Shown here: positions 1 through 64,000 of the stretch, in pieces
How positions within the stretch are numbered: position 1 is the stretch's first letter
How the letters are laid out: each line of letters begins with the position of its first letter
Assembly (NCBI GenBank): GCA_040901765.1
Contig: JBBDYG010000071.1
Coordinates: forward strand, 44,645-108,644
DNA length: 64,000 nt
DNA from: Pirellulales bacterium
GTDB lineage: Bacteria; Planctomycetota; Planctomycetia; Pirellulales; Lacipirellulaceae
Direction of reading: 5' to 3'
Made by a program: the position numbers and the translations under genes
Notes under the pieces: generated by a model
The model's input: only the letters and a program-made list of their open reading frames with translations
Told to the model about the DNA's origin: nothing
Databases searched by the model: none

Positions 1-311
1 GCGGCGCACGGGCCGTCGAGGACGGCACTCAGCGTGTTGTCCACGCAGCGATTACCGGCCGGGTCGCAGTATCCGCCGCACAGACCTTGCCCCGGGCCGC
101 AGCCATCGGCGGCCGGGTAATCGAGAGCCCCAGGCACCGGGCAAGCGTTGCGACCTATCGCCGGGCGTGGCGCCATCCGCGATTGGGCCACGTGACATGG
201 ATCGCACGAATCGCCGCATCCCGCGCCGCGCATGCCGCGCGGCCCCACGCCCTGGCAGCCGGCGCTCGACACCGCGAGCGCCACAGCCAGCGCCGTGTAC
301 AGAGTCTTCAT
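1..311 (-). CDS. putative Cys-rich lipoprotein (N-terminal part only; ORF runs off window start)
   Basis: Own minus-strand translation from the ATG at 309-311 gives MKTLYTALAVALAVSSAGCQGVGPRG... That is a signal peptide plus lipobox (SSAGC) followed by a Cys/Gly/Pro-rich region, with no stop to position 1. An AAGGGGG RBS-like motif lies about 9 nt upstream. The ORF is absent from the supplied track; the competing track ORF 52..408 reads as Arg-rich off-frame sequence. Confidence 0.4.
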   Translation of the reverse strand, partial: MKTLYTALAVALAVSSAGCQGVGPRGMRGAGCGDSCDPCHVAQSRMAPRPAIGRNACPVPGALDYPAADGCGPGQGLCGGYCDPAGNRCVDNTLSAVLDGPCA

Positions 312-347
312 CAGATTGTCCCCCCTTCAACTCACATCGCCGCGACA

Positions 348-372
348 GCCGTCGCACCACGTGCGACATGGC
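348..372. repeat. REP-like GC hairpin, copy 1 (GTCGCAC-CAC-GTGCGAC core with GCCG/CGGC extension)
   Basis: gccGTCGCACcacGTGCGACatggcggc. Same family as the copies at 23130, 28234, 32834 and 34094. Intergenic position. Confidence 0.6.
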
Positions 373-434
373 GGCGTCTAATGTCCGTTGTGGTGGTATC
401 GGCGGCATAACCCGCAGAGTTGAGTGAAAGAGAG

Positions 435-512
435 GGCTGTCGGCTCTCGGCTGTCGGCGTTCGGCCAGAAAAAAATGGCAGTCGCTCTCCTTCTGGCCGA
501 TACCCGACAGCC
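435..512 (+). promoter_or_regulatory. nested palindrome / conserved 5' element upstream of ABC exporter (GGCTGTCGGC x2, GGCCAGAAAAAAA, inverted CCGACAGCC)
   Basis: Direct repeat ggctgtcggc at 435 and 449. Inverted partners ttctggcc and cccgacagcc at 491-512, with an A7 run between. The motif GGCTGTCGGC-NN-TCGGCCAGA recurs at 52855-52890 upstream of, or within the 5' end of, the OMF gene. Confidence 0.35.
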
Positions 513-622
513 TTATCCGCTAGTTGCTATCATCCCCGCTGATCTTTGTGCTCGCAGCGGCTTCTGCTACAACGGCCAACCTTGCTGGCACCCCCGCCCG
601 AACCCTCCCCCGCCCTCTGCGC

Positions 623-2620
623 ATGAGTCAATTCGCCCGCGCGCTGAAACTCGCCCTTCGCCATCGGCTGAACGTCGCGGCCTGTGTGGTTACGTCGCTA
701 TTGGTGGCAGTGCTGTGGGCCGCCAATTTGGCCGCCATCTATCCCATCGTCGACATGGTGATGCTCAAAAAGACCATCCCCATGTGGCTGGCCGAGCAAG
801 TTGACAGCAACACCGCCAAAGCCCGCGAGCTCGACCACGATTTGATCGCTCTCGACAAACAGCTTGCGGCTGCCAAACCCGATGATTTGATGAGCCTGCG
901 CGGCAAGATCGCCAACGCCAAGTTCTACCGCGATCGTCACCAGGAGAAGGCCGAATACTACGGCTGGGTGCTGCCCTGGGCTCAGCGATGGCTGCCCAAT
1001 ACGCCCTTCAAGACGCTGATTGCGGTCTGCATCTACGTGCTCGTCGGCACGCACCTCAAGAATGTATTTCGGGTCGCCAACACGCTGCTGGTGGCACGGT
1101 TGGGAAACATTGCCACCCAAAATCTTCGCAATGAGTTCTACAACCACATGCTGCGGCTCGACATGGCCGACTTTACTGACCAAGGCCGGGGCGATTTGAT
1201 GAACCGCTGCACGGGTGACCTGAACAACGTCGGCAACGGCGTGCAGGTGCTGTTCGGCATGGCAGTCCGCGAACCGCTCAAGATGATCGCCTGTCTCGTG
1301 ATGGCAGCCTGCGTAAGCTGGCGGCTCCTGCTGTTGACAATCCTCATCGCGCCTCCGACCGGGCTGGCCATCCACTGGCTCGCCAAAGCGCTCAAGCGGG
1401 CCAATCGCCGCGCGATGGAAGAGCTCTCCTCCATCTATGAAACGCTCACCGAAACCCTCAGCGGCATCAAGCTGATCAAAGCCTTTACCATGGAGCCATC
1501 CGAGCGAAGCAAGTTCCATCGGTCGTCGCGAACTTACTACAAGCGGCAGATGAAGATCGCCTGGTACAATGCGCTTGTTAGCCCCGTCACCGAGAACCTG
1601 GGTATCGGTATGGTGGTGCTCGCCGCGCTCGCGGGGGGATACCTCGTTTTGAATGAGCAGACCCACTTGTTTGGAATTCGCATCAGCAACGATCCACTGA
1701 CGCACGGGATGATGAGCGTGTTCTTCGCGATGCTGATCGGCATGAGCGACCCCGCGCGGCGGCTGTCGGAAGTGTTCAACAACCTTCAATCGGCCGTCGC
1801 AGCCAGCGATCGCGTGTATCAGGTGCTCGACCGCGAGCCGCAGATTCTCGATCCCGAAGATCCGGTCCGCCTGCCTGAGCCGGTGCGATCGATTCGGTTC
1901 GACAACGTGTCGTTCAGCTACGATCCCGAGAAACAAGTGCTCCGCGAGATAAATCTGGAGGTGTCCGCTCGCGAGACGATCGCCATCGTCGGCCCCAACG
2001 GCTGCGGCAAAAGCACGCTCCTGTCGCTCCTGCCGCGGTTTTTCGATCCGACCGATGGGGCGGTGCTTCTGAACGGCGTCGATCTACGCACCGTGCGGCT
2101 ACGCGACTTGCGGTCGCGGATCGGTGTCGTATCCCAAGAAGTGCTGCTGTTCAACGACACGGTGGCGGACAACATCGCCTACGGGGCGCTCGACGCCAGC
2201 CAGCAGGCGATCGAGGCCGCCGCCCGCAAGGCACACGCCCACGGCTTCATCGTCGATAAACTCGCCGACGGCTACCAGACGCTCGTCGGCCCCGGAGGCA
2301 ACCGGCTCTCCGGCGGCCAGCGGCAGCGGATCGCCCTCGCCCGGGCGATCCTCCGCGACCCCGAGATTCTGATCCTCGACGAAGCCACGAGCCAGATCGA
2401 CCTCGAGAGCGAACAGCTCATTCACCAAGTGCTCGAGGAATTCACCCGCGACCGCACGACGCTGCTCATTACCCACCGCATGAGCACCATCTGCCTGGCC
2501 GACCGCGTGGTCGTGATGGACAAGGGCCAAATGCTCGACGTCGGCACCCACGACGAACTTGCCGAACGTTGCACGCTCTATCGCCGGCTATGCGACTTGG
2601 GATATCGCGAGAGCGCGTAG
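623..2620 (+). CDS. ABC transporter, fused permease/ATP-binding exporter (MsbA/ABCB-like)
   Basis: Walker A GPNGCGKST, ABC signature LSGGQRQRIALARA, Walker B ILILDEAT, and six-TM exporter domain. Start placed at the internal ATG (MSQFARALK) because the 524 upstream extension is hydrophobic and lacks an RBS. Unusual ~100 aa coiled-coil insert after TM1. Confidence 0.85.
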   Translation: MSQFARALKLALRHRLNVAACVVTSLLVAVLWAANLAAIYPIVDMVMLKKTIPMWLAEQVDSNTAKARELDHDLIALDKQLAAAKPDDLMSLRGKIANAKFYRDRHQEKAEYYGWVLPWAQRWLPNTPFKTLIAVCIYVLVGTHLKNVFRVANTLLVARLGNIATQNLRNEFYNHMLRLDMADFTDQGRGDLMNRCTGDLNNVGNGVQVLFGMAVREPLKMIACLVMAACVSWRLLLLTILIAPPTGLAIHWLAKALKRANRRAMEELSSIYETLTETLSGIKLIKAFTMEPSERSKFHRSSRTYYKRQMKIAWYNALVSPVTENLGIGMVVLAALAGGYLVLNEQTHLFGIRISNDPLTHGMMSVFFAMLIGMSDPARRLSEVFNNLQSAVAASDRVYQVLDREPQILDPEDPVRLPEPVRSIRFDNVSFSYDPEKQVLREINLEVSARETIAIVGPNGCGKSTLLSLLPRFFDPTDGAVLLNGVDLRTVRLRDLRSRIGVVSQEVLLFNDTVADNIAYGALDASQQAIEAAARKAHAHGFIVDKLADGYQTLVGPGGNRLSGGQRQRIALARAILRDPEILILDEATSQIDLESEQLIHQVLEEFTRDRTTLLITHRMSTICLADRVVVMDKGQMLDVGTHDELAERCTLYRRLCDLGYRESA

Positions 2621-2640
2621 CATTAATCACGACGACGATC

Positions 2641-3663
2641 CTACAAATAATCCTTGTCCTGAAGGATCATGCTGGGCAGGTCCATGTTTGACCGCTTGTC
2701 GAATAGGGTCATCAGCGCTTGGTACACGCGATAGTCGATATCTTGCCGTAGAAAAATTGCCCGGCCGCTACCGAAAACGACGTTGACGCCATTGGAGTGA
2801 TAGCTCGACGGCCGGGCGTTGATCGAGTTGAGCTCGCTCTCGTTTTCTGCGCCTTCCTTACACGTTCCCCTTGTAAACCGCCTGCTCACTGAGTTCTCGC
2901 ACTTGCCACCGCCAGATGTGCGGTACAGTGGCTCTTCGTTGATTCTGGCCCCTGTGGGCGGTATTCCTTCCTTGGTGTTATGCCAGAAAAATACGGGATT
3001 CCAGGTGCGATCCTTCAACTGCGGAAAAAAACTTGGATCGGTCACGAGCGCCGGCGGGTTGTTCTCATCGAAGCCATTCCAGCCGATTTCGTCGAAGAAG
3101 GTGGCGGTCGTGCTTTCGGAGTAAATCAACGTGTATTCTCGCCCATCCCGCCAATGTCCTTCCAATGTTTCGTACTCCGGATGGAATATCCGATTATGGA
3201 AGACGCCATCGGGAATGTTATCGTCCACCACACTCCCGGCACGTCCGCCATTGGCAACATAGGAAGTCACAGATCCTTCACGAGGTTTCGCTGCTTCGCT
3301 CGGGCATAGCAACATGCTCACATACCCGTCGGGACGGACTCCCGTGTGATACGCTTCGTACAACTTCTGCTGTTCGAGGCCGGGAAGCAGTAGGACCGCC
3401 CAAGTCGTTGTCAAATCAGCGTTCTTCGACACGGTATTTGCAGCCTGCAACTTGTCGAACAGCCCCGGAAACCTACGCAACCGCTCTTCAAATTGAAGCG
3501 TTGCAAGTCCTAACTGCCGCAGGCTGCTGAGACACTGAGTGCGCCGCCCACTTTCCCGCGCACTTTGCACCGCAGGGAGCAACAACGCCATCATCGTCCC
3601 AATAATGGCGATCACCACCAACAACTCGACGAGGGTAAACCCGCGTGAATGCGACTTGGCCAT
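2641..3663 (-). CDS. DUF1559 protein with prepilin-type N-terminal cleavage/methylation motif (planctomycete H-X9-DG family)
   Basis: [23 protein letters not shown]-terminus and C-terminal YHSNGVNVVFGSG variant of the H-X9-DG motif. AGGAGA RBS upstream of the internal ATG at 3663. Paralogs at 33042 and 37565. Confidence 0.8.
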   Translation of the reverse strand: MAKSHSRGFTLVELLVVIAIIGTMMALLLPAVQSARESGRRTQCLSSLRQLGLATLQFEERLRRFPGLFDKLQAANTVSKNADLTTTWAVLLLPGLEQQKLYEAYHTGVRPDGYVSMLLCPSEAAKPREGSVTSYVANGGRAGSVVDDNIPDGVFHNRIFHPEYETLEGHWRDGREYTLIYSESTTATFFDEIGWNGFDENNPPALVTDPSFFPQLKDRTWNPVFFWHNTKEGIPPTGARINEEPLYRTSGGGKCENSVSRRFTRGTCKEGAENESELNSINARPSSYHSNGVNVVFGSGRAIFLRQDIDYRVYQALMTLFDKRSNMDLPSMILQDKDYL

Positions 3664-3952
3664 GACACGTTTCTCCTGAGTTCCTCCGCTGTTCCGAACC
3701 GGCCGCCGGCGCACGACCGGCAACCCTGACTCGCAATCAGTCTACCGATTTATTCACCGTTTGTCGAACTTTTCCCCCAGCCTGGTTGGGCAGGGCATCC
3801 GCCCGCCGGGGGCGAGGCTCCCGCCAACCCTGAGGCAAGGTACACGGATCAGGCTCCGCTGGAGCGTCGCTCTCCCAGCCGCGACTGGATACGATTAGAA
3901 AGATCGCCGTGGTCGCGGACGACGCGGCTCGCGCCGCCCAGCACTTGTCTTC

Positions 3953-3988
3953 CAATCCTAAATCCCAAATCTGAAATCCCAAATCCCA
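3953..3988 (+). repeat. 7-bp-period tandem array AATCCCA-like x5, ending exactly at the radical SAM start codon
   Basis: aatccta aatccca aatctga aatccca aatccca then ATG at 3989. No SD sequence is present. Same architecture as the arrays at 29985-30090 and 48280-48370. Confidence 0.6.
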
Positions 3989-4903
3989 ATGCCCGCCCAC
4001 CAGCTCCACACCCTGCACGAGCGTTTGTTCGAGGCGAACCGCTTCGCCTATCCCGTGCTCAGCCGCCGGTCGGGCGGGATTTCCGTGGGCGTTAATCTGA
4101 ACCCGGACAAGGTTTGCAACTTCGATTGCATCTACTGCCAAGTGGACCGCCGCTCGCAGAGCGAGACGCGGTTTGTTGAGACCGAACAGCTTTTGGAAGA
4201 ACTGGACGCCGTACTGGACGCGGTCACGAGCGGCGCGATTTACGAAACCGAAAAGTTCGGCTCGACCCCACCCCACCTGCGGCGACTGAACGACATCGCC
4301 TTCTCCGGCGACGGCGAACCGACAACATTCAAGAACTTTGACCAGATCATCCAGGCCTGCGCGGACTTGAAGCGCCAGTTCGAATCGCGCATTCAGCAAT
4401 CCGCAATCCCGGGTACCCTCTGGGTGCCGCAATCCGCAATCAAACTCGTTCTCATCACCAACGCCAGCATGTTCCACCGGCTCCACGTCGAGCGCGGACT
4501 GGCGATTCTCGACCAGAACAACGGAGAGATTTGGGCCAAGCTCGAAGCGGGCACCGACGAGTACTATCACCTCATCGAGCGCACGCCGATTCCGTTCCGG
4601 CGGATTCTCGATAACATCACCGCCGCCGCCCGCGTGCGGCCGCTGGTGATTCAGTCGCTCTTCATGCGCGTCGCCGGCGAGCCGCCTGCGGCTACGGAGT
4701 TGGAAGCGTTCTGCGACCGCTTAAACGAAATCACTGCCGCCGGCGGCCAGTTGAAACTGGTGCAGATTTATACGATCGCCCGCCGCCCGGCGGAATCGAT
4801 TGTTACGCCGCTCGAAGATGCGGAGGTGGATGCAATAGTGGACTTGGTGCGCCAGCGGACGGGGTTAAATGCGCTGGGATTCTACGGCAGCGCGGAGTAT
4901 TAA
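3989..4903 (+). CDS. radical SAM domain protein
   Basis: CNFDCIYC (CxxxCxxC) cluster near the N-terminus, with a GDGEPT motif downstream. Confidence 0.75.
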   Translation: MPAHQLHTLHERLFEANRFAYPVLSRRSGGISVGVNLNPDKVCNFDCIYCQVDRRSQSETRFVETEQLLEELDAVLDAVTSGAIYETEKFGSTPPHLRRLNDIAFSGDGEPTTFKNFDQIIQACADLKRQFESRIQQSAIPGTLWVPQSAIKLVLITNASMFHRLHVERGLAILDQNNGEIWAKLEAGTDEYYHLIERTPIPFRRILDNITAAARVRPLVIQSLFMRVAGEPPAATELEAFCDRLNEITAAGGQLKLVQIYTIARRPAESIVTPLEDAEVDAIVDLVRQRTGLNALGFYGSAEY

Positions 4904-5019
4904 GGAGCGGACGCACAATAACTTCCGCAATTTCGGAGAAAGGCGAGATTTGAACCGCGGCGCCGCAGGATTGACGTTCCGTATAGCTACACGAAGGCAA
5001 GAAAACGACGCAAGTTTTA

Positions 5020-5217
5020 GCCACGGATGGAACACCGATGGACACGGATGAAAACAAAGAATAAAGAACACTAATCAGATTCAATCGGCACTAATCCAGA
5101 AGAAAGCAGTCCGTCGGGTTCCTGATTAGCGAAGATTAGCGCCGATTAGTGTTCCTTAACTCTTCCTTGTTAATGCATCCGTGTTCAATCCGTGTTTCAT
5201 CCGTGGCTAGCATCTTC
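5020..5217. mobile_element. MITE-like palindromic element (CGCTAAT/CACGGATG family), copy 1
   Basis: About 200 bp imperfect palindrome. cacggatg-type repeats x3 at each outer end (10-11 bp phasing). ctaatc / gattagcg x3 at the inner ends (10 bp phasing). Lower GC than surroundings. Intergenic between the radical SAM gene and dapL. No ORF of its own. Confidence 0.5.
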
Positions 5218-5338
5218 TCCCCCGTATATCTGTGGCTCTGCGGCTTTTTTCATCGAGGGGAGTTGTGTTTGGGTCGGTATTAAGAGTACGTCGCACGCCC
5301 CGTTGTTGTCGCCCCTTCTCCGCGTTAATCTACGAGGC

Positions 5339-6571
5339 ATGAACGACCCCTACTTCCAATCGCTGTTCGCCGACCGCATCGGCGGGGCCAATTACGGCAA
5401 AGGCACCGCCATCTACAAGTTCGAGAAGATCAAGCGCGCCAAGCGCAAGGCGCTGGCGGAGCACCCGGAGCGGAAGCTGCTTGACTTTGGCATCGGTGAG
5501 AACGACGCGATGGCCCCCGAGAGCGTTCGCCGCGTGATGGCAGGCGAGATCGACAAGCCCGAGAACCGGGGCTACGCCGACAACGGCATCGCCGCGTTCA
5601 AAGAAGCCGCCGCCCGGTTCATGCACCGCGAGTTCGGCGTCGCACTCGACCCCGTGACAGAAATCAACCATTGCATCGGCTCGAAGCCCGCGCTCGCCAT
5701 GCTGCCGGCCTGCTTCGTAAACCCCGGCGACATCACGCTGATGACCGTGCCGGGCTACCCCGTGGCCGGCACCCACACCGGCTACTACGGCGGCATTGTT
5801 TACAAGCTGCCGCTGCTGGCCGAAAACAACTTCTTTCCCGACCTGAAGAGCATCCCGCTCGATATTCGCGCGCGGGCCAAGATGCTCGTGCTGAACTACC
5901 CCAATAGCCCCACCGGCAAGACGGCCACTCGCGAGTTTTACGAACAGGTCATCGAGTTCGCGCTGGCGAACCATTTGATCGTCGTGCAAGATGCCGCCCA
6001 CGCGATGCTCTCCTTCGACCGCGAGCCGAACAGTTTTCTTTCGGTGCCCGGCGCGAAGGACGTCGGTGTCGAAGTCCACTCGCTGTCGAAAGGCTTCGAC
6101 ATGATCGGCTGGCGAATGGGCTGGGTCTGCGGCCACGAACGGATCGTCCGCGCGTTTGCCGACGTGAAGGACAACAGCGACTCCGGCCAGTTCATCGCCA
6201 TTCAGAAAGCCGCCGCCGCCGCGCTCGATGACCCCGAAATTCCCAAGCGAACCCGCGCCAAGTATCGCCGCCGACTCGAAAAACTCGTAGCTACACTTAA
6301 GCGCTGCGGCTTCAATTGCGAAATGCCCGGCGGCACGTACTTCCTTTATACGCCGGCGCCGAAGGGCCTTGCGGATGGCTCCAAGTTCGAGAACGCCGAA
6401 GCGGCAAGCCAATACCTCATCACCGAGCAATCGATCTGCACCGTCCCCTGGGACGACGCCGGGGCGTATCTCCGCTTCAGCGCCACCTACGAAGCCGCCG
6501 ATAAGGCGGCGGAAGACCAGTTGATGCACGAGACGGAGGAGCGGCTGAAGGGAATTGGGCCGGTGTTCTGA
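5339..6571 (+). CDS. dapL: LL-diaminopimelate aminotransferase (class I/II aminotransferase)
   Basis: Remembered DapL-like blocks: KLLDFGIGEND, NNFFPDL, YPNSPTGKTATREF, SLSKGFDMIGWRMGW. 411 aa from the internal ATG (MNDPYFQSLF), matching DapL length. The track's upstream extension is hydrophobic off-frame sequence. Confidence 0.75.
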   Translation: MNDPYFQSLFADRIGGANYGKGTAIYKFEKIKRAKRKALAEHPERKLLDFGIGENDAMAPESVRRVMAGEIDKPENRGYADNGIAAFKEAAARFMHREFGVALDPVTEINHCIGSKPALAMLPACFVNPGDITLMTVPGYPVAGTHTGYYGGIVYKLPLLAENNFFPDLKSIPLDIRARAKMLVLNYPNSPTGKTATREFYEQVIEFALANHLIVVQDAAHAMLSFDREPNSFLSVPGAKDVGVEVHSLSKGFDMIGWRMGWVCGHERIVRAFADVKDNSDSGQFIAIQKAAAAALDDPEIPKRTRAKYRRRLEKLVATLKRCGFNCEMPGGTYFLYTPAPKGLADGSKFENAEAASQYLITEQSICTVPWDDAGAYLRFSATYEAADKAAEDQLMHETEERLKGIGPVF

Positions 6572-6588
6572 CGGCGCAGTTAATCGCC

Positions 6589-6801
6589 TCATTGTTTCCA
6601 AAGCGTTCCCCACATTTGGCGCGTATTGGTGTTGCCCTCTGCGTTTGACCCACATTGAAGGGCCGCTTGTTTTGCTTCAACCTCCTTGAAAACGTGGTAG
6701 GAACCTTTGGTCGTCTTGAAGACGATGTACGACTCACCTTCTTTGCCGTCGAACATTCGAATGTCGAGTCCTAGCCCCTTACGTTTTCCTTTCGTCGCCA
6801 T
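6589..6801 (-). CDS. small hypothetical protein (70 aa) in low-GC islet
   Basis: MATKGKRKGLGLDIRMFDGKEGESYIVFK... with a GGAGA RBS 9 nt upstream of the internal ATG. Local GC is about 48% versus ~62% for the genome. Confidence 0.45.
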   Translation of the reverse strand: MATKGKRKGLGLDIRMFDGKEGESYIVFKTTKGSYHVFKEVEAKQAALQCGSNAEGNTNTRQMWGTLWKQ

Positions 6802-6858
6802 CGCAGAATTCTCCAAATGTGCTAGACTCCAAGGCGTAGCTAGCATTAGGATACCAGT

Positions 6859-7131
6859 ATGAGTTATGAATTCCAAGCAATCTACGAACACGGCATCTTA
6901 CGCCCCCTGGCGCCGCTTGCTCTGCCCGAGGCTGCGAAGGTCATTGTGGCTGTGCGCGCCATCTGCGGCCCAGTCGGAGGAGGCTCGATATTGACTCCCG
7001 ATGAGTTATCGCGGCAGCAAGAGGCTCTCAACGCCATGTTCGCCAGGGTGGATCGCTTGCCACAGACCCCTCGCAATGATGGCCTCTCGAACCGGGACCA
7101 CGACCAAATTCTGTACGGTTCACCAAAATGA
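6859..7131 (+). CDS. DUF104-type antitoxin (VapB-like partner of PIN toxin)
   Basis: MSYEFQAIYEHGILRPLAPLALPEAAKV matches the DUF104 N-terminal pattern. ATGA overlap with the downstream PIN gene. Confidence 0.65.
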   Translation: MSYEFQAIYEHGILRPLAPLALPEAAKVIVAVRAICGPVGGGSILTPDELSRQQEALNAMFARVDRLPQTPRNDGLSNRDHDQILYGSPK

Positions 7132-7523
7132 TCTTCGTCGATACGGGAGCATGGTACGCGCGATACGTCGCCGAGGACGATGATCATGAAGCAGCGGTGA
7201 ATTGGTTTGCAGCCGTTCCGGACCGCTTGATTACCACCGACTATGTGATCGACGAACTGCTGACGCTTCTGAAAGTCCGCGGTTATCCAGACGTCGCATT
7301 CGACGTCGGAGGCCCGCTTATCTCTGGAATAGCCTGCCAGCTTGAATACGTGCAGCCCGACGACATCCAGCGATCCTGGTCAGTGTTCTCGACTTTCCGC
7401 GACAAGGAATGGAGTTTTACTGACTGTACAAGCTACGCAGTTATTGAGCGGTTGGCAATCAAGGTCGCATGCGCTTTCGACCAGCATTTCCGTCAATTTG
7501 GGAAGATTGTTGTTGTACCGTAG
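7128..7523 (+). CDS. vapC: PIN-domain toxin (VapC family)
   Basis: MIFVDTGAWYA...D..HE.A N-terminal PIN signature and a C-terminal FTDCTSYAVIERLAIKVACAFDQHF block. 4-nt overlap with the upstream antitoxin. Confidence 0.75.
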   Translation: MIFVDTGAWYARYVAEDDDHEAAVNWFAAVPDRLITTDYVIDELLTLLKVRGYPDVAFDVGGPLISGIACQLEYVQPDDIQRSWSVFSTFRDKEWSFTDCTSYAVIERLAIKVACAFDQHFRQFGKIVVVP

Positions 7524-7561
7524 AGCGCGAACCAGCTAGCCGCTGCGCATGTCTCTACCCC

Positions 7562-7960
7562 ATGCGATGCCCTGCACAAAAGTCTGCCCGCAAACGATCC
7601 GAGAACACCGATTCCGCGCTGGCCAAGCCCTTGGCGCCGGAAGACGTGCGCTGCGGAGATTTCGTGGCGGTGCTCCACGTCATCTGTGAGGTGCCATCAT
7701 ACTTCTGGTCCGCCGAGTCGTTCCGCTTGCCACACGATGAGCTGGTGAGGCTCCAGCACATCCCCGATGACGCGGGCGTTCCGCTCAAGGTTAAGTCCGT
7801 TTGCTTGCCTTTCGTTTTCGCGACAGATTCCGCAGGCGAGCGAAAGACGCTCGACCTACGCAAATGCCGGCTCGCTCGGCTCGATCGGGCGTACGCCAAG
7901 GCCGCATGGAAGGCGTGCCGAAAGGCCCATCGCAAACGGCAAAGCGCAAAAGCAAAATGA
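7562..7960 (+). CDS. hypothetical protein with Lys/Arg-rich C-terminus
   Basis: Open frame from the internal ATG after the VapC stop. No recognisable motif. Kept at low confidence. Confidence 0.25.
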   Translation: MRCPAQKSARKRSENTDSALAKPLAPEDVRCGDFVAVLHVICEVPSYFWSAESFRLPHDELVRLQHIPDDAGVPLKVKSVCLPFVFATDSAGERKTLDLRKCRLARLDRAYAKAAWKACRKAHRKRQSAKAK

Positions 7961-8110
7961 GACTTCATGCCTGAACCGACACGGCTTTCAATCCTTGCTC
8001 AAAAACGATATAGAATTTCGTTGTGCCAACTTCGTGCGCGCAGAGCGTGGCACAGTGGCACAAACTGAGAACACCGGGCAGCCGTCCAGGCGGGGTGGCT
8101 CGAAACACCG

Positions 8111-9223
8111 TTATGCCAGAGTAAACTCCGGCAGCCGCACGATCTCGCCCCCCTTTAGCGCCGATTCGTGCGCGCAAATGCCGGTGCAGGTCCAGTTGGC
8201 GCTCTGCACGGCGTTCGGCCAGGGGTCGCGGTCGGCGGCAAGCGCTTGCAGGAACTCGTTCACCAGATGCGGATGCGAGCCGCCGTGACCACCGCCCTGT
8301 ACGAACGACAGGTGAGAGGAATCGTGGATCGCCCGCGTGAACTGCTGGATTTCCTTCGGTAATAAATGTGCATAGTCGGGCACCTCCACATGCGCGGCGA
8401 TTTCCGGTTCGGGCTTCTTCGCCGTGTGAATTACGTGCTCCTCGTTCTCGACAAGCGTCCATTCAAAACTCTTCTTCGTGCCGTACACGTCAAAACTTTC
8501 GCGGTACTGCCGGGCTACGTCGTACAGGCAGCGCCAAATGTGGGCAGCGATGTCGGAGTCCTTGATCTTGATGTGACAGCTTTCGACGGCAAACTTGTTG
8601 CCCGACTTCCTAGCGATGTCGTCGCGCACCGTGCCAGAGCCAAAGCAGCTCACGTACTCGGCCCGGCCGTTCACGATGCCCAGCACGGGGCTGACGACGT
8701 GCGTGGCGTAGTGCATGGGGATCATCTTTTCCCAATAGGCGGGCCAGCCGTCCATGTCTTGCGGGTGCGAGGCGGCCAAGTGCTGAATCTGGCCCAGCTC
8801 ACCCTTGTCGTACAGTTCCTTGAGGAACAAAAACTCGCGGCTATAAACCACCGTCTCGGCCATCATGTACTTGAGGCCGGTCCGCGCGACCGTTTCGCAA
8901 ATCTGACGGCACTCGTCGATGGTCGTGGCCATCGGCACGGTACACATCACGTGCTTCCCCGCCTCCAGCGCCCGCAGGCTCATCCAGGCATGGTCGGGAA
9001 TCGGGCTGTTGATGTGGACGAAATCGACGTTCGGATCGGCCAACACGTCGTCATAGTTTGTGAACCGCTGTTCGATCCCAAAGTGGTCGCCGATCTTATT
9101 CAGTTCGGCCGCATCCCGACGGCAGATTCCATAGATGTTTCCAAGCGGGTGCTTCTGGTAAATGGGGATGAACTCCGCGCCAAAACCGAGACCGATCATT
9201 GCGACGTTGAACTGCTTGGCCAT
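8111..9223 (-). CDS. Gfo/Idh/MocA family NAD(P)-dependent oxidoreductase
   Basis: MAKQFNVAMIGLGFGAEFIP Rossmann N-terminus with an EAGKHVMCTVP block. GGAG RBS before the internal ATG at 9223. Confidence 0.8.
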   Translation of the reverse strand: MAKQFNVAMIGLGFGAEFIPIYQKHPLGNIYGICRRDAAELNKIGDHFGIEQRFTNYDDVLADPNVDFVHINSPIPDHAWMSLRALEAGKHVMCTVPMATTIDECRQICETVARTGLKYMMAETVVYSREFLFLKELYDKGELGQIQHLAASHPQDMDGWPAYWEKMIPMHYATHVVSPVLGIVNGRAEYVSCFGSGTVRDDIARKSGNKFAVESCHIKIKDSDIAAHIWRCLYDVARQYRESFDVYGTKKSFEWTLVENEEHVIHTAKKPEPEIAAHVEVPDYAHLLPKEIQQFTRAIHDSSHLSFVQGGGHGGSHPHLVNEFLQALAADRDPWPNAVQSANWTCTGICAHESALKGGEIVRLPEFTLA

Positions 9224-9364
9224 GCCCGTGTGTCTCCGTTGGAAACTGTTTAGTTTTTGATTCTTCCGCTTGTTATACACAAGTCGCCGCAGGATGGGAG
9301 CCGTATTGTAGCTGAACTCGCAAGAGTTCAGGGCGTCTGCAATCGTTGAATTCTTGCGAATTAG

Positions 9365-10519
9365 CTACAGCAATTCCGGCCACATGGCGTCGCTCACGAG
9401 CAGCCCGTCGCGGGTCAGGCAAACCCGATGGCCGTCGTCCTGGAGCAAGCCCATCTGCACATAGCGCCTCAGCTCGCGGCCTGCGAGTTGGTCGATCTCG
9501 AAACCCGTAGCGCTCTGAAACGCGGCTCGATGGACGCCTTCTAGCCGCCGCAGGCCGAAAATCAGCCGCTCGCGAGCACGCTGTTCCGGATTGAGCCGCT
9601 CGCGCTCGGCAACCGGCGACTCGCCGGCCAGAACATGCTTAAGATATGTCGTCGTGCTGCGGTGATTCGTCTCCCGCATGCCATCGACGTACCGCGCCGC
9701 GCCGGGGCCGGCGGCATAGTAGCCGCCGCCGCTCCAATAATTCTCATTGTGGCGGCTGCGCTTGCCGGGCCGAGCAAAGTTGGAGACTTCGTAGTGCTCG
9801 AAGCCAGCACTCGAAAGCTCGTCGATTGTCCACTCGTACATCTCCCGCTGCAACTCTTCGTCGCTTTCCACCAGGTCGCGTTTCTCGCGGCGATTCCAAA
9901 ACGTGGTGCCACGCTCAAACGTAAGGCCATAAGCGGAAATATGTTCAGGAGCAAGCTCGATCGCTTCGCCCAAGTCCCGCTGCCAGTCGGCGAGCGTTTC
10001 ACCTGGGGTCGCGAAGATCATGTCGAGCGACACGTCGAGACCCGCGCCACGGGCTAACCGCACCGATTCGGCAATTGCCTCCGGCGCGTGGTCGCGTTCG
10101 AGCAGCTTCAGCTTTTCGACTCGAAAGGATTGCCCGCCAATGCTCAGGCGAGTGACGCCAAATTGAACGAGCGCCTCGACCAAGCCTGCGGAAAGATCGG
10201 CGGGATTCGCTTCAACCGTCCACTCGTTTCCCGCGGCCAGTGGGTGCCAATTGCGAACGGTCCGGACTAACCGGGAAAAGTCATCGATTGCGAGCCGCGT
10301 CGGCGTGCCGCCGCCGAAGTAGAGCGTATCGACCTCGCGCGGCGTTTCGAGCCACGACAGTTCTCGCTCGATCGCATCGAGATACGCGGGCACCAGATCA
10401 TCGCGTCCCGCGACGACAGTGAAGTTGCAATACCCGCAGTGGTGCCGGCAAAACGGGACGTGAATATACACCGCTCGGGGCGGGGCATCGACCGCGGCGA
10501 TGGTGGCCGCCGCGGTCAT
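9365..10519 (-). CDS. hemW: radical SAM heme chaperone HemW (HemN-like coproporphyrinogen III oxidase family)
   Basis: VYIHVPFCRHHCGYCNF and LYFGGGTPT motifs. 4-nt overlap with the upstream cytochrome c gene. Confidence 0.8.
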   Translation of the reverse strand: MTAAATIAAVDAPPRAVYIHVPFCRHHCGYCNFTVVAGRDDLVPAYLDAIERELSWLETPREVDTLYFGGGTPTRLAIDDFSRLVRTVRNWHPLAAGNEWTVEANPADLSAGLVEALVQFGVTRLSIGGQSFRVEKLKLLERDHAPEAIAESVRLARGAGLDVSLDMIFATPGETLADWQRDLGEAIELAPEHISAYGLTFERGTTFWNRREKRDLVESDEELQREMYEWTIDELSSAGFEHYEVSNFARPGKRSRHNENYWSGGGYYAAGPGAARYVDGMRETNHRSTTTYLKHVLAGESPVAERERLNPEQRARERLIFGLRRLEGVHRAAFQSATGFEIDQLAGRELRRYVQMGLLQDDGHRVCLTRDGLLVSDAMWPELL

Positions 10520-11685
10520 GGCGACTCCTGATGGCGAAACGAAGCGTGAGTTGGGTCGCCTTTAGCTTCGACGTAGGCCAACAAGTCGAGCAGTTCCTCT
10601 TCACTTAACACATCGATCATGCCCGCGGGCATCGCCGAAGTTGTAAGCGGTTCTGGCTCGTCGTCTAGCTGATGGCGCTCGACGCGCTGCGGCGTGCAAT
10701 CGTGCATCGGATCGGCAATTACGACAAGGTAGTCCTTTGTTTGTTCAGTCACTAGTCCGGTGATCGGTTTGCCATCTACCACCAACAGGAACTGACGATA
10801 GTTCTCAGCGATTTTTTTATCGGGAGCGATGATTGCCTCGGCCAATTCGCGGCGGGATGGCCGGTATTCCGCACTCGTAAGATTCGGCCCGACGAGCGTA
10901 TCGTGCTCGCTCTTCACGTGGCATCGGTGGCAACCGACCTCATGGTACGCGCGCCGGCCGCGAGCAAATGATCGCGAACCGGCTGGCCAATCGAGTGCGG
11001 GATCCAGATCGCTCATTACGTAGCGTCGCACAGACAGACGGGGCGATTTGAGCAATTGATCCGTCGCAAATCGCGGAAGCGTTGCAGTAGCCACGGCGCT
11101 CAACGCGAGGTCATCCTCCGCGGCCTCAAGCGCCGCGCGGATTTCCTGCTCCAGGCCCGGAACCGATCCGAGAGCGGCAATCACCGCCTTGCGGGCGCCC
11201 AGCCGTTGCTCATCCGGCCAACCGGACAGCAGGCTCAACGAATCGTCGTCCAGAAGCGGCACAGCCCTCTCTGCCAGTGCAATCCGTAGATAATCATCCA
11301 TCAGCAGCGGCATCGCAGCGAGCAGATTGATGAATCCGTCAGATGTTCCCCAGGCAAGTTCCCACGCCGGGTCGATGTGGCCATCGACCGTCATCAGTGC
11401 CGCGAATGCAGTCGCGGCCAAATCGGAATCATCGCCCACCGCTAGTTTTTGCAACCGCGCACGTTGGGCGTATAGTGCGTCGTACTTGCGGGATGCCATC
11501 AACGCCAGAATCGAACTAGGCCAAGCCGAATCGCTTGCTACATTGACTGGAAGTTGACTTGCAGTAACGATTTGCTTTGTCTCTCGGTCACAGCCGCCCA
11601 AGGACACGACGACCAACCACAATAGCACCGCACAGCGCACACTTCGCAGGTGAGTCGGAAGTGTGCGGAGACTTGTAAACATCAT
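10516..11685 (-). CDS. lipoprotein with C-terminal cytochrome c domain
   Basis: CHRCH heme-binding motif (CxxCH) near the C-terminus. Signal peptide ending SLGGC from the internal ATG (MMFTSL). Confidence 0.6.
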   Translation of the reverse strand: MMFTSLRTLPTHLRSVRCAVLLWLVVVSLGGCDRETKQIVTASQLPVNVASDSAWPSSILALMASRKYDALYAQRARLQKLAVGDDSDLAATAFAALMTVDGHIDPAWELAWGTSDGFINLLAAMPLLMDDYLRIALAERAVPLLDDDSLSLLSGWPDEQRLGARKAVIAALGSVPGLEQEIRAALEAAEDDLALSAVATATLPRFATDQLLKSPRLSVRRYVMSDLDPALDWPAGSRSFARGRRAYHEVGCHRCHVKSEHDTLVGPNLTSAEYRPSRRELAEAIIAPDKKIAENYRQFLLVVDGKPITGLVTEQTKDYLVVIADPMHDCTPQRVERHQLDDEPEPLTTSAMPAGMIDVLSEEELLDLLAYVEAKGDPTHASFRHQESP

Positions 11686-11894
11686 CGAATTTCGCAACAG
11701 GTGCCGGTTGGGTTCATTATGAACCACCTTGCGTTTCTTGGCCATGAGTAGCATTTTGAACAGAAGGTCGCCAAGTTCGCGAAGGAGTTGGAAAAAGTCT
11801 GGGCTGAAACAGACTTTCTGACCTTCCTCATTCTTTGCGGACTTTGCGGCCTTCTGTTCAAGCGTTCGGCAGTTTTGTTCCGGCGGCAATTCTC

Positions 11895-14315
11895 ATGGCA
11901 ATCGACCCGATTTGCGGCATGCAGGTGGACGAAGCGACGGGCCTGTCGGCCGAGCGCGATGGGGAGAAGTTTTATTTTTGCAGCCCGTTCTGCCGGGAAA
12001 AGTTCTTGCGGGACGAGGTGCCCGAGGAACCTTCTCCTCGCCACATGAAGGCCGAGCCGGCGGTGGTATCTATCGCGATTCCCAACGCCGACGCGGCAAA
12101 GTACATCTGCCCCATGTGCCCCGGCGTGGAAAGCGACCGCCCCGGCCCGTGCCCTAAGTGCGGCATGGCGCTAGAGCCGGCGACCGTGGCGCCGCCGACA
12201 ACGCGGACCATTTACACCTGCCCGATGCATCCAGAAATCGAGCAGGACCACCCCGGTGCGTGCCCGAAGTGCGGCATGGCGCTGGAACCGAAGTCTGTCG
12301 TTGCGGCTGAAGAAGACGATCCCGAACTGCGCAGCATGACGCTACGGTTTTGGGTGGGTCTCGTCTTGGGCGTGCCGGTCTTGCTGCTGGCAATGCTGCC
12401 GATGGTGGGCATCGACTTGGGCATCTCGATGGCAACCTCACGATGGTTGCAACTGACGTTGGCAACTCCGGTGGTGTTGTGGGCCGGCTGGCCCTTCTTC
12501 GAGCGCGGCGGGCGGTCGGTCATTACCTGGAATCTCAACATGTTCACGCTCATCGCGCTCGGCGTGGGGGCGGCGTACTTGTACAGCGTCGTTGCGATGC
12601 TCGTCCCCGATTGGATCCCCGACGCCTTCAAAGACCATGGCCACGTCGCGGTCTATTTTGAAGCGGCGGTAATGATCGTCGTGCTGGTGCTGCTCGGGCA
12701 AGTGCTAGAGCTGCGTGCGCGCCGGCTCACGAGCAGCGCCATTCGTGAACTGATGTCGCTCGCGCCGCCGACGGCGCGCCTCGTTCAAGATGGCGTGGAG
12801 CGCGACGTGCCGCTGGCCGAGGTGCGCACTGGCGACCTGCTTCGCGTGCTGCCGGGGGCAAAGGTTCCGGTCGATGGCACCGTCACCTCCGGCCGCAGCA
12901 CGGTCGACGAATCGATGATTACCGGCGAGCCATTGGCCGTCGCCAAGCAAGAAGGCGACACGCTGATCGGCGGCACGGTGAACCAGACCGGCTCGTTTGT
13001 GATGCGGGCCGAGCGCGTCGGCCAAGAGACCGTCCTCTCGCAGATCGTGCAACTCGTGTCGGAAGCCCAGCGGAGCCGCGCACCGATCCAGCGGCTGGCC
13101 GACCGTATCGCGGGATGGTTCGTGCCACTGGTGGTGCTCGTGGCCGTCATCACGTTCATCGCCTGGGCGCTCTTCTCGCCGCGAGAACCGCGCCTGGCGT
13201 ATGCGCTGGTTAGCGCCGTATCGGTGCTGATCATTGCCTGCCCCTGCGCTTTGGGCCTCGCTACTCCCATGTCAATCATGGTCGGCGTCGGCCGCGGCGC
13301 ACGGGAAGGCATCCTGATCAAAAACGCCGAAGTGCTCGAAACCTTGGAGCAAGTCGATACGCTCGTGGTGGACAAAACCGGCACGCTCACCGAAGGCCGG
13401 CCGAAGCTAACCGAATTGCACACCTCAGAAGGCGTTTCCGAACAGGACTTGTTGCGCCTCGCGGCATCCGTCGAACAGCAAAGCGAGCATCCTTTATCGC
13501 GGGCGATTGTCGAAGCGGCACAGGAGAGAGGGATCGCCCTCGCCCACATCCAAGACTTCAATTCGGTGACGGGCGGCGGGGTGCTCGGCATTGTCGAGGG
13601 GCGTCGCGTGGTGATCGGTAATCCCAACCTGCTGCGTGAGCAAAGGGTGACGGACGACGATCCGTTGCTCTCCGACGCGGTCCAGTTGCAAGAGCAGGGA
13701 CGAACGGTCGTGTTTGTGGCGGTCGATGGCCGCGCGGTGGGATTGCTCGCGATTGCCGATCCGATCAAACCGACTACGGCCGACGCCGTGCGCGAACTGC
13801 ATGCCCTGGGTCTGCGGATCGTAATGCTTACCGGCGACAACGAGCGAACCGCGAAGGCCGTTGCAAAGCAACTCGGAATCGACGAGGTGGAAGCTGGCGT
13901 CAGCCCGCAGCAGAAGCACGAGCGCGTGGTGGCTCTCAAAGCTGCCGGACGCAAAGTGGCGATGGCGGGGGATGGCATTAACGACGCCCCCGCGCTCGCT
14001 GCGGCCGATGTGGGCATCGCCATGGGCACCGGCACCGACGTGGCAATCGAAAGTGCCGGCGTGACGCTCGTGAAGGGCGACCTGCGCGGCATCGTGAAGG
14101 CGATCCGCCTCAGCCGGCGCACGATGCGGAACATCCGCCAAAACTTGTTCTTCGCGTTCATCTACAACGCGCTGGGCGTGCCTGTGGCCGCGGGAGTTCT
14201 TGTTCCCTTCGGGATCACCCTGCTCTTGAACCCAATGCTCGCCGCCGCCGCCATGAGCTTTAGCTCGCTATCGGTGGTGGCGAATGCCTTGCGGCTGCGC
14301 CACTCGCAGTTGTAA
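11895..14315 (+). CDS. copA: copper-translocating P1B-type ATPase with N-terminal TRASH/YHS domain and two HMBD repeats
   Basis: PICGMQVDE...FYFCSPFC (TRASH). 2x CPM(C/H)P...[10 protein letters not shown] (HMBD). TM CPC motif [25 protein letters not shown]. Confidence 0.9.
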
Positions 14316-14333
14316 TCTCACGGCAGCCGGATG

Positions 14334-14352
14334 TCCCCCGGCGGAGCCGGGG
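14334..14352. terminator. GC hairpin between convergent genes (possible bidirectional terminator)
   Basis: cccccggc gga gccggggg, an 8-bp stem, 16 nt after the copA stop. No U tract follows. Confidence 0.3.
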
Positions 14353-14367
14353 GCTGGCAAGCGCAAA

Positions 14368-17232
14368 TCACGGCTCGGCCATGAATCGATAGATCATGGT
14401 TCGTGCGCCGTTGACCTCTTCGGCGCGAAGTTTCAGTTCACGACCCACCAGCTCTTTGCCCTTGGGATATTCGTAGATCTTAGTGTCGCCTTCCGGGCCA
14501 AGCATAAATACCTGCGTCCGCTTGCGGCGGTTGGGCGGGGCATAAAGCAGGCATTTGAAGTCGGCCGGAGTTGCGCCGCGGTTGGCCATCCATTGTTCAA
14601 TCACGAGTTCGTTATTGTCCCCCAACCGCGTGGTAAGGCGAATGTCGATGTCTTCCTGGCCGACGAACAGGTCGCGCCACACGCTGAAGCTGTAGTGCTT
14701 GTCGGCTTCCAGTTCAAAGTCGAGCCGCACCGGTTGGCGGCCGTAGGTGGCCTCATCGAGCTTTATTTCGAGCGGCAACTGGAACGTGCCGTCGGTCTTG
14801 ATGGCGAACTGACCGCGCTCGGGGGTGATCGACCAACGTTTATTCGGCATGGCGGAACGGTCGCCGCGGTCGCGAACTTGATCCGGCACGAAGATCGTGA
14901 CCGTGCCTCCGATGCCCTGTCCGAAATAATTGGCGAGTTGCAGGCTGTTGGAGTGGGGAACGCCAAAGATGCTGGGGACGCGCAGCGATCCGAAAGCCAC
15001 GTTGATCCGCCAGCGGGTGATGGCTTCGTGCAGCCCCAGTACGTAGGTGGGGAGGCGGCTGACGCGCAGTGTCACTTCGCGGTTGTCACCCGCGGTGAGC
15101 GGAGCGGGCCGGCCCCAGATGTCGAGTTGTTGCACGTTGTCGCCAAGAAACAATGTCTCTTCAACCGGATGGTCGGTCGTCGCGCTGTCGTTCCACACAA
15201 CCATCACCACGAGGCCATCATATCGCCGGAAAACGTGGTTGGGGCTGCCCTTGGGAAGTTCGAGCTGGCCGAGATACCCCGCTCCGCCGAGCAGACTGGC
15301 GGTGGTGCGCCAGGGAAGCAGCAGTTCGCCTGGCTCGCCCTCGCTGGTCATCAGGCCGCTCACATCGGTGAACGGATTGGGGCAATAGATGCCGGTCGCG
15401 CCGTGAATCTTGGCGGTGATCATCAAGTCGGTGAGTTGGCGGATACGGGCCTCTTGCAGTTCGCCCGGAGTAACACGCTCGGCTGGTTCTGGCGCTGGAG
15501 CCGCCGAAGATTTGGCATGGCTTGCAGAGTGATTGATTGTTGGATTGTCCGCTAAGTTGGAATTTGGAGCACTGGCGGAGCCAGTGGCACCCGAATTGTC
15601 GGGTGGGAGTGCCTGACCTATGGCGGGGATGCCGGTCAAGGACTGGGTGTCGATGAGGATCCAGGGCTTGTGCTTCGCGGAAATATCAAGCCGGTCGCGC
15701 AGCTCTTCCAGCGAGAGAGCAGGGTGCGACGACATTTGAACGAAATCGCAAGCACCTGGAATCAGGTCATGCGACCACCGCCAGTTGATGCCAAGCTGCA
15801 CGTCCTGGCCAAAGCGAAACAAGCTTTTCCGAATCGCCGCGACACGGCTCGTCAGATCCATGTCGCCTACAAAGCTCGTGTCGTCGTCGATTCCAAGCTG
15901 CCACCATCGTACGCGCAGCGAGAGGCGGGTCATCACGTGGTCGAACATCGTGAGCCAGCCCGTCGTGTCGCCCGAGAACAGATCGGCGACGTTCATCGGA
16001 TTCTTAACAGATTGCTTCGGTCCCTGCGGGTCGGTGATCAGACCCACGACGTCGATGTAGGAAGCTGCGAGCCGGTCGGCGAAGTGAATAAGTCGCTCGC
16101 CGCGGGCCGCGTCATCCGGCGCGAACCAGATGGGCAGCTTCACCCAACTGACGCCGAGTTGCGGCAAAAGCTGAGTTAGTTCCTCGAACGACAGGGGCTG
16201 GTCGGCATCGGGTAGGGTCCAGCCAAACTCACCACCCCGAGGACCGTCCAGCGGCGGCAGCACGGCCAGCGTGATCGTTTGCGATTCCAGCTCCCCTTGA
16301 TGCTCGCTGTCGAGCATGGCCACTCGCACGCGATAAAAGCCAAAGTCTTTGATGGGCGGCTGCCAGTGCAGCACGCCTTCATAGCCGGCAGGGACCGCCG
16401 ATGCTTGCTCGAGGACGGCGGCGCTGCGGCGATGGTCTTCCTCGATCAACGTTCCGTCGAGCCGGAGCCGCGCCTGGCCTCCGGCAATTGAATCGCCCAC
16501 GGAATCAAGCAGTTGAAACTCGATCTCGGGATTGCGCTGCCGAATGCCGCGGAGTGTGCAACTCACCTCGATGTCTTCAGGCAGTTGATAGATGTGGAGC
16601 GGGTCGCTGGCCGCGATCGCCATGCTCGGCAACCGCGCGAGCCGTACCCCGTCAACCCACACGATGCCATTGAGGTCGCCCCGTTCGCCGCGGCGTGTGG
16701 TTATGCGTAGAACCGCCCGGTCGATGTCGGCGTGAGCCGGCTTCATGGTTTCAAGGCGGATCGGAACCCAGCCATCGGTTGAAGTCATCGCCGGCGCGCG
16801 GACCAGTTGCAACGACTTGCCATACGCATCAAGAAAATCTACTTCCACGGTCACGTGGCTATGCGCGACCTGCTCGGTGCGCACCCGCATGTCGAGCGTG
16901 TAGCTGAACCGCGGCAGGACGCGAATCGGTGGGCTGGAAATCTCGGCGCTCGCGCCGTCAAGCGCGATTCGCAGGCACGGATCGCCTGGCGTCAGTGTGT
17001 CGTCTGCGATGCCGATGGCGACATATTGGGGGAATCCCGGGCCGGAGTTCCGCTCCCAACGATCGGGCCAGCCATCGAAGTTCACGTCCCAGGATGCATC
17101 GAAGTCGCAGTGAAAGATTTCGACCGTTTCGCCGGCGCTCGATTCGGCGACCGCATCATCGGCGGCAGGGGTTGGCGTTGAGAGCACCGCGGCGAAACAG
17201 GCGACGAGCAGCGGAAGATAACGAATAATCAT
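14368..17232 (-). CDS. large secreted hypothetical protein (possible glycoside-hydrolase-like TIM barrel plus beta-sandwich domains)
   Basis: Signal peptide MIIRYLPLLVACFAAVLSTPTPAADD from the internal ATG at 17232. 954 aa. No catalytic motif recognised with confidence. Confidence 0.5.
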   Translation of the reverse strand: MIIRYLPLLVACFAAVLSTPTPAADDAVAESSAGETVEIFHCDFDASWDVNFDGWPDRWERNSGPGFPQYVAIGIADDTLTPGDPCLRIALDGASAEISSPPIRVLPRFSYTLDMRVRTEQVAHSHVTVEVDFLDAYGKSLQLVRAPAMTSTDGWVPIRLETMKPAHADIDRAVLRITTRRGERGDLNGIVWVDGVRLARLPSMAIAASDPLHIYQLPEDIEVSCTLRGIRQRNPEIEFQLLDSVGDSIAGGQARLRLDGTLIEEDHRRSAAVLEQASAVPAGYEGVLHWQPPIKDFGFYRVRVAMLDSEHQGELESQTITLAVLPPLDGPRGGEFGWTLPDADQPLSFEELTQLLPQLGVSWVKLPIWFAPDDAARGERLIHFADRLAASYIDVVGLITDPQGPKQSVKNPMNVADLFSGDTTGWLTMFDHVMTRLSLRVRWWQLGIDDDTSFVGDMDLTSRVAAIRKSLFRFGQDVQLGINWRWSHDLIPGACDFVQMSSHPALSLEELRDRLDISAKHKPWILIDTQSLTGIPAIGQALPPDNSGATGSASAPNSNLADNPTINHSASHAKSSAAPAPEPAERVTPGELQEARIRQLTDLMITAKIHGATGIYCPNPFTDVSGLMTSEGEPGELLLPWRTTASLLGGAGYLGQLELPKGSPNHVFRRYDGLVVMVVWNDSATTDHPVEETLFLGDNVQQLDIWGRPAPLTAGDNREVTLRVSRLPTYVLGLHEAITRWRINVAFGSLRVPSIFGVPHSNSLQLANYFGQGIGGTVTIFVPDQVRDRGDRSAMPNKRWSITPERGQFAIKTDGTFQLPLEIKLDEATYGRQPVRLDFELEADKHYSFSVWRDLFVGQEDIDIRLTTRLGDNNELVIEQWMANRGATPADFKCLLYAPPNRRKRTQVFMLGPEGDTKIYEYPKGKELVGRELKLRAEEVNGARTMIYRFMAEP

Positions 17233-17305
17233 GGAAACGGCTTGCGGGGCGTGACTTTCGGGGCGCGACACGTGAAAATGTACCGCAGGCCAGGGGCGCA
17301 CCCAG

Positions 17306-18130
17306 TTGGCCGCGGCAATTGGGTCGAACTGCAAGGAACGCACAATCGTGTCAGAACTTAAAATCGGCATTCAAACCCGCAGCCTGCGGTTGCCGTTGAG
17401 ACAGGCGATTCGAGTCGCGGCGGAACTCGGCGCCGCGGGGGTCGAGATCGATCTGCGATACGAGCTGCGGCCCGAGGAACTGTCCCAGACCGGATTGCGG
17501 GAATTTCGCAAACTGCTCGCCGACCAGAATCAGCGCGTCTCGGCTGCGGCATTCCCCACGCGGCGCGGCTTCGGGGATGCAGCCGATCTCGATCGCCGCA
17601 TCGCGGCAACGCAACAAGCAATGGAATTCGCCGGTCGGCTCGGTGCGCGGGTGCTCGTAAACCGGGTCGGCGCTGTGCCGGCCGACGAAAGTGACCCCCG
17701 TTTTTTGCGGATGGTCGAGGCGCTCACCGCGCTGGGCGTGTATGGCGACCGCGTTGGAGTGCGGCTCGCGGCGCAAACGGCAAGCGAAAGCGGCCCGCAG
17801 CTTTTGCGGTTGCTCGCGCAACTGCCCGAGGGAACTATCGGCGTGGATTTCCACCCCGCTGCGCTGATTCAAGGCGGTTTCTCCGTTCCCGAAGCACTCG
17901 AAGCCCTGGCGCCGCACGTGATTCACGTCCACGCCTGCGATGCGGTCCGCGACTTCGGCCAGCAACGAGCCGTGGAGGTCGAATTAGGGCGCGGGGCGGC
18001 CGAAATTCCCGAAATCCTTGGCCGGCTCGAAGAGTTCAACTACCAAGGTTGGGTAACCATTGAACGCAGCGATACCGCGGATCCGCGAAGTGATATTGGA
18101 AACGCCGTGGCGTATCTCAAAGCGATGTAG
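17306..18130 (+). CDS. sugar phosphate isomerase/epimerase (xylose isomerase-like TIM barrel)
   Basis: LKIGIQTRSL...ELGAAGVEIDL with conserved Glu/His-containing blocks typical of the AP endonuclease 2 / xylose isomerase-like fold. Confidence 0.7.
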   Translation: MAAAIGSNCKERTIVSELKIGIQTRSLRLPLRQAIRVAAELGAAGVEIDLRYELRPEELSQTGLREFRKLLADQNQRVSAAAFPTRRGFGDAADLDRRIAATQQAMEFAGRLGARVLVNRVGAVPADESDPRFLRMVEALTALGVYGDRVGVRLAAQTASESGPQLLRLLAQLPEGTIGVDFHPAALIQGGFSVPEALEALAPHVIHVHACDAVRDFGQQRAVEVELGRGAAEIPEILGRLEEFNYQGWVTIERSDTADPRSDIGNAVAYLKAM

Positions 18131-18251
18131 AATGTGAGATGTGAGAAGGCAGAAGTAAAAAAGGACTCTCGTTAGCTGCGACGCCCGCCACGGCGGGCAG
18201 GCTTCGTCCTCGGAGCGGAGCGCGTAGGGCACCGGCTGTTGGATAAAATGC

Positions 18252-18514
18252 ATGCAGTACCTCCGCCTTTTGTGGGACGATGCAGACGACCTTCGAGGCA
18301 ATCTGCAGCACGTCCTGGATCATGGGCTGAGTATCGAGGACGTAGGCGACGCAATGCACAACCCGCCGCCCGTGGGACCAGTAAATCAAGTGGCCTGCCG
18401 TGCTTGTGGGGATATACTAGAGATGGCACGTACCTCTTTGTAGTCTACGAGGAAGTCGAGAAGACGCGGCTCGTGTCGTTACAGCCTATGAAGTCCCTGA
18501 ACCGAAATAGCTGA
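18252..18514 (+). pseudogene. BrnT-like (DUF497) toxin gene with apparent frameshift
   Basis: Frame 0 gives the N-terminal LWDDADDLRGNLQHVLDHGLSIEDVGDAMHNP (BrnT pattern F-WD-...KHG-S-EEA). The +2 frame from about 18400 gives the C-terminal LWGYTRDGTYLFVVYEEVEKTRLVSLQPMKS (BrnT pattern RW..G....LVVVYT.R...IRIISARKA). The switch occurs around 18366-18400. Confidence 0.45.
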
Positions 18515-18524
18515 CGCCAGACAA

Positions 18525-18860
18525 ATGGAAACCAGACAAATGGAAACCAGAATCGAACACGTGTTTACTCATCGAGGGCGGACGTCCGAAGAAGCGGCCC
18601 GCGACGATGCCATTCGTCGAGCCGTGAAGGAGGAGTTTCCTCCCGCGCGCTCTGCGGACCTGCACGGCCCAGGCACGTTCAGCGACACGCTGCGAGATTC
18701 GCTCAGGAGCAGCGAACGTCCCTTGGATCAGATCGCGGCCTCTGCGGGCGTTTCACCCACGCTTCTGGCGCGCTTTCTGGGTGGCGAGTGTGACATCCAC
18801 ATCACCACTGCGGACAGATTGGCGAAGGCTTTGGATCTAGTCGTCGCGGCAGTTGAATAA
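18525..18860 (+). CDS. HTH (XRE-like) antitoxin candidate paired with BrnT-like toxin
   Basis: The helix-turn-helix segment LDQIAASAGVSPTLLARFLGGE lies immediately downstream of the toxin remnant. Confidence 0.5.
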   Translation: METRQMETRIEHVFTHRGRTSEEAARDDAIRRAVKEEFPPARSADLHGPGTFSDTLRDSLRSSERPLDQIAASAGVSPTLLARFLGGECDIHITTADRLAKALDLVVAAVE

Positions 18861-18897
18861 GGTGGCGGGTTGCGGACTGTCATAGAAAAGTGGCGCA

Positions 18898-19371
18898 ATG
18901 ACCCAAAACTATCACGTCCGGCTCGCTAAGGAACAGTTTACCTTCAGCGCCGCGCATTTCATCACGTTCGCCGGCAACATCTGCGAACGACTCCATGGGC
19001 ACAACTATCACGTCGCGGTCGAGGTCCACGGATTACTCGATGAAAACCAGTACGTGATCGATTTCATCGCCCTTCGCGATGCGGTGCTGGCCATTACGCG
19101 AGCATTGGATCACCACGTGCTGCTGCCCACAACGCACCCGACGATCAAGATCGAAGCCGACGATCGCGAGGTGACGGTCACTTTTGAAGAACGGCGATGG
19201 GTCTTCCCGCTCGACGACTGCGTGCTGCTGCCGGTGGCCAACACCACCGCGGAACTGGTAGCGCGATACATCGGCGAACGTCTCATCGCGGGAATGCAGC
19301 CGAAGCCCGAGAAGCTGATTGTCTCCGTCGATGAATGCGATGGTCAACAAGGCGTTTGCGCGATGTCGTAG
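18898..19371 (+). CDS. queD: 6-carboxy-5,6,7,8-tetrahydropterin synthase (PTPS/QueD family)
   Basis: CERLHGHNY (CxxxHGH) zinc-binding motif and FTFSAAHF block. Confidence 0.8.
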   Translation: MTQNYHVRLAKEQFTFSAAHFITFAGNICERLHGHNYHVAVEVHGLLDENQYVIDFIALRDAVLAITRALDHHVLLPTTHPTIKIEADDREVTVTFEERRWVFPLDDCVLLPVANTTAELVARYIGERLIAGMQPKPEKLIVSVDECDGQQGVCAMS

Positions 19372-19499
19372 CAGCTCGCAGCCCCCGCAAACTCTTCCTA
19401 ATCGGCAAATTCTTTCAACTAACTCGGCGCTCGTGGCCGATCTTTCGATGGAAGCTGCCATGCGATCGCAGCTAGCATCCCTCGTGAGAGTTTGCCGCC

Positions 19500-20489
19500 A
19501 TGCCCGACCTGCATAAAGCCGCGGTGCTGCTGATGAGCCTACCGGAGGATGAGGCGGCGGCGGTGCTGTCGAAGTTGGAACCGAAGCAGGTCGAGCAGGT
19601 TTCGATCGAAATCGCCCGCACCGTCCGCGTCACGAGCGAAGAGCAGGAACAGGTGATTCGCGAATTTGCCGAATCGAACCCGGCCAGCGGCGCCAATGGG
19701 GGCGGGCTTGAACTTGCCAGAACGCTCGTCAAGAAAGCTCTCGGCGGCAGCGCCAACAGCACGCTCGACAACATTCGCCAATCGATCGAGGCGATTCCGT
19801 TCGGCTTTCTACGGCACGTTGACAGCCAGAATATTCTTACCTACCTAATTGACGAACACCCGCAAACGATCGCGTTGATTCTGTCGCACTTGCCGCCGAC
19901 CTTCGGCGCGGAGGTGCTCGCCGGACTTCCCCAGGAACGGCAGCTTGCGGTCGTACAGCGCATGGCACGCATGGGACAGACGAACCCCGAAATCATCCGC
20001 GAAGTAGAGCGAGGGCTCGAACGGCGAATGTCGAGCGTGATGTCGCAAAGCTTCCAAGCCGCTGGCGGCGTGGACGCAGTGGCGGCCATGCTCAATGTTT
20101 CCGATCGCGGTACCGAACGGGCGATTCTCGAAAGCCTAGCTGTGGAACATGCGGAACTGGTCGAAGAGATTCGCCGACTGATGTTTGTCTTTGAAGACAT
20201 CAGCAAATTCGGCGATAAGGACGTTCAAACCATTCTTAAAAACGTCGACAACCAGCAATGGGCAATGGCTCTCAAAGGCGCTAGCACCGAACTTAAGGAG
20301 CGAATCCTCAGCAACATGTCGCAGCGCGCGGCCGACATGCTCAAGGAAGAAATGGAGTATCTCGGCGCGGTGAAGCGCTCGGCCGTCGAGGCTCAGCAGC
20401 AAAAACTCGTCGACGTGATCCGCGCCCTGCAAGAGTCCGGTGAAATCGAAATGGCCACCGGCGACGAGCAAGAGCAACTCGTGCAGTAA
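19500..20489 (+). CDS. fliG: flagellar motor switch protein FliG
   Basis: N-terminal AAVLLMSL..EAA..LSKL and C-terminal MFVFEDI...DVQ.ILKNVD..QWAMALKGAS..LKERIL.NMSQRAA..LKEEME blocks. Confidence 0.85.
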   Translation: MPDLHKAAVLLMSLPEDEAAAVLSKLEPKQVEQVSIEIARTVRVTSEEQEQVIREFAESNPASGANGGGLELARTLVKKALGGSANSTLDNIRQSIEAIPFGFLRHVDSQNILTYLIDEHPQTIALILSHLPPTFGAEVLAGLPQERQLAVVQRMARMGQTNPEIIREVERGLERRMSSVMSQSFQAAGGVDAVAAMLNVSDRGTERAILESLAVEHAELVEEIRRLMFVFEDISKFGDKDVQTILKNVDNQQWAMALKGASTELKERILSNMSQRAADMLKEEMEYLGAVKRSAVEAQQQKLVDVIRALQESGEIEMATGDEQEQLVQ

Positions 20490-20492
20490 ATA

Positions 20493-20538
20493 GCCCGGCC
20501 ATTCTGGCCGGCGTTACGCCGACCCAGGATGGGTCGGC
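20493..20538 (+). terminator. two tandem GC hairpins after fliG (putative terminator)
   Basis: ccggcc attct ggccgg, then gccgaccc aggat gggtcggc (8-bp stem). Only a short TATAT follows. Confidence 0.35.
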
Positions 20539-20609
20539 TATATGGCCAGCTTTCGCGCGTCTTGTCCATCGGCTAGCATAGCGTTGCACCCTAGCGGAGC
20601 CGCGCGCCG

Positions 20610-23327
20610 ATGTCTCTCAGCCCGATGATGCAGCAGTATCACGACGCCAAACAGGCGGTCGGCGATGCGCTCTTGCTGTTTCGGATGGGCGACTTCTACG
20701 AACTATTTCACGAAGACGCCAAGACTGCGGCGCGAGTCTTGGGCCTGTCACTTACCAGTCGCGACAAGGGCGAGAACCCGATCCCGATGGCGGGGTTTCC
20801 CCATCACCAGCTCGATCAGTACCTGGCGAAGATCATCCGCTCTGGGCACCGCGCCGCGATCTGCGAACAGCTCGAAGACCCCAAGCAAGCCAAGGGCATC
20901 GTCAAGCGCGACGTGACTCGGATCGTAAGCTCAGGCACGCTCACGGACGATTCGCTGCTCGACCCGCGAGCGAGCAACTATCTGGCGGCCGTTTGCACGC
21001 GACCCAAGCACCCGGATCGCGTCGGCGTGGCGTGGGTCGAGCTTTCGACGGGAAGGTTCTCGGCGGCGCAGTTCTCGCGCGGCCAGCTCGCCGATGAACT
21101 CGCGCGGATTGCTCCCAGCGAATGTCTCGTGGCCGAAGGGCTGGGCGAACTGGTGCTGGCCGATTGCCCCGAGCGGATGGCAATCACCACCCGGCCCGCG
21201 TGGTCGTTCGGTCGGCAGGCGGCGCTTGACGTGTTGGGCCGGCAATTCGGTTCGCATGCGCTCGAAGGATTCGGCTTCACGGTTCACGCGGAAGACGATC
21301 CGCTCGACTTGGCCGCTGCGGGGGCGATTCTTGAATATCTTATCGAAACGCAAAAGTCATCGCTCGAGCACATCGAACGACTCCTGCCCTATGCACCGGA
21401 AGAAACGCTGCAGATCGACAGCGCCACGTGGCGCAGCCTGGAAATCACGCAAACCTTGCGAGATGGACGCCGCGAGACGGCGCTGCTGGGCGTAATCGAC
21501 CGCACGGTGACCGGCATGGGCGCGCGGCTGCTCGCCGATTGGCTCTGCCATCCGCTGACCGACGTGGCGGCGATCGACGCCCGGCTCGACGCAGTCGGCG
21601 AACTGGTGCAGCATACTCCGACAACAACGGCGATACGACAGGAACTCACGGGCATCTACGATTTAGAGCGGCTACTCGCACGCGTCACCACGGGCCGAGC
21701 CAGTCCGCGCGATCTGTCATTCGTAGGCAGGACGCTCGCCGTACTACCGAAGATCAAGGCCAAACTCACCGGCCGCGCAAGCCCGAAGCTGGTGGACCTT
21801 GAAGGGCGGATCGACCTGTGCGGCGAAGTCCGCGGCCGGCTGGAACAGGCACTCGTCGAAAACTGCCCGCTTAACACGCGCGATGGCGGGTTCATTCGCG
21901 CCGGCTTCCATCCGCCGCTCGATGAACTTCGTGAACTGATGGTGGGCGGCAAACAGTGGATGGCCCGCTATCAAGCGGCCGAATGCGAGCGAACCGGCAT
22001 CGGCTCGATGAAGGTCGGATTCAACTCGGTGTTCGGCTATTACCTGGAAGTCACGCATACTCATCGCGATAAGGTGCCGCCCGAATACATCCGCAAGCAA
22101 ACGCTCAAGAACGCCGAGCGATACGTCACGCCGGAACTCAAAGAGTACGAGGAGAAAGTTCTGTCGGCCGAGGAACGCGCAAAGCAACTCGAGTTGAGAT
22201 TATTCACCGAGTTGCGCGATCTAGTGGCATCCGCGTCGAAGCGGATATTGAGCACCGCGGCAGCACTGGCGGAACTGGATGTGCTCACAGGCCTCGCCGA
22301 CCTCGCTACGTCGCGCAACTACATTCGGCCCACAGTCGTCGCCGAGCCGGTTCTGGAAATCGAAGAAGGCCGCCACCCCGTGCTCGACGCACTCGAAGCG
22401 GCCGGAACATTCGTCCCGAACGACTGTCGCTGCGCGGGAGGGGCTAGGGATGGGGAGCTGGGGGCTGGGGAAGAAAAAGTGCCAAATTGCCAAACGTCGC
22501 TCCCCAGCCCCCAGCCCCCAGCCCCCAGCCCCTCGCTCCTCTTAATTACCGGTCCCAACATGGCCGGCAAGAGCACTTACATCCGCCAGACGGCGCTGCT
22601 CGTGCTGCTCGCGCAGATTGGCAGCTTCGTTCCCGCGCGGCGAGCAATCATTGGCGTCGCCGATCGGCTGTTTGCCCGCGTCGGCGCGAGCGACGAACTT
22701 TCCCGTGGCCAAAGCACGTTCATGGTCGAGATGACCGAAACGGCTCGAATTCTCAACACGGCAACCCACCGCAGCGTCGTGATCCTCGACGAAATCGGCC
22801 GCGGCACGAGCACCTACGATGGCCTGTCGCTGGCGTGGAGCATCGTCGAATACTTGCACGACCGCATCGGCTGCCGCGCGCTGTTTGCGACGCACTATCA
22901 CGAACTTACCGACTTGGCGGGCGAACTACCCGGAGTGGCCAACCTCAACGTCGCCGTGGAAGAACACGCGGGGAAGGTCGTGTTCCTGCATCGCATCGTG
23001 CCGGGCGCTGCCGATAAGAGCTACGGCATCCACGTCGCGGAACTAGCCGGCGTGCCGCGGGAGGTGAACCGCCGCGCTGCGGAGATTCTCGCACAGCTTG
23101 AAGCGCAGCACCACGGACGGCAAGACCATGTCGCACGTGGTGCGACGGCTTCAGCCGCGACACCACGTGTCGCACGAAACGGTCACGCGCTGCAGCTTAC
23201 GCTGTTTGAGCAAACCAACCACCCGCTGCTGGAGGAAATCCGCACGGTGGATGTGAACCAGTTGACGCCGATGGAGGCACTGATGCGGTTGCAGGCGTGG
23301 CAAGAAAAGCTAACGGAATCGCCGTGA
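20610..23327 (+). CDS. mutS: DNA mismatch repair protein MutS (carries two in-frame hairpin-forming insertions)
   Basis: N-terminal MSLSPMMQQYHDAKQ...FRMGDFYELF and Walker A GPNMAGKST are present. At 905 aa it is about 40-50 aa longer than typical MutS. The extra length is at 22452-22531 and 23130-23173. Confidence 0.9.
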   Translation: MSLSPMMQQYHDAKQAVGDALLLFRMGDFYELFHEDAKTAARVLGLSLTSRDKGENPIPMAGFPHHQLDQYLAKIIRSGHRAAICEQLEDPKQAKGIVKRDVTRIVSSGTLTDDSLLDPRASNYLAAVCTRPKHPDRVGVAWVELSTGRFSAAQFSRGQLADELARIAPSECLVAEGLGELVLADCPERMAITTRPAWSFGRQAALDVLGRQFGSHALEGFGFTVHAEDDPLDLAAAGAILEYLIETQKSSLEHIERLLPYAPEETLQIDSATWRSLEITQTLRDGRRETALLGVIDRTVTGMGARLLADWLCHPLTDVAAIDARLDAVGELVQHTPTTTAIRQELTGIYDLERLLARVTTGRASPRDLSFVGRTLAVLPKIKAKLTGRASPKLVDLEGRIDLCGEVRGRLEQALVENCPLNTRDGGFIRAGFHPPLDELRELMVGGKQWMARYQAAECERTGIGSMKVGFNSVFGYYLEVTHTHRDKVPPEYIRKQTLKNAERYVTPELKEYEEKVLSAEERAKQLELRLFTELRDLVASASKRILSTAAALAELDVLTGLADLATSRNYIRPTVVAEPVLEIEEGRHPVLDALEAAGTFVPNDCRCAGGARDGELGAGEEKVPNCQTSLPSPQPPAPSPSLLLITGPNMAGKSTYIRQTALLVLLAQIGSFVPARRAIIGVADRLFARVGASDELSRGQSTFMVEMTETARILNTATHRSVVILDEIGRGTSTYDGLSLAWSIVEYLHDRIGCRALFATHYHELTDLAGELPGVANLNVAVEEHAGKVVFLHRIVPGAADKSYGIHVAELAGVPREVNRRAAEILAQLEAQHHGRQDHVARGATASAATPRVARNGHALQLTLFEQTNHPLLEEIRTVDVNQLTPMEALMRLQAWQEKLTESP
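22452..22531. repeat. inverted repeat (19-bp arms) with AT-richer loop inside mutS, translated in frame
   Basis: ggggagctgggggctgggg ...aagaaaaagtgccaaattgccaaacgtcgc... ccccagcccccagccccc. Encodes GARDGELGAGEEKVPNCQTSLPSPQPPAPSPS immediately before LLITGPNMAGKST. Confidence 0.6.
23130..23173. repeat. REP-like hairpin pair inside mutS 3' region (in frame)
   Basis: GTCGCAC-gtg-GTGCGAC ggcttcagcc GCGACAC-cac-GTGTCGC. Encodes HVARGATASAATPRVAR in the linker before the C-terminal tail. Confidence 0.6.
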
Positions 23328-23358
23328 CTGTCGCGATGCACCCGATGCTATAATCAAT

Positions 23359-23613
23359 ATGGGCAAGTACGACAAACTCTTTCGCAAAATCACTAGCGGT
23401 CATTCCGATGCGAACATCGCATTTGACGAGTTGCGAAAGCTGTTATTACGTTTGAATTTTTACGAGCGGACCGAGGGAAGTCATCACATATTCACACGGG
23501 ATGACATCGAAGAGTTGATCAATCTTCAGCGTGATGGCGCAAAGGCTAAACCTTACCAGGTGCGGCAAGTTCGCGACGTCATCACTCAAAACAATCTCAG
23601 TTTGGAGCCGTAA
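23359..23613 (+). CDS. hicA: HicA-family toxin (YcfA-like mRNA interferase)
   Basis: RTEGSHHIFTRDD and N-terminal KLFRKITSGHSD...LRKLL pattern. 1-nt TAATG overlap with hicB. Confidence 0.65.
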   Translation: MGKYDKLFRKITSGHSDANIAFDELRKLLLRLNFYERTEGSHHIFTRDDIEELINLQRDGAKAKPYQVRQVRDVITQNNLSLEP

Positions 23614-23825
23614 TGCATAAGTACGAAATCATCATTTATTGGAGCGAGATTGACGACGCGTTCCTTGCGGAAGTACCGGAACTTCCCGGCTGCATGGCCC
23701 ATGGTAATTCGCAGAAGACCGCGCTGGAGTCCGTTCAACAGGCGATCGATCTTTGGTTGCAGACCGCGGGAGAGCTTGGGCGATCGATTCCCGAACCGAA
23801 GGGCCGGCGTTTGATGCTCGCGTAG
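23613..23825 (+). CDS. hicB: HicB-family antitoxin (UPF0150)
   Basis: YEIIIYWSEIDDAFLAEVPELPGCMAHGNSQKTALESVQQAIDLWL matches the HicB N-terminal domain pattern. Confidence 0.65.
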   Translation: MHKYEIIIYWSEIDDAFLAEVPELPGCMAHGNSQKTALESVQQAIDLWLQTAGELGRSIPEPKGRRLMLA

Positions 23826-23830
23826 ACCGC

Positions 23831-24418
23831 TCACTGCCCAACCAGCACCTCTACCGCTTGTTTCAGTTCCCGTCTCGTCGAGTGCGAATACTCGAGATCG
23901 AACCAGACGATCTTTCCCGCGACATCGAGCACGTACACCCGTGGCAGCTTTTCGCTGCCAATTTGCGCAAAGGCTTGGCCTTCGGGGTCGAGCAGCGTCG
24001 TCAGCTTCGACTCGGATTGGTCGAGCGTTGACTGCGTGATGTCCGCCGGTTGGTTCACGGCGATTGTCACCACTTCCACGCCCTGCTTGCGATACGGCTC
24101 GGCAATGTCCGGCCCGAGGTCGCGCAGCGCCGCGCGGGTCATCCAACCGTTGCCGTGCCAAAAGAAGACCACCGACACCGGTTTTCCGTAAAGTTCCGGG
24201 AGCGACTGCGCCGCGCCGGTCACGCTGGTTAATTCAAGTGCTGGGAATGCTGCGCCCAGTTTCACGACGCAATGTGCCGCGTGTTGCTTGCTGAGCACCA
24301 CGGTCGGAATTCGTGGCGCGGCCGCAGTGGCTGGAGGCGTCGTTTGCGCGATCGCTGGCACGCTCGCAGCCAAGATCGCAAACATCGCCGATGTAGATAA
24401 TCGTAGAACATTCAACAT
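23831..24418 (-). CDS. secreted thioredoxin-fold (redoxin/TlpA-like) protein lacking CxxC
   Basis: Signal peptide from the internal ATG at 24418 with an AAGGTGGAG RBS. VVFFWHGNGWMTRAAL stands where WCxxC would be. VEVVTIAVNQ block. Confidence 0.55.
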   Translation of the reverse strand: MLNVLRLSTSAMFAILAASVPAIAQTTPPATAAAPRIPTVVLSKQHAAHCVVKLGAAFPALELTSVTGAAQSLPELYGKPVSVVFFWHGNGWMTRAALRDLGPDIAEPYRKQGVEVVTIAVNQPADITQSTLDQSESKLTTLLDPEGQAFAQIGSEKLPRVYVLDVAGKIVWFDLEYSHSTRRELKQAVEVLVGQ

Positions 24419-24540
24419 CGAACTAGACTCCACCTTTTCAATTGACCACGGATTGCGCGGATTGCACTGATAGTAGAAAGTCGCGACTAGCAAGTTTTCC
24501 TTATCCGTGCCATCAGTGTAATCCGTGGTTCGTTTCTGAT

Positions 24541-26313
<1,773 letters not shown>

Positions 26314-26488
26314 GCGGTTCCTCAGAAATCGGACCGGGCAAATTCGCCCGAAAGCAAAGCTGCGATTGTAGTTGCCGTAGGTCAGCCTTTCTAGGCTGAC
26401 TTGGCAGGGCGGACGCTCGTGTCCGTCCAGAAGCAGGCAGTAGGCAGAGGGCAGCCGGCAGGGAGAAATTCGGATGGACAGCGGCGAA

Positions 26489-26845
26489 TCAGACATTTTG
26501 GCGGCGAATCCGAATCCGGCCGCGAGTAATCGTCACAATTACCGGGCCGGTCAATTCATGCGGGTAATTCGCAAGCAACTCGCCAATCGCTGAAACTTGC
26601 TCATCGACGGAAAGTTCGACCACCCGAACCAATGGCCCATGCGGAAGTTTCTGAACAAACACCAGTTCCCCGAAATCCTTGTCTTCGGTGATCAGCACAC
26701 GATCATCGCCCAGAGCAACATCCATGAGTAGTTCGTCAGTGGCGCGCGGATTGATTGAGAATGCCGATAGAACGTCATGGCCCTGCGCCACAAGAAAATC
26801 AGTGAGCAATTGCGACGAGACGCAGACATCGAGCAAAAATTTCAT
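26489..26845 (-). CDS. DUF5615 (PIN-like) toxin candidate
   Basis: MKFLLDVCVS...GHDV...LITEDKDFGEL pattern. 4-nt overlap with the upstream DUF433 gene. Confidence 0.6.
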   Translation of the reverse strand: MKFLLDVCVSSQLLTDFLVAQGHDVLSAFSINPRATDELLMDVALGDDRVLITEDKDFGELVFVQKLPHGPLVRVVELSVDEQVSAIGELLANYPHELTGPVIVTITRGRIRIRRQNV

Positions 26846-27117
26846 GATGCCTGAGCTATTACGAGCCGTTCATACACCTGCTCGCCGGCAAGCGATCGAT
26901 GCGCATAGGCAAGGCAAGCTTGAATGTCCGCCGGCTCCAAGAACGGATATTCAACCAACAATCTCTCAGGCGTATCTCCTGCTGCCAGCTTGGCAAGCAC
27001 ATGCTCGACCGCAATCCGCAAGCCACGGATAATCGGCTTGCCACCAAAGATGCCGGGATTCACAGTGATACGCTGGAGTAATTCGCCTTCGGCCGGATGC
27101 TGGTCGGTTTTAGTCAT
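26842..27117 (-). CDS. DUF433 antitoxin-like protein
   Basis: ITVNPGIFGGKPIIRGLRIAVEHVLAKLAAG DUF433 core. Start at the internal ATG (MTKTDQ). Confidence 0.6.
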   Translation of the reverse strand: MTKTDQHPAEGELLQRITVNPGIFGGKPIIRGLRIAVEHVLAKLAAGDTPERLLVEYPFLEPADIQACLAYAHRSLAGEQVYERLVIAQAS

Positions 27118-27208
27118 GATCGGTACTCCGTGCTTTTGTTTACCCAATTCTAGCTGAAGGTGGGGAGTAGAGTCAAAATCAAACTCGAGCTTCTTTGAAT
27201 TGTGTGGT

Positions 27209-28216
27209 CTACGCACGCAGCCACGCTCCCAGCCGCTCCATCCCCTCCGCGGTCGTAACCCGTGGCTGGTAGCCGAAGTCGCGCCGCGCAGCGGAGATGT
27301 CGAACCAATGGCTTGTGGACAGTTGCCGAGCGAGAAACCGCGTCATGCGCGGCTCGTCCGTCCGGCCTAATACTCGATATGCACCTTCCAAGACCGCGCC
27401 GATCGCATAGGCGGTTCGCGCGGAGATCGACTTTCGCACCGGCGGCAAATCGACTAACGCCAGAATCTGGTCGATCCACTGCCAGCAGTTGACGGGTTCG
27501 CCCTGGCTAATGAAATAGGCCTTGCCGGCGACGGGCGACGCTGGATCGGCGAGCGCGTCGGCCGCCTGCAAATGTGCTGCCGCGGCGTTTTCGACGTAGG
27601 TAATGTCCACCAGATTTGTGCCATTTCCGACGCGGCGTAACTTGCCGGTGCGGGCGCGTTGAATTAATCGCGGGATAAGATGCGTGTCGCGTGGGCCCCA
27701 AATTAGATGCGGACGCAAGGCACAGGATCGAGTTGGTCCGCCACGTAGATTAATCTGCAATGTAGCGAGTTCGGCAGTTCCCTTTGTATAGGAATACCAA
27801 GCATTCCGCACCATTTGCCACAAGGGAGCGTATTCCGCCGATTCGTCGATCCCATTCTGATCCAAGCCGGCGAAGACGACGCTGGGGCTGCTCGTGTAAA
27901 CAAGCCGTGGGACTTGATTGAAGCGGCAACCAAGTAATACCATTCGCGTGCCCGAGATATTTGGCAGCGAGTAGTCGGTGTATTCGCCACCAATACCCGC
28001 ACGAGCAGCCGTGTGAAACACGCAGTCGATGCCCTCACACGCAGCTACGATGGCGTTGCGATCGGTAATGTCGCCCCGGACGACCTCGACGCCGATCGCT
28101 TCCAGTTCGGGATAAGCACCTCGGCCGAAACTGCGCACAGTATCTCCGCGCGCAACGAGTTGCTCGACGATGTAACGTCCCAAGAAACCACCGCCACCAG
28201 TGACCAACGCGTGCAT
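27209..28216 (-). CDS. NAD-dependent epimerase/dehydratase family protein (3-beta-HSD/SDR-like reductase)
   Basis: MHALVTGGGGFLGRYIV Rossmann motif and a YxxxK-type SDR active-site region. Confidence 0.8.
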   Translation of the reverse strand: MHALVTGGGGFLGRYIVEQLVARGDTVRSFGRGAYPELEAIGVEVVRGDITDRNAIVAACEGIDCVFHTAARAGIGGEYTDYSLPNISGTRMVLLGCRFNQVPRLVYTSSPSVVFAGLDQNGIDESAEYAPLWQMVRNAWYSYTKGTAELATLQINLRGGPTRSCALRPHLIWGPRDTHLIPRLIQRARTGKLRRVGNGTNLVDITYVENAAAAHLQAADALADPASPVAGKAYFISQGEPVNCWQWIDQILALVDLPPVRKSISARTAYAIGAVLEGAYRVLGRTDEPRMTRFLARQLSTSHWFDISAARRDFGYQPRVTTAEGMERLGAWLRA

Positions 28217-28233
28217 GAATGAAAGTTCCGTTG

Positions 28234-28260
28234 AAGCCGTCGCACCACGTGCGACGGCTT
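28234..28260. repeat. REP-like hairpin, perfect 12-bp stem (AAGCCGTCGCAC-cac-GTGCGACGGCTT)
   Basis: Perfect palindrome overlapping the stop codon of the AMP-ligase gene. No U tract follows. Confidence 0.65.
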
Positions 28261-29962
28261 AGCGTTTGAGTCTCTCCGCTGCCCACTCCGCAAGCTGCTC
28301 GCGAAAAATCTTGGAGTTGTGCCGAATATCGACGGGTAGTTGCTCGTGGAGCAGGAAGTGATTGATGTGTTGGGTGTGGAAATGTTGCTTGGCAAGTGTG
28401 TGAAGGTCTTGCTCAATGGCGGGCCACTCCGCGGGGGTCGGCGGCGACCGTAGGTCGCCGGCTATTGGATCGCGTTCAAGTTCTACAATGACGACAGGCG
28501 TTTGCGCGCCGCGCTCGCCGATGCCGACCAGTGCCGTGCGTCGCACGTTGGCATGAGTGTTGAACACCGCCTCGACACATTCGGTGTAAAGCGGCCCCGC
28601 CGCGGTCTCCACTCTCTGCGACTGTCGCCCGCAATACCAAAACCGCTGCTGTTCGTCGAAGTAGCCAACATCACCCATTCGGTGCCAAATCGTGTCTCCG
28701 TCACGGTTTTTTGAGAGTACATTTGCCAATTCCAGTTTGACATACTCTAGCGACACCTGCGGCCCGCGAACGATCAACTCGCCGACTTCGCCAGCGGGCA
28801 GTTCTTCCGCATCGCCGATTGTTTTAATCGGCTCGTCGGTGATGCGAATAATTCGCCAGTCAATCATATCGAACTTCCGGCCGACGCAGACGCCGGAACC
28901 CGTCGCGGTTTTCGCGGCAGTTTCACTCAGCACTTCTTGCGCTTCGATCGTCGCCACGGGCAGGCTTTCAGTCGCGCCGTAGGGCGTGTGCATATGGGCC
29001 GTGGCGTGAACGCACGCGAGTGTCCGCTGTAGCACGCTCGCGGGTACCGGCGCGCCACAGGAAAACACCTCGCGTAGCGAATCGATTCTCTGGCCCGTCT
29101 GCTCGCAGTGCCGGCTGAGATTATCCCACACGGCGGGCGACGCGAACGCCTGCGTCACCTGCCAGTCGTGAGCGGCGGCGAGCAGCCGCTCGGGGTCGGC
29201 CGAAGCGGGCCGCGAGAAATCCATTTCGGGAAACACGGTCGTTACGCCGAGCGCCACGTTGAACAGCCCGAACAGTGGAAAACACGCCAAGTCCACTCCG
29301 CCAGGCTCGATGCCATACATCGCCGCGATCTCGCTCGCCTGCGTGGCGAATGTACGGTGGTGATAGAGCACACCCTTGGGCGGGCCGGTGCTGCCGCTCG
29401 TGAACACGATCGCCGCCGGGTCGTCGGCGTGCGTTTCGGGCAGCGCCGCTTCGCTCTCCGCGCCTAGCTCGCGAAGCTGCTCGAGCTTCAGCCCGCCCCA
29501 GAACCATCGCCGTCCGACGGTGACATTCCATTTCGCACCACGAAACCGCCGCGGCATCAGCGTCCGCAGCGCTTGCGCGGCAGAGATCGCCACAAACCCT
29601 TGTGGCTCCATGTCGGACAAACAGTGGAAGATGTTCTTTCGGCCAAGACCCGCATCGACAAGCACCATCACCGCGCCAGCGCGGAGCAGAGCGAACACGA
29701 GCGTTACGAACTCAATGCCCGGCCGCACGAGCATAGCCAGCCGCGTTCCGGGCGTGACGCCCCAGGCCACAAAACCGCGGGCGAGGGTGGTTGCATCGGC
29801 ATCAAGATCGGCATAGGTAATCGTCGCATAGCGGTTGCCCGAATGCTTTGTGAGCCGCTGATAGCCGTGCGACCACTTCGCCGGGCACGCCAGTGCAATC
29901 CGCCCAGGCATCCTATGGGCCATTTCGGCAAGGCGATCGGCTACATTCAGGCGGTCGGGCAT
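28259..29962 (-). CDS. AMP-dependent synthetase/ligase (fatty-acyl-AMP ligase-like)
   Basis: TSGSTGPPKG AMP-binding motif. Start moved to the internal ATG (MPDRLNV) because the track's N-terminal 48 aa merely translate the 7-mer repeat array. Confidence 0.75.
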   Translation of the reverse strand: MPDRLNVADRLAEMAHRMPGRIALACPAKWSHGYQRLTKHSGNRYATITYADLDADATTLARGFVAWGVTPGTRLAMLVRPGIEFVTLVFALLRAGAVMVLVDAGLGRKNIFHCLSDMEPQGFVAISAAQALRTLMPRRFRGAKWNVTVGRRWFWGGLKLEQLRELGAESEAALPETHADDPAAIVFTSGSTGPPKGVLYHHRTFATQASEIAAMYGIEPGGVDLACFPLFGLFNVALGVTTVFPEMDFSRPASADPERLLAAAHDWQVTQAFASPAVWDNLSRHCEQTGQRIDSLREVFSCGAPVPASVLQRTLACVHATAHMHTPYGATESLPVATIEAQEVLSETAAKTATGSGVCVGRKFDMIDWRIIRITDEPIKTIGDAEELPAGEVGELIVRGPQVSLEYVKLELANVLSKNRDGDTIWHRMGDVGYFDEQQRFWYCGRQSQRVETAAGPLYTECVEAVFNTHANVRRTALVGIGERGAQTPVVIVELERDPIAGDLRSPPTPAEWPAIEQDLHTLAKQHFHTQHINHFLLHEQLPVDIRHNSKIFREQLAEWAAERLKR

Positions 29963-29984
29963 GGTGGTATTGTGGGGAGGAAAA

Positions 29985-30090
29985 GGAAAAGCGGAAAGCC
30001 AAGCGATTTCGGAATGCGGATTTCGGATTGCGGATTGAATTGGGAGAATCCGCAATCCACAATCCGAAATCCGCAATTCTTTGACTCGGG
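29985..30090. repeat. palindromic 7-bp-period array (AATCCGC / GCGGATT units) upstream of AMP-ligase gene
   Basis: ggaatgcggatttcggattgcggattgaattgggagaatccgcaatccacaatccgaaatccgcaattc. About 5 units each side, in inverted orientation. Confidence 0.55.
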
Positions 30091-30309
30091 CCGCCGAACG
30101 TGCCATATTGCCGGGTAACCCAGGCGGTCGGCATAACCGGAATAAGTCGCGGCATTACCCGCTCGCCGGCTGGCTCGACGCCCGCCACCCTTGCGGTATC
30201 CTTCGGAGAGCGGATCGGCGGCAAGATTCGCCCGTCAGCGGCGAATTGCTCTCAACGAATTCCAAGCAACCGAGAGCGCGGGCCAAGAGGCCTAAAGGAG
30301 GACGAAGCC

Positions 30310-30951
30310 ATGCTCGACATGATATTTCTGATCACGGCGGTCGGCGGCGGCACGATCATGCTCGTGCAAGTCGCCCTCACGCTGTTGGGATTAGATGACG
30401 GCGACGGTCACGGCGATATCGGCGGGCACCACATCGACGGCGGCGATGGGGACGTGGACGCGGGCGCTGCGCTCTCCCACGCCGACGCGGGAAGCCACCT
30501 GTTCGACGTGCTTTCCTTCCGCTCACTCGTCGGGGCGGCCACCTTCTTCGGGCTCGCAGGCAAGGCGGCGACCTCGGCCGGGATGTCCGACTTTGCTTCC
30601 GTGGGCACGGCAACGCTCGCCGGCGTGGCGGCCCTGTACGGCGTCTACTGGATCATGCGCCAAATCTATCGGTTACAAACCTCCGGTAACGAAGACATCC
30701 GCAACGCGCTCGGCAAACGAGCCCACGTGATTGTGGCCATTCCCGCCGCCCGCGCGGGCGCTGGCAAAGTCCACATCCGCATGCAAAACCGACTCATCGA
30801 GTATCGCGCCGTATCGGGCGACGCGGAATCCTTGCGATCGGGCACCGAAGTCGCCGTGCTAGACTGTATCGGCAGCGACACTCTGGAAGTGACCCGCGCG
30901 GCTGTCGAGCCAACCACGACTTCCGCAATCGCAGTACCAGCGCCCGTTTAG
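30310..30951 (+). CDS. NfeD-like membrane protein (partner of flotillin/SPFH) with His/Asp/Gly-rich segment
   Basis: AGGAGG RBS. TM helix. C-terminal OB-fold block GKRAHVIVAIPAARAGAGKVHIRMQNRLIEYRAV..GTEVAVLD. Gly/Asp/His-rich linker GLDDGDGHGDIGGHHIDGGDGDVD. Confidence 0.6.
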   Translation: MLDMIFLITAVGGGTIMLVQVALTLLGLDDGDGHGDIGGHHIDGGDGDVDAGAALSHADAGSHLFDVLSFRSLVGAATFFGLAGKAATSAGMSDFASVGTATLAGVAALYGVYWIMRQIYRLQTSGNEDIRNALGKRAHVIVAIPAARAGAGKVHIRMQNRLIEYRAVSGDAESLRSGTEVAVLDCIGSDTLEVTRAAVEPTTTSAIAVPAPV

Positions 30952-31174
30952 CTTTCGGATCGATCATCGCGGAAAGACCTAACCAATCAAAAACAGTCAA
31001 ACTCAAAGCAAGCAATCATTTGCACCACGGAGGCACGGCGGACACGGAGTAGAAATAGGGCGATCGAATAGAAATGGCGCGCTGCCCCGCTTCCTATCGT
31101 AAATATTCTCCGTGTCCTCGGTGCCTCCGTGGTGATTCACAGTTCCACGTCGCATAAACCAGGGGGATTCAGAA

Positions 31175-32827
31175 ATGCTCGTAACACCGTTACTCATCGG
31201 TCAATCGCCGCTCGATAACCTACCGGGAGGGGTATGGACGGTACTGATGATCGCCGCGGCGGTCTTGTTCCTAATTGTCATGCCGCTGCTATTCATCAAG
31301 TCGTGCATGCGGCGGTGCAGCAGCAACCAAGTGCTCGTTGTCTACGGTTTGACCGGCAAGGGACGAACGGCCAAAACAATTCACGGCGGGGCGACATTCG
31401 TCATCCCGCTATTGCAAGATTACCGCTACTTGCGGCTGGAGCCGATTCAGATCGAAACTCCGCTGCGGGGCGCGCTCTCGGCCGAGAACATTCGCGTTAA
31501 TGTTCCGAGTGTCTTCACGGTGGCAATTGGCACCTCGCCCGATGTGATGACTAATGCCGCGATTCGCCTTCTCGATCTTTCGACCGATCAAATTCGTAAG
31601 CAAGCGGAGGAAATTATCTTCGGTCAGTTGCGGCAAGTCATCGCCTCGATGCGGATCGAAGACATTAACCGTGACCGCGACACGTTCTTACAGCACATTC
31701 AAGAGTCACTGGAGCCGGAGCTAAAAAAGATCGGCCTGGTGCTGATCAACGTGAACATCACCGACATTACCGACGAATCGGGCTACATCGACGCGATTGG
31801 TCAGAAGGCCGCTTCTCAAGCGATCCAGCAGGCCCGCGGCGACGTGGCCGATCAGGTGAAGCTTGGCGAAGTGCATGTGGCGGAGGCGGAGCGCGAAAAG
31901 GTAGTGTCTGTCGCCAATGCCACTAAGTCCCGCGAGATCGGAACGCGGGAGGCAGTCCGCGAGCAGGCCGTGCGGATCGCGGAGTTGGAAAAAGAGCAAA
32001 CCATCGGCGAGCAGACGGCGATCTTTCAACGCGAAATGCAAGTAAAGGAAGCCGAGCAACTGAAGCGCGTGAGCATCGCCGAGGCCGACGCGCGGGCGGT
32101 GGATGGCGAAAACATCGCCGAAGCGAAGATCGCCCAATCGCAGGCGACGCTGCTGGAACAACGAGCCGATGCGTACCAACGCGGTGAGACCCGTAAACGC
32201 GAAGCGGAGGCAGCGGTTATCGAATTTCAGAACCGGGCGATGGCTAAGGCGGCCCTCGCCGAAGCGGAGCGGATCGAAGCCGAGCAACGGGCGAAGCTCG
32301 AAGCCCCCGCCAAGGCCCAGAAGGCGCGAATCCTCGTCGATGCCGAGGCGGAAGCCGAGAAGCGGCGGATCGAAGCGCAAGGCGAGGCATCGGCGATCTT
32401 CGCCAAGCTCGAAGCCGAGGCCCGCGGCCACTACGAAATCCTCGCCAAGAAGGGCGACGGACTCAAGCAGATCGTCGAGGCGTGCGGCGGCGCGCAGCAG
32501 GCATTCCAACTCATGATGCTCGAACACTTGGAGCACCTGGCCGACGCCAGTGCCAAGGCGATCTCGAACATCAAATTCGACAAGGTCGTGGTGTGGGAGA
32601 ACGGCGGCAGGAACGGCCGTAGCTCGACCGCCGACTTCTTGCACAGCATGTCTGGCGCGCTACCGCCGATGCTGCAAGTAATGCGCGACATCGGCGGTGT
32701 CGAGATTCCCGAGAGCCTGGCGAAACTCGCCGGGCACGGCGACGGCAACGGCGACATGAAGACTGAGACGGTCGAGCTGAAGCCAGAGAAGGTGCGGATT
32801 ATCGACCCGGCGAAGAAGCAGAGCTAG
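31175..32827 (+). CDS. flotillin-like SPFH/band-7 protein
   Basis: N-terminal TM plus SPFH domain, then a long Glu/Ala/Arg-rich coiled coil (EAEREKVVSVANATKSREIGTREAVREQA...). Confidence 0.8.
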   Translation: MLVTPLLIGQSPLDNLPGGVWTVLMIAAAVLFLIVMPLLFIKSCMRRCSSNQVLVVYGLTGKGRTAKTIHGGATFVIPLLQDYRYLRLEPIQIETPLRGALSAENIRVNVPSVFTVAIGTSPDVMTNAAIRLLDLSTDQIRKQAEEIIFGQLRQVIASMRIEDINRDRDTFLQHIQESLEPELKKIGLVLINVNITDITDESGYIDAIGQKAASQAIQQARGDVADQVKLGEVHVAEAEREKVVSVANATKSREIGTREAVREQAVRIAELEKEQTIGEQTAIFQREMQVKEAEQLKRVSIAEADARAVDGENIAEAKIAQSQATLLEQRADAYQRGETRKREAEAAVIEFQNRAMAKAALAEAERIEAEQRAKLEAPAKAQKARILVDAEAEAEKRRIEAQGEASAIFAKLEAEARGHYEILAKKGDGLKQIVEACGGAQQAFQLMMLEHLEHLADASAKAISNIKFDKVVVWENGGRNGRSSTADFLHSMSGALPPMLQVMRDIGGVEIPESLAKLAGHGDGNGDMKTETVELKPEKVRIIDPAKKQS

Positions 32828-32833
32828 GTCCGT

Positions 32834-32877
32834 GTCGCACGTGGTGCGACGGCGTAAGCCGCGGCACCACGTGCCGC
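32834..32877. repeat. REP-like hairpin pair downstream of flotillin gene
   Basis: GTCGCAC-gtg-GTGCGAC ggcgtaagcc GCGGCAC-cac-GTGCCGC. Confidence 0.6.
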
Positions 32878-33041
32878 ATGGCAACTCCGCCACATTTTCT
32901 CCGTCTCTTCGCGCGCCCTTCATCAATTTCTCACATTGCTCGAATAAGCTTCCCTGTCGTTTCTCGTTCTTGTGCGGGTTTGGTTTGAACCTGACGCAAG
33001 CTTTCAGCAGGAAGCACAATGCAAAGTGAGGAGGGTGACAC

Positions 33042-34073
33042 GTGGATATTCTCGCCGGAGGTGGGCAAAGACAGCAACGGAGTTGTGGCTTTACGCTGGT
33101 GGAATTGCTGGTTGTAATCGCGATCGTCGGCATCTTGATCGCGCTATTGCTCCCGGCAATTCAGGCGGCCCGAGAAGCGGCACGCCGTTCTCAATGCATG
33201 AACAACATGCGGCAAGTTGGAATTGCCATTCACAATCACGTCAGTGCGAGAAACACGCTGCCGTCCGGCGGCGAGGGCACCGATTGGAGAACAAACGCTA
33301 CGGGGTTCGACGTCAATTCGACGTTTACGCAGTTGCTTCCCTATCTCGAAGAAGCGACCGTAGCCGACCTGTACGATTATAAGTATCCCTATAACCACAT
33401 CGACCGCCCCGACAACCAACAGGCCGCCAAAGCCAACATCGCCAGCTTCCGCTGTCCGTCGAATGCCATCGGGTTGCCCGATCCTGCCGGCTACGGCGGC
33501 GTCGATTACATGCCGACCGCATACACCGATATCCACCCCACGACCGGCGTACGCGATCCCGCCACGTCGACTGCACGCAATTCGCGTGCTGACGGCGCAC
33601 TCGCCCTCCTGCCGGTCAACATCGGTAAAGTCACCGACGGCACGAGCAAAACCATTGCCATCGCGGAAGACGCGGGCCGGAACTTCGAGACCGAGGAACC
33701 GTTTACTACATCCAGGTATCCCGACATCGCAGCGATCGCTCCCGACGCCAAGACCCCCAGCGGCAAACGTGCCATCAATCGTTGGGCCGAACCGGACACC
33801 GGCAACGGCGTCTCGGGTCCGCCCAACTCGCAATTGGGCGCGCTCAAGCCTGTGATTAACAATCACAATACGCCGGTCGGCGGACCGCCCGAGTGCCCGT
33901 GGAGAACGAACAATTGCGGCCCCAACGACGAGATATTCTCATTTCACCCGGGTGGGGCCATTGCATGCTTTGCGGACGGCAGCGCGCACTTCCTTGAAGA
34001 GTCGATCGAACCGCAGGTCATGCGGACGCTCGTCACTCGATCCGAGGGCGACGTGAACCAATGGGCGCCCTGA
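33042..34073 (+). CDS. DUF1559 protein with prepilin-type N-terminal motif and H-X9-DG C-terminus
   Basis: [37 protein letters not shown] and [17 protein letters not shown] (H-X9-DG). GTG start with a GAGGAGG RBS. Confidence 0.8.
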
Positions 34074-34093
34074 TCTGCTGGCGCATCGACCCA

Positions 34094-34139
34094 TGCCGCA
34101 CGTGGTGCCGCGGATTAAACCGTCGCACCACTTGCGACA
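34094..34139. repeat. REP-like hairpin pair (degenerate) downstream of DUF1559 gene
   Basis: gccgcacgtggtgccgcgg is the reverse orientation of the 32861 copy. cgtcgcaccacttgcgac is the 348 copy with G to T. Confidence 0.5.
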
Positions 34140-34214
34140 TGGCTAGTTGCACCAAGACTCCTATGCTAAAGTTTCGCCTGGCTCGATCAACACCGTTGGT
34201 CCGCGAGGCGAAGC

Positions 34215-35381
34215 ATGGGCACCCGAACCTGGAACCTGAGCGACCTTCCGCGCGCCGACGGCGCGTCTGCCTTTCATTTGCGCGGCAACCAGCTTCCCAC
34301 GGCAGCCCAGGACTGCCAGGTATTTGCGCGGCGGCTCCATGGCGGTCGTAGCGAAGGGGTCGATGTTGTTGAACTCGACAACGGCAAGCTCGAGATCACC
34401 GTCTTGCCGACGCGCGGCATGGGGATCTGGAAGGCGTTTTCGAGCGACGGCCGCACGCTCGGCTGGCATTCGCCGATCCGCGGGCCTGTGCATCCGAGCT
34501 TCGTGCCGCTGGCCGAGCCGAGTGGCCTGGGCTGGCTCGATGGTTTCGACGAACTGTTCTGCCGCTGCGGTCTTTCGAGCAACGGTGAACCGGAGTTCGA
34601 CGATCGCGGCAGACTGCGCTACGGTTTGCATGGCCGCATCGCCAATCTGCCGGCCCATCAAGTCGAACTGCTGGTTGATGACGCCACCGGCGTGATGACG
34701 CTGCGTGGGGTGGTGGACGAAGCGCGGTTTCACTTTCAGAAATTGCGACTCACGTCGAGCGTGACCGTCGAACCGGGTGTGATGGGCTGGCGGTGGCGGG
34801 ACCGCGTCGAAAATTTCGGCGGCACGCCGGCGGTGATGCAGATGCTTTACCACTTCAACATCGGGCCACCCTTGCTCGCGGAGGGCGCTCGGCTGCACGC
34901 GCCCGTGGCAATCGTCGCGCCGCGAAACGCCGTGGCTGCAAAGTATATGAACGCCTGGCAGTCGATGCCCGTGTCGCAGGCCGGATCGGAGGAGCAGGTG
35001 TTGTATTTCGAGTTGCATGGCGACGACCACGGCGATACTGAAGTAATGCTCGCGCACCCCGGTGGGGCGGAAGGTGTCGCTATTAGATTCAACAAACGGG
35101 CGCTGCCGTGCTTCGCACAATGGCGTAACTCGGCGTCAGAGGCGGACGGCTATGTCAGCGGGTTGGAGCCGGCCACCAATTTTCCGAACACGCATAGTTT
35201 CGAGCGCAGCCACGGCCGCGTCGTGGAGCTCGCGCCGGGCCAAGCGTGGGAGGCAAGCGTGGAGGTCCAGTGGATGACATCCGCCGCCGAAGTAGACGCC
35301 GCACAAGAACGCATCGCCGCACTCGCCGACGGTCGGCCGACCGAGGTGCTCACCGCGCCGCGCCGCGGATGGTCGCCGTAG
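34215..35381 (+). CDS. DUF4432-like / aldose 1-epimerase-like supersandwich protein
   Basis: GWHSP, YGLHGRI and FELHGD-type blocks are reminiscent of the mutarotase-like fold. Assignment from memory only. Confidence 0.4.
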   Translation: MGTRTWNLSDLPRADGASAFHLRGNQLPTAAQDCQVFARRLHGGRSEGVDVVELDNGKLEITVLPTRGMGIWKAFSSDGRTLGWHSPIRGPVHPSFVPLAEPSGLGWLDGFDELFCRCGLSSNGEPEFDDRGRLRYGLHGRIANLPAHQVELLVDDATGVMTLRGVVDEARFHFQKLRLTSSVTVEPGVMGWRWRDRVENFGGTPAVMQMLYHFNIGPPLLAEGARLHAPVAIVAPRNAVAAKYMNAWQSMPVSQAGSEEQVLYFELHGDDHGDTEVMLAHPGGAEGVAIRFNKRALPCFAQWRNSASEADGYVSGLEPATNFPNTHSFERSHGRVVELAPGQAWEASVEVQWMTSAAEVDAAQERIAALADGRPTEVLTAPRRGWSP

Positions 35382-35509
35382 GTCAGGCTGTGCCTGACGA
35401 ACACCGGAGCCGATGCCAGTTGAAGGGCCGGCAGGCTGAAAAACTTGAGCTACGCTACAATGAAGATCCCCGTCGCAGGCGTTTCCTTCTTGTAGCCGAG
35501 GCCGTATCG

Positions 35510-37102
35510 ATGCGTTGCTTAATCCGCGGTATGTTTCTTTTGTGTCTTGCTTGCGCCATCTGCGGAGCGGTCTGCGCCGCGGAACCGGTGGATGCCGACA
35601 TCGTGCTGCGTGGCGGGTCGATCATCGACGGCAGCGGATCGCCTGCCAAACTTGGCGACGTGGCGATCAAAGGCGACCGAATCGTTGCCGTCGGCGAATT
35701 TGCAGCCGGCAACATCGGTCGCGAAATCGACTGCACGGGGCTGATCGTCGCGCCGGGATTCATCGACCTGCACAATCATAGCGACGATTCGGTGGTCCAG
35801 GAGAAGACCCGGCCGGTCGCCAATTACATCACGCAGGGCTGCACGACAATCGTCACGGGCAATTGCGGCGGCGGGGCGGAGGATGTGGCGAAGTTCCTGG
35901 ACACGATTGATAAGCACGGTGCCGGAACCAACGTAGCCCATCTCATTCCGCACGGCGCACTACGGGCCGGTGTGCTGGGCCAAGTGCGGGTAAAGCCTAA
36001 CGACGAACAGCTCGCCAAAATGCGCGACCGTGTCGCGGAGGGCATGAATGCCGGCGCGTGGGGGATGTCGACCGGTTTGATCTACGTGCCCGGCGCGTAT
36101 GCCGACACTGACGAGTTGGTGGCGCTATCGGAAGTGGTCGCCGAGCATGGCGGCATTTATGCAAGTCACATTCGCGACGAAGGGAGCGACCTGTTGGGAG
36201 CGATCGACGAGGCGCTCGAGATCGGCCGCCGGGCGAAGGTGCCGGTGCATGTGTCGCACTTCAAGGTGGTGGGCAAACCCTATTGGGGCACCGTGCGACC
36301 GGCTGCGAAGCTTCTGGAAGCGGCCCGCGCTGAAGGGATGCGGGTGACGGCGGACCAGTATCCGTACATCGCCACCTCGACGTCGCTCAGCGCGATGGTG
36401 CTGCCCGATTGGGCGCGCGAAGGGGGCAAGGAAGCGACCGCCAAGCGCGTTCAAGATGAAGTGCAGTTGGCGAGGATCCGCCCCGAATTGGAAAAGGCGC
36501 TCGAAGAAAAACCCGACATCCGGCCAGTCACTTACAAACCCAAGCCCGAGTACGCGGGCCGATCGCTCCGCGAAATCGCCGAGAGCGAGAAGCGGCCGGT
36601 TATTGACTTGGTGCTCGAGATTCTGGTGAACGGCGATGCCCAGGCGGTGAACTTTGGCCTCGCCGAAGAAGACGTGCGGTTCGTGATGCAATTGCCGTGG
36701 GTGGCGACCGCTTCGGATGGCTCTTCAAAGCTTCCTAGCGCCGATAAGGTTCACCCGCGCAGCTTTGGCACCTTCTCGCGGAAGCTCGGCAAGTACGCGA
36801 TTCGCGAGCATGTCCTGCCCCTCGAACAGGCGATCCGCAGCTCCAGCGGTCTGCCCGCCGATATTCTCGGGCTGCCCGAACGCGGCTATTTGCGGCCGGG
36901 GCATTTTGCCGACATCGTTGCCTTCGACCCGGCGGAATTCATCGACCGAGCGACGTTCGACGAGCCAGACCTCTATTCGTCGGGACTGACCTGGGCGCTG
37001 GTGAACGGCGAAATGGCCGTGGAACAGGGTCGCCCGACCGAAGCGCTTGCTGGTCGCACCTTGCGACATGCCGCCGCTCTCGCCGAAAAGCCGGAACGGT
37101 AG
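35510..37102 (+). CDS. D-aminoacylase / N-acyl-D-amino-acid deacylase family amidohydrolase
   Basis: GGSIIDGSG...GDRIVAVG...APGFIDLHNHSD metal-binding HxH motif. Signal peptide from the internal ATG (MRCLIRGMFLLCLACAICGAVCAA). Confidence 0.75.
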   Translation: MRCLIRGMFLLCLACAICGAVCAAEPVDADIVLRGGSIIDGSGSPAKLGDVAIKGDRIVAVGEFAAGNIGREIDCTGLIVAPGFIDLHNHSDDSVVQEKTRPVANYITQGCTTIVTGNCGGGAEDVAKFLDTIDKHGAGTNVAHLIPHGALRAGVLGQVRVKPNDEQLAKMRDRVAEGMNAGAWGMSTGLIYVPGAYADTDELVALSEVVAEHGGIYASHIRDEGSDLLGAIDEALEIGRRAKVPVHVSHFKVVGKPYWGTVRPAAKLLEAARAEGMRVTADQYPYIATSTSLSAMVLPDWAREGGKEATAKRVQDEVQLARIRPELEKALEEKPDIRPVTYKPKPEYAGRSLREIAESEKRPVIDLVLEILVNGDAQAVNFGLAEEDVRFVMQLPWVATASDGSSKLPSADKVHPRSFGTFSRKLGKYAIREHVLPLEQAIRSSSGLPADILGLPERGYLRPGHFADIVAFDPAEFIDRATFDEPDLYSSGLTWALVNGEMAVEQGRPTEALAGRTLRHAAALAEKPER

Positions 37103-37564
37103 GCTTTTCGCGTTATGGCGATGCGGTTTTCCGCGGTTGTGCCACTTTGCCACGCTGCGCGCACATGTAGCTGGCAAACAGAAGCCTCCTCTCGCATTTG
37201 CGCAGTGCGAAGGCACGCATTCCTCATCAGGGGGCGGAAAACTTATGATCGCGCTGCTCGTCGGGTGAGTTTCCGCGGATGACGTGGATCAGCATTGCCA
37301 CGTGTCGGCGCAAAACCTGTGTTTTTGTAGAGGATTGCCACAATGCCACTTCCAGCGGGGGAGGCCAAGCTGGTGGCAACGCTGACCAGGGAGGATCGCG
37401 GCAGGCCGCAAGCGGCAGAATTATCCGGGGGACTCTATCCCCTAGGCAGCGACTTTTGGAGCCTTTGAGAACGATTCTCAAAAACCCCCCTGGAGCCCGC
37501 TTGACGCGGATAAGAGCATCATGCACAATCTCCGTGAGTTGATACTGAGTCTCGATAACAACAC

Positions 37565-38584
37565 ATGGAGTTACCCATGCAGCCCCTTGCCTCCGCCAAA
37601 CGTGCATTTACTCTGGTCGAACTCTTGGTCGTCATCGCCATCATTGGAATCTTGATTGCCCTGCTACTGCCAGCAGTTCAAGCCGCCCGCGAGGCAGCCC
37701 GCCGCTCCTCGTGCCAGAACCAGGTCAAGCAGATCGCGCTGGGCTTCCACAATTTCGAATCGTCGCATCGCGAGCTTCCGCCGGCGATGATTTACCACGG
37801 CACTGCGGCGACGCTGGCAAAATGGTCGCCCATGGCCCGCGTGCTTCCCTATTTGGAGGAGGCCAATTTCGAGAAGGAGATCGACTACACCAGCCAATAC
37901 GAACTGGTGCATTACGGCAACGGGCTAATCGGCGCCTACCGCGTCGCGACGTACCTGTGCCCCTCGGAAGAACGCGACGAAGTGCGACTAGCGGCCGATG
38001 GCACGCCCGAGCATTATCCGATCAACTACGGCGTCAACCGCGGCGTGTGGCGGACGTTCGACCCCACCAAGCAGCTTCCGGACGAAGGGGCATTTCAAGT
38101 GAACGTCGGCACGAAGTTTCGCAACTTCACCGATGGCATGACGAGCACGCTGATGCTCGCCGAGGTGAAGGGCTGGACGCCCTATTTCCGCGATCAGGCA
38201 ATCACCCAAGCCACACCGCCCACAACGGTGGCTGAAGTTTGTGGTTTAGGTGGTTCTTTCAAAAAAGACTCCGGTCACACCGAGTGGGTCGATGGCCGTG
38301 TCCACCAAACGGGCTTTACTGCCCTGTTTCCGCCGAACTCGCGCGTCGAATGCGTGCAGGGCGGCGTGCCGTACGATGCCGATTGGACCAGCTCCCGCGA
38401 AGGGGTCAGCCCGACCGAGAAGACGTTCTCGGCGGTGACCGCCCGCAGCTACCATTCGGGCAACGTGGTGAATGCCGCCATGATGGACGCCTCCGTCCAG
38501 ACCGTGAACGGCGACATCGACCCCCTGGTTTGGCGAGCACTCGCCACCCGCGCCAGCGGCGAAGTTGCTGAGCTGACCAACTAG
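37565..38584 (+). CDS. DUF1559 protein with prepilin-type N-terminal motif
   Basis: [39 protein letters not shown] and C-terminal [15 protein letters not shown] variant of H-X9-DG. Confidence 0.8.
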
Positions 38585-38743
38585 CAATTTTGCCGAGCCG
38601 CAGAGCTTCTGGATTCCCCGCCCGGCGGCCAGAGGCTGCCGTTACTGGCAAAATCAGAACCTCTCTTGGCCGACGGGGTTAAACGCGTGGCGGAACGCGC
38701 TTTGCATAGCGCTCCGCCCCCGTCACCCCCAGGGAGGCGTTCC

Positions 38744-39409
38744 GTGCATAAGTTTGTTTCGGCTAATGATCGGCGCTGGTTCCTGCGCAAGATCGCGTTT
38801 GGCGCGGCGGCGTTTTCTACCACGGGCCTGCTGGCCGAAGAGCTTCAGCGGACTCCCGCCCAGACCGAGGGGCCGTTCTACCCGAACAACTTGCCGCTCG
38901 ATACGGACAACGATCTGTTGATCGTCAACGACGGCCTGACTCCTGCCGTCGGGGACGTCACCCACCTCACCGGCCGCATCCTAAGTGCCGCTGGCGAGCC
39001 GGTTCGCAATGCCGTTGTAGAAATCTGGCAGTGCGACAGCAATGGCGTCTACCTGCACACGCAAGGTGGACCGCGCGACCGGCTCGACGCAAACTTTCAA
39101 GGCTTCGGCCGGTTCCTCACCGGTTCGGACGGCAACTACTATTTCCGCACGATCAAGCCCGTGCCCTATGGACCGCGCACGCCGCACATCCATTTCGCCG
39201 TATATCAGGGCGGCAAGCGCGCGCTCACGACCCAGTGCTACATCCGCGGCGAGAAACAAAACGAACGCGACGGCGTGCTGCGAAGCATGCGCGACCCCCA
39301 AGCGGCCGATCTGTTGATGGTCGATTTCAATCCGCTACCCGAATCAAACATCGGCGAGTTGACGGCCAACTTTGAAATCGTCCTGGGGACGACTCCCGAG
39401 CAGAGTTAG
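38744..39409 (+). CDS. Tat-secreted intradiol ring-cleavage dioxygenase family protein
   Basis: Twin-arginine signal NDRRWFLRKIAFGAAAF. TEGPFYP and ...NAVVEIWQCDSNGVYLH...PHIHFAVY blocks. GTG start with an AGGGAGG RBS. Confidence 0.7.
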   Translation: MHKFVSANDRRWFLRKIAFGAAAFSTTGLLAEELQRTPAQTEGPFYPNNLPLDTDNDLLIVNDGLTPAVGDVTHLTGRILSAAGEPVRNAVVEIWQCDSNGVYLHTQGGPRDRLDANFQGFGRFLTGSDGNYYFRTIKPVPYGPRTPHIHFAVYQGGKRALTTQCYIRGEKQNERDGVLRSMRDPQAADLLMVDFNPLPESNIGELTANFEIVLGTTPEQS

Positions 39410-39623
39410 AAACCGCTAATGGACGCTAAAGTGAAGCGGCGTTAATTCACCACGGTGACACGGAGAACGCAGAGGAAGGCATGATGCAAATCTGGTCTCT
39501 GGCACCTCCTACTATTTGGTCAATTCATTTCATTCTCCGTGTTCCCCGTGCCGCCGTGGTGATATTTGATTGTTTTTCTGTGTGAATGGTGGATTAGCGC
39601 GAATTAGCGTCCATTAGCGGTTT
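39410..39623. mobile_element. MITE-like palindromic element (CGCTAAT/CACGG family), copy 2, perfect 20-bp termini
   Basis: aaaccgctaatggacgctaa ... ttagcgtccattagcggttt. Inner caccacggtgacacggag / ctccgtgttccccgtgccgccgtggtg. TTAGCG hexamers at 11-bp phasing. Starts right after the dioxygenase stop. Confidence 0.55.
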
Positions 39624-39710
39624 ACAAATTTTCGTTGCGTAGTGAAGTCCTCGTAACCTTGTCGGCGCGAGATGTTTGGCTTTTCGATCCTTTAGACGGA
39701 GTAACTGACA

Positions 39711-40553
39711 ATGCGAAACTTGTTAACGAAACCACTGGCAGTGATGCTGGTGCTGATGTTGGCGGTGGCCGCCGGCGCGCAAGAGCGCGAGCGAGGAGAG
39801 CGCGGTGGCCGGGGCCGTGGTGGCGGCTTCGGCGGCCGTGGCATGTTCGAAGTGACACGACTCAGGCTCGTCGGCGTCGAGCCGGTGCAGGAAGAGTTAG
39901 GACTCGTGGAAGAGCAACTCACCAAGATCAACGATCTGCGAGACGAACTCCGCGGAGATCGTGGTGAACGAGGCGAGCGCGGTGAGCGGCCCAACTTCCA
40001 AGACATGACCGAAGAAGAACGCCGTGAATTCATGGCCGAGCGCCAGCGCGAAGCGTCCGAGCGCAGCGCGCAAGAGAAGGAGAAACTGGGCGAGGTTCTC
40101 ATGCCCCACCAGAGCAAGCGGCTGGAGGAAATTTTCTTGCAGGTTCGTGGCGCCGGCGCACTGCTTGACCCCGAGGTAGCCAAGGAAGTTGGCTTGTCTG
40201 AAGAGGACCAGGACGAGCTGCGCGAAACGATTCAAGAAGCCCGACAAGAAATGATGGCCGAGATGCGCGAGCTGTCCGAGTCGGGCGACCGCGATCAAAT
40301 CCGCGAGAAGATGACCGAGATGCAGAAGCAGGTCGAAGAACAAGCACTCGCCGCGCTTTCCGAGGAGCAGAAGCAAAAGTTCACGGAACTGAAGGGCGAG
40401 AAGTTCGACATGCCCCCCGACGCGCTGCGGGGCGCTTTTGGTGGCGGCCGGGGTGGTGAGGGCCGCCGGGGTGGTGAGGGCCGCCGCGGTGGTGAGGGCC
40501 GCCGCGGTGGCCGCGAAGGCCGGCCCGAACGCCCGGACGGCGATTCGGTTTAA
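39711..40553 (+). CDS. secreted LTXXQ-motif (Spy/CpxP-like) protein with Gly/Arg/Glu-rich repeats
   Basis: Signal peptide. EEQLTKINDL, LSEEDQDEL and LSEEQKQKF motifs. C-terminal (GEGRRG)x3 encoded by an 18-bp tandem DNA repeat at 40447-40500. Confidence 0.5.
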   Translation: MRNLLTKPLAVMLVLMLAVAAGAQERERGERGGRGRGGGFGGRGMFEVTRLRLVGVEPVQEELGLVEEQLTKINDLRDELRGDRGERGERGERPNFQDMTEEERREFMAERQREASERSAQEKEKLGEVLMPHQSKRLEEIFLQVRGAGALLDPEVAKEVGLSEEDQDELRETIQEARQEMMAEMRELSESGDRDQIREKMTEMQKQVEEQALAALSEEQKQKFTELKGEKFDMPPDALRGAFGGGRGGEGRRGGEGRRGGEGRRGGREGRPERPDGDSV

Positions 40554-40584
40554 GCTGGTGGCCGTTTCCATTTCGTTCGCCGTT

Positions 40585-40614
40585 CAGGAGCCAGAACACT
40601 TGTTCTGGCTCCTG
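40585..40614 (+). terminator. near-perfect 13-bp-stem hairpin after LTXXQ gene
   Basis: caggagccagaaca ct tgttctggctcctg, 30 nt after the stop. No U tract. Confidence 0.35.
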
Positions 40615-40664
40615 TCGCGCGCCCACAATGGGAACTCAGTGAACCACTCATGAGAAAGAAGGTT

Positions 40665-40780
40665 AACCGCTAATTGACGCTAATGAGCGCTAATAAGAAA
40701 GCTGAGCCGTTCGTCATTGGCTTTCAGATAGAATCATTCCTTATTTTTTTATTAGCGTCGATCAGCGTTCATTTGCGGTT
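40665..40780. mobile_element. MITE-like palindromic element, copy 3 (short form)
   Basis: aaccgctaattgacgctaatgagcgctaataagaaa ... tttttttattagcgtcgatcagcgttcatttgcggtt. CGCTAAT at 11-bp phasing. AT-rich centre. Confidence 0.5.
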
Positions 40781-40840
40781 TCTCTTCTTTCACGATTCCT
40801 GTCGTTCGGACGATCAATATGACTCATTAGGGAGGCAATT

Positions 40841-41653
40841 ATGACAGCCATTCTTTCTCGCACGATGTTTTCGCTTTTAGTGGTCGCGGGCCTTTGCTCG
40901 GTGGGTGTCGCCGCCGATGCGGTGACGGATCGGTTGGAGGATTCGCCGCGGCATTATGAGTGGGTCGAGGTGAAAACGCCCGAGGGGCGGACCGTGAAGT
41001 GCTGGGTTGTGTTTCCCGAAGTCAGCGAGCCGGCTACTGCGGTGGTGGTGATCCACGAGAACCGCGGCCTGAACGACTGGGCGCGCAGCGTGACCGATCA
41101 AGTGGCCGAGGCGGGCTATGTGGCCATCGCGCCGGATCTGTTGAGCGGCACCGGACCGGACGGCGGCGGCACCGACTCCTTCGCCAGCGACGACGATGCC
41201 CGCACCGGCATCGGCCGGTTGCCGCCCGAGCAAGTCACCGGCGATCTGACAGCGGTGGTTGCGCATGCGAAGACAATCGAATCGGCCAATGGCAAAGTGG
41301 CGGTGGCCGGCTTCTGCTGGGGCGGCGGCCAAGCCTTCCGCCACGCTTGCAGTGGCGACGAAATCGCCGCGGCCTTCGTTTTCTACGGCAGCGCGCCCGA
41401 TGACGAGACGCTAAAGAAATCGAGCGCCCCCGTCTACGGTTTCTATGGCGGCAACGACTTCCGCATCACCAGCCAGGTGCCCCGCGTCAAGAAAACAATG
41501 GATCAACTGGGCCACGACTACGAACCAATAACCTACGCCGGCGCCGGCCACGGTTTCCTGCGCTCCGGCGAAATGGAAGACGCTAGTGAAGCCGATGTAA
41601 AGGGCCGCGAGGCGGCGTGGAAGCGGTGGAAGGAAATCCTGGCGAAGCTGTAG
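40841..41653 (+). CDS. dienelactone hydrolase family alpha/beta hydrolase (secreted)
   Basis: VVIHENRGLNDWARSVTDQVAEAGYVAIAPDL DLH signature. Signal peptide. GGGAGG RBS. Confidence 0.75.
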   Translation: MTAILSRTMFSLLVVAGLCSVGVAADAVTDRLEDSPRHYEWVEVKTPEGRTVKCWVVFPEVSEPATAVVVIHENRGLNDWARSVTDQVAEAGYVAIAPDLLSGTGPDGGGTDSFASDDDARTGIGRLPPEQVTGDLTAVVAHAKTIESANGKVAVAGFCWGGGQAFRHACSGDEIAAAFVFYGSAPDDETLKKSSAPVYGFYGGNDFRITSQVPRVKKTMDQLGHDYEPITYAGAGHGFLRSGEMEDASEADVKGREAAWKRWKEILAKL

Positions 41654-41671
41654 TTACGCAGAAAGTTGGAG

Positions 41672-41776
41672 CCTCGGATGACAGCCGGATTTATACACGG
41701 ATGTAGGGGAGTTATCCGAAGCCATTCAACTCGCTGTTTGTTTATTAGCGCCGGTTAGCGTTGATTAGCGGCTTCC
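41672..41776. mobile_element. MITE-like element, copy 4 (CGGATG repeats plus TTAGCG x3)
   Basis: cggatgacagccggatttatacacggatg ... ttagcgccggttagcgttgattagcgg. The right end supplies the TAA stop of the GH18 gene. Confidence 0.45.
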
Positions 41777-43150
41777 CCATCGAGCCAGCCACTGCATTCG
41801 TGTGATCCACGAGAGAAGGCCAAGAATCGTTCCGATGCAGATGATGGACGGCTCCGGCACCGCAATGCTAGTTGCTGCGTCGTTGTCGCCGCCCGTCGCT
41901 CTGTCGCGCCAAATCAGATAGTCCGCGGCATCGACGACAGTATTGCCGTTCCCGTCGGCGCGCAGCTCGGTAATCGAGCCGAAAGTGGATCTCCAAACAT
42001 TGTAGTCGCCGATATCCACGTTGCGATCGCCACTATAGTCGCCAAGGAGACTTTGGTTCTTTTCAAACGCGCGGCGCAGCAGCGACCTTTTATTTGGATC
42101 AGGATGCATGGTGTCGGGGTGAACGTCCTGACCCAGCTCCCAAATGATAATGTGCTGTAAGCCATGATCATGCGCAAATTGGACTCGCTGCGCTGCCAGA
42201 TTCGAGCTTGGGATCCAAACCGATTTACCTTGATACATGTAATAATTGCCATCGGTCGTCGTGCCGCCGGTGGCAAGTTCGGAAAACGTATAGGTCGCGT
42301 CGGGACTCATCACCGTGTGGCCATAAAACGGTAAGCCGACGCCGAGTTTCGCCGCGGGGGCGTTATTTCCCCACGTGCCGAATACCCACGGCCGATCATT
42401 CTGCGAGCCGGGCGGCTCGTTCCAGGCCTGGACGGCGTCCTCAACGTATTCGGGCAGTGAATGCTCGCCGTTGTTCGGGTTGCCAGGGTCATTTCCCCAC
42501 CAGCCCAGATCGTAAGTCATTAGCGATAAACCATCGATCGCGTCGGGTCCACTGAAAACGCTGTTATTAATCACGACCGTTGGGTCGACCGTCGCGTACA
42601 CGCGGAGATTGGCGCCGAGTTCTTGCTTGATTCGCGCAAGCATCGCCGGGTAGTGCGAGGTGCGTTGAATGCCGGCGGCCGGATGCTCCCAGTCGATGTC
42701 GACCGAGGTCGCACCGGTTTGATCCAATAGCGACTTAATGTCTTGCGCGAACATCGTTCGCAGGCCAGCGTTACCCGCGACGGTGGCGAAATTTGCCGCC
42801 TCCGCCGCGCCGCCAAGAGTGATGTTCAGCCGAGGCCGCTGGCCTTCCGGTAGTGCCGCGATCGCCGTTTTGATCGTCGCGATTCGATTTAAATGAGTGG
42901 CCATGTTCCCACTGCCGCCGCCGAGCGGGGCGACCGTTCCATTGCTGGCGGCGGTCAGTCCGAAATAGCGCACTTCATCGAGCAACGCCAATTGGGCGGG
43001 AAGGGTGCCCGTATTGTACGAGCTGTTCATTCGATACCACGGAACGTACCCGATTAAATCGGCGGCCGTGGCATACTGCGCGATCGATGCAATGTGAAGC
43101 ACGACAAATAGAGCGATGCATCGGCGTAGAAGTGGGTCTGTCCTAAGCAT
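41765..43150 (-). CDS. glycoside hydrolase family 18 (chitinase-like) with dockerin-like repeats and PEP-CTERM anchor
   Basis: SVDIDWEHP (DxxDxDxE catalytic motif). GDYSGDRNVDIGDYNVWR and VDAADYLIWR dockerin-like repeats. C-terminal VPEPS plus TM plus basic tail. Confidence 0.8.
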   Translation of the reverse strand: MLRTDPLLRRCIALFVVLHIASIAQYATAADLIGYVPWYRMNSSYNTGTLPAQLALLDEVRYFGLTAASNGTVAPLGGGSGNMATHLNRIATIKTAIAALPEGQRPRLNITLGGAAEAANFATVAGNAGLRTMFAQDIKSLLDQTGATSVDIDWEHPAAGIQRTSHYPAMLARIKQELGANLRVYATVDPTVVINNSVFSGPDAIDGLSLMTYDLGWWGNDPGNPNNGEHSLPEYVEDAVQAWNEPPGSQNDRPWVFGTWGNNAPAAKLGVGLPFYGHTVMSPDATYTFSELATGGTTTDGNYYMYQGKSVWIPSSNLAAQRVQFAHDHGLQHIIIWELGQDVHPDTMHPDPNKRSLLRRAFEKNQSLLGDYSGDRNVDIGDYNVWRSTFGSITELRADGNGNTVVDAADYLIWRDRATGGDNDAATSIAVPEPSIICIGTILGLLSWITRMQWLARWGSR

Positions 43151-43379
43151 GTTCTTTAGCAGTTGTGTAGCGTGACATCCGCTTTCAGCGGGCACTGGAG
43201 TTTTTTGTACGTCTTTTAATAAGATACCGATTCCGCGCGAATACTCGCAAGGATTACGCCGCCAAAACGCGGGGACTCGAAGGACACACTGCGGCTGTCA
43301 GGGCCAATGCCCGCCAAATTGTTCAATACCGCATCGGCAGCCTGACTTCATTAAGCCCCGGTCAAATTGGCAAAGAAAA

Positions 43380-43408
43380 GCCGCGCGGCTCCGTCGGAAC
43401 CGCGCGGC
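43380..43408 (-). terminator. intrinsic terminator of PEP-CTERM gene
   Basis: 9-bp stem gccgcgcgg...ccgcgcggc followed on the minus strand by CTTTTCTTTG, about 43 nt after the stop. Confidence 0.5.
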
Positions 43409-43450
43409 CAAATACACGATTACTAATTTCAAGCCACAAACAGTAACGAC

Positions 43451-44140
43451 TTAACGCTTGCGGCGTGCAATGACCCCCAATCCAACGACTGCTAGTCCAA
43501 GAAGCGATAACGTTGCTGGCTCGGGCACCACGAGGCGGACGTTGTCGATATAGACCGTGACCGGCACCTGGGTGTTTTTGCTGATGTAGAACTGGAAGGC
43601 CGTGGCGACGCTCAAATCGTTGGGGCCGCTGCCGAATATATCGTTGAACGACTCGCCGAAACGATACGGACCCTGAGAGAAATCGAGATCGAGCCGGAGG
43701 TCCGTGTGCGTGCCGACTCCAAGAGCTGCGATTGATTGGGTGTCAGCAAATTGGACCTGATTACCGAAACTTGTGCCCCCGATAGGGTTGAGATCATGAC
43801 CGAACACGGTGATGCCGATGTCGGCAAACGTGCCCGCGTAGGCGTCGACGATGGTCATATCGAACAGCACGTGGCTGACGCCAGGCGGGTCGTTGAGATT
43901 GGCGGGTATTACCGTCTCAGTGCGAGCGCCGACGAAACCATCGTTGCCAGCAGCGTACTTCAGCGAACTGTCGCCATGCGTGACTCCAATCGTGGGTTCC
44001 TGCAAAACCGCCGCACCGAGTCCGAAGAATCCATCGATTCCGGCGTCTTCAAACGAATACACGGGCGATTGGGCTTGCACCCCTCTCGCCGACAACAAGA
44101 TCGCGACCGCAGCCGCAACGTACACAAACCCGTTTCTCAT
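43451..44140 (-). CDS. PEP-CTERM sorting domain protein (secreted)
   Basis: C-terminal VVPEPATLSLLGLAVVGLGVIARRKR. Signal peptide from the internal ATG with a GGGAGG RBS. Paralogous to 44191..45153. Confidence 0.75.
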   Translation of the reverse strand: MRNGFVYVAAAVAILLSARGVQAQSPVYSFEDAGIDGFFGLGAAVLQEPTIGVTHGDSSLKYAAGNDGFVGARTETVIPANLNDPPGVSHVLFDMTIVDAYAGTFADIGITVFGHDLNPIGGTSFGNQVQFADTQSIAALGVGTHTDLRLDLDFSQGPYRFGESFNDIFGSGPNDLSVATAFQFYISKNTQVPVTVYIDNVRLVVPEPATLSLLGLAVVGLGVIARRKR

Positions 44141-44190
44141 AAGAACCTCCCCAGATGCAAAAGGACCGAGAAAACAACCATAATCGATCT

Positions 44191-45153
44191 CTAGCGAGCA
44201 AAAGATCGCCAACGCAATCGGGCTGCCCCCAACCCGCAGGCAGCGGCCAATGCCAAAAGCACCCCACTTGGCTCCGGCACTGCGCTGACGCCGCCACCGC
44301 TGCCCGATGTATTTCCGAACCGCGCGCGCCACTCGGTATAGTCGGCGGGACTGACCGTGCCGGGATCGGCAACTTCGTTCAGCAGTGCTCCGCCATCTCG
44401 CCACAACGTGTAGTCCGCCGCATTAACAGCGCCGTCGCCGTTGTAATCGCCCGGAACTCCCGGCGGATTCGTGCCTACGCGAACGTTGTCGAAATAGACT
44501 GTCAGCGGCAAATTGTTGGTCTTGTTCAAAAACAATTGGAAGCCGCTCGGAATGACGTCGTTCGCGCCGCTGCCCGCCTCGCCGAAAATTTCGTTGAAGG
44601 ACTGATTGGCGACGAACGTCAGCGGATGGGTATGAGCGTCCGCGAGATTGATTCGAATGTCGTGGTACGTTCCGGCCGCAAGGCCATCGATGTGTACTTC
44701 GTGCTTGAACTGCGCCTGCAGTCCGAACTGTTGCCCGCCCGGGCGATCGGGCTGCGATGCGCCGAAGATGGTCACTCCCACAACGGCAAAACTGCCCTCA
44801 CCACCGGGAAATTCATCGCCTGGAGCAACGGTCAGGTCTAACAGGACATAGTCGATCCCCGGCGGATCGCCGATGATCTCACCGGTCGGCGTGGGGTTCA
44901 CATCCGTCGAGAGCGTGCCGGCAAATGTGGCACCGGCCACGAGCGAAGTCTTCATCGAATAAGTGCCGAGGGTGACGCCAGTCGTCGTATCGGCCGCAAC
45001 CGTGATGCCGCCCCCATTGGGCCCGAACTGGTCGGGGTTCTCGTCGGTGCCGGATTCGAACGAATATGCTAGCGATTCGACTGCCCGCACTTTGCTCGCG
45101 CTAAATAGCAACCCGAAAGTCGCCGCGAGCAGGAGTACAATAGACGTTGGCAT
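44191..45153 (-). CDS. PEP-CTERM protein with dockerin-like repeats
   Basis: GDYNGDGAVNAADYTLWRDG, SPADYTEWRARFG, and C-terminal AVPEPSGVLLALAAACGLGAARLRWR. Start at 45153 or 45195. Confidence 0.7.
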   Translation of the reverse strand: MPTSIVLLLAATFGLLFSASKVRAVESLAYSFESGTDENPDQFGPNGGGITVAADTTTGVTLGTYSMKTSLVAGATFAGTLSTDVNPTPTGEIIGDPPGIDYVLLDLTVAPGDEFPGGEGSFAVVGVTIFGASQPDRPGGQQFGLQAQFKHEVHIDGLAAGTYHDIRINLADAHTHPLTFVANQSFNEIFGEAGSGANDVIPSGFQLFLNKTNNLPLTVYFDNVRVGTNPPGVPGDYNGDGAVNAADYTLWRDGGALLNEVADPGTVSPADYTEWRARFGNTSGSGGGVSAVPEPSGVLLALAAACGLGAARLRWRSFAR

Positions 45154-45602
45154 CGATGCGATGATGCGGCGCTTGCACAGAAACCTAATTTCCATTTCGT
45201 ACTTTCTTGTCGCGCAGGATTTGCCGCGAGATGTTAATTGTCGAATCGTGCTCATTAGATCGAACTCCGTTTCTGCGACGCCTCGATTGCAAGCGATCCG
45301 CAGTCGATTCGAGTGACTACCCCAAAACCCCAGCCACTATTTATAGCAAGGCATAGAATAAGTGCTACTCAAAAATCATGGAAATTTCTTGACTTACGGG
45401 TTGCGCTGGACGGCGGCAAGCTCGTGGGCTCGGAACTGAACCGATTGTGCAAGTATCTGGCGATGGCCCTATCGCACGTGGTCAACCTGATTGCATGCGG
45501 CGGTCGAGCAATTAGCGGAGAAATCCGTCACAGCGACTCGAACGCCAACGGCCGCTCCACACCAAAGCCCGGGGTCGCCATATGCGGCGCACCCCGGAGT
45601 GC

Positions 45603-46037
45603 TTAGGTTGATTCCGAATCGACGCGTCCAATCTCCTTCCAGTCTTCAAACCCGGCATCGTCGCCCACGTCCACGAAAGCGCCGCAGTGTGGGCACGTCT
45701 CTACAGTTCCCAGGCGCGACGCCGGAAATGTAGAAGCCTTTTTGCATTCCTCGCAAACCACTTCCACAGGCGATCGGTCGCCATCAGCGTCGAGTTTCTC
45801 CGTTTTCTGGCGTTCAAACTCTTCAAGCAATTGTTCGGCTCGTTCAATGTCCGCCCGTTCGATCCACACTTGTGGCTTATGTATCTCCGGCAGAAGTCCA
45901 AACATCCACGCCCCCACTTGCGACACATCCTCGACGGCATGCGCTTCTATCCCGCCGGCTTGCAACATCTCACATAGGAGCGTCGCTTCGAGATTGTTCG
46001 CGGCATTATAAACAGCAACAGGATCGCGTATGGCCAC
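45603..46037 (-). CDS. DUF2007-domain protein with C-terminal zinc-ribbon
   Basis: N-terminal VAVYNAANNLEATLLCEMLQAGGIEAHAV (DUF2007 pattern). CEECKK...CPHCG four-Cys ribbon. Confidence 0.5.
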   Translation of the reverse strand: MAIRDPVAVYNAANNLEATLLCEMLQAGGIEAHAVEDVSQVGAWMFGLLPEIHKPQVWIERADIERAEQLLEEFERQKTEKLDADGDRSPVEVVCEECKKASTFPASRLGTVETCPHCGAFVDVGDDAGFEDWKEIGRVDSEST

Positions 46038-46119
46038 TTTATTATCTCCGGAAGTCGATATTGGCGAACCGCCGACCGCTAGCGGGATTCAAACCATCTG
46101 CAAGACATGGGGGCAATGT

Positions 46120-47475
46120 TTATTCATGCCGCAGGGCTTCGATCGGGTCGAGCATTGCCGCGCGGATGGCGGGGTAGACGCCGAACACGACGCCAATGGC
46201 CACCGAGATTACGAACGCCAGCGGGATCGACCAGGTGACGAGTTGCGGCTCGACTTCCTGAATGAGCTGCGGGAGCTGCGCCATTTGCTCGGGGTAGAAC
46301 TTCTTCAGCCCTTCGCGAAGCCAAATCGAGAGGGGGCGACACAGAAGGCCGCCCGCCACGCCCAGCGCGCCGCCGGCGAGCGACAGCACCACGCTTTCCA
46401 CCAAGAACTGGCTCGTGATGTCGCGCCGCTTTGCGCCGATGGCGCGGCGGATGCCGATCTCGCGGGTCCGCTCCGTGACGGTCGCGAGCATGATGTTCAT
46501 AATGCCGATGCCGCCCACGACGAGCGAAATCGCCGCGATCAGACCCAGGAACAGAATGAACATCAGCCGCGTCGTGCGGGCCTGTTGCAACAGTTCCAGC
46601 GGCACGGTGATCGCGAAATCGTTGAGCGTGTGATAGCGGCTGATCGTCTCCCGCACGAGGTCGGCGACCGCCAGCACGTTCGCTTCCTCGTCGGTCGCAT
46701 CGTCTTCCTTCACGCGGAGGGTGATCTGGCTCACCTCGACGATGTCCCGGCTGAAGCTTCCCGGCTTCTGGGTGACCACTTGATCGCCGATCCGCCACCA
46801 GAGGGTCGTGATCGGAATGTAGATGTCGAGCGAAAAATCCTCGGCCGCCTGCGAACCGCCGATCCCCGCCGACGGCGAGCGGAACCGCATCACGCCGATC
46901 ACTTCGTAGAACATATCTTCGACGAGCACCTTCTGCCCGAGTGGTGTGCCGTATGGAAATAGCTTCTCGGCGACTTCGGACGCGAGTACGCAGTAATTGC
47001 GATTCTCGTCCATGTCGGCATCGCTGAGAAACCGGCTTTTGCGCTCCTCGGTGTCATATTTCGTGTCGAGCGTAAGCTGAGTAACGGAAGCATAATCGGG
47101 CGTCGTGGCGACGATGCGGCCTTGAATGCGGCGCGTCTTGAAGCGGAACTCCCCTTCCAGCACGCGAATCGGCAACGCCACGTCGACTTGCGGAATCGTC
47201 GATACCAGCCGCAGATAATCCGCCCGGGTAAGCCCGTAGCCGCCGTCTTGAAAGTCATCGCTGGTGGGCTTGATCGTCCGCACCAGAATATTGCGGGCAC
47301 CCAGGCTTTCGATCTGCTTCTGCGAAGCGCGGCTGATCCCTTCGCCGATCGCCAGCAGCCAAATCACGCTCGACACGCCAATGAAGATGCCGAGCACCGT
47401 CAGCGCAGACCGCATCGGATGGAGCAGCAGGCTCTTAACGCTCAGTTGCAGGGTGCGTAGCCATTTAGCGAGCAT
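46120..47475 (-). CDS. ABC transporter permease (FtsX/MacB-type)
   Basis: LLHPMRSALTVLGIFIGVSSVIWLLAIG N-terminal TM, a large periplasmic domain, and a C-terminal FtsX-like 3-TM bundle. Confidence 0.8.
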   Translation of the reverse strand: MLAKWLRTLQLSVKSLLLHPMRSALTVLGIFIGVSSVIWLLAIGEGISRASQKQIESLGARNILVRTIKPTSDDFQDGGYGLTRADYLRLVSTIPQVDVALPIRVLEGEFRFKTRRIQGRIVATTPDYASVTQLTLDTKYDTEERKSRFLSDADMDENRNYCVLASEVAEKLFPYGTPLGQKVLVEDMFYEVIGVMRFRSPSAGIGGSQAAEDFSLDIYIPITTLWWRIGDQVVTQKPGSFSRDIVEVSQITLRVKEDDATDEEANVLAVADLVRETISRYHTLNDFAITVPLELLQQARTTRLMFILFLGLIAAISLVVGGIGIMNIMLATVTERTREIGIRRAIGAKRRDITSQFLVESVVLSLAGGALGVAGGLLCRPLSIWLREGLKKFYPEQMAQLPQLIQEVEPQLVTWSIPLAFVISVAIGVVFGVYPAIRAAMLDPIEALRHE

Positions 47476-47548
47476 GGGTTGGAAGCTGAGCCCGCGGCGC
47501 GAGCAAGGGAGCGCGTGTAAACCCTTGCTTGCGCTGCGGGCTACGATG

Positions 47549-48244
47549 CTATCTCCTTTCATCCATCACCACTTGCCCATCTTTGAGCATGATTGTGCGC
47601 TTCGTTCGGTTGGCGACTTCAGGTTCGTGGGTGACCAAAATAATCGTGCGTCCTTCCTCGTTAAGATTCTGAAGCAGATCGAGGATTTCTACGGTCGTTG
47701 CGGAGTCGAGGTTGCCTGTCGGTTCGTCGGCGAGGATGAACCGTGGGTCGTTCACGAGGCTCCGCGCGATGGCGACGCGCTGTTGCTGGCCGCCGGAGAG
47801 TTGCGTCGGGCGATGGTCGAGGCGTTGCCCGAGCCCGACCATTTCCGCAAGCTCGACGCACCGCCGGCGAGCCAAGCGGTTGAGCCGACCACTGTAGTAG
47901 AGCGGCTGCTCGATGTTCTCGACCACCGTCAAATACGACAGCAAGTTGAACGACTGAAATACGAACCCGATCCGCGTGGCGCGGGTCTCGGCCAGTTCGT
48001 CGTCGTTCATCCGGGCCACGTCCCGCCCGCCGAGAATGAACTCGCCCGAAGTCGGCCGATCGAGGCAACCCAGCAGATTGAGCAGCGTGCTCTTGCCCGA
48101 ACCGGAGGGGCCCATAATTGAAACATAATCGCCCTCGGGCAGATCGAATGTCACCCCTTGCAGCGCCCGCACCGTCTCGCCACCGAGATGGTAGTGCTTA
48201 TGCAGCTCGCGGATACTCGCGGCAAGAGTTTCGGTGGCGAACAT
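47549..48244 (-). CDS. ABC transporter ATP-binding protein (MacB/LolD-like)
   Basis: [35 protein letters not shown]. Start at the internal ATG (MFATETL). Confidence 0.85.
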
Positions 48245-48279
48245 AGGCGCGTGGGACGGACACTTCTGTCCGGCAACTG

Positions 48280-48370
48280 AATTGAATTGCAAATTGCAAA
48301 ATGGTTATTGCAAATTGAAAATTGACAAACTGGATCTTCAATTTGCAATGTTCGTTTTGCAATTTGCAAT
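48280..48370. repeat. AT-rich palindromic 7-bp-period array (ATTGCAA / TTGCAAT units) between MFP and ATPase genes
   Basis: attgcaaattgcaaaatggttattgcaaattgaaaattgacaa ... caatttgcaatgttcgttttgcaatttgcaat. Under 35% GC in a 62% GC genome. Confidence 0.6.
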
Positions 48371-48422
48371 CACTTGCGTTGACCGCTCGGGCTAATAGAA
48401 ATGTCCGTCTCACGAGGGAGAC

Positions 48423-49982
48423 TCACCCCGCGCCCGCTTCGCTGCTGTTTGTAGCCGCGGCGGGCTTGTCACTTGCCACCGGCTGCTCGGGCAGCTCTAC
48501 GCCGACCGTCACCGTCCGCTGCTTGTCTTCCCGCTTCAGCGCGGGCAGGTCCACTTGGTCGACGAAGCTACGCGGGTTCAGGGCGATGCGGTCCGCTTCG
48601 GTGAGTCCTTCCTCGATCACGAAGAAGCGATCGTTGGTCGGGCCGGTCTTCACGGGCCGCGCTTGGAGCTTGCCGCCTTCCATCACGAAGCAGTAGTGCT
48701 CGTCGCCGTGCGCATAGACCGCTTGAACCGGCACCTGCAGCGCGTCGGGCACGAACTGGCTGCGAATCGTCACCGAGGCGGTCATCCCCGAACGCAACTG
48801 GGAGGCCGGGTCGTCAATTTTCACATAGGCTTCGTACTCTTTCACATTCGCGCGACGCCAACCCGAGGGTTCCGCGTATTGGTTCACTCGCTCGACGGTC
48901 CCTTTCACCACCAGATCGCCTAAGCCGATCGGATTGATCGCCGCCGGCATCCCGGGCTGGACGTGGGTGATCATCGACTCGTTGATATTCAGTTCGACCC
49001 GCATCGACTCTGGGTCGGGGATGCGAATGATCGTCTGCCGCTCGCGCACCAAGGCTCCCTCCTGAACGATGAAGCCACCGTCGCGGGAATCTTCGTCGTC
49101 GTGAGCGTATTTCACGTAGCCTTCGATCGGCGCCGCGATCGTGCATTTGGCAATTTGCTCTTCGATCCCCTTGAGCTTCTGATTCTCGAGGTCGAAGCTG
49201 TTCTGCGCCGCTTCCCATTTTGCCTTCGTAATGCGGACTGTGCTCTCCAGCGTTTTGACCATCTTCGGCTTGGTGTAGTTTTCCAACACCTTGAGCTTCG
49301 TCTGCGCCACGTCGAGGGCCTTCTTCGCCTGTTCCACGGCGAACTGGTCCGCCTCAAGCTGCAACTGATTCACGTAGCCTTTGGCCGCCAGTTTCTTGCT
49401 GTACTCGTAGTATTCCTTCGCCCGGCTCAGCGTCTCTTCGGCGACGAACGCCTCACTCTCGATCGTTTGCCGCTCTTGAATAAACGTGCCGTCCAGATAC
49501 TCGGCATGGGTGATGATCGCGGTCTCATGAAGATTCTGCGCCTCGACGACCAGCGCCTCCGCGTTGTTCTTAAAGATTTCCTGCGTGATCCGTTCTTCTT
49601 GAAGCGCCGAGGAATCGAGCTCGGCGAGAAAATCGCCCTGCTTGACCACCGTTCCCTCGGCAATGATGTTCAGAATTGCTAGGCCCGTCGTGTTCTTTGA
49701 TTTGACTTCCGACTTGACGAGCGTGTCGCCGGCCGATTCGACTTCGCCCCGCTCGGTGATCGACAGCAGAAAATCGTTGCGGCGGGCGTTGTCGAGCAGC
49801 ACTTCGGCGCGGCGATCCGGGCTGCGGCCAATGGTAAACCACCACGTCGCCCCTGCCGCGGCCGTGCCTAGTACCGCCACCGCGGCGAGCATCCCCACGA
49901 GGCCCAAGCCCCGAGCGGCACTGCCCCGAGCGGCTCGCGCTCGGCCGCACTGACGACGATCATACAAATTACTGATGGCCAT
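48423..49982 (-). CDS. HlyD-family periplasmic adaptor (membrane fusion protein)
   Basis: N-terminal TM, long coiled-coil, beta-barrel domain. GGAGGTG RBS before the internal ATG (MAISNLY). Confidence 0.8.
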   Translation of the reverse strand: MAISNLYDRRQCGRARAARGSAARGLGLVGMLAAVAVLGTAAAGATWWFTIGRSPDRRAEVLLDNARRNDFLLSITERGEVESAGDTLVKSEVKSKNTTGLAILNIIAEGTVVKQGDFLAELDSSALQEERITQEIFKNNAEALVVEAQNLHETAIITHAEYLDGTFIQERQTIESEAFVAEETLSRAKEYYEYSKKLAAKGYVNQLQLEADQFAVEQAKKALDVAQTKLKVLENYTKPKMVKTLESTVRITKAKWEAAQNSFDLENQKLKGIEEQIAKCTIAAPIEGYVKYAHDDEDSRDGGFIVQEGALVRERQTIIRIPDPESMRVELNINESMITHVQPGMPAAINPIGLGDLVVKGTVERVNQYAEPSGWRRANVKEYEAYVKIDDPASQLRSGMTASVTIRSQFVPDALQVPVQAVYAHGDEHYCFVMEGGKLQARPVKTGPTNDRFFVIEEGLTEADRIALNPRSFVDQVDLPALKREDKQRTVTVGVELPEQPVASDKPAAATNSSEAGAG

Positions 49983-50025
49983 AGGAGGAACACCTCCGCA
50001 AAGAGCAGCGAGCGGTTCTCCGACC

Positions 50026-52929
50026 CTAGAGAAGCCGTCTTCGCCACGAATGATCATTATAAGTGGTAGCCCATTTTCCGGCACCCCCATTCAATCCGTC
50101 GGGGGGCGTGGCAAACGCCGCGGGGCAATCGGCTCGGCCACGAACGCCGCCGGGGTCGCGCCGCGCCCGCTGCGCCCCCCCGGGGTCGCCCGGAGGTGGC
50201 AGCGGCTCGTTCAACCCCGGATCGATGTCCGGCATTAGTTCTAACCCCGGCGGATGCCCTTCGGTGGGCACACCGGGTGGTAATTCTTCGCCGGAAGGCA
50301 AATTTCCCGCGTCTTCGTTCACGTCCGAATCGATCGGGGTCGGAGGTGTGCCTAGGCACTCCAGGATCGCCGCATACGGTATCTCCTGCTCCACCCGTAG
50401 CCCGCGGCCATCGATCTCCATCAGCCCCAGGTCGAATTCCAGGTTCATCCGTTGGACCTCGTAGTTGACCCACACGCTCAAAAAATCGTTCTGCACGAGC
50501 AGCAAGTCCGACAACGACTGCACCAGGTCGCGGGCCGTGGTCACGCCAAACTGGGTTTCAATGCCCGGCTTTGGCGGCTCGGCCAATCGCAACTGGGTGA
50601 TGTCCACCTGCGAAATGGCGACCATCACCGCCGCCCGACGCAGCTCGAAGTTCACTTCGTTCAGCTCGATCGTCCGCAGCGTGTTCCTCAGGCCTTGATA
50701 CACCCGGTCCACATACTGGTAATAGCTGCGCCGGGCCTGCGAGTATTCGATGAGCGATTGCCGGTAGACGTTCCGCTCGGCCAGCCGGGTGAGCGGGGGA
50801 TCCCACTGGACACCCATCCGCAAGCTGCCGTTTTCGCCACTGAGATTAAATGGATTGTCGCCCACGTTGCCAATGTCGCCTTCCACCACGATGTTCAAAT
50901 CGCCCTTCAGCGCGTTGGCGTTGAACGTAATCAGCCGCCACGTATCCACAAGCTGCGATCGGGCATTCATCCAGTCGAGCCGGTAGCGGCTGGCGATCGC
51001 CAGCGCCTGCACCGCCGACAATTCGACCGGCTCGAACGTGATCGCATCGATCCGCGCCCGGGCTTGCTCGATCGTCAGCTCCAGCAGCAAATTGCTCAGG
51101 TCGGTGACTTGCTGCGAAAGTTCGAGCGTATTGGCCCCCGGCCGCGATTCCGCCGCCGCGACACTTTGTTCGAGCCGTGCGAGCGTTTGATCGAAGCGAT
51201 TTTCCAGCAGCACCATGTTCTGTCGCACGGCTTCGACCCGCGCGTCAAGTCCCGCCGGGCTGAACAACTGGGGGTCAATTTGGGCGAGACGCACTTCTTC
51301 GCGTCCGGCCAGTCGCAGTAGGTGCGCGCGCCGCGCGGGCAAGGCCGCCTGGAGCGCCACGAAGTCCTGCCGAAGCGTTTCAAGTTGCACGCCGCTCTGG
51401 GCGATGATCTCGCGCAGCTCGCCGTTCAAGACGGGCCAATCGAGTTCCGCCGCCAATTCCGGCTGCGGGGCAGCACGCTCCTCGTCAGCCGCAAGGAACT
51501 CGCGCAGCCGCTCCAATGAGTTGCTCGTCCGCGTTTGCAAATCGGTAAGGTCGGGGTTGAGCAGATTGAACCGATCGAGCAGCGGATCCCTAATCACGGT
51601 CGGCATGTCGGGCGGCATGCCCATCTCGATCTTGAAGTTATCGAGCGTGGCCTCGAACGCCGCCTCGGAACCTAGTAATTGGCTCTGCGCGTTGTAGAGC
51701 GCCTGCCGCGCGAGATCGACTTGAAAGCGGTCGATGCGGCCGGCGTCGGTCGAGGCCTGCAACTGTTCGACGCTTTCGCGCAGCGCGGCGACGTTCGCAT
51801 ACTGATTGCGAAGCTCCTGCTGCGTTTGCAACAGTCCGATGTAACCGCCCGCCGCCGCTGCCCCGGCGCCGCCGGTGAAGCCGCCTTGTCCGCCGCCGCC
51901 GAAGCCGCCGAAGCCACCGACCCGGCCGAAGCCGCCGCCGCCCACGCCGCTAAAGCCTTCGAGTCCAGCCTCGCCGAAGAAGCCGCCGCGCCGCGATGGA
52001 CCTTCCCCGGCATCGCGACCCGTCGCAATGCTCAAGTAAAACCCGCCGCGATACCGCTCCATCGTACGCACGTTTGCGAGCAGCGCCCGCTCCGAGAGCG
52101 TGAGCCGCTCGAGCACCCGCGCCCGGCCGCCGAACCGCAGCAGCGGTTGAATGAACGTGAAGTCGATCAGCGTCTGCCCGCGGTAGTCGTCCGGCCCGGC
52201 GAACTGCCACATCAGCGAGTTGGCGATCCCCGCCACGAACTCGCCGCCGAACGCATTCAACCGTTCAACGCGATACGGATTAGCGAATCGCGACGGGCTG
52301 ACATCGAGAATGCTCGACCCGCTTGGTCGGCCCGATCGCACCGGGCCTTGCACCGTGTAAAAAATCGACGACCCGCCGAAGAATTGCGCGTCGAACCGGA
52401 ACCGCTCGAACGACACGTCGAGCGCCGATAGGTACAGCTCTTCCAACTGGTCCTGGTACTCGGGCGATTGCAACAGCGCGAGCTGAACCGCGGCCGGCAA
52501 GTCGAGCACCACCTTTCCCTGGTCATCGTGGGGAACGTATGGCTTCCAATCGGGGTTCTCGATGTTCGGCGTCCGCGGCGCCTTCCGCCACTGCGGCGCG
52601 TTCCGCATGCCGTCCACCACTTCCATGTACCGATGCGACGTCGGATCATCTGGCGGCATCGGCGGGAAGTCGGGGTCATACGGGCTATACATCCGCGACC
52701 GCGGATCGATGTCAATGCGGAACTCGCCCGGCACATCTCCAGCCGCGGTCAACTTCTGATCCGTAAGGCAATACGCATCGCGATCGGCCTGCGTGCGATA
52801 GTGCGACCGCGTACAACCAGCCAGCACCGCCAGCAGGCTCGCGACCCAAAAGAAAGCGCGTACTCTCTCTGGCCGATAGCCGACAGCCGATAGCCGACCG
52901 CCAAATCGCGTTGATTTTCGTCGGCTCAT
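50026..52929 (-). CDS. TolC-family outer membrane efflux lipoprotein with Gly-rich insert and Pro-rich C-terminal tail
   Basis: Lipobox LAVLAGC. LDLPAAVQLALLQSPEYQ TolC-repeat blocks. GGGGFGRVGGFGGFGGGGQGGFTGG insert. About 130-aa Pro-rich tail. Confidence 0.75.
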   Translation of the reverse strand: MSRRKSTRFGGRLSAVGYRPERVRAFFWVASLLAVLAGCTRSHYRTQADRDAYCLTDQKLTAAGDVPGEFRIDIDPRSRMYSPYDPDFPPMPPDDPTSHRYMEVVDGMRNAPQWRKAPRTPNIENPDWKPYVPHDDQGKVVLDLPAAVQLALLQSPEYQDQLEELYLSALDVSFERFRFDAQFFGGSSIFYTVQGPVRSGRPSGSSILDVSPSRFANPYRVERLNAFGGEFVAGIANSLMWQFAGPDDYRGQTLIDFTFIQPLLRFGGRARVLERLTLSERALLANVRTMERYRGGFYLSIATGRDAGEGPSRRGGFFGEAGLEGFSGVGGGGFGRVGGFGGFGGGGQGGFTGGAGAAAAGGYIGLLQTQQELRNQYANVAALRESVEQLQASTDAGRIDRFQVDLARQALYNAQSQLLGSEAAFEATLDNFKIEMGMPPDMPTVIRDPLLDRFNLLNPDLTDLQTRTSNSLERLREFLAADEERAAPQPELAAELDWPVLNGELREIIAQSGVQLETLRQDFVALQAALPARRAHLLRLAGREEVRLAQIDPQLFSPAGLDARVEAVRQNMVLLENRFDQTLARLEQSVAAAESRPGANTLELSQQVTDLSNLLLELTIEQARARIDAITFEPVELSAVQALAIASRYRLDWMNARSQLVDTWRLITFNANALKGDLNIVVEGDIGNVGDNPFNLSGENGSLRMGVQWDPPLTRLAERNVYRQSLIEYSQARRSYYQYVDRVYQGLRNTLRTIELNEVNFELRRAAVMVAISQVDITQLRLAEPPKPGIETQFGVTTARDLVQSLSDLLLVQNDFLSVWVNYEVQRMNLEFDLGLMEIDGRGLRVEQEIPYAAILECLGTPPTPIDSDVNEDAGNLPSGEELPPGVPTEGHPPGLELMPDIDPGLNEPLPPPGDPGGAQRARRDPGGVRGRADCPAAFATPPDGLNGGAGKWATTYNDHSWRRRLL

Positions 52930-53254
52930 TGACAGTGCGGTGTCAATCGTAGAGGAGGGGTCGAGAAAAGCGCGCGGCACCGCCGCTGCAAACTTTAATT
53001 CGGCCCCGCGCGCCGGCACACTTGAGCGCCACCGGCAAACTCGCCGCAGATTGCGGCGATGAGTGATGGCCTGCTAGCGATGCGGGCAATGGACCCCCTC
53101 CCCCGCCGCGGAGGAGGGGCTAGGAGAGGGGGCATTCGCTCGAAGTCCCGCCTTTAGGCGGCTTCGGCTGAGATGCCGACCAGAATTGCATTTCGGCCTG
53201 AGTGAGATACCATGAATTAGAGGTTCATCCGCCGTCCAGACCAACTTTACTTCT

Positions 53255-53590
53255 ATGCCGCTTCCCCTCCAAGCCGATATGCCGCCGCTGACGCAGTCCC
53301 CAGACGGAGTGGTGCGCATCGCCGACACCCGCATTCCACTGGAGCGCGTCGTGCGGGCGTTCTTAGCCGGCATGACCCCCGAGCAAATTGTTCACGATTT
53401 CGATGTTCTGTCGGTGGAGCAGGTGTATTCGGTGGTCAACTACTACTTGCACCACCGCGCCGAAGTCGACGCCTACTTGGCTAATGCCGATCAAGAGGCG
53501 GCGCAAACTCGACTCGACGTAGAAAAACAGTTCGATCCGGTCGGAATCCGCGCCCGCCTACTCGCCCGACGATCCGCCCAGGCTGGCTGA
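53255..53590 (+). CDS. DUF433 antitoxin-like protein
   Basis: VVRIADTRIPLERVVRAFLAGMTPEQIVHDFDVLSVEQVYSVVNYY DUF433 core. Confidence 0.6.
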   Translation: MPLPLQADMPPLTQSPDGVVRIADTRIPLERVVRAFLAGMTPEQIVHDFDVLSVEQVYSVVNYYLHHRAEVDAYLANADQEAAQTRLDVEKQFDPVGIRARLLARRSAQAG

Positions 53591-53591
53591 G

Positions 53592-53945
53592 ATGATTCGC
53601 TTCTTCGCCGATGAAGATTTTAACGGGCGAATCGTTCGCGGATTACTGCGTCGCAAGCGCGAACTCGATCTCGTCCGTGTGCAAAGTGTGGGGCTAGCCG
53701 GTGCCGGCGACGAAATAATCCTGCAATGGGCAGAAGAAACGGGCCGCGTGGTAATCAGCCACGACACTCGCACCATGCCTCGCCACTTCCGCGACCGTCT
53801 TGCCGCGGGATTGCATGTCCCCGGAGTTTTCATCGTGGACGATTTCGCTTCCATTGGCGCGTGCATTGATGATCTCGTTCTAGTCGCCGAATGCAGCGAT
53901 CCAGACGAGTGGCGAGATCAGATTTTCTATTTGCCGTGGAAGTAA
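53592..53945 (+). CDS. DUF5615 (PIN-like) toxin candidate
   Basis: MIRFFADEDFNGRIVRGL...GDEIILQWAEETGRVVISHDTR. Adjacent to DUF433 with a 1-nt gap. Confidence 0.6.
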   Translation: MIRFFADEDFNGRIVRGLLRRKRELDLVRVQSVGLAGAGDEIILQWAEETGRVVISHDTRTMPRHFRDRLAAGLHVPGVFIVDDFASIGACIDDLVLVAECSDPDEWRDQIFYLPWK

Positions 53946-54056
53946 GAGTGCCTCCTGTCCCCCTCCTCGCCGATGTTATCCTTTGCAACGACGCGTCGCC
54001 ACCGATACACTGATTGCGGACGCATGTCGTCTGTTAATCTTGGAGCGGACTGTAGC

Positions 54057-55019
54057 ATGAATGAGTTGTTAGCCCACCATTACCCTCCAGAGTTAATGAC
54101 GCTGTTGATTGACGCAATTCCGCGACTTATCAAAGGCAAGAAAGATGTGTTAACGTTTTTTCGTGGATGTGGCGTCAACCCACAACTGTATGCTGACCTT
54201 GAGCAAATCGTTAAATTCAATCGCGACACCATCACCAAGTTCGAGATCGTACGTCAAGTGCTTAGCCGCCTCAACGACAAAGGCGACGCGACACTTGCTT
54301 CGCGGCGCGAAATCCTCAAGAGAGTAACGCAATGGGATGATTTCTCTACCTGCTACGACAACCAGCGGATTGAAGCAAAAGGATACGTTGGAGAAATTCA
54401 AAAGCTCGTAAATGTTAAGGATTCTTTCACCAGAATTAATCTTGAACGAGAGAAGGAGCGATTGGATCGCGTAGCTCAGCATAAGGCTGAAATTGCCCAG
54501 CAGCAGCAAATCGCGACTGACCGTTCCCAAATCAAGTCTGAAATGTTTGGCTTGTTTGCGGAGACGAATTTCCACAAGCGAGGAAAATCGCTTGAGAAGG
54601 TGCTTAACGCTCTCTTCAAGTCGTATAACATTTTGATTCGCGAGGATTTCAAACGCATTGGGAACGCCGGGGAAGGTATCGTCGAACAGATTGACGGAGT
54701 TGTCGAACTTGACGGAGAAGTTTACTTAGTCGAACTGAAGTGGTGGTCCGATCCGTTGGGAGTAGCCGAGGTATCGCAACACCTGGTCCGCGTATTCACT
54801 CGCCATGCCGCACGAGGAATTCTCATTTCTCAATCGGGTTATACCGATCCAGCAATTACAATCTGCCGAGATTCACTTGCGAGAAGCGTATTTGTTCTCG
54901 CAACACTTGAAGAAATCGTTTTGTTGTTGGAGCGAGATGAATCACTTGTGAAATTGCTGCGCACGAAGGTTCAGGCAGCGATTGTCGAAAAAAATCCTTT
55001 CGTTCAGCCGCTGCGATAG
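54057..55019 (+). CDS. Mrr-like restriction endonuclease-domain protein with uncharacterised N-terminal domain (low GC)
   Basis: C-terminal GEGIVEQIDGVVELDGEVYLVELKWW PD-(D/E)xK / Mrr_cat-like block. N-terminal ~190 aa with no recognised motif. Local GC about 45%. Confidence 0.5.
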   Translation: MNELLAHHYPPELMTLLIDAIPRLIKGKKDVLTFFRGCGVNPQLYADLEQIVKFNRDTITKFEIVRQVLSRLNDKGDATLASRREILKRVTQWDDFSTCYDNQRIEAKGYVGEIQKLVNVKDSFTRINLEREKERLDRVAQHKAEIAQQQQIATDRSQIKSEMFGLFAETNFHKRGKSLEKVLNALFKSYNILIREDFKRIGNAGEGIVEQIDGVVELDGEVYLVELKWWSDPLGVAEVSQHLVRVFTRHAARGILISQSGYTDPAITICRDSLARSVFVLATLEEIVLLLERDESLVKLLRTKVQAAIVEKNPFVQPLR

Positions 55020-55146
55020 CACATAGCTCCGAGCGATTTTGCGATTCCGGCGGGAACTACAACTGCCAGAACACGCCTTGCGCGTTGTGTTTGTATGCGC
55101 CCGCGCGATCTATCCAAGCTGGAGCATCAAATTCTAACGGCGATGC

Positions 55147-56149
55147 TTAGAGGCCTAATTGTTGAAGGTCCGCTATTCGATGCTGCCACACCCAGTCAAT
55201 CCCCTCGCCGGCCTGCGTTCCGAGGTACCCCCCATCGCAGTACCCGCCGAGCATGAGTACGAAGGGTACGTTGTCTCCGTAATTCATACGTAGGCCGCCC
55301 GCAATGTCGTGTTGCGCATCCTTATTCCGAATAGCAGCTGCAAAGCTGTCGTGCGATTGAACATTCATCAGCACGGGCAATCCATCAGCGCGTTGTTCGT
55401 TTGGTCTAACAATCACGTCAATTGGCAACAGCCCTTTTCTTCCCATCGATGCTGGGACAATCGCATTCGTAAGGTAAGTACCTGATCCGCTAATGGAGTG
55501 AAATCCACGATCGGAGTCCACCAACTCCCGATATCCCCGCGATTCAAGATAAACCCTTAAGACATTTAACTGCTGACGCTTTCGTTCGGAGCACACGATG
55601 TCGTTGGCTACGCCGCCGCACAATCGGTCCGCGACAATCGTGGCCGCCCTGATACCGTTCGGTCTTCGTCGCACGTCGGCCGGCCTCAAGCCACGGAAAA
55701 ATATCTTGGTCGAGCATCTGCTTGACAATGTTCAGAATGCTGTTAAGCTCCCGCACCAGCACGCCATCACCACGGTCGCGCGGCAGCGTACCTTTTTCCA
55801 AGGCACCGACGATGCTCTTCCGCACGTCGGCTAAACCGATCAATCGGTCGCGTGCTAACGGCGGACAGGTTGCCATCCGCAACGTCATCAAGCGGGCGGG
55901 ATGCGCCTGAAGAAACTCGACCGAGATCGCCGAGAAATCTCGCGTCAATTGCAACGTCTCTTCGACCACTTCCGTGGTCTTAAGCCGTTGTTCGCGAAAC
56001 GTCTTCGGCGCAAACTTGAGAAACCAGCGATTAAACAGGTCAACCGATTGAGCGATATCGGCCTTCCAAAGCGTGGGTTTGTCGGCATTGATGGCCATGA
56101 AGTGCGCTCCGTGCAAAGCACTATACCGCGAAGTATGTTCATCGTCCAC
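55147..56149 (-). pseudogene. frameshifted hypothetical gene (two overlapping ORFs 55544..56149 and 55147..55728)
   Basis: The N-terminal ORF is well-formed to ...DQDIFPWLEAG, then degenerates to Arg-rich sequence. The -1 frame ORF continues with ...AATIVADRLCGG...GGYCDGGYLG. Switch around 55670-55700, near an A5 run. GC lower than the genome. Confidence 0.4.
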
Positions 56150-56709
56150 GACCCAGTACGGTAGCAGGCAGAAACGGCCTCGCCGCGATTTTCATTGCGA
56201 CATTGGATGCACCCCGACAATCTCCCAACTTTCTCCTAGAAAAGAGCCATCCGATTCGCTACACTACTATACATTCGTATCAACCCCGAATACCGGAGAG
56301 CGGAAAGCCAAAAGCGGGCCGGCGGTGCGCGCCGTGAATCGAACATCACTCCGCCCCGCTCAAAACTCGACTAACGCCCCCGAACCGCCCGAGAAACCCC
56401 ACCAACAATGTAAGTAAAGTCGAAGGCTTTTGAACGCGCTGCGGGCCGCTTTCCCTGTATTTCCAGGCAAAAACCCGCTGGCCGCCGGACAAAACTCACC
56501 GCATTTTGAAAACTTAAACTCACTTTGCCACGCAGGGTCAAAACCCCGCAAACCCTGGAAGCAGCCGGCAGCCGGCAGCAGGCAGTATGAAGCGCAGCGG
56601 CCAGCGCCGCATGTTTTCCTTCACTGCCGTCTGCTCGCTGCCTGCTTCCTACCACTGACGGATTCTGCCCGCCTTTCGTTTTTCCGTGTCGCCCTCCACA
56701 ATTACGACC

Positions 56710-57501
56710 ATGCCAACCCTTAACGCCGTCACGCAACTGCTGGAGCAAGTTGCCCCGCCCGCGCTCGCGGAGACGTGGGACAACGTGGGTCTGCTCGTGG
56801 GGGACCGGGCGCGGGAGGTGAAACGATTGATGACATGCCTCACGATCACCCCGGCAAGCGCTCGCGAGGCGATCGATGGGCGAGCCGATCTGATTGTGAC
56901 GCATCATCCGCTCCCGTTTCAGCCGGTGCGACAGGTGACGACCGACACCACCGCGGGGCGGTTGCTGTGGGAATTGATTGGAGCGCAGATTGCCATTTAC
57001 AGCCCGCACACGGCATTCGATTCGGCGCGGGCCGGCATCAACGCCTATCTGGCTGAAGGGTTGAAACTAAAGAATGTTGCGCCGCTCGTGCCCGTTGCGG
57101 CTCAGGATGTGACCGAAGGCGCCGGCCGGCATGGCGAAGTCACCGCGCCCACCACGCTGGCGACCCTTGCGCGCGATGTCAAGCAATTCCTTCAACTCGA
57201 TCGAATGCGCGTCGTTGGAGCGGACGATCAAGTGGTAACGCGGATCGGCATCGCGTGCGGCAGCGGTGGGTCGTTGCTCGACGCCGCGAAAGCAGTAGGA
57301 TGCGATGCGTTTCTCACGGGAGAAGCGACTTTTCACACCTGTCTTGAAGCCGAAGCGCGTGGGATGGCGCTCGTGTTGGCGGGCCACTTTGCGAGCGAAC
57401 ACTTTGCCGTGGAACGGCTCGCCGATTGGCTGGCGGCGCAGCTACCCGAAGTGGAAGTCTGGGCGAGCCGCGACGAGCGCGACCCGCTGCGCACGATGTA
57501 A
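56710..57501 (+). CDS. Nif3-like dinuclear metal center protein (YqfO/NIF3 family)
   Basis: DNVGLLVGD...RLMTCLTIT...DLIVTHHP signature. Confidence 0.75.
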   Translation: MPTLNAVTQLLEQVAPPALAETWDNVGLLVGDRAREVKRLMTCLTITPASAREAIDGRADLIVTHHPLPFQPVRQVTTDTTAGRLLWELIGAQIAIYSPHTAFDSARAGINAYLAEGLKLKNVAPLVPVAAQDVTEGAGRHGEVTAPTTLATLARDVKQFLQLDRMRVVGADDQVVTRIGIACGSGGSLLDAAKAVGCDAFLTGEATFHTCLEAEARGMALVLAGHFASEHFAVERLADWLAAQLPEVEVWASRDERDPLRTM

Positions 57502-57513
57502 GCCGTACGACTT

Positions 57514-57726
57514 CTAATGAGCCACCGGCACGAGTGGCTCGATGCGAGTGATGTGCAAATTCGATATCTGGTGAATCAGGCCGTCGATGACCACCCCCGA
57601 CGTACGTTTGCCGACTGCGATCGATCCCATTCGAGGGATGTCAACCGTCCGTCCGTCACTCAAATGAAGTCGCTTTGGCTCGAACGGCTCGGTGAGCACT
57701 GCAAGACGTAGTTCTTCTTCGTTCAT
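57514..57726 (-). CDS. small hypothetical protein (70 aa)
   Basis: MNEEELRLAVLTEPFEPKRLHLSDGRTVDIPRMGSIAVGK... from the internal ATG. No known motif. Confidence 0.3.
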   Translation of the reverse strand: MNEEELRLAVLTEPFEPKRLHLSDGRTVDIPRMGSIAVGKRTSGVVIDGLIHQISNLHITRIEPLVPVAH

Positions 57727-57922
57727 GTATTGCTCGTTCTGTCGGTTCGCGTTTGCCCGCCGTGGAACCGGTTGGCCGTCAATCGCGGCTATCTGCATTA
57801 TACCATTCGTCCATACGGCTTGCGAGGAGTGTCGCACGCCCGCTCAGGTTGACCCCTTCCCGGCCCGGTCTAGAATGGCACCAGTGGCATCGGCTAATGG
57901 AAACGAAGATCGGTGGCAAACG

Positions 57923-58687
57923 ATGAAACAGTCTCTACGCTATCTGACTGCGTTGCCCGTGTTCAACGAGGCGTCGCACGTGACGCCCGTGCTGAACGAG
58001 GTCGCCCGTTACGCCGCCGATGTGCTGGTGGTCGACGACGGGTCGAGTGATGGCACCGGCGCGATGCTTGCGGCGCGAGACGATATTCGCGTCCTCACGC
58101 ATCCCGAGAATCGCGGCTATGGCGCGGCGCTTCATTCGGCGTTTCAGTACGCAGTCGAGCACGAATACGACGCGATCGTTACGATCGACTGCGATGGCCA
58201 GCACGAGCCGCAACGCATCAACCAGTTGGTCGAGGCACTACGGCACGCGGACATCGTTTCGGGAAGCCGGTATCTTAACACACCGCTAGAATTGGCGCAG
58301 CTCGCGCCCGCCGATCGGCGGCGGATCAATCTCACCATCACGCAGGAGCTTAACCAACGGTTGGGCCTCACGCTGACCGATGCGTTTTGCGGGTTCAAGG
58401 CCTACCGCACGTGCGCGTTGCAGAAGCTGCAATTGTCGGAGCCAGGCTACGCGATGCCGCTCGAGTTGTGGGTTCAAGCTGCGCACGCTCGGTTGCGAAT
58501 CGTTGAAGTTCCCGTGCCGCTCATCTATCTCGATGAGAAGCGCAGCTTCGGCGGTAGTCTCGATGACGCACAAACGCGGATTGACTATTATCGCCGGGTG
58601 ATCGATAAGGCATTGGCGGAAGTGGCCACCCCGATGACAACGGTGTGGGACTGCGAACCTTATGTGGCGAGTTGCGGGCAATGCTGA
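57923..58687 (+). CDS. glycosyltransferase family 2 (DPM1-like)
   Basis: LPVFNEASHV...VVDDGSSDGT...DCDGQHEP GT2 DxD blocks. Start at the internal ATG (MKQSLRYL). Confidence 0.75.
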   Translation: MKQSLRYLTALPVFNEASHVTPVLNEVARYAADVLVVDDGSSDGTGAMLAARDDIRVLTHPENRGYGAALHSAFQYAVEHEYDAIVTIDCDGQHEPQRINQLVEALRHADIVSGSRYLNTPLELAQLAPADRRRINLTITQELNQRLGLTLTDAFCGFKAYRTCALQKLQLSEPGYAMPLELWVQAAHARLRIVEVPVPLIYLDEKRSFGGSLDDAQTRIDYYRRVIDKALAEVATPMTTVWDCEPYVASCGQC

Positions 58688-60303
58688 CTGAGCCGGCGAC
58701 GAAATACCCGCGCTTCCGCGCTCCGCGCGAAGACAACCAAGCGCTGGTCGTGCCGCGTTGCGGCGCCGTGGGGCAACTACTGGCCGCCAATCGAGAGCGG
58801 ATCGCCATTCACGACTATAACGTGCAAGGCCGCTCGATCGTGGAGCTTGCCCAAAGCGCGCGGCGGGCGGTCGTCGAACGGGCGGTGCAGTTTACCGCCG
58901 ACTATCGCGATGTGCCGGTCGCGTGGCGCGATCCGCAGTTCATCCGTACGCAGCCGCTATTCATCGCGGGGCACCAACCGGAGCTTGTTCACCCGGGCGT
59001 TTGGTTCAAGAACTTTGTCTTGGGAGGTCTCGCACATCAGCACAACGGCGTGGCGTTGCAATTGGTGATCGACACCGATCTGTGCCGCGCGGCGGCGATA
59101 CGCGTGCCGACTGGATCGATCAAAACACCTCGCATGGAAGTCGTTTCTTACGACGCACAACTTGCGGAACAGCCCTACGAAGAGCGGCGAGTGGACGATT
59201 TGGCGCTCGCCGCCGGTTTCCCCTCACGCGTCGAGAACGCGATTCGCCCGTTCATCGCCCAGCCGCTTGTGGCGCAGCTTTGGCCGCACGTGATGGAGTC
59301 GCTAGGTCGTCACGGCAATCTGGGCATGGCACTAGCGCAGGGCCGGCATTGGGTCGAGGCCCAGTGGGGTAATCAGACGGTCGAACTACCGGCAAGTCAG
59401 GTTTGCGAGTTGACCGAGTTCCGCTGGTTCGCGAGTCATGTGCTCGCCCAACTGCCACGGTTTCGGCAGGCCTATAACGGCGCGCTGGCCGACTATCGCC
59501 AGGTGCATGGCGTGCGGAATAAAGCCCAACCGCTACCGAACCTCGCGGCGGCCGACGACTGGTTGGAATCGCCATTCTGGGTGTGGACTTCTCAGCGGCC
59601 AGTCCGCCGATCGCTATGGGTGCGCCGCGCCGGCATTCGACTCCAACTCACGGACCGCGACCAGATTGAGTTCGAGTTGGAATTGGCCGAATCGGGCGAC
59701 GCCGCGCGGGCCGTCGACCAGTTGACCGACATCGCCGCCAGGGGTATCAAACTCCGCTCCCGGGCGCTCATTACAACACTTTTCGCGCGACTGATGCTGG
59801 GCGACCTATTCTTGCACGGCATCGGCGGCGCAAAGTACGACCAAGTGACCGACGAGTTAGCCCGAAGGTTTTTCGGCTTCGCTCCCCCGGGCTACATGAC
59901 GCTCTCGGCCACATTGCGCCTGCCGATCGAGCATGAATCCGTCAACCGCGAGCACCTTCATGAGTTATCGCACGAATTACGGGAGCTTACGTTTCATCCA
60001 GAAAAGCATCTGGAGTCGTCCAATGGAGAAGTTGCCGCAATCGTGTCCAGCAAACAGTGTTGGATTGCAGCGCCGACAACGCCGGCAAATGCAGCCGAGC
60101 GCCACCACGCAATTGTTGCCGCCAACGAGTTGTTGCAACCCTGGGTCGCGCAACGCCGAGAAGCACTTCTCGCGCGACAGAGCGATGGTCGGGAGCGACT
60201 GCGCGCAAGCGCGATTCTCGAGTTGCGCGAATACGCCTTTTGCTTGTTTCCGGCAAACGACTTGCGGCGACGGCTATCGGACTTAGCCGATCGAGGAGCC
60301 TGA
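58681..60303 (+). CDS. hypothetical 540-aa protein (faint BshC-like GGQQ-type motif; speculative)
   Basis: IAGHQPELVHPGVWFKNF resembles the VGGQQAGLLTGPLYT block remembered from bacillithiol ligase BshC. ATGCTGA start overlaps the GT2 stop. Confidence 0.4.
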   Translation: MLTEPATKYPRFRAPREDNQALVVPRCGAVGQLLAANRERIAIHDYNVQGRSIVELAQSARRAVVERAVQFTADYRDVPVAWRDPQFIRTQPLFIAGHQPELVHPGVWFKNFVLGGLAHQHNGVALQLVIDTDLCRAAAIRVPTGSIKTPRMEVVSYDAQLAEQPYEERRVDDLALAAGFPSRVENAIRPFIAQPLVAQLWPHVMESLGRHGNLGMALAQGRHWVEAQWGNQTVELPASQVCELTEFRWFASHVLAQLPRFRQAYNGALADYRQVHGVRNKAQPLPNLAAADDWLESPFWVWTSQRPVRRSLWVRRAGIRLQLTDRDQIEFELELAESGDAARAVDQLTDIAARGIKLRSRALITTLFARLMLGDLFLHGIGGAKYDQVTDELARRFFGFAPPGYMTLSATLRLPIEHESVNREHLHELSHELRELTFHPEKHLESSNGEVAAIVSSKQCWIAAPTTPANAAERHHAIVAANELLQPWVAQRREALLARQSDGRERLRASAILELREYAFCLFPANDLRRRLSDLADRGA

Positions 60304-60314
60304 GCGTTTCCGCA

Positions 60315-61406
60315 TCATGTAACCGCACGTGCATAACGAGCGCCGCTGTAGACGATTCCGGCCGAGCGCGCTAATGCCTCACTACACGCGCGGCTGACCA
60401 TGTCGACGGTAATTGCCCGCATCGCGAGGTTGTCAGCCGTGCGGCGTTTGCGCGATGAGCCGTCGTCGTAGTAAGCCTGCAAACGTACATTGTTAGTGCC
60501 GTAGGCTCCGCACCATTCGGCTCGGCTAACGCCATGTAGGCTGACCGTGGGCACGCCCACCGCGACGGCCAAGTGCATCGGTCCGGTGTCCGAGCCGACA
60601 AAGAGCGCGGCCCGCCGGGTCACCGCAGCCAGTTGCCGCAGCGACGTTGCTGGCGCAAGCACCGCGTGACCGCCACTGGAATCGACGATTCGCTCGGCGA
60701 GAGGCAGCTCGTCCGCACCGCCCCACAATGCCAGGCTGGCCAGCCCGTGATGCCGTGCAAGCTGCTGCGCCAGCGCGCCATACCGTTCGGCGGGCCAGAG
60801 CTTCGAGGGCCATCCAGCGCCGGGGTTTAGCACCACAAACTTACCGAGCGCGAGGCCCATGTCCTCCAGCGTCTCCGCGGCAAAGTCCGCTTCATCCTCT
60901 CGTTCCGGCAGATCGAAGCGCACTTGCGGCGAGCTAATTCCCAACGGCTCCAGAAGGCCTAAATAATGCTCAATCACATGCCTTGCCGCGACCGGCGTCA
61001 GCACGTTGTTGAACCACTTGCTCAATTCGCGGCCATTCCTGCCGGCAGCGCCAAGCCGACGAGGCGCCCCACTGAGCCATGCTACCAGAGCGCTCTTCGT
61101 GAGGCACTGCAGATCCACGGTCGTATCAAACCGGTACTCGCGCAGCTTCCGGCGAAGCTGTCGCACCTGAGTCAAGGATCTCCACCAGCCGCGCGGTAGG
61201 AGAACCACTTGGTCGAGTGCCGGGTGCCCTTCCAATAATTCGGCCGACCGGCCTTCCACGATCCAAGTGATGAACGCGCGCGGAAACGCATCGCGCAAAG
61301 CATTCAGCGCCGGCAAGCCGTGGATCACATCGCCGATCGCACTCAGGCGGACCAGCAAAATTCGTTCGGGCGCGGGCGTCAAGTGATCGGGGCTAAACAG
61401 TCGCAT
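60315..61406 (-). CDS. glycosyltransferase family 9 (LPS heptosyltransferase-like)
   Basis: RILLVRLSAIGDVIHGLPALNALR N-terminal signature and a C-terminal GxDTGPMHLA block. Confidence 0.8.
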   Translation of the reverse strand: MRLFSPDHLTPAPERILLVRLSAIGDVIHGLPALNALRDAFPRAFITWIVEGRSAELLEGHPALDQVVLLPRGWWRSLTQVRQLRRKLREYRFDTTVDLQCLTKSALVAWLSGAPRRLGAAGRNGRELSKWFNNVLTPVAARHVIEHYLGLLEPLGISSPQVRFDLPEREDEADFAAETLEDMGLALGKFVVLNPGAGWPSKLWPAERYGALAQQLARHHGLASLALWGGADELPLAERIVDSSGGHAVLAPATSLRQLAAVTRRAALFVGSDTGPMHLAVAVGVPTVSLHGVSRAEWCGAYGTNNVRLQAYYDDGSSRKRRTADNLAMRAITVDMVSRACSEALARSAGIVYSGARYARAVT

Positions 61407-61513
61407 AGGCGCACTTTATTGGGAGGGCGCGGCAGGATCAGGCATCCTAGTCAAATCGCGGCGATTTCCAAAGGTGAAATTGCGCGCCCCGCAGCAGCTA
61501 GCATCGCAACTGA

Positions 61514-62890
61514 TCACGCTTTCCAAACATTCACCGCGTGCGGTGCCGCCTTGTGCGTGGCGTTGCGGGTATCGACGACCAGCCGCGAGTGCTGAACCAC
61601 CATTTCCCAATCGAACGCCGAATGATCGGTTGCAATCAGCGTGCAATCGAGCGCGGCCAAGTAGCTTGGCGTCAACGCCTCCGTCGCCAGTCGCGGCACG
61701 TCGAAATGGCGCATCTGGGGCAGCACGGGCACATGAGGATCGCAATAGCTAATCACCGCCCCTTGGCGACCCAACAATTCCATCAGCTTGAATGACGGGC
61801 TTTCTCGCGGATCGTCGATGTCGCGCTTATACGCCACCCCCAAAATGCCGATCTTGCTGCCGCGAACAGGCTTGGCATGGCTGTTCAGGGCCTCCGCCAC
61901 GCGGCCGACCACGTACTGCGGCATACGAGCGTTGATTTCGCCGGAAAGCTCAATAAACTTCGCCGGAAATTCGTGTTTTCGAGCCACCCACGACAGATAA
62001 AACGGGTCGATCGGGATACAGTGTCCGCCCAAACCAGGCCCCGGATAAAACGCCTGAAAGCCGAATGGCTTCGTCTTGGCCGCTTCGATCACCTCCCACA
62101 CGTCGATTCCCAATCGCGCGAAGAGCATCTTCAACTCGTTGATCATCGCGATGTTCACGCTGCGATAGATGTTCTCCAGGATCTTACACGCCTCGGCCAC
62201 TTCGCAACTCGATACCGGCACGACCGTCGCAATCGCCTGCGAATAGAATTCGGCGGCCAGTTGCAGGCTTGTCGGGTCGAGCCCTCCTACCACCTTGGGA
62301 ATCGTTCCTGCCGTGTGATTCGCATTGCCCGGATCTTCACGTTCCGGACTGAAGGCCACGAAGAAGTCGCGCCCCGGGGTGAGTCCCGACTCAGCCAGCA
62401 GCGGAGTTACCACATCGCGTGTAGTGCCGGGATAGGTGGTGCTTTCCAGAATCACAAGCTGACCCGGCCGCAGCGCCTTGGCGATCGCTCGAGCTGTCGC
62501 CTCGATGTACTGCAAGTCGGGATCGCGGTTGTCCGTTAGCGGAGTGGGGACGCAGATCAGAATAACGTCCGGTTCGGCTAACTCCGCCATATTGTTGCTT
62601 GCGCGAAATCGCCGCGAGTGCAGCCAACGGGCGATCGTCGTTGCCGGAATGTGGCCGATGTACGATTCTCCGCGGTTAAGCTGCTCGACTTTGCCCGCAT
62701 CGGTGTCGAAACCAATGACGTGCAGACCGGCTGCAACATAGGCGTCCACAAGCGGCAGGCCGACATAGCCGAGACCGATGATGCCCACGCAGATCTCCCG
62801 TCGGCGGATACGCTCGGCGAGTTGGTTTGCGGAAGCTAAGCCAGCGATGGGAACCGCGTCAGACAAAGTTGTTCTCGTTAGATGCTTCAC
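61514..62890 (-). CDS. nucleotide-sugar dehydrogenase (UDP-glucose/GDP-mannose dehydrogenase family, WecC-like)
   Basis: ICVGIIGLGYVGLPLV Rossmann motif and a catalytic Cys block. Start proposed at GTG 62890, which overlaps the upstream TGA (GTGA coupling). The track ATG 62962 sits inside an RBS-like GGAAGGAG. Confidence 0.75.
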   Translation of the reverse strand: MKHLTRTTLSDAVPIAGLASANQLAERIRRREICVGIIGLGYVGLPLVDAYVAAGLHVIGFDTDAGKVEQLNRGESYIGHIPATTIARWLHSRRFRASNNMAELAEPDVILICVPTPLTDNRDPDLQYIEATARAIAKALRPGQLVILESTTYPGTTRDVVTPLLAESGLTPGRDFFVAFSPEREDPGNANHTAGTIPKVVGGLDPTSLQLAAEFYSQAIATVVPVSSCEVAEACKILENIYRSVNIAMINELKMLFARLGIDVWEVIEAAKTKPFGFQAFYPGPGLGGHCIPIDPFYLSWVARKHEFPAKFIELSGEINARMPQYVVGRVAEALNSHAKPVRGSKIGILGVAYKRDIDDPRESPSFKLMELLGRQGAVISYCDPHVPVLPQMRHFDVPRLATEALTPSYLAALDCTLIATDHSAFDWEMVVQHSRLVVDTRNATHKAAPHAVNVWKA

Positions 62891-63975
62891 CGCTGCTTCC
62901 GCCGCACCAGATCGCCGATGGCACGTCGCCAGAATGCAAACGGAGCTAGATACTCCTTCCAAATCGAGCGATTACTCCGCTGAATCTCCTGATAGGTTTC
63001 CGGCGTGAGCGCGGCGTGATATTCTCGAATGCGCGCGGGAACTCGCCGAAAATCACGCGGCTCGATCCACACGCATTGTCGCTTCCAATCGACGACATCG
63101 CTCGCAGGCAGCAAGGAGTCCGTATTCAAGAACACCGGAATCCTACCGAGGCATAGCGTTTCGTAGAGGCGATACGACCAGTTCCCCGCGCCGCGAATGC
63201 ACAGTACGTAGTCGGAATCGGCGATGCTCTGGATATAGCGCTCTCTTAACTCGTCGCGCTCGGTCGGTTGTCGGGCAAAACGTGCTAGTTCGAAATGCGT
63301 CGTAACTTGGGGATCGCTCTGGCATTGCTTCAGGGCAGCTCGCCGCAGCGCAGCTCCTGAATGCCGTTCCTTCCAATAGTTGCGGAGACGCCAAAACATC
63401 TCTGCCAATGAACCGCGGCCGAGATTTCCGCAAAAACTTACCGTAGGTCGGTCTGCATATCCGCGAAACGTCAGATCCCGCCCAACGGCGAGGTCGTCGA
63501 TAACTGCTGGGTGAGGAAACTCACAATGTGTTTTCCGCGAAGCGAGCACCGCTTCTTGAAACACGACGCCGTGGCGAAGATGCACTGAAGGAGGATGGTC
63601 GTTGTTGCGGAAAAACACGCATGGCACGTTGCGCCCTTGGGCCTGTTCTTCGATGTTCCGCGTTGTCGCTGATTCGAGAAACAGATGAGGGTACACCACT
63701 AGATCGGATTCACCGAGGGATTGAACTCGTTCGAAAACCGTTTGCACCCTGCCTGCCAACTCCTCCCATGATCCGGGGCGAGTAAATACATAACCGCCAT
63801 GCGGATTTTTTCCCAATCCGCACGCATGAGCCAGCGGAACGGGCCGCTGCCGCTCGTCGAAGCCGGGAAAGAAGATGCGGAGCTTCGCCGCCGGCGTTCG
63901 AGCGGTCGGTTCGAGACCGAGATCGCATTCACTCGTCTCCACAATCGCCGTTCTCGCCACTTGGTTTCGGAGCAT
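62887..63975 (-). CDS. exostosin-like glycosyltransferase (GT47-like)
   Basis: DYVLCIRGAGNWSYRLYETLCLGRIPVF resembles the exostosin C-terminal signature. Confidence 0.55.
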   Translation of the reverse strand: MLRNQVARTAIVETSECDLGLEPTARTPAAKLRIFFPGFDERQRPVPLAHACGLGKNPHGGYVFTRPGSWEELAGRVQTVFERVQSLGESDLVVYPHLFLESATTRNIEEQAQGRNVPCVFFRNNDHPPSVHLRHGVVFQEAVLASRKTHCEFPHPAVIDDLAVGRDLTFRGYADRPTVSFCGNLGRGSLAEMFWRLRNYWKERHSGAALRRAALKQCQSDPQVTTHFELARFARQPTERDELRERYIQSIADSDYVLCIRGAGNWSYRLYETLCLGRIPVFLNTDSLLPASDVVDWKRQCVWIEPRDFRRVPARIREYHAALTPETYQEIQRSNRSIWKEYLAPFAFWRRAIGDLVRRKQR

Positions 63976-64000
63976 TGTCTAGCAACCGTTTGTTGACGAA

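Follow-up and report, generated by a model that had tools for sequence, protein, structure and literature searches.

Results

The hairpins scattered over the window, by which we mean the whole 64-kb stretch of DNA analyzed here, probably constitute a lineage-restricted REP/REPIN family that a RAYT-type Y1 transposase has spread in trans, a reading to which we assign a probability of about 0.75. This reading is supported by the REP anatomy of the hairpins, by their turnover between sister lineages, and by a REP-flanked gene with the Y1 fold in the related contig L092. The planctomycete REP family and its divergent tyrosine transposase add a new case to a known class of selfish or domesticated DNA. 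The initial annotation had considered such repeats in a proteobacterial setting; the host is instead an uncultured member of the Pirellulales (Planctomycetota).

We built a covariance model on 16 units and ran it over the window with filters off. Eight REP units at five loci scored 37–50 bits (E ≤ 4e-7), the next match reached only 14.6 bits, and no unit beyond these eight was found in the 64 kb. The consensus unit, AGCC-GYSRCAC-CAC-GTGYSRC-AYGG, spans ~25 nt with a 7-bp stem and a 3-nt loop. Its 17-mer core, GTCGCAC-CAC/GTG-GTGCGAC, occurs exactly at 351, 23130, 28239, and 32834 and with one mismatch at 34122; at up to two mismatches there were five matches against 0.72 expected, a count that none of 100 shuffles reached. 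The model and the 17-mer matches thus confirmed the five hairpin loci of the initial annotation. It had also described perfect stems of 7–12 bp, which holds for six units but not for the two at 34094–34139, each of which carries one mismatch. Six of the eight units combine perfect stems with near-identical cores. As read from the letters, the core also contains the palindromes CACGTG and CACNNNGTG, a conceivable site for a dimeric protein.

The stems covary. Paired cells made up 96.4% of the stem alignment, three of the seven stem pairs showed changes on both sides (compensatory), and the observed covariation was reached in 0 of 500 shuffles. Compensated stem variants were seen in the partner hairpins at 23157 (GCGACAC/GTGTCGC), 32861 (GCGGCAC/GTGCCGC), and 34095 (GCCGCAC/GTGCCGC, with one stem mismatch). 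Three inverted doublets with 10-nt spacers are present, each with a single long hairpin as its minimum free energy fold (z = −3.2 to −4.9). Because the two halves of a doublet are stem variants of each other, the doublets are heterodimers. The units carry no GTAG tag, their conserved flanks being AGCC (5′) and AYGG (3′), and CGTC was found only within the paired stem of one unit variant. A search of the hairpins against Rfam gave no match.

The first locus is a single unit, AGCC-GTCGCAC-CAC-GTGCGAC-ATGG, on the plus strand at 347..371 (46.6 bits with the covariance model). The two genes on either side diverge from this intergenic unit: it lies 37 nt upstream of the start codon (at 311) of a lipoprotein gene on the minus strand and has an ABC-transporter gene (524–2620) on its other side. 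The second is a doublet, CCAT-[GTCGCAC GTG GTGCGAC]-GGCTTCAGCC-[GCGACAC CAC GTGTCGC]-ACGA, at 23126..23177, in frame within the plus-strand mutS gene (20610..23327, 905 aa). The peptide it encodes, ..HVARGATASAATPRVA.., belongs to the linker that joins MutS domain V to the conserved C-terminal motif; no stop codon interrupts the mutS frame within the REPs, and LQLTLFE...LTPMEAL, the conserved C-terminus, comes after them. Hairpins of this family do create small spurious ORFs, as first proposed, but the pair at 23130–23173 is a translated part of MutS.

The third locus, 28234..28260 (plus strand), is a single unit in a 42-nt spacer between a minus-strand AMP-binding gene and an epimerase gene (start at 28216). 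Its 12-bp stem is perfect (AAGCCGTCGCAC-CAC-GTGCGACGGCTT) and overlaps the stop codon of the AMP-binding gene (28259–28261). The remaining two are doublets that frame one gene. CCGT-[GTCGCAC GTG GTGCGAC]-GGCGTAAGCC-[GCGGCAC CAC GTGCCGC]-ATGG, at 32830..32881, lies 2 nt after the stop codon of a flotillin (Band 7) gene, and its orthologue is present in L092. CCAT-[GCCGCAC GTG GTGCCGC]-GGATTAAACC-[GTCGCAC CAC TTGCGAC]-ATGG, in the opposite orientation at 34091..34142 and with one mismatch per unit, lies 17 nt after the stop codon of a plus-strand DUF1559/N-terminal-methylation gene (33042..34073) and upstream of a DUF4432 gene. Four of the five loci are thus extragenic. Three of them (28234, 32830, and 34091) lie within 0–17 nt of a stop codon, which bears out the proposed placement after stop codons for these three but not for 348–372 and 23130–23173. 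No U/T tract follows any unit, in agreement with the initial annotation, and a terminator scan called none of them terminator-like; we therefore rejected intrinsic (Rho-independent) terminators as an identity for the hairpins.

We then compared the window with related contigs. Short palindromic units (20–40 bp) at multiple dispersed loci are not confined to the window, since L083 and L092 contain more of them; the copies in these two related contigs speak against the refuting case named in the initial annotation, that of no further copies elsewhere. When 596 Gb of genomes and the JGI metagenomes were scanned for exact matches, only single matches at chance level were returned, and no other genome in them was rich in this exact sequence. 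The hairpins are not assembly artefacts: over 32399–37196, two doublets included, the window is 100% identical to L089 (SRR27977660), a Logan assembly made independently.

REP content differed between the window and L083 at two orthologous sites. L083, whose MutS is 94% identical, lacks 27 nt in the mutS linker, equivalent to one REP unit plus spacer; the 16 nt around this difference are too diverged for alignment, so that the insertion boundaries are not clean. L083 also has a three-unit REP cluster in the convergent intergenic region at 14.3 kb; the hairpin that the window shows there is unrelated. Such presence and absence at orthologous sites, together with the REP/REPIN anatomy of the inverted pairs, corroborates the initial assignment to a REP-type palindrome family.

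No Y1 or RAYT homologue was found in the 64-kb window. In L092, however, whose flotillin is 95% identical and whose flanks share 89–95% DNA identity, the slot between the two doublets that holds the DUF1559 gene in the window holds a 160-aa ORF encoding a RAYT-like protein, P0361. In its leader, this gene has another REP unit as well as a promoter-like site. L092 therefore carries a transposase-type gene with members of the window's REP family on either side, that is, a REPtron. The RAYT gene that had been looked for is thus absent from the window and has a RAYT-like counterpart in a sister contig, which makes mobilization by a REP-associated tyrosine transposase plausible.

P0361 itself had no Pfam match, and its best NCBIfam match was REP_Tyr_transpos (E = 3e-4); against NF047646 it scored 20.7 bits with a cut-off of 80, short of the curated RAYT threshold. 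Its family is larger, with 411 representatives, one member of which is named RayT in IMG. Among 58 aligned members, 20 matched Pfam Y1_Tnp and 14 matched REP_Tyr_transpos (E ≤ 0.01); IS200 models matched 14 of the 58, about as often as RAYT models. H83, H85, and Y143, near-invariant in all 58 homologues taken together, correspond in the alignment to the HuH motif and tyrosine of RAYTs. An hhalign comparison of the family with 16 published RAYT/TIRYT sequences gave a probability of 96.5% (E = 1e-9), again with HuH motif and tyrosine aligned. The AlphaFold model of P0361 (pLDDT 96.8) had as its top PDB match 4ER8, the E. coli RAYT bound to a REP hairpin, with the ISDra2, IS200, and IS608 transposases close behind. 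The family consensus contains T-H-u-H, WFSRGG, and YLPxH and lacks the RAYT-specific motifs (WQ/WE; YIxxNP). P0361 forms a singleton cluster on one contig, and no tnpB lies next to the gene.

On either side of a homologue, P0362 (53% identical), lie AAAGCC-GCATTGC-CAC-GCAATGC-GAGG and inverted partners. These REPs share flank, stem length, and loop with those of the window and differ in stem sequence. Across the two REPtrons compared, one related (L092) and one distant (P0362), the flank (AGCC) and the loop (YAC) are conserved and the stem changes between the two enzyme/REP pairs, suggesting that flank and loop are probable recognition or cleavage determinants.

Discussion

We propose the following mechanism. 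The units would be non-autonomous hairpins (AGCC, 7-bp stem, CAC loop, 7-bp stem, AYGG), often joined tail-out into ~52-nt doublets that would fold as one long hairpin. They would be recognized as single-stranded hairpins by a ~160-aa HuH/single-tyrosine (Y1) transposase of the RAYT kind, whose gene would sit inside a cluster of its own REPs as a REPtron. One doublet would be tolerated in frame in the flexible MutS linker, one unit would contribute part of a stop codon, and the copies at three 3′ untranslated or intra-operon loci would form RNA hairpins. On this reading, a P0361-type enzyme would cleave and join the REP hairpins, the genome to which the window belongs would still encode such an enzyme, and the REP copies would still be mobile. 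The enzyme may instead have been lost in the window lineage, with the DUF1559 gene occupying the transposase slot.

The family resembles E. coli REPs and BIMEs: its palindromes are short, rich in GC, and imperfect, they are frequently paired in inverted orientation, and most lie outside genes. Unlike them, it lacks GTAG and has AGCC/AYGG flanks and a CAC loop. Similarly, P0361 recalls the E. coli RAYT (TnpA-REP, YafM; 4ER8), a small HuH/single-tyrosine gene flanked by its own palindromes, yet it scores far below the curated RAYT level and its host is a planctomycete. RAYTs have (D/N)HuH, WQ, and YIxxNP, whereas the P0361 family has T-H-u-H, WFS, and YLPxH. In the REPINs that Bertels and Rainey reportedly described in 2011 in Pseudomonas fluorescens, two inverted REPs and a short spacer form a long hairpin thought to be the mobile unit, and singlets are said to resemble half-elements. 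The inverted doublets studied here likewise fold as one long hairpin and their copies would be mobile, but they are shorter (~52 nt with a 10-nt spacer) and heterodimeric. The in-frame doublet also recalls Rickettsia palindromic elements and other intragenic REPs, which lie in frame in protein-coding genes, add a short peptide where the protein tolerates it, and vary in presence between lineages, though these differ in sequence family, host, and size, and intragenic placement is limited here to one of five loci.

Within the Pirellulales, GTAG-20/21 REPs and REPtrons have already been reported in Rhodopirellula baltica (Di Nocera et al. 2013, PMC3733652). The same study described heterodimers, REPs overlapping stop codons, and in-frame intragenic REPs, notably in DNA repair genes, naming uvrA/B, uvrD, polA, recBCD, dnaE/dnaE2, and DNA ligase; a search of its text did not find mutS among the REP-bearing repair genes named. 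Its CGTC-tagged REPs have an unpaired CGTC, an 8–9-bp stem opening with A/T pairs, a 4–5-nt loop, and a CCA tail (PMC3733652). We rejected membership in that group for the present family, which has a 7-bp GC-rich stem, a 3-nt loop, an AYGG tail, and a paired CGTC.

Class 3 TnpA-Y1 proteins are rare, occur mainly in Planctomycetes (and Acidobacteria), and are encoded by genes flanked by atypical, possibly numerous hairpins (Quentin et al. 2018, PMC6006769). Their motifs are NHVH, W[TA], and YV..EQ, their median length is 178 aa, and their foot is CnGA (PMC6006769). The likeness is that of planctomycete Y1 genes with flanking hairpins in a REPtron-like arrangement; the family described here differs in THuH, WFS, and YLPxH, ~160 aa, and AGCC/GG flanks, and is set apart by motifs alone. 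None of the 11 subclasses in Table 1 of Quentin et al. 2018 (PMC6006769) has the THuH, WFS, and YLPxH motifs.

It is possible, if doubtful, that the hairpins are relics of an extinct system, in which a RAYT-like enzyme spread REPs in an ancestor and its gene has since been lost, leaving the DUF1559 gene at the REPtron locus and copies that are immobile, decaying, or kept where harmless. The RAYT-like gene is missing from the orthologous slot and from the entire window, both units at 34091–34142 carry mismatches, and the post-flotillin doublet is kept at the same site in both lineages, all consistent with this. The perfect stems and near-identical cores of six of the eight units suggest instead recent copying or selection, and another part of the genome could encode the enzyme. 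Some E. coli strains have lost their RAYT and retained their REPs (Di Nocera 2013, PMC3733652). Since the gene could lie elsewhere and such loss with retention is known, we regard this reading as a variant of the main explanation and not as a true alternative.

We consider it unlikely that the hairpins are host-selected structures, such as RNA 3′-end stabilizers, terminators, or protein-binding sites on DNA, to which the Y1 gene is linked only incidentally. Location directly after stop codons at three of five loci, in co-directional gene pairs, maintenance of stems by compensatory changes, and palindromes that could bind a dimeric protein would fit such roles. However, terminators are disfavored by the missing U tracts and terminator-like calls, and Rfam offered no match; one copy is intragenic and another lies in a divergent promoter region, REP presence differs between sisters at orthologous sites, and REP units flank a gene of the Y1-transposase fold on both sides at two unrelated loci.

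An origin as ends or miniature derivatives of a multi-copy IS200/IS605-type insertion sequence, and not from a single-copy domesticated REPtron, is quite improbable. Such elements (IS608, ISDra2) share the enzyme fold and the recognition of single-stranded subterminal hairpins, IS200 and RAYT models each match 14 of 58 family members, and the ISDra2, IS200, and IS608 transposases rank just after 4ER8. They are autonomous, though, with distinct left and right ends and often tnpB, whereas here hairpins are far more numerous than the gene and mostly occur without it (eight units and no gene in 64 kb), the same unit stands on both sides of the gene, tnpB is not adjacent, and P0361 is a singleton cluster on a single contig. 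Chance similarity or an assembly artefact, in favor of which we found nothing, is refuted by the four exact 17-mers and eight model matches, the identical independent assembly, and orthologous copies in other samples.

The REP/RAYT-type reading can be extended, very speculatively, in two linked respects: that the ~160-aa THuH/YLPxH proteins are an unclassified Y1 HuH class with its own REP class (AGCC, 7-bp stem, YAC loop, stem, GG), and that the doublets bound exchangeable gene slots. Because slot contents differ between sisters (transposase versus DUF1559), REP-mediated excision, integration, or recombination may move whole genes. If so, DUF1559 paralogues in Planctomycetes may owe part of their expansion and shuffling to slot exchange.

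The best-studied REP/RAYT systems are those of Proteobacteria. Our results add a new, well-defined REP family in an uncultured lineage of the Pirellulales, a little-studied group, and its cognate enzyme is too divergent for standard models, suggesting that REPtrons are under-annotated outside Proteobacteria. For annotation, REP hairpins yield spurious small ORFs and change the lengths of real proteins. The lineage-variable in-frame REP in mutS is useful for studying how proteins tolerate REP-encoded peptides, and the replacement of the transposase in the same REP-flanked slot offers a natural contrast for studying REPtron loss.

Results

The repeat family and its units

The initial annotation had described REPs, short GC-rich palindromic hairpins with a CAC/GTG loop, at five places in the window, and reading the sequence we found hairpins at exactly these five. 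The core GTCGCAC-NNN-GTGCGAC occurs in four exact copies plus one with a single mismatch. At two mismatches or fewer, dinucleotide shuffles gave an expectation of 0.72 matches, and none of 100 shuffles reached five. A scan for perfect hairpins with 3-nt loops returned CAC/GTG as the sole recurrent loop class in the window and also recovered variant-stem partners at 23157 and 32861; allowing one stem mismatch added a partner unit at 34095. Using 16 aligned units from the window and two related contigs, we built a covariance model that, with filters off, identified exactly eight units in the window (37-50 bits; next match, 14.6 bits). These are distributed over five loci, all within the first 34 kb, with no degenerate extra copies. 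No Rfam family matched anywhere in the window. The copies are genuine: assembly artefact is excluded because an independent assembly of run SRR27977660 from Logan matches 32399-37196 at 100% identity, a stretch that contains two doublets (pairs of inverted units).

Read on the CAC-loop strand, every unit in the 16-unit alignment follows (A)AGCC-GYSRCAC-CAC-GTGYSRC-AYGG. Three stem variants (GTCGCAC, GCGGCAC and GCGACAC) differ at stem positions 2-4, with the opposite arm always compensating. Stem cells were paired in 96.4% of cases, and 3 of 7 pairs showed changes on both sides. None of 500 shuffles reached the observed covariation, and slid controls collapsed. The doublets are tail-out heterodimers, CCRT-[unit 1, GTG loop]-GGNTTMANCC-[unit 2, CAC loop]-AYGG, and the one at 34091-34142 has the same architecture in inverted orientation. 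As single strands they adopt one long imperfect hairpin, not a pair of small hairpins (z = -3.2 to -4.9), which is REPIN geometry.

Genomic positions

The first locus (347-371) occupies a divergent region between an ABC-transporter gene and a minus-strand lipoprotein gene (MKTLYTALAVALAVSSAGC...), 37 nt upstream of the latter's start, and the second (23126-23177) lies inside mutS. The third is a singlet at 28234-28260 in the 42-nt spacer between co-directional genes for an AMP-binding enzyme and an epimerase; its stem overlaps the TAA stop and extends to 12 bp because the AAGCC/GGCTT flanks pair. The fourth (32830-32881) begins 2 nt past the flotillin stop and the fifth (34091-34142) 17 nt past a DUF1559 stop. 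The proposal that most copies follow stop codons thus holds for the last three of the five loci and fails for the mutS-internal and divergent-region copies. The accompanying observation that U tracts are absent was borne out: no REP unit has a T run on its 3' side, and a terminator scan of the window called none of them. We therefore rejected a terminator reading.

Other features were recorded along the window. A 9-bp hairpin, GCCGACCCA-GGA-TGGGTCGGC, lies at 20518-20538 between fliG and mutS and is kept in a related contig, L083 (5949-5969), with a GAA loop; it is unrelated to the REP family and might mark a transcript end or act in regulation. A 1000-aa ORF (14368-17370) and a 457-aa minus-strand ORF (10516-11889) match nothing in Pfam at E <= 1e-5, and neither does the 966-aa counterpart of the former in L083. 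Downstream of the epimerase gene, DUF433 and DUF5615 genes are adjacent on the minus strand (26489-27216), a pairing that we take to resemble a toxin-antitoxin-like module.

The doublet within mutS

The 905-aa mutS frame stays open straight through the doublet, which encodes VARGATASAATPRVA in the variable linker past domain V (domain end, residue 831); the conserved C-terminal motif (LQLTLFEQTNHPLLEEIR..LTPMEAL) comes after it. The MutS protein encoded on L083 (P0002, 94% identical) is 27 nt shorter at the doublet site in its DNA, exactly one unit plus spacer. We considered whether P0002 carries a single REP at its peptide HVAPRAS and rejected this, as the DNA (GTGGCGCCGCGGGCAAGT) forms no hairpin. 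The doublet is also missing from three further MutS proteins (P0003, P0004 and P0006; 85-88% identical), and a doublet-like peptide, HVARGATAVAAAPRSA, occurs at the protein level in another (P0005, 87% identical). Divergence across the 16 nt surrounding the length difference prevents its exact boundaries from being fixed, and CCRTGT precedes the site in the REP-less orthologues as well. Doublet presence is therefore patchy on the MutS tree, implying that an old insertion was later lost in some lineages or that insertion happened more than once at the same site.

Di Nocera et al. 2013 (PMC3733652) described in-frame REPs within genes, those for DNA repair in particular; mutS does not figure among the genes named in the article's text, and a text search returned no mention of it.

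Between mutS and the redoxin gene, the window also carries genes for a HicA toxin (23359-23613) and a HicB-like antitoxin (23613-23825), which overlap at TAATG. In L083 the redoxin gene directly follows mutS, without this pair, so the pair was either inserted in the window or deleted in L083. No REPs are present at its junctions.

Turnover between sister lineages

REP units in L083 and in L092, a contig of a sister lineage, confirm that copies exist outside the window. In L083, a three-unit cluster lies between a convergent P-type ATPase gene and the 966-aa gene, consisting of GCGACAC-CAC-GTGTCGC, a degenerate unit and CCAT-GTCGCAC-GCG-GTGCGAC-GGC. The orthologous place in the window (14316-14367), between the convergent P-type ATPase gene and the 1000-aa gene, holds only an unrelated perfect 8-bp hairpin, CCCCCGGC-GGA-GCCGGGGG, at 14335-14353. 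Two orthologous sites, in mutS and in the P-type ATPase convergent region, thus differ between lineages that are ~94% identical in protein. The doublet downstream of the flotillin gene is common to the window and L092, where it is spanned by BLAST and differs at 3 of 52 positions as read by eye.

A RAYT-like gene in a REP-flanked slot

A tblastn search with seven published sequences of REP-associated tyrosine transposases (RAYT/TIRYT) found no match in the window or in any of the fetched loci. We then compared the window with L092 (ENA ERZ27311181), the contig carrying a 95%-identical flotillin. The DNA of L092 is 89% identical to the window over 31162-32884 and 95% over 34105-35337, and differs between these flanks. 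The REP-flanked slot between the flotillin and DUF4432 genes (33042-34073 in the window, 2105-2737 in L092) holds a DUF1559 gene in the window versus a RAYT-like gene in L092. After the flotillin stop, L092 continues with a REP doublet, a promoter, a single REP unit, GGAGG with a GTG start, a 160-aa ORF (P0361), a REP doublet with a degenerate third unit, and DUF4432. The promoter is sigma-70-like (TTGACA-17-TACATT, 10/12 matches), and together with the leader REP unit it occupies L092 2120-2191; with this arrangement, the hairpin or the enzyme could regulate its own RAYT-like gene.

The nearest homologues of the DUF1559 gene (79-81% identical) lie in unrelated gene contexts without REPs and are therefore uninformative on orthologous sites. 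REP flanking as a general DUF1559 feature was rejected, since of the three paralogues in the window (2641-3723, 33042-34073 and 37565-38584) only the middle one has REP flanks.

P0361 has no Pfam match, and a PDB sequence search gave nothing useful. Its best NCBIfam match, REP_Tyr_transpos (E = 3e-4), falls far short of the cut-off (80 bits) at 20.7 bits. An exhaustive HMMER search identified 411 representative relatives at E <= 1e-3, of which 210 passed E <= 1e-10; most are ~160 aa long. Among 58 aligned members, H83/H85 (T/S-H-u-H-u-L-u-S-W) and Y143 (H-F-x-x-L-x-x-x-Y-L-P-x-H) are kept in 56-57 and W120 (WFSRGG) in 44, and an N-terminal HAYGSWxPD motif is also strongly conserved. Pfam Y1_Tnp was matched by 20 of the 58, and REP_Tyr_transpos and IS200 models by 14 each; one family member carries the IMG label 'REP element-mobilizing transposase RayT'. 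Profile-profile comparison with 16 RAYT/TIRYT sequences from the supplement of Di Nocera et al. 2013 gave 96.5% probability (E = 1e-9), with HuH aligned to HuH and Y143 to the catalytic tyrosine. A poor single-sequence structure prediction (pLDDT 55) was superseded by an alignment-based AlphaFold model (pLDDT 96.8, pTM 0.88). The best PDB match of this model was 4ER8, a complex of the E. coli REP-associated tyrosine transposase with a REP hairpin, followed by the ISDra2, IS200 and IS608 transposases.

We inspected two REPtrons, RAYT-like genes set amid REPs: the related one on L092 and a distant one on contig L093. The latter encodes P0362, the closest representative of P0361 (53% identical), between Mg-chelatase-like and UvrD-like genes. 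Its gene is flanked on both sides (L093 3846-3949 and 4540-4660) by REPs that differ from the window's family: AAAGCC-GCATTGC-CAC-GCAATGC-GAGG, with inverted partners AAAGCC-GCGTTGC-TAC-GCAACGC-TGGT. Both sets have an AGCC flank, a stem length of 7, a YAC loop and a 3' GG; the stem sequence differs, and the AGCC ends face outward in L093 and inward in the window doublets. Because flank and loop are shared between the two REPtrons and stem sequence is not, we infer from these two cases that the enzyme may read flank and loop, leaving the stem free to co-vary.

Occurrence elsewhere and host

Copies of the family are known from metagenomic lineages that are close relatives, three or four in number. 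Scanning 185,579 species-representative genomes for the exact 17-mer yielded 74 single, taxonomically scattered matches, which we estimate to be roughly chance level, and no genome rich in the motif. A 19-mer scan of JGI metagenomes gave eight single matches and no family, and both the REP and the P0361 enzyme family were absent from viral contigs. One isolated copy with the family's AGCC flank, ATAGCC-GTCGCAC-CAC-GTGCGAC-GGAAAG, was found at 1009-1027 of a JGI soil-type contig (L076, 56% GC) that has no protein-level similarity to the window.

The window's MutS is 100% identical to an NCBI protein named 'MAG: Pirellulales bacterium', and the nearest cultured genera by MutS (Aeoliella, Lacipirellula and Bythopirellula) reach only about 66-68% identity. 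Also present in the window are three DUF1559/N-methylation genes of the type typical for Planctomycetes. Judged by these sequences, the host is an uncultured Pirellulales planctomycete.

Discussion

The REP interpretation of the initial annotation was essentially right, and the finding is real: the repeat family, its structure, its turnover and its physical association with a RAYT-like gene in L092 all bear it out. A REP/REPIN family that a RAYT-like enzyme spread in trans explains the data best. By analogy with the Y1 HuH chemistry of 4ER8, IS608 and ISDra2, such an enzyme would recognise the hairpin on single-stranded DNA, cleave beside it through a 5'-phosphotyrosine and rejoin it at a target.

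Since a DUF1559 gene occupies the slot that holds the RAYT-like gene in L092, it is a real possibility that the window's family is a relic in a lineage without that gene. A structure in RNA or DNA kept purely by host selection is a poorer fit; the three post-stop positions agree with it, whereas the coding and promoter copies, the turnover and the clustering around a transposase-fold gene are at odds with it. A conventional IS200-type element is an improbable reading, given hairpins in far greater number than the gene and the same unit on either side of it.

Spread in trans by a RAYT-like enzyme is a kind of system already known. REPs and REPtrons have been reported in the Pirellulales species R. 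baltica (families GTAG-20/21, RAYT rba11751), and heterodimers, stop-codon overlap and intragenic copies were described in the same study (Di Nocera et al. 2013, PMC3733652). Class 3 Y1 enzymes, which are rare and mostly from Planctomycetes, have REPtron-like hairpins (Quentin et al. 2018, PMC6006769). Unlike the GTAG and CGTC REP superfamilies, the window family carries neither tag; membership in the CGTC REPs, raised because GCCGTCGCAC contains CGTC, was dismissed because stem, loop and tail disagree and the tag is paired. The motifs of the P0361 family are likewise unlike those of any subclass in Table 1 of Quentin et al. 2018 (PMC6006769). By motif comparison with these two studies, the REP sequence class and the enzyme clade appear undescribed. 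Overall, the REP system of the window belongs to a known kind and shows some non-canonical features.

Follow-up and report, generated by a model that had tools for sequence, protein, structure and literature searches.

In a 64-kb stretch of DNA from a Pirellulales MAG (Planctomycetota, Lacipirellulaceae-like; GC 60%), examined whole and here called the window, three arrays of 7-base units lie 5' of a radical SAM gene (locus 1), an AMP-ligase gene (locus 2) and the ABC ATPase gene of an efflux operon (locus 3). The question is whether they act on these particular genes, by slipped-strand switching or as sites for a regulator, as an earlier note on this DNA had proposed, or whether they have a more general origin. 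It is suggested here, with a confidence only slightly better than even, that the three are ordinary members of a lineage-wide, fast-changing population of heptamer simple sequence repeats (SSRs) and hairpins, kept where they are tolerated, and not gene-specific switches.

Heptamer elements of the window

TRF and the sequence itself confirm the three arrays where the earlier note had placed them, and also their common 7-nt period, with units that differ between sites. The architecture it had described for all three, tandem plus inverted units at translation starts, holds in part. Double arrays in inverted layout (array, loop, reverse complement) are seen at loci 2 and 3, whereas locus 1 is a single array, C-rich on the sense strand, with no inverted partner; all three are 5' of genes, but only locus 1 abuts a start codon. 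This array runs up to the radical SAM ATG (3989), the missing Shine-Dalgarno sequence (SD) reported there is borne out, and its RNA shows no fold (MFE -2.1, z +1.1 against shuffles).

Locus 2 (TRF calls at 30005-30037, GATTGCG x4.7, and 30047-30077, AATCCGC x4.4; arms 29997-30036 and 30047-30086, 78% complementary; RNA MFE -53.5, z -5.9) takes up almost all of the divergent spacer that separates the AMP-ligase ATG at 29965 on the minus strand from an ORF at 30100 on the plus strand. This ATG, the likely start, is 31 nt from the end of the hairpin, and the protein read from it has its AMP-binding domain from residue 16. Locus 3 (48285-48329, AATTGCA x6.3, 71% matches; 48339-48370, x4.6, 68% matches; arms 48286-48322 and 48334-48370, 86% complementary; RNA MFE -51.1, z -7.9) is confirmed as an AT-rich palindromic array between cistrons, 52 nt past the stop of the HlyD-type adaptor gene (48423) and 41 nt before the ATPase ATG (48244), both genes being on the minus strand. 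At both loci the double arrays give imperfect stems, 25-45 bp long, in which the G-rich arm comes first (5'), and together with the hairpin in mutS (MFE -75.9, z -6.5) their z-scores are far beyond those of shuffles. It had also been stated that a 7-bp period does not match helical phasing; however, two turns of B-DNA correspond to 21 bp, the length of three units, and the period is therefore not out of helical phase.

Restricting attention to three loci proved too narrow, since they are drawn from about 17 elements of this sort that the window contains (Table 1). These occur in divergent, tandem, convergent and intragenic contexts, three of them in frame within genes (mutS, the radical SAM gene and a lipoprotein signal peptide). 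Our own periodicity scan gave 12 arrays of period 7 in the window against 0.53 in dinucleotide shuffles, or 7 against 0.03 at a stricter threshold, and no other over-represented period except 14, a multiple of 7. Seven of ten period-7 loci fall in the non-coding part, which makes up about 14% of the window. Array density per 100 kb is 16.1 in the window and its close relatives, 7.1 in all planctomycete loci and 1.75 in other phyla, in which periods 6, 9 and 12 predominate; among 46 arrays from planctomycete loci there are 37 different heptamer families. Since independent assemblies share the arrays, and the isolate Lacipirellula parvula has them at the MutS site, they are not an assembly artefact. 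A separate, classical REP-like palindrome is also present in the window, in six copies.

Table 1. Repeat elements of the window, in order of position
Position	Strand	Element	Context	Basis
430..517	.	Hairpin, GGCTGTC / GACAGCC arms	~105 nt upstream of ABC transporter start	
3954-3989	+	Locus 1, single array AATCCCA x5.1, 82% matches	Upstream of radical SAM gene	TRF, sequence
4383..4441	+	AATCCGC arrays, peptide QQSAIPGTLWVPQSAI	In frame in radical SAM ORF	TRF
5018..5209	.	Nested hairpin: outer CACGGATG-type arms (period 10-11), inner ACTAATC / GATTAGCG arms	Between radical SAM stop and aminotransferase start	
11756..11861	.	Hairpin, 38-nt arms, CTTTGCGGA-type units	Fills 150-nt divergent spacer, minus-strand ORF ATG 11746 to copper P-type ATPase ATG 11896	
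18132..18155	+	Short ATGTGAG array	Begins 2 nt past AP-endonuclease stop	
22438..22541	+	Double-array hairpin: degenerate GGGGCTG units, loop, CCCCAGC x4.4 perfect	In frame in mutS	
24445..24529	.	Hairpin ACCACGGATTG...AATCCGTGGT	Between AspRS stop and peroxiredoxin start, both minus strand	
26432..26461	-	AGCAGGC (plus-strand reading) array, C-rich on sense strand	~125 nt upstream of likely AspRS GTG	
29997..30086	.	Locus 2, double-array hairpin: GCGGATT-type x4.7, 10-nt loop, AATCCGC x4.4	Divergent spacer, AMP-ligase gene	TRF, inverted-repeat arms, sequence
31023..31134	.	Hairpin, CACGGAG-type arms, 93% complementary	40 nt upstream of Band-7 gene ATG (31175)	
39410..39623	.	Nested hairpin: outer CCGCTAAT-type arms (20 nt, 100% complementary), inner CACGG-type 39447-39562	Convergent spacer, begins 1 nt past dioxygenase stop	
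40654..40791	.	Hairpin, CGCTAAT / ATTAGCG arms (47 nt, period ~10)	Divergent spacer upstream of dienelactone hydrolase gene	
41740..41770	.	ATTAGCG-type array, period 10	Convergent spacer past dienelactone hydrolase gene	
48286..48370	.	Locus 3, AT-rich double-array hairpin ATTGCAA / TTGCAAT	Between efflux adaptor and ATPase genes	TRF, inverted-repeat arms, sequence
52872..52902	-	GCCGACA / GCCGATA array	In frame in lipoprotein signal-peptide n-region; encodes GRLSAVGYR, ahead of LAGC lipobox	
56561..56585	+	GCAGCCG x3.6 array	~125 nt upstream of real gene start (~56710); 23-codon ORF directly after	

Turnover among relatives and the MutS insert

Comparison with related loci reveals that complete elements are swapped at fixed sites between genomes about 90-93% identical. 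The spacer orthologous to locus 3 in L166, whose genome is about 93% identical, is occupied by an unrelated GC-rich hairpin. The 430-517 hairpin is 93-95% conserved in L164 and L163, its right arm in L163 carrying an exact 7-nt deletion which points to slippage, and the same site in L165 holds a hairpin of another unit (GCAGGAT). At locus 1, both the unit and its five copies are kept in L163 and L164 with point changes only, and the array is missing in L165. The segment of about 375 nt that contains the 5018-5209 hairpin is absent from L163; at the site of the 24445-24529 hairpin, L161 has remnants of the outer arms and an additional nested hairpin. Three such nested hairpins, lying in the loops of older ones, were found.

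Unit families are reused within a genome, as seen for GCAGGAT at two sites in L165, for AATCCGC at 4383 and 30047 of the window, and for AATCCCA in L163 and L164, where it occurs both upstream of the radical SAM gene and, as four perfect copies, at the site inside it. Families also recur across genera, with hairpins of the CTCACGCAGAGG type, for example, in L161, L002 and L028. The radical SAM site is hypervariable among 120 homologues, one of which misses the insert, and it shows the peptide families of the MutS site. Intragenic copies survive as in-frame, stop-free versions only, and the lipoprotein array is conserved in L166.

In mutS, the hairpin lies between the FVPND and Walker A motifs and adds 84 nt to the 99-nt baseline found in most bacteria; among solved MutS structures, the insert has no counterpart. 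Pirellulales inserts at this site range from +24 to +123 nt, all of them stop-free multiples of 3. An insert is present in 120 of the 120 closest homologues, with rapid sequence turnover, its peptides (an arm and its reverse complement) differing even among relatives 85-94% identical. The fold has a strong z-score in the window, L001, L161 and L035 and is absent in L168, L008, L009, L012 and L014, and the GCGAGTC family is found here in both L001 and L167.

Origin of the arrays and competing explanations

If the arrays form such a tolerated population, replication slippage would make them grow and shrink, and the inverted partner could derive from intrastrand template switching or be copied off another element. 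Persistence would be expected where harm is small, that is, at gene boundaries and in permissive protein loops, and any effect on neighbouring genes would be generic. Once transcribed, a double array may behave as a REP-like stem-loop, able to block 3' exonucleases or to insulate cistrons, and the single C-rich array of locus 1 would provide a G-poor, unstructured leader without an SD in which the start region stays unpaired. All of these RNA-level effects are inferred from DNA sequence. It has to be noted that the unit and copy number of locus 1 are kept while neighbouring elements are replaced, which hints at something beyond mere tolerance, and that the long persistence of a hairpin or insert at one site (the 120 MutS homologues, the locus 3 spacer) may likewise hint at selection or an active process. 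Moreover, none of these considerations gives a reason for a unit length of 7 nt, and heptamer families that turn up at different loci and in different genera would not be expected if each array slipped locally and on its own; their recurrence is easier to reconcile with copying or mobility.

The earlier proposal that the adjacent genes are turned on and off, in translation or transcription, as strand slippage alters the unit number is right about the process and very improbable as to the switching. One-unit slippage was seen once, in the L163 deletion, perfect 4-unit runs occur, and a 7-nt unit would shift the frame of the arrays in mutS, the radical SAM gene and the lipoprotein gene; nevertheless, every intragenic copy observed keeps the frame, L166 has the 52872 array in unchanged form, and tracts matched at 68-83%, as at the three loci, are a poor substrate for slippage. 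These loci are outside ORFs and, by consensus scan, not between promoter hexamers; their neighbours are housekeeping genes rather than surface or contingency genes, and the same elements also follow stop codons, separate convergent genes or lie in frame within ORFs. An invariant unit number and a position outside the transcripts were the two observations named beforehand as telling against phase variation. The former is what locus 1 gives, five units in all three lineages compared; the latter does not apply, judging from the copies within the intact mutS and radical SAM ORFs and the intercistronic place of locus 3. The other suggestion, that the arrays are tandem binding sites of one RNA- or DNA-binding regulator, is scarcely credible when 37 families occur among 46 arrays, the three loci have three different units, and orthologous sites of genomes about 93% identical are unrelated in sequence, even though an AATCC / GGATT core recurs (AATCCCA, AATCCGC, CGGATTG), three units span two helical turns, and several sites directly precede start codons, in the way put forward for TAACTGA repeats (PMC4679880). 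In addition, the stable stems of loci 2 and 3 would lock up the units there, and the neighbouring genes have no common functional theme. Taken as a whole, the earlier interpretation is partly supported.

Two further explanations were weighed. Repeat-armed hairpins could be non-autonomous mobile DNA (REPIN/MITE-like), copied by a trans-acting enzyme that prefers hairpin loops and gene boundaries and whose recognition the heptamer period would mirror. This is unlikely, in spite of several features that it would explain: unit families reused at several sites per genome while orthologous sites differ between genomes, families common to several genera, presence/absence differences between close strains, the three nested hairpins, the flanking of the ~375-nt segment by an imperfect direct repeat (GTATTAAG..CGCAC), the CCACGG...CCGTGG termini of the CACGG family shared by 5018, 24445, 31023 and 39447, and the six copies of a classical REP-like palindrome in the same genome. 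However, BLAST of each hairpin against all the collected sequence returned orthologous copies only, none alike over its full length at other sites; copies differ in unit number and order, clear terminal inverted repeats and exact target-site duplications are absent, and no transposase was seen in the 64-kb window. The MutS element, with one arm perfect and the other degenerate, looks like local slippage. Quite unlikely, too, is that every element has been selected on its own as a cis-acting RNA structure (a 3'-end, processing or stability signal, or an attenuator between genes, with the locus 1 array as a translation-initiation enhancer). Selection on structure, or on its lack, would leave sequence free to change, in keeping with hairpins that stay in position though their sequence is replaced, with stabilities far beyond shuffles, and with a locus 1 unit and number conserved in three lineages around a structure-free ATG. 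The 5' arm is G-rich 17:0, and in nearly all cases the C-rich arm faces the downstream start codon, which would avoid exposing C-rich RNA or SD-like sequence beside it; yet a G-first bias is found in other phyla too (8:3, 15:5). The sense strand is not favoured either, since the antisense fold is the more stable in 9 of 12 elements with known orientation, sense-strand mismatches being A.C rather than G.U. Replacement is wholesale instead of compensatory, several lineages have lost the MutS hairpin entirely through decay, hairpins also lie within ORFs, in which little benefit is to be expected from a 40-bp stem, and none of the three loci is followed by a T-run, so they are not canonical terminators.

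Comparison with known repeat systems

Phase-variable contingency SSRs of Haemophilus, Neisseria and Moraxella share with the present arrays short tandem units near or inside genes and the slippage process. There, the tracts are perfect as well as long, they differ between siblings, and they lie in surface or virulence genes; none of these traits is seen here. Rickettsia palindromic elements, reportedly described by Ogata et al. in 2000 as in-frame palindromic insertions translated as extra surface segments, are also palindromic repeats in frame within protein-coding genes. They are, however, conserved, 100-150 nt long and recognisable by a consensus (reviewed in PMC2229807), whereas here the architecture alone is shared and the sequence at one site is replaced repeatedly.

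REP/BIME/REPIN sequences resemble the double arrays in being extragenic hairpins dispersed over gene boundaries and intercistronic spacers, and in forming inverted doublets of about 100 nt in species-specific families (for example Bertels and Rainey 2011, PMC3116915). They differ in that 20-40 nt of their sequence are conserved and a RAYT transposase is associated with them (PMC3116915). The arms in the window are tandem heptamers of many sequences, with no known enzyme, and the true REP-like palindrome coexists separately. A generic effect on mRNA 3' ends is likely in both cases, the REP of malE-malF being an mRNA stabiliser.

The direct TAACTGA repeats of marine Beggiatoaceae are likewise heptamers a few nt upstream of start codons of functionally unrelated genes, with the canonical ribosome-binding site missing (MacGregor 2015, PMC4679880). 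There, one unit dominates the genome and inverted copies are almost absent (PMC4679880); here, units are many and hairpins common. For Xanthomonas GGGAATC and Nostoc GGGGA(C/T)T repeats, the account in PMC4692102 (Rehm et al. 2015) places the G-rich strand on the non-coding side upstream of ORFs, with some inverted pairs, which agrees with locus 1 and with the G-first polarity of the present elements, and describes length and sequence differences among related strains and neighbouring genes of all functional classes. The AAATCCC reading of locus 1 has GGGATTT as its complement, which differs by one base from GGGGATT, and L163 has AATCCCC and GATTCCC units. The quadruplex argument is not transferable, locus 1 having only three intact CCC tracts, and most families here are not G-tract units; the intragenic in-frame copies have no equivalent among the repeats described in PMC4692102.

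According to the summaries of Mrazek et al. 2007 in PMC4679880 and PMC4692102, heptamers are the most abundant class of long SSRs in prokaryotes, tandem 7-nt units that are mostly intergenic, of many sequences per genome, with no known function and an origin ascribed to polymerase slippage. The present arrays depart from them in belonging to Planctomycetota of 60% GC, in pairing mostly with their reverse complement into long hairpins, which nest, and in occupying some in-frame sites in essential genes. Cyanobacterial STRR sequences, heptamer repeats reportedly described by Mazel et al. in 1990, include STRR1, whose unit, CCCCAGT, is one base from CCCCAGC of the window. Taking these likenesses into account, the arrays are best read as probably of the same kind as the heptamer SSRs of Mrazek, the cyanobacterial STRR and the repeats of Xanthomonas (GGGAATC), Nostoc (GGGGA(C/T)T) and Beggiatoaceae (TAACTGA).

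Heptamer arrays and hairpins in the window

The three 7-bp arrays which the earlier note placed at the start codons of three unrelated genes were recovered by TRF at the coordinates reported there: AATCCCA x5.1 at 3954-3989 (locus 1, radical SAM gene; 82% matches), GATTGCG x4.7 at 30005-30037 with AATCCGC x4.4 at 30047-30077 (locus 2, AMP ligase gene; 80-83%), and AATTGCA x6.3 at 48285-48329 with its complement x4.6 at 48339-48370 (locus 3, efflux ATPase gene; 68-71%). The architecture attributed to all three is shared only in part. Loci 2 and 3 each consist of an inverted double array, in which a heptamer array, a loop and the reverse-complement array follow one another, whereas locus 1 lacks an inverted partner; locus 1, on the other hand, abuts its start codon, with direct heptamer repeats a few nt from it and without an SD, whereas loci 2 and 3 do not. 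Gene starts were taken from our own ORF map together with Pfam and orthologue calls. At locus 2, where the AMP-binding domain begins at residue 16 of the protein starting at the ATG at 29965, the end of the hairpin is thus placed 31 nt upstream of that ATG; the arrays do extend the ORF call there wrongly, as had been noticed, and the hairpin (arms 29997-30036 and 30047-30086, 78% complementary) nearly fills the divergent spacer up to an ORF at 30100. The locus 3 hairpin (arms 48286-48322 and 48334-48370, 86% complementary) lies between two minus-strand genes, that of an HlyD-type adaptor (stop at 48423) and that of the ABC ATPase (ATG at 48244).

Folding gave highly stable hairpins for locus 2 (-53.5 kcal/mol, z -5.9) and locus 3 (-51.1 kcal/mol, z -7.9), while the RNA of locus 1, whose sense strand is C-rich, is less structured than its own shuffles (MFE -2.1 kcal/mol, z +1.1). 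Stems reach 25-45 bp without a T-run, which does not correspond to an intrinsic (Rho-independent) terminator; an uninformative consensus scan gave no terminator-like sites on the relevant strand at the three loci, and no Rfam match at gathering score was obtained anywhere in the window.

Periods 4-15 were scored by lag-p self-matches, with dinucleotide-preserving shuffles as the control. At period 7 there were 12 arrays in the window against 0.53 in shuffles (7 against 0.03 at a stricter threshold), and only its multiple 14 behaved alike. The three arrays are far beyond chance, and they are a sample of many such elements, about 17 in this DNA of ~60% GC, two of them nested hairpins (5018-5209 and 39410-39623). 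Non-coding DNA makes up ~14% of the window on our ORF map, yet it holds 7 of the 10 period-7 loci. The neighbouring genes are housekeeping genes, encoding an ABC transporter, a radical SAM enzyme, an aminotransferase, a copper ATPase, MutS, a peroxiredoxin, AspRS, an AMP ligase, a Band-7 protein, a dioxygenase, a dienelactone hydrolase, a GH18 protein and a MacB-type efflux system; those next to the three arrays are the radical SAM enzyme, the AMP ligase and the MacB-type efflux ATPase.

Heptamer elements of the window, and copies of the palindrome GTCGCACCACGTGCGACA in the window and in two comparison contigs
Element	Coordinates	Setting
Hairpin	430-517	divergent spacer
Hairpin	11756-11861	divergent spacer
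Hairpin	29997-30086	divergent spacer
Hairpin	40654-40791	divergent spacer
Hairpin	5018-5209	tandem or intercistronic spacer
Hairpin	24445-24529	tandem or intercistronic spacer
Hairpin	31023-31134	tandem or intercistronic spacer
Hairpin	48286-48370	tandem or intercistronic spacer
Hairpin	39410-39623	convergent spacer
	41740-41770	convergent spacer
Single array	3954	5' leader or after stop
Single array	18132	5' leader or after stop
Single array	26432	5' leader or after stop
Single array	56561	5' leader or after stop
	4383-4441	in frame within ORF
	22438-22541	in frame within ORF
	52872-52902	in frame within ORF
GTCGCACCACGTGCGACA	351-368	window
GTCGCACCACGTGCGACA	23129-23146	window
GTCGCACCACGTGCGACA	28239-28256	window
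GTCGCACCACGTGCGACA	32833-32850	window
GTCGCACCACGTGCGACA	34094-34111	window
GTCGCACCACGTGCGACA	34122-34139	window
GTCGCACCACGTGCGACA	959-976	L163
GTCGCACCACGTGCGACA	1068-1085	L164

The REP-like palindrome GTCGCACCACGTGCGACA is a second dispersed repeat, with 6 copies in the window against 0.12 expected; most lie within a few bases past stop codons, and one, in frame within mutS, encodes HVARGAT in the C-terminal part of the protein. Other features were observed in passing. A 23-codon ORF (MKRSGQRRMFSFTAVCSLPASYH, 56587-56658), which could be a leader peptide or chance, begins 2 nt past a GCAGCCG array and ~50 nt before the real gene start. Two tandem repeats, each with a period divisible by 3 as would be expected of coding repeats, were also seen: an 18-nt unit, GGCCGCCGCGGTGGTGAG x3.8, inside an ORF at 40443-40510 (96% matches), and a CCG / 9-nt repeat, GCCGCCGAA x4.8, at 51849-51950 in the gene of a 997-residue lipoprotein. 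A gene at 53973-55019, which encodes an Mrr-type restriction endonuclease domain and was probably acquired horizontally, lies in the one part of the window with low GC (47% vs ~60%).

Distribution and turnover among relatives

As a cross-phylum control, MutS loci from many phyla were taken from among the matches listed, and it is to these loci that the following densities refer. Period-7 arrays reach 16.1 per 100 kb in the window and its close relatives, where each other period from 4 to 12 stays at or below 1.7, and 7.1 per 100 kb in all planctomycete loci, against 1.75 in other phyla, in which periods 6, 9 and 12 dominate. In planctomycete loci the density of long hairpins is raised 2.4-3.5-fold. 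The MutS of the window is identical to an NCBI protein of a Pirellulales MAG. Among the matches listed, the closest named relatives of the MutS of the window belong to Aeoliella, Lacipirellula, Bythopirellula and Posidoniimonas. The same double-array design is present in some loci of Acidobacteriaceae and Dehalococcoidales MAGs and is thus not confined to Planctomycetota; in these MAGs, heptamer double-array hairpins adjoin mutS in the comparison loci L051 (2557-2654), L075 (20950-21050) and L052 (12567-12650). Hairpins of three different genera (L161 9430-9505, L002 13664-13743, L028 8233-8297) have a shared terminus, CTCACGCAGAGG...CCTCTGCGTGAG, and a likeness of this sort hints that some hairpin families may be conserved, or have spread, beyond species level.

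Turnover was followed in comparison contigs of close relatives, three of which (L161, L164 and L166) come from one ENA sample and have flanking genes ~90-94% identical to those of the window. In L163 and L164, locus 1 is unchanged in unit and in number of copies (five), apart from point differences, and this conservation suggests that it may be under some constraint; it is absent from L165, 80% identical at the protein level. The hairpin at 430-517 is 93-95% conserved and in L163 lacks exactly one 7-nt unit, whereas L165 carries at this site a GCAGGAT hairpin, a unit found again just before the aminotransferase ATG. The locus 3 spacer of L166 is occupied by an unrelated GC-rich hairpin, and in L161 the site at 24445 retains remnants of the outer arms with an extra hairpin nested inside. 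At the intragenic site of the radical SAM gene, L163 and L164 have four perfect AATCCCA units, the unit of their own upstream array, where the window has AATCCGC. L163 also lacks, between the same two genes, a segment of ~375 nt (4905-5280) that carries the nested hairpin 5018-5209; the imperfect direct repeat GTATTAAG..CGCAC on either side of it gives it the look of an insertion. Of the marks of a MITE (terminal inverted repeats with a target-site duplication, and related full-length copies), this flanking repeat was seen, and no related full-length copies were found. Overall, the elements stay at their sites and their sequence is often exchanged as a whole; one genome may use a unit family more than once, and simple gain or loss of units is rare.

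Two further segments of the window are absent from syntenic L161 (~90% identical): 18184-18898 (~700 nt), with an ORF at 18525-18860 and a perfect 15-nt tandem repeat, CCAGACAAATGGAAA x2.3, at 18517-18551, and 23317-23829 (~500 nt), with an ORF at 23359-23613.

Copies inside mutS and other genes

The mutS gene of the window (20610-23327) contains an in-frame heptamer double-array hairpin just before Walker A. GRHP and the Walker A motif GPNM are 99 nt apart in most bacteria, many Pirellulales included; in the window they are 84 nt further apart, the extra DNA being the hairpin (22438-22541), and in other Pirellulales 24 to 123 nt further. All these inserts are multiples of 3 and stop-free, and their heptamers vary (GCGAGTC, GAGAGAC, AGTGTCC). 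At the protein level, the site spans 39-88 residues instead of 33 in 120 of the 120 closest MutS homologues (65-100% identity), with peptides in which one arm and then its reverse complement can be read (e.g., GLGTGDWGLG...SPAPSPQSPAP or NDECRMTNDE...SSFDIRHSSF) and that are wholly different among relatives 85-94% identical. Solved MutS structures have nothing that corresponds to the insert, and the alignment with E. coli MutS resumes at residue 597. Hairpins or inserts at this site were noted in the window and in eight comparison loci (L001, L002, L011, L035, L081, L161, L162 and L167); several lineages have a strong hairpin (z -3.5 to -7.7), and in others it has decayed to nothing. Taking into account that the isolate genome of Lacipirellula parvula has GCGAGTC arrays at the same site, they are not an assembly artefact. 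In L002, from a Bythopirellula MAG, a CGCCTTC array (9884-9927) was also seen just upstream of the mutS start, and its reverse complement, GAAGGCG x6, lies 2.5 kb away (12443-12483) within the same gene, in the part that encodes the C terminus.

The radical SAM protein has an equivalent hypervariable site, with the same peptide families as MutS and one homologue without insert, and a lipoprotein signal peptide owes the GRLSAVGYR of its n-region to the array at 52872, which is conserved in one relative (L166). The survival of these copies in frame and stop-free, together with the GAATGAC family having been edited so as to avoid TGA, shows that the intragenic copies are translated. For the same reasons, the idea that these hairpins are bypassed in, or spliced out of, the RNA was discarded. 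The arrays put low-complexity inserts into real proteins, a point of relevance for annotation.

It has to be noted that the mutS site constitutes a natural experiment, located just before Walker A in an essential and easily aligned gene, with a family-wide heptamer insert whose hairpin has decayed in some lineages and whose sequence is replaced even between such close relatives, and with cultured strains in existence, e.g., Lacipirellula parvula. This lineage makes testable the origin of the repeats, the reason for a 7-nt unit, and whether the elements are selfish or useful.

Interpretation and relation to known repeats

The elements are best fitted by a known but unexplained class, the heptanucleotide long SSRs (LSSRs), represented here by a hairpin-forming planctomycete variant. 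They would be resized by slippage and kept where tolerated. Their effects on transcripts would be generic, the hairpins between cistrons acting as REP-like stem-loops and locus 1 providing a G-poor, unpaired, SD-less leader. The earlier note had suggested phase variation of translation or the binding of a regulator. Phase variation fails because locus 1 has 5, 5 and 5 units across the lineages compared, the tracts are imperfect (82%, 80-83% and 68-71% matches over 4-6 units), the neighbours are housekeeping and not surface or virulence genes, the three arrays lie outside ORFs without flanking promoter hexamers (in a consensus scan that is uninformative), and the same elements occur in every genomic context; across relatives, the comparison of unit counts which that note had called for gave a constant locus 1, the same array at 52872 in L166 and one 7-nt indel elsewhere. 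A single regulator is discarded because the 46 arrays comprise as many as 37 unit families and because sequence is replaced at orthologous sites. As for selection on the sense RNA, which should leave mismatches as G.U on the sense strand, orientation is known for 12 hairpins, and in 9 of them the antisense fold had the greater stability, a non-significant difference; this asymmetry lends no support to such selection and argues against rather than for it.

A mobile or copy-based origin has in its favour the re-use of unit families within genomes and across genera and the nesting of hairpins inside one another; BLAST of every hairpin against the window and the comparison sequences returned orthologous copies only, with no dispersed full-length copies, and we regard such an origin as unlikely. 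To a similar degree, it is doubtful that the heptamer-armed hairpins are a distinct, undescribed class of self-copying micro-element with families spread within the genome. Such families would replace each other at fixed sites (gene boundaries, loops of older hairpins, permissive protein loops), a frameshift-prone, fast-evolving hairpin would be kept inside mutS throughout one planctomycete family, and a dedicated hairpin-specific enzyme or repair pathway would account for the 7-nt period, the G-first polarity and the cross-genus families; as a sub-case, the mutS copy may be a reversible mutator switch operating through one-unit slippage.

Returning to the LSSR reading, polarity is part of the comparison. 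The 5' arm is G-rich and the 3' arm C-rich in all 17 strongly skewed planctomycete hairpins (17:0), on both strands, so the C-rich arm faces the downstream gene on either strand. This was dropped as a planctomycete-specific feature, since other phyla have the same tendency (8:3 and 15:5); G-first polarity is a general rule. Together with the C-rich sense strand of locus 1, it matches the rule which PMC4692102 gives for Xanthomonas and Nostoc heptamers, where the G-rich strand is non-coding upstream of an ORF and coding downstream.

Comparison with other repeats leads to partial likenesses. Phase-variable contingency loci have a long near-perfect tract, a unit number that varies between close relatives or within populations, and a position from which copy number alters the reading frame or promoter spacing of a surface or virulence gene; none of this was seen at the three arrays in the window and relatives compared. 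G-quadruplex heptamers (GGGAATC / GGGGAYT) need at least four G3+ tracts on one strand, whereas locus 1 has three intact CCC/GGG tracts; L163 has five at locus 1, and loci 2 and 3 have none. TAACTGA-type start-proximal repeats resemble locus 1 only, in position and not in sequence family, as the unit differs. Heterocyst-forming cyanobacteria possess STRR repeats with the units CCCCAGT, TTGGTCA and CAACAGT; the Pirellulales host and the different units (the nearest, CCCCAGC, is one mismatch from STRR1) make the resemblance one of kind, not of membership. Unit likeness to cyanobacterial heptamers (CCCCAGC/CCCCAGT, AATCCCA/AATCCCC, AAACTGA/TAACTGA), though suggestive, was not taken as evidence, about one near-match being expected by chance on a rough count, and a plant-telomere reading of AAATCCC was rejected, as it is not a rotation of CCCTAAA. 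REP / REPIN elements share with these hairpins the two inverted copies and the ~100-nt hairpin at gene boundaries, but not the conserved 20-40 nt sequence in many copies, since in these 64 kb the hairpins lack full-length similarity; the proteins of the window that were scanned included no RAYT (Y1 transposase).

Bacterial heptamer repeats, knowledge of which dates back to 1990, were reportedly the commonest long SSR class in a 2007 study and, to our knowledge, are still without an accepted origin or function. The elements described here agree with LSSRs in their head-to-tail 7-nt units longer than chance, in the preference for period 7 over neighbouring periods (in the window and close relatives, with 64 kb of the source genome covered), and in their non-coding bias. 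In the accounts given in PMC4679880 and PMC4692102, heptamers are likewise the most abundant long SSRs, and polymerase slippage is proposed as their cause. No description of such elements in Planctomycetes was found in the literature searched. The kind is known; what appears to be new is the pairing of arrays into double-array hairpins, their nesting, and an in-frame insert in mutS that is family-wide and turns over fast.

Follow-up and report, generated by a model that had tools for sequence, protein, structure and literature searches.

Among described bacterial repeats, REP and BIME sequences are enterobacterial, and REPINs are mobilized by RAYT, a Y1 HUH transposase. Heptamers recur in other systems, including the STRR heptamer repeats of heterocystous cyanobacteria and the R1-R2 end of Mu, which contains CRCGAAA-like heptamers, while RPE denotes the palindromic elements of Rickettsia. 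The foot tetranucleotide of REP, GTAG or CGTC, is read by RAYT (PMC3733652, PMC6006769), and "atypical" REP-like sequences of class 3 TnpA-Y1 from Planctomycetes and Acidobacteria have been reported as CAGAGCCGCGACCGTCAGGGAGCG (PMC6006769). Here, we analyzed a stretch of 64 kb (the window) from a Pirellulales metagenome-assembled genome (MAG), in which an earlier note had reported four palindromic MITE-like elements composed of phased TTAGCG and CACGGATG triplets. That observation holds up, though its scope was too narrow: the four sites are genuine copies of a small non-coding repeat family, apparently undescribed, which is common in Planctomycetes and Verrucomicrobia and behaves like selfish DNA of the REP/BIME or MITE type. 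Searches against Rfam families, annotated plasmids or phages, and the published literature yielded no match, in agreement with the earlier view that no annotated class fits.

All four sites were present as described, lie in intergenic DNA and are AT-rich, with a GC content of 0.40-0.50, whereas the window as a whole has 0.60 and intergenic DNA 0.56. Copy 1 (5017-5212) is an intact composite with outer CACGGAT arrays (5022-5050 and 5176-5209; ends TTTAGCCACGGATG...CATCCGTGGCTAG) and inner CGCTAAT-type arrays, of which the left (5066-5096) is degenerate and the right spans 5124-5157. Copy 2 (39410-39623), a composite that starts immediately 3' of a dioxygenase stop codon, has TTAGCG arrays outermost (39410-39429 and 39593-39623), and its inner arrays (39447-39484 and 39525-39562) consist of CACGG[TA]G / CGCAGAG units rather than the CACGGATG previously assigned. 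Copy 3 (40654-40791) is a TTAGCG-only hairpin with arrays at 40662-40695 and 40750-40782, the right arm having decayed to ATCAGCG and ATTTGCG, and its palindrome reaches into the GAAAGAAGG/TCTCTTCTTTC linkers. Copy 4 (41672-41776, plus strand) looks like a decayed composite, in which a forward CACGGAT array (41673-41703), now degenerate, comes before a TTAGCG array in reverse orientation (41743-41773); the stop codon of a GH18 gene (41765-41767, minus strand) sits within its final TTAGCG, so this copy does supply a gene's stop codon, as claimed. Inverted palindromic arms had been ascribed to every copy, and single-strand DNA folding bore this out for copies 1, 2 and 3 (z = -9.8, -7.2 and -5.9) but not for copy 4, which lacks self-complementarity (z = -0.38). 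Likewise, the terminal 20-mer AACCGCTAAT[GT]GACGCTAA, proposed as common to all, was confined to copies 2 and 3, with occurrences at 39411(+), 39604(-) and 40665(+), and is missing from copies 1 and 4.

A family of four proved too small even for the window. An overlooked copy at 24445-24529, placed between the aspS stop codon and the AhpC gene, is a CACGGAT-type-only hairpin (fold z = -4.8) with the units CACGGAT, CGCGGAT, CACTGAT / ATCCGTG, ATCAGTG, ATCCGTG. Two sister families are represented by a hairpin upstream of a Band_7 gene (31023-31134; z = -6.7), carrying three CACGGAG/CACGGCG units per arm, and by a hairpin in a divergent intergenic region (11756-11861), with CGCCAAG/CGCGAAG units and the reverse arm CTTTGCGG. 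Any copy number for the source genome is an extrapolation from 64 kb.

The arrays clearly exceeded chance, and phasing alone carried the signal, since single-motif counts in the window showed no enrichment. Allowing up to two mismatches, TTAGCG-N4-TTAGCG occurred 15 times in the window versus 4.97 ± 2.15 times in shuffled sequence, with 0 of 100 shuffles reaching 15, and phased arrays of at least two units numbered 7 (ATTAGCG) and 5 (CACGGAT) versus 0.42 and 0.92 after shuffling. Phasing was thus upheld, while the spacing, given earlier as 10-11 bp, is exactly 10 bp for TTAGCG and 9-11 bp for CACGGAT. On sequence grounds, the TTAGCG triplet and the CACGGATG triplet are two flavors of a single module type of ~35 bp, in which a short foot (TTTAAC or TTTAGC) is followed by exactly three CRCNNAN heptamers with a period of 9-11 bp, one helical turn apart. 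Both motif types are preceded by the identical foot (consensus T[TA]A[AG]C), which reads TTTAAC in Verrucomicrobia and TTTAGC or GGAAC in Planctomycetes. There are at least 10 heptamer types, TTAGCG (CGCTAAT) and CACGGAT being two among them, and the unit number was exactly three in 184/187 and 83/85 modules. Modules mostly form inverted pairs joined into mosaics and occasionally stand unpaired or non-nested, as at locus L056 and in copy 4; the resulting elements are non-coding, 70-220 bp long, with inverted ends (TTTAGCC.../TTTAACC...) and variable interiors.

Conservation was concentrated in the units, far above spacers or linkers: related copies were 92% identical at units versus 53% at non-unit positions, and copies from a single genome had units in common but not spacers. 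Spacer complementarity between the arms was at or below chance, and mirrored units displayed no compensatory change (1.025 versus 1.031 differences; 910/2000 permutations). Because units are conserved, spacers non-complementary and mirrored units uncompensated, the data supported a reading of the triplets as putative recognition sites, not mere stem sequence.

Three TTAGCG units at a 10-bp period were found at no fewer than 120 genome loci, compared with a chance estimate of ~17 in 596 Gb, and, among the 120 loci listed, 98 belonged to PVC bacteria (69 Verrucomicrobiota, 27 Planctomycetota and 2 Victivallales). These data indicated a dispersed repeat family, as the earlier note had suspected, with conservation well beyond the four original sites. 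The ~2 Mb of fetched loci contained 361 modules, whereas shuffled sequence produced ~1 per 0.41 Mb. That two phyla share the same heptamers and architecture is unusual for a selfish element, and a conserved host protein would account for this equally well. Copy 1 is the same composite over its full length as the element of locus L208, the two residing at non-orthologous loci; 77/84 unit positions match versus 54/101 others (Fisher p = 5e-9), and their linkers are also similar (p ~0.026). The same architecture recurs in L039, a verrucomicrobial MAG.

Comparison of occupied and empty sites, which had been proposed as a check, revealed that presence and content differ between relatives ~90% identical in DNA. 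The LTXXQ-DLH spacer is empty in L210, carries the TTAGCG-only copy 3 in the window and holds a full composite in L208, while the aspS-AhpC spacer of L202 contains only remnants and a nested CGCGGAG hairpin. A fuller version of copy 4 lies downstream of the orthologous gene in L209. The copy 1 region (380 bp in the window) is missing from L264, and this indel is bounded by the exact 8-bp direct repeat GTATTAAG (4897-4904 and 5277-5284, plus strand); it exceeds copy 1 and itself lacks inverted ends, and deletion by slippage in L264 could explain it equally well. None of 110 elements lay inside a gene, and all intergenic types were used proportionally, since the 66, 23 and 21 elements in tandem, divergent and convergent spacers track intergenic lengths of 69.7, 29.9 and 24.2 kb.

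We tentatively explain these repeats as non-autonomous, trans-mobilized mosaics spread across PVC bacteria, with the heptamers as putative protein-binding sites, a reading to which we assign slightly less than an even chance. The three heptamers of a module would lie on one helix face and be cooperatively bound by a protein whose gene lies elsewhere in the genome. Two inverted modules would constitute the ends of a unit that is copied or moved whole into intergenic DNA, a step that is in part borne out by the data. Such a unit would often land beside or within earlier copies, and this would yield the nested, mixed composites, with CACGGAT outside and CGCTAAT inside in copy 1 and the reverse order in copy 2. 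Once in place, a copy is not kept at its locus but decays or is overwritten or deleted, as the comparison of relatives showed, leaving remnants such as copies 3 and 4. The heptamers would be preserved from copy to copy because copying continues only in lineages whose sites are intact, whereas spacers, linkers and loops drift; sharing of units without spacers in one genome means that this scheme needs many rounds of lineage selection. As the mover, either a DDE enzyme or an HUH/ssDNA enzyme is conceivable. Neither an autonomous element with the same ends, for which the earlier note had suggested a search, nor a transposase or module-flanked gene was detected in the window or the ~2 Mb of fetched loci, and inspection of the module borders in copies and fetched loci gave no target-site duplication that recurred consistently. 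More speculatively, and in our estimation rather doubtful, the modules may be the DNA side of an ancient and so far unrecognized PVC-wide recognition system, in which a protein family reads a TTTAAC foot and the three helically phased CRCNNAN heptamers that follow it, at least 10 specificities coexisting in one genome. Such proteins would be transposases or recombinases of a new class, which move elements consisting of ends only, or else would structure the chromosome from hundreds of sites in each genome. If so, the variable heptamer positions 4, 5 and 7 would constitute a simple specificity code.

Conservation of heptamers far above spacers would also be expected if the triplets were architectural or regulatory sites of the host, bound by a conserved PVC protein family (for example, a nucleoid-associated protein or global regulator with paralogues per heptamer), the inverted pairs reflecting a symmetric oligomer; the repeats would then exist to organize the chromosome or regulate genes globally, not to propagate themselves. 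Exactly three helically phased units, identical motifs and architecture across phyla, modules that are at times unpaired or non-nested, and inter-arm pairing that is not maintained by compensation all agree with such a role. We nevertheless consider it unlikely, as single sites are unconserved between the close relatives, show no tie to gene orientation or particular genes, and accept several heptamer types interchangeably at one locus; moreover, entire composites including linkers recur at unrelated loci, which binding-site turnover alone would not predict. Strong folding (ssDNA z of -4.8 to -9.8; RNA energies of -42 to -94 kcal/mol) and the position of many window copies just 3' of a stop codon are what one would look for in transcribed stem-loops (terminators, 3' mRNA stabilizers or processing sites, for instance) whose repeated units are incidental. 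Yet 3' ends are not enriched and divergent spacers are occupied at the expected rate, the T-run precedes and the A-run follows the hairpin on both strands, opposite to an intrinsic terminator, and the G-U-favored strand is independent of the gene strand. Given also the uncompensated mirrored units, the chance-level spacer pairing, the failure of copy 4 and other single arrays to fold, and the lack of an Rfam match, intrinsic terminators and structured RNAs were rejected, and we regard any RNA-level or structure-only reading as very improbable.

Local mutation would be a further source of the palindromes: slipped-strand expansion of short units and template switching could make and homogenize them in place, with neither a trans-acting factor nor movement. 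This may well describe a second hairpin class in the window, built of tandem heptamers in arrays of 3 to 6 copies. It comprises a hairpin with GCGGATT/TCGGATT and AATCCGC arms (29997-30086; z = -5.2), a tandem ATTGCAA hairpin between HlyD-family and ABC ATPase genes (48286-48370; z = -6.1), and two members translated in frame within genes, namely a GCTGGGG/CCCCAGC hairpin that shortly precedes the Walker A motif of mutS (22438-22541, plus strand) and CAATCCG arrays in a radical-SAM gene (4383-4441, plus strand). Close relatives carry differing heptamers at these sites: GCGAGGA, GCTGGGG or CAATCCG in mutS, and AAATCCC in L264 at the site orthologous to the CAATCCG arrays of the window. The tandem units CCCCAGC and AATCCCA are similar to STRR units, and the in-frame palindromes recall RPE insertions in Rickettsia genes; the second class differs from both in phylum, in that its arrays form hairpins, and in that unit sequence at one site varies between close relatives. 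By contrast, the CRCNNAN arrays are not recent slippage products, because they invariably hold a set number of three units and the spacers of an array differ from one another, and their heptamers, foot and composite order recur across phyla and unrelated loci. As an account of the CRCNNAN family, we therefore grant local mutation little probability.

Trans-mobilized mosaic repeats, as we tentatively read the CRCNNAN elements, share features with several known systems. Iteron or operator arrays, the alternative offered earlier, would be tied to a replication origin, a rep gene or a defined regulon and kept at orthologous loci; they were not supported, given a distribution proportional to intergenic length and the loss or replacement of sites in close relatives. 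The verrucomicrobial ends TTTTAAC...GTTAAAA resemble the attC core sites RYYYAAC...GTTRRRY of integrons; attC was ruled out, the elements lying between housekeeping genes in all orientations, unlike cassette arrays, which share one orientation and adjoin an integrase. The ends of Mu, Tn7 and Tn402-type transposons each hold several transposase sites; the elements have phased repeats, as putative protein-binding sites, at two inverted ends, and three per end recall L1-L3 and R1-R3 of Mu. Derivation from Mu or Tn7, as previously suggested, was not supported, since the termini are not of the 5'-TG...CA-3' form, a 5-bp duplication is absent, the units measure 7 bp and repeat every 10 bp instead of spanning ~22 bp, and genes for a transposase, ATPase or target selector were not found between ends of this kind in the ~2 Mb of loci.

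The elements resemble MITEs in that copies 1-3 and the 24445-24529 copy, but not copy 4, have terminal inverted repeats, and in that they are 70-220 bp, dispersed in intergenic DNA, mutually nested and variably present between relatives. They differ in having arrays of three 7-bp sites as ends rather than a single terminal inverted repeat, in sharing sites but not intervening sequence, and in that neither the window nor the ~2 Mb of loci yielded a parent IS that combines these ends with a transposase gene. Module borders carry no consistent direct repeat: their TTAG...CTAA ends are inverted, and the one 8-bp repeat bounds the larger 380-bp indel. With a TTTAAC or TTTAGC foot in place of GTAG or CGTC, the modules fall outside REP/BIME/REPIN; a linked RAYT was not seen, nor did any HUH gene come to notice within the 64-kb window, and their sequence also differs from the class 3 TnpA-Y1 REP-like repeats. 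Moreover, their arms are three phased heptamers with unpaired spacers rather than one continuous stem, and their motifs are common to several phyla, whereas REP are species-specific. In their behavior, the elements are nonetheless REP-like, being short, imperfect extragenic palindromes of high copy number, without consistent target-site duplication or coding capacity, in which motif types are mixed as mosaics in varying order and orientation.

The sequence reported for copies 1 to 4 (at 5020-5217, 39410-39623, 40665-40780 and 41672-41776) was confirmed at all four sites, and their intergenic placement held throughout: copy 1 lies in the spacer from radical SAM to dapL, copy 2 in that from a dioxygenase to LTXXQ, copy 3 in that from LTXXQ to dienelactone hydrolase (DLH), and copy 4 between the convergent DLH and GH18 genes, where the GH18 stop codon does fall inside the last TTAGCG. 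The copies are also AT-rich, as the earlier note had described, with a GC content of 0.40 to 0.50 versus 0.60 for the whole window. The palindromes that had been claimed for all four were recovered for copies 1 to 3, which fold as single strands (z = -9.8, -7.2 and -5.9, respectively), but not for copy 4 (z = -0.38), and the supposedly common terminal 20-mer is present in copies 2 and 3 but absent from copies 1 and 4. The window belongs to a Pirellulales MAG: its MutS and DapL are 100% identical to MAG proteins at NCBI, it encodes DUF1559 proteins with an N-terminal methylation motif, and a contig identical to the window's was also found in SRR27977660.

In the window, neither lone TTAGCG (31 versus 24.4 expected) nor lone CACGGATG with at most one mismatch (62 versus 71.7 expected) was enriched. 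TTAGCG-N4-TTAGCG with at most two mismatches occurred 15 times versus 4.97 ± 2.15 in shuffled sequence, a count reached by none of 100 shuffles, and arrays with at least two phased units numbered 7 and 5 versus 0.42 and 0.92 after shuffling. Since a window search for TTAGCG pairs with a 5-bp gap yielded none, the period of TTAGCG is exactly 10 bp, and the spacing of 10 to 11 bp given earlier stands at its lower value only.

Inverted-repeat and tandem-repeat scans of the window revealed a fifth copy, of the CACGGAT type only (24445-24529), two sister hairpins built from CACGGAG units (31023-31134) and from CGCNAAG units in a divergent spacer (11756-11861), and two hairpins of a second class with tandem-heptamer arms (29997-30086, in a divergent spacer, and 48286-48370), with an element density of about 1 per 5 kb. 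Single arrays mix CGCTAAT, CACTAAT, CGCTGAT, CACTGAT, CGCGGAT and CACGGAT, and one foot, T[TA]A[AG]C, precedes TTAGCG-type and CACGGAT-type arrays alike. Both of the repeat triplets first described are present, but TTAGCG (CGCTAAT) and CACGGAT do not form two distinct motifs: the general module consists of a T[TA]A[AG]C foot followed by three CRCNNAN heptamers with a period of 9 to 11 bp, and its units nearly always number three (184 of 187 and 83 of 85 modules). Palindromes of the GTCGCAC/GTGCGAC type, which may be yet another repeat family, lie 3′ of genes at differing loci in the window (32830-32881) and in L202, a contig from a close relative (340-420).

An exact search for TTAGCG x3 with a 10-bp period, covering 596 Gb with one genome per species, returned at least 120 loci versus approximately 17 estimated by chance under an assumed uniform base composition; the elements thus form a dispersed family and are not just four sites. 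By record title, the 120 matches listed comprised 69 from Verrucomicrobiota, 27 from Planctomycetota, 2 from Victivallales and 22 others, several of which are plain tandem repeats. In the PVC loci, array spacers are variable and the terminus reads ATTAGCG-GTT (G in 73%, T in 91% and T in 66% at the bases after the last unit), many arrays are paired in inverted orientation around loops of 6 to 345 nt, and other module types adjoin the TTAGCG arrays. The modules are spread across phyla, and 361 of them were counted in about 2 Mb of fetched loci, whereas shuffled sequence yielded about 1 per 0.41 Mb. In one locus (L036, 3773-4040), seven different left-hand modules are stacked in a row, each beginning with TTTAAC, and in another (L056, 6433-6700), the right-hand modules are out of mirrored order and therefore form no simple nested hairpin. 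Tandem composites (CGCGAAT x3 ... ATTAGCG x3) with a 174-bp period were observed at 59-432 of a contig from a Nitrosomonas MAG, binned outside PVC. Among 50 IMG/VR contigs with TTAGCG x3, the majority are simple tandem repeats, unrelated and with identical spacers; a few resemble true modules, and none has inverted ends around genes.

The earlier remark that the elements belong to no recognised annotated class was borne out. Rfam gave no match at gathering scores in the whole window and only two chance-level matches in a permissive search over the copies, annotated plasmids and phages gave no match to the elements, and a literature search found no paper linking MITEs to PVC. Both the GTAG/CGTC REPs (PMC3733652) and the class 3 TnpA-Y1 "atypical" REPs of Planctomycetes and Acidobacteria (PMC6006769) were ruled out, as their sequences differ. 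The suggested likeness to Mu or Tn7 ends failed on termini, site length and duplication, and no gene is enclosed by a module pair in the approximately 2 Mb of fetched loci. A CsrA sponge was dropped since CGCUAAU-type units lack GGA and arrays lie on both strands, although CACGGAUG resembles the CsrA consensus, and target duplication of TA or TTAA was rejected because the planctomycete TTAG...CTAA ends are inverted, not direct. The elements may also resemble the KorB operator and the DnaA box.

We then compared contigs of relatives retrieved via MutS (94% to 85% identity), DLH (91% to 72%) and DapL (94% to 86%), among which the elements turn over. In the LTXXQ-DLH spacer, L208 (91%) carries the full composite CACGGAT x3 - CACTAAT/CGCTAAT x3 - loop - ATTAGCG x3 - ATCCGTG x3, the window carries copy 3, which is TTAGCG-only and decayed in two units, and L210 (72%) lacks any element apart from a conserved GC-rich hairpin. 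This hairpin, caggagccagaacacttgttctggctcctg (40586-40613), lies 3′ of the LTXXQ gene, is kept in L208 and L210 unlike the adjoining repeat elements, and is probably the real terminator. A whole composite has been dispersed to unrelated loci: copy 1 and the L208 composite, though at different loci, align end to end, with common ends (TTTAGCCACGGATG...GTGGCTAA and GAACACTAAT...ATTAGTGTTCC) and similar linkers (p ~0.026), and a verrucomicrobial locus (L039) has the same order, including the CACCGAT middle unit. A fuller version of what remains as copy 4 lies 3′ of DLH in L209, and in the aspS-AhpC spacer of L202 (about 90% DNA identity) the CACGGAT arms are reduced to remnants and a nested CGCGGAG/CGCAGAG hairpin is present. 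The radical SAM-dapL spacer is 54 bp in L264 versus 435 bp in the window, whose extra 380 bp lie between two exact copies of an 8-bp direct repeat, GTATTAAG, while L264 has a single GTATTGAG. This segment exceeds copy 1 in size and lacks inverted ends. The length difference came about either by insertion with duplication of 8 bp or by deletion through slippage, and outgroups have lost synteny at the copy 1 region. A DLH-based comparison of orthologous sites in JGI metagenomes yielded only relatives of at most 60% identity, without synteny.

A HicA/HicB toxin-antitoxin pair (Pfam; 23317-23829) between mutS and the AhpC gene is absent from L202, in which the two genes abut, and L202 also lacks about 700 bp (18184-18898) that hold a pair of small ORFs, of which one matches HTH_31 weakly, and a 15-nt tandem repeat without mismatches, CCAGACAAATGGAAA x2.3 (18517-18551). 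An AF2212-like and PIN-domain pair (VapBC-type toxin-antitoxin; 6859-7523) lies 3′ of dapL, where relatives have different small modules, DUF2442/DUF4160 or HTH_31. Between DLH and DUF2007, the window has GH18, a PEP-CTERM protein and an unknown ORF (41765-45255); all three are missing in L208, in which DUF2007 directly follows DLH. An 18-bp tandem repeat, GGCCGCCGCGGTGGTGAG x3.8 with 96% matches (40443-40510), lies within the LTXXQ-family ORF.

The tandem-heptamer class, which we treat as related to the three-unit modules in architecture though perhaps not in mechanism, also occurs inside genes. A heptamer hairpin (22438-22541) lies in frame in mutS (20610-23327) just 5′ of the Walker A motif, at a point where the sequence is hypervariable in each of the Pirellulales MutS proteins examined, and its unit varies between close relatives, being GCTGGGG in the window and GCGAGGA in L202 and L204, with CAATCCG x4 replacing the right arm in L207. 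Likewise, the radical-SAM gene holds in-frame CAATCCG arrays in the window (4383-4441) and AAATCCC units at the same site in L264. Slippage and replacement probably drive the evolution of such arrays. An AATCCCA x5 array (3954-3989) ends directly at the ATG of the radical-SAM gene.

Whether the modules act as recognised sites or as stems was judged from pairing, unit conservation, folding and placement. The heptamers of paired arms match by definition and the spacers do not; outer-spacer complementarity was 0.41, 0.35 and 0.53, and inner-spacer complementarity 0.18, 0.29 and 0.06. Over 92 informative inverted pairs, mirrored units differed as much as non-mirrored ones (1.025 versus 1.031 differences, with 910 of 2,000 permutations at least as good), and hence arm pairing is not maintained by compensation; the same outcome is expected of palindromes that were perfect at birth and decayed later. 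Copy 1 and the L208 composite were 92% identical at unit positions and 53% identical at other aligned positions (Fisher p = 5e-9). The elements show no tie to gene orientation, as 66, 23 and 21 lie in tandem, divergent and convergent spacers (69.7, 29.9 and 24.2 kb of intergenic length, respectively) and 0 of 110 within genes. RNA-level hairpins are very improbable for the modules, since the strand favoured by RNA folding energy is plus at some sites and minus at others, irrespective of gene strand, and a T-run 5′ and an A-run 3′ of the hairpin are the reverse of what a terminator has. Taken as a whole, the results favour the heptamers as candidate recognised sites and disfavour a transcript-level role.

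The most likely reading, held at a little under an even chance, is that the modules constitute a superfamily of non-autonomous mosaic repeats mobilised in trans, with arms that are arrays of three protein-binding heptamers. We infer from the sequences that the heptamers would be bound by protein and the elements would transpose, and likewise why the heptamers stay intact. The main rival, that a conserved host DNA-binding protein uses the modules as structural or global regulatory sites, is unlikely, and a purely local mutational origin is improbable for the modules.

By extrapolation, a noticeable part of the DNA between genes may consist of modules in two large and little-studied phyla, with genomes related to Akkermansia among them. 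Unannotated modules can supply stop codons, and the hairpins of the related heptamer class can be located in frame within essential genes such as mutS. Because the modules change between strains, gene calling, assembly and strain typing are affected. A dedicated protein that reads the phased heptamers, if there is one, would represent a new system of DNA recognition or mobility, whose code is simple and possibly reprogrammable. The elements are REP-, BIME- or MITE-like; it is unusual that the module is fixed at three heptamers, that there are many specificities and that conservation extends across phyla, and these features appear to be undescribed so far.
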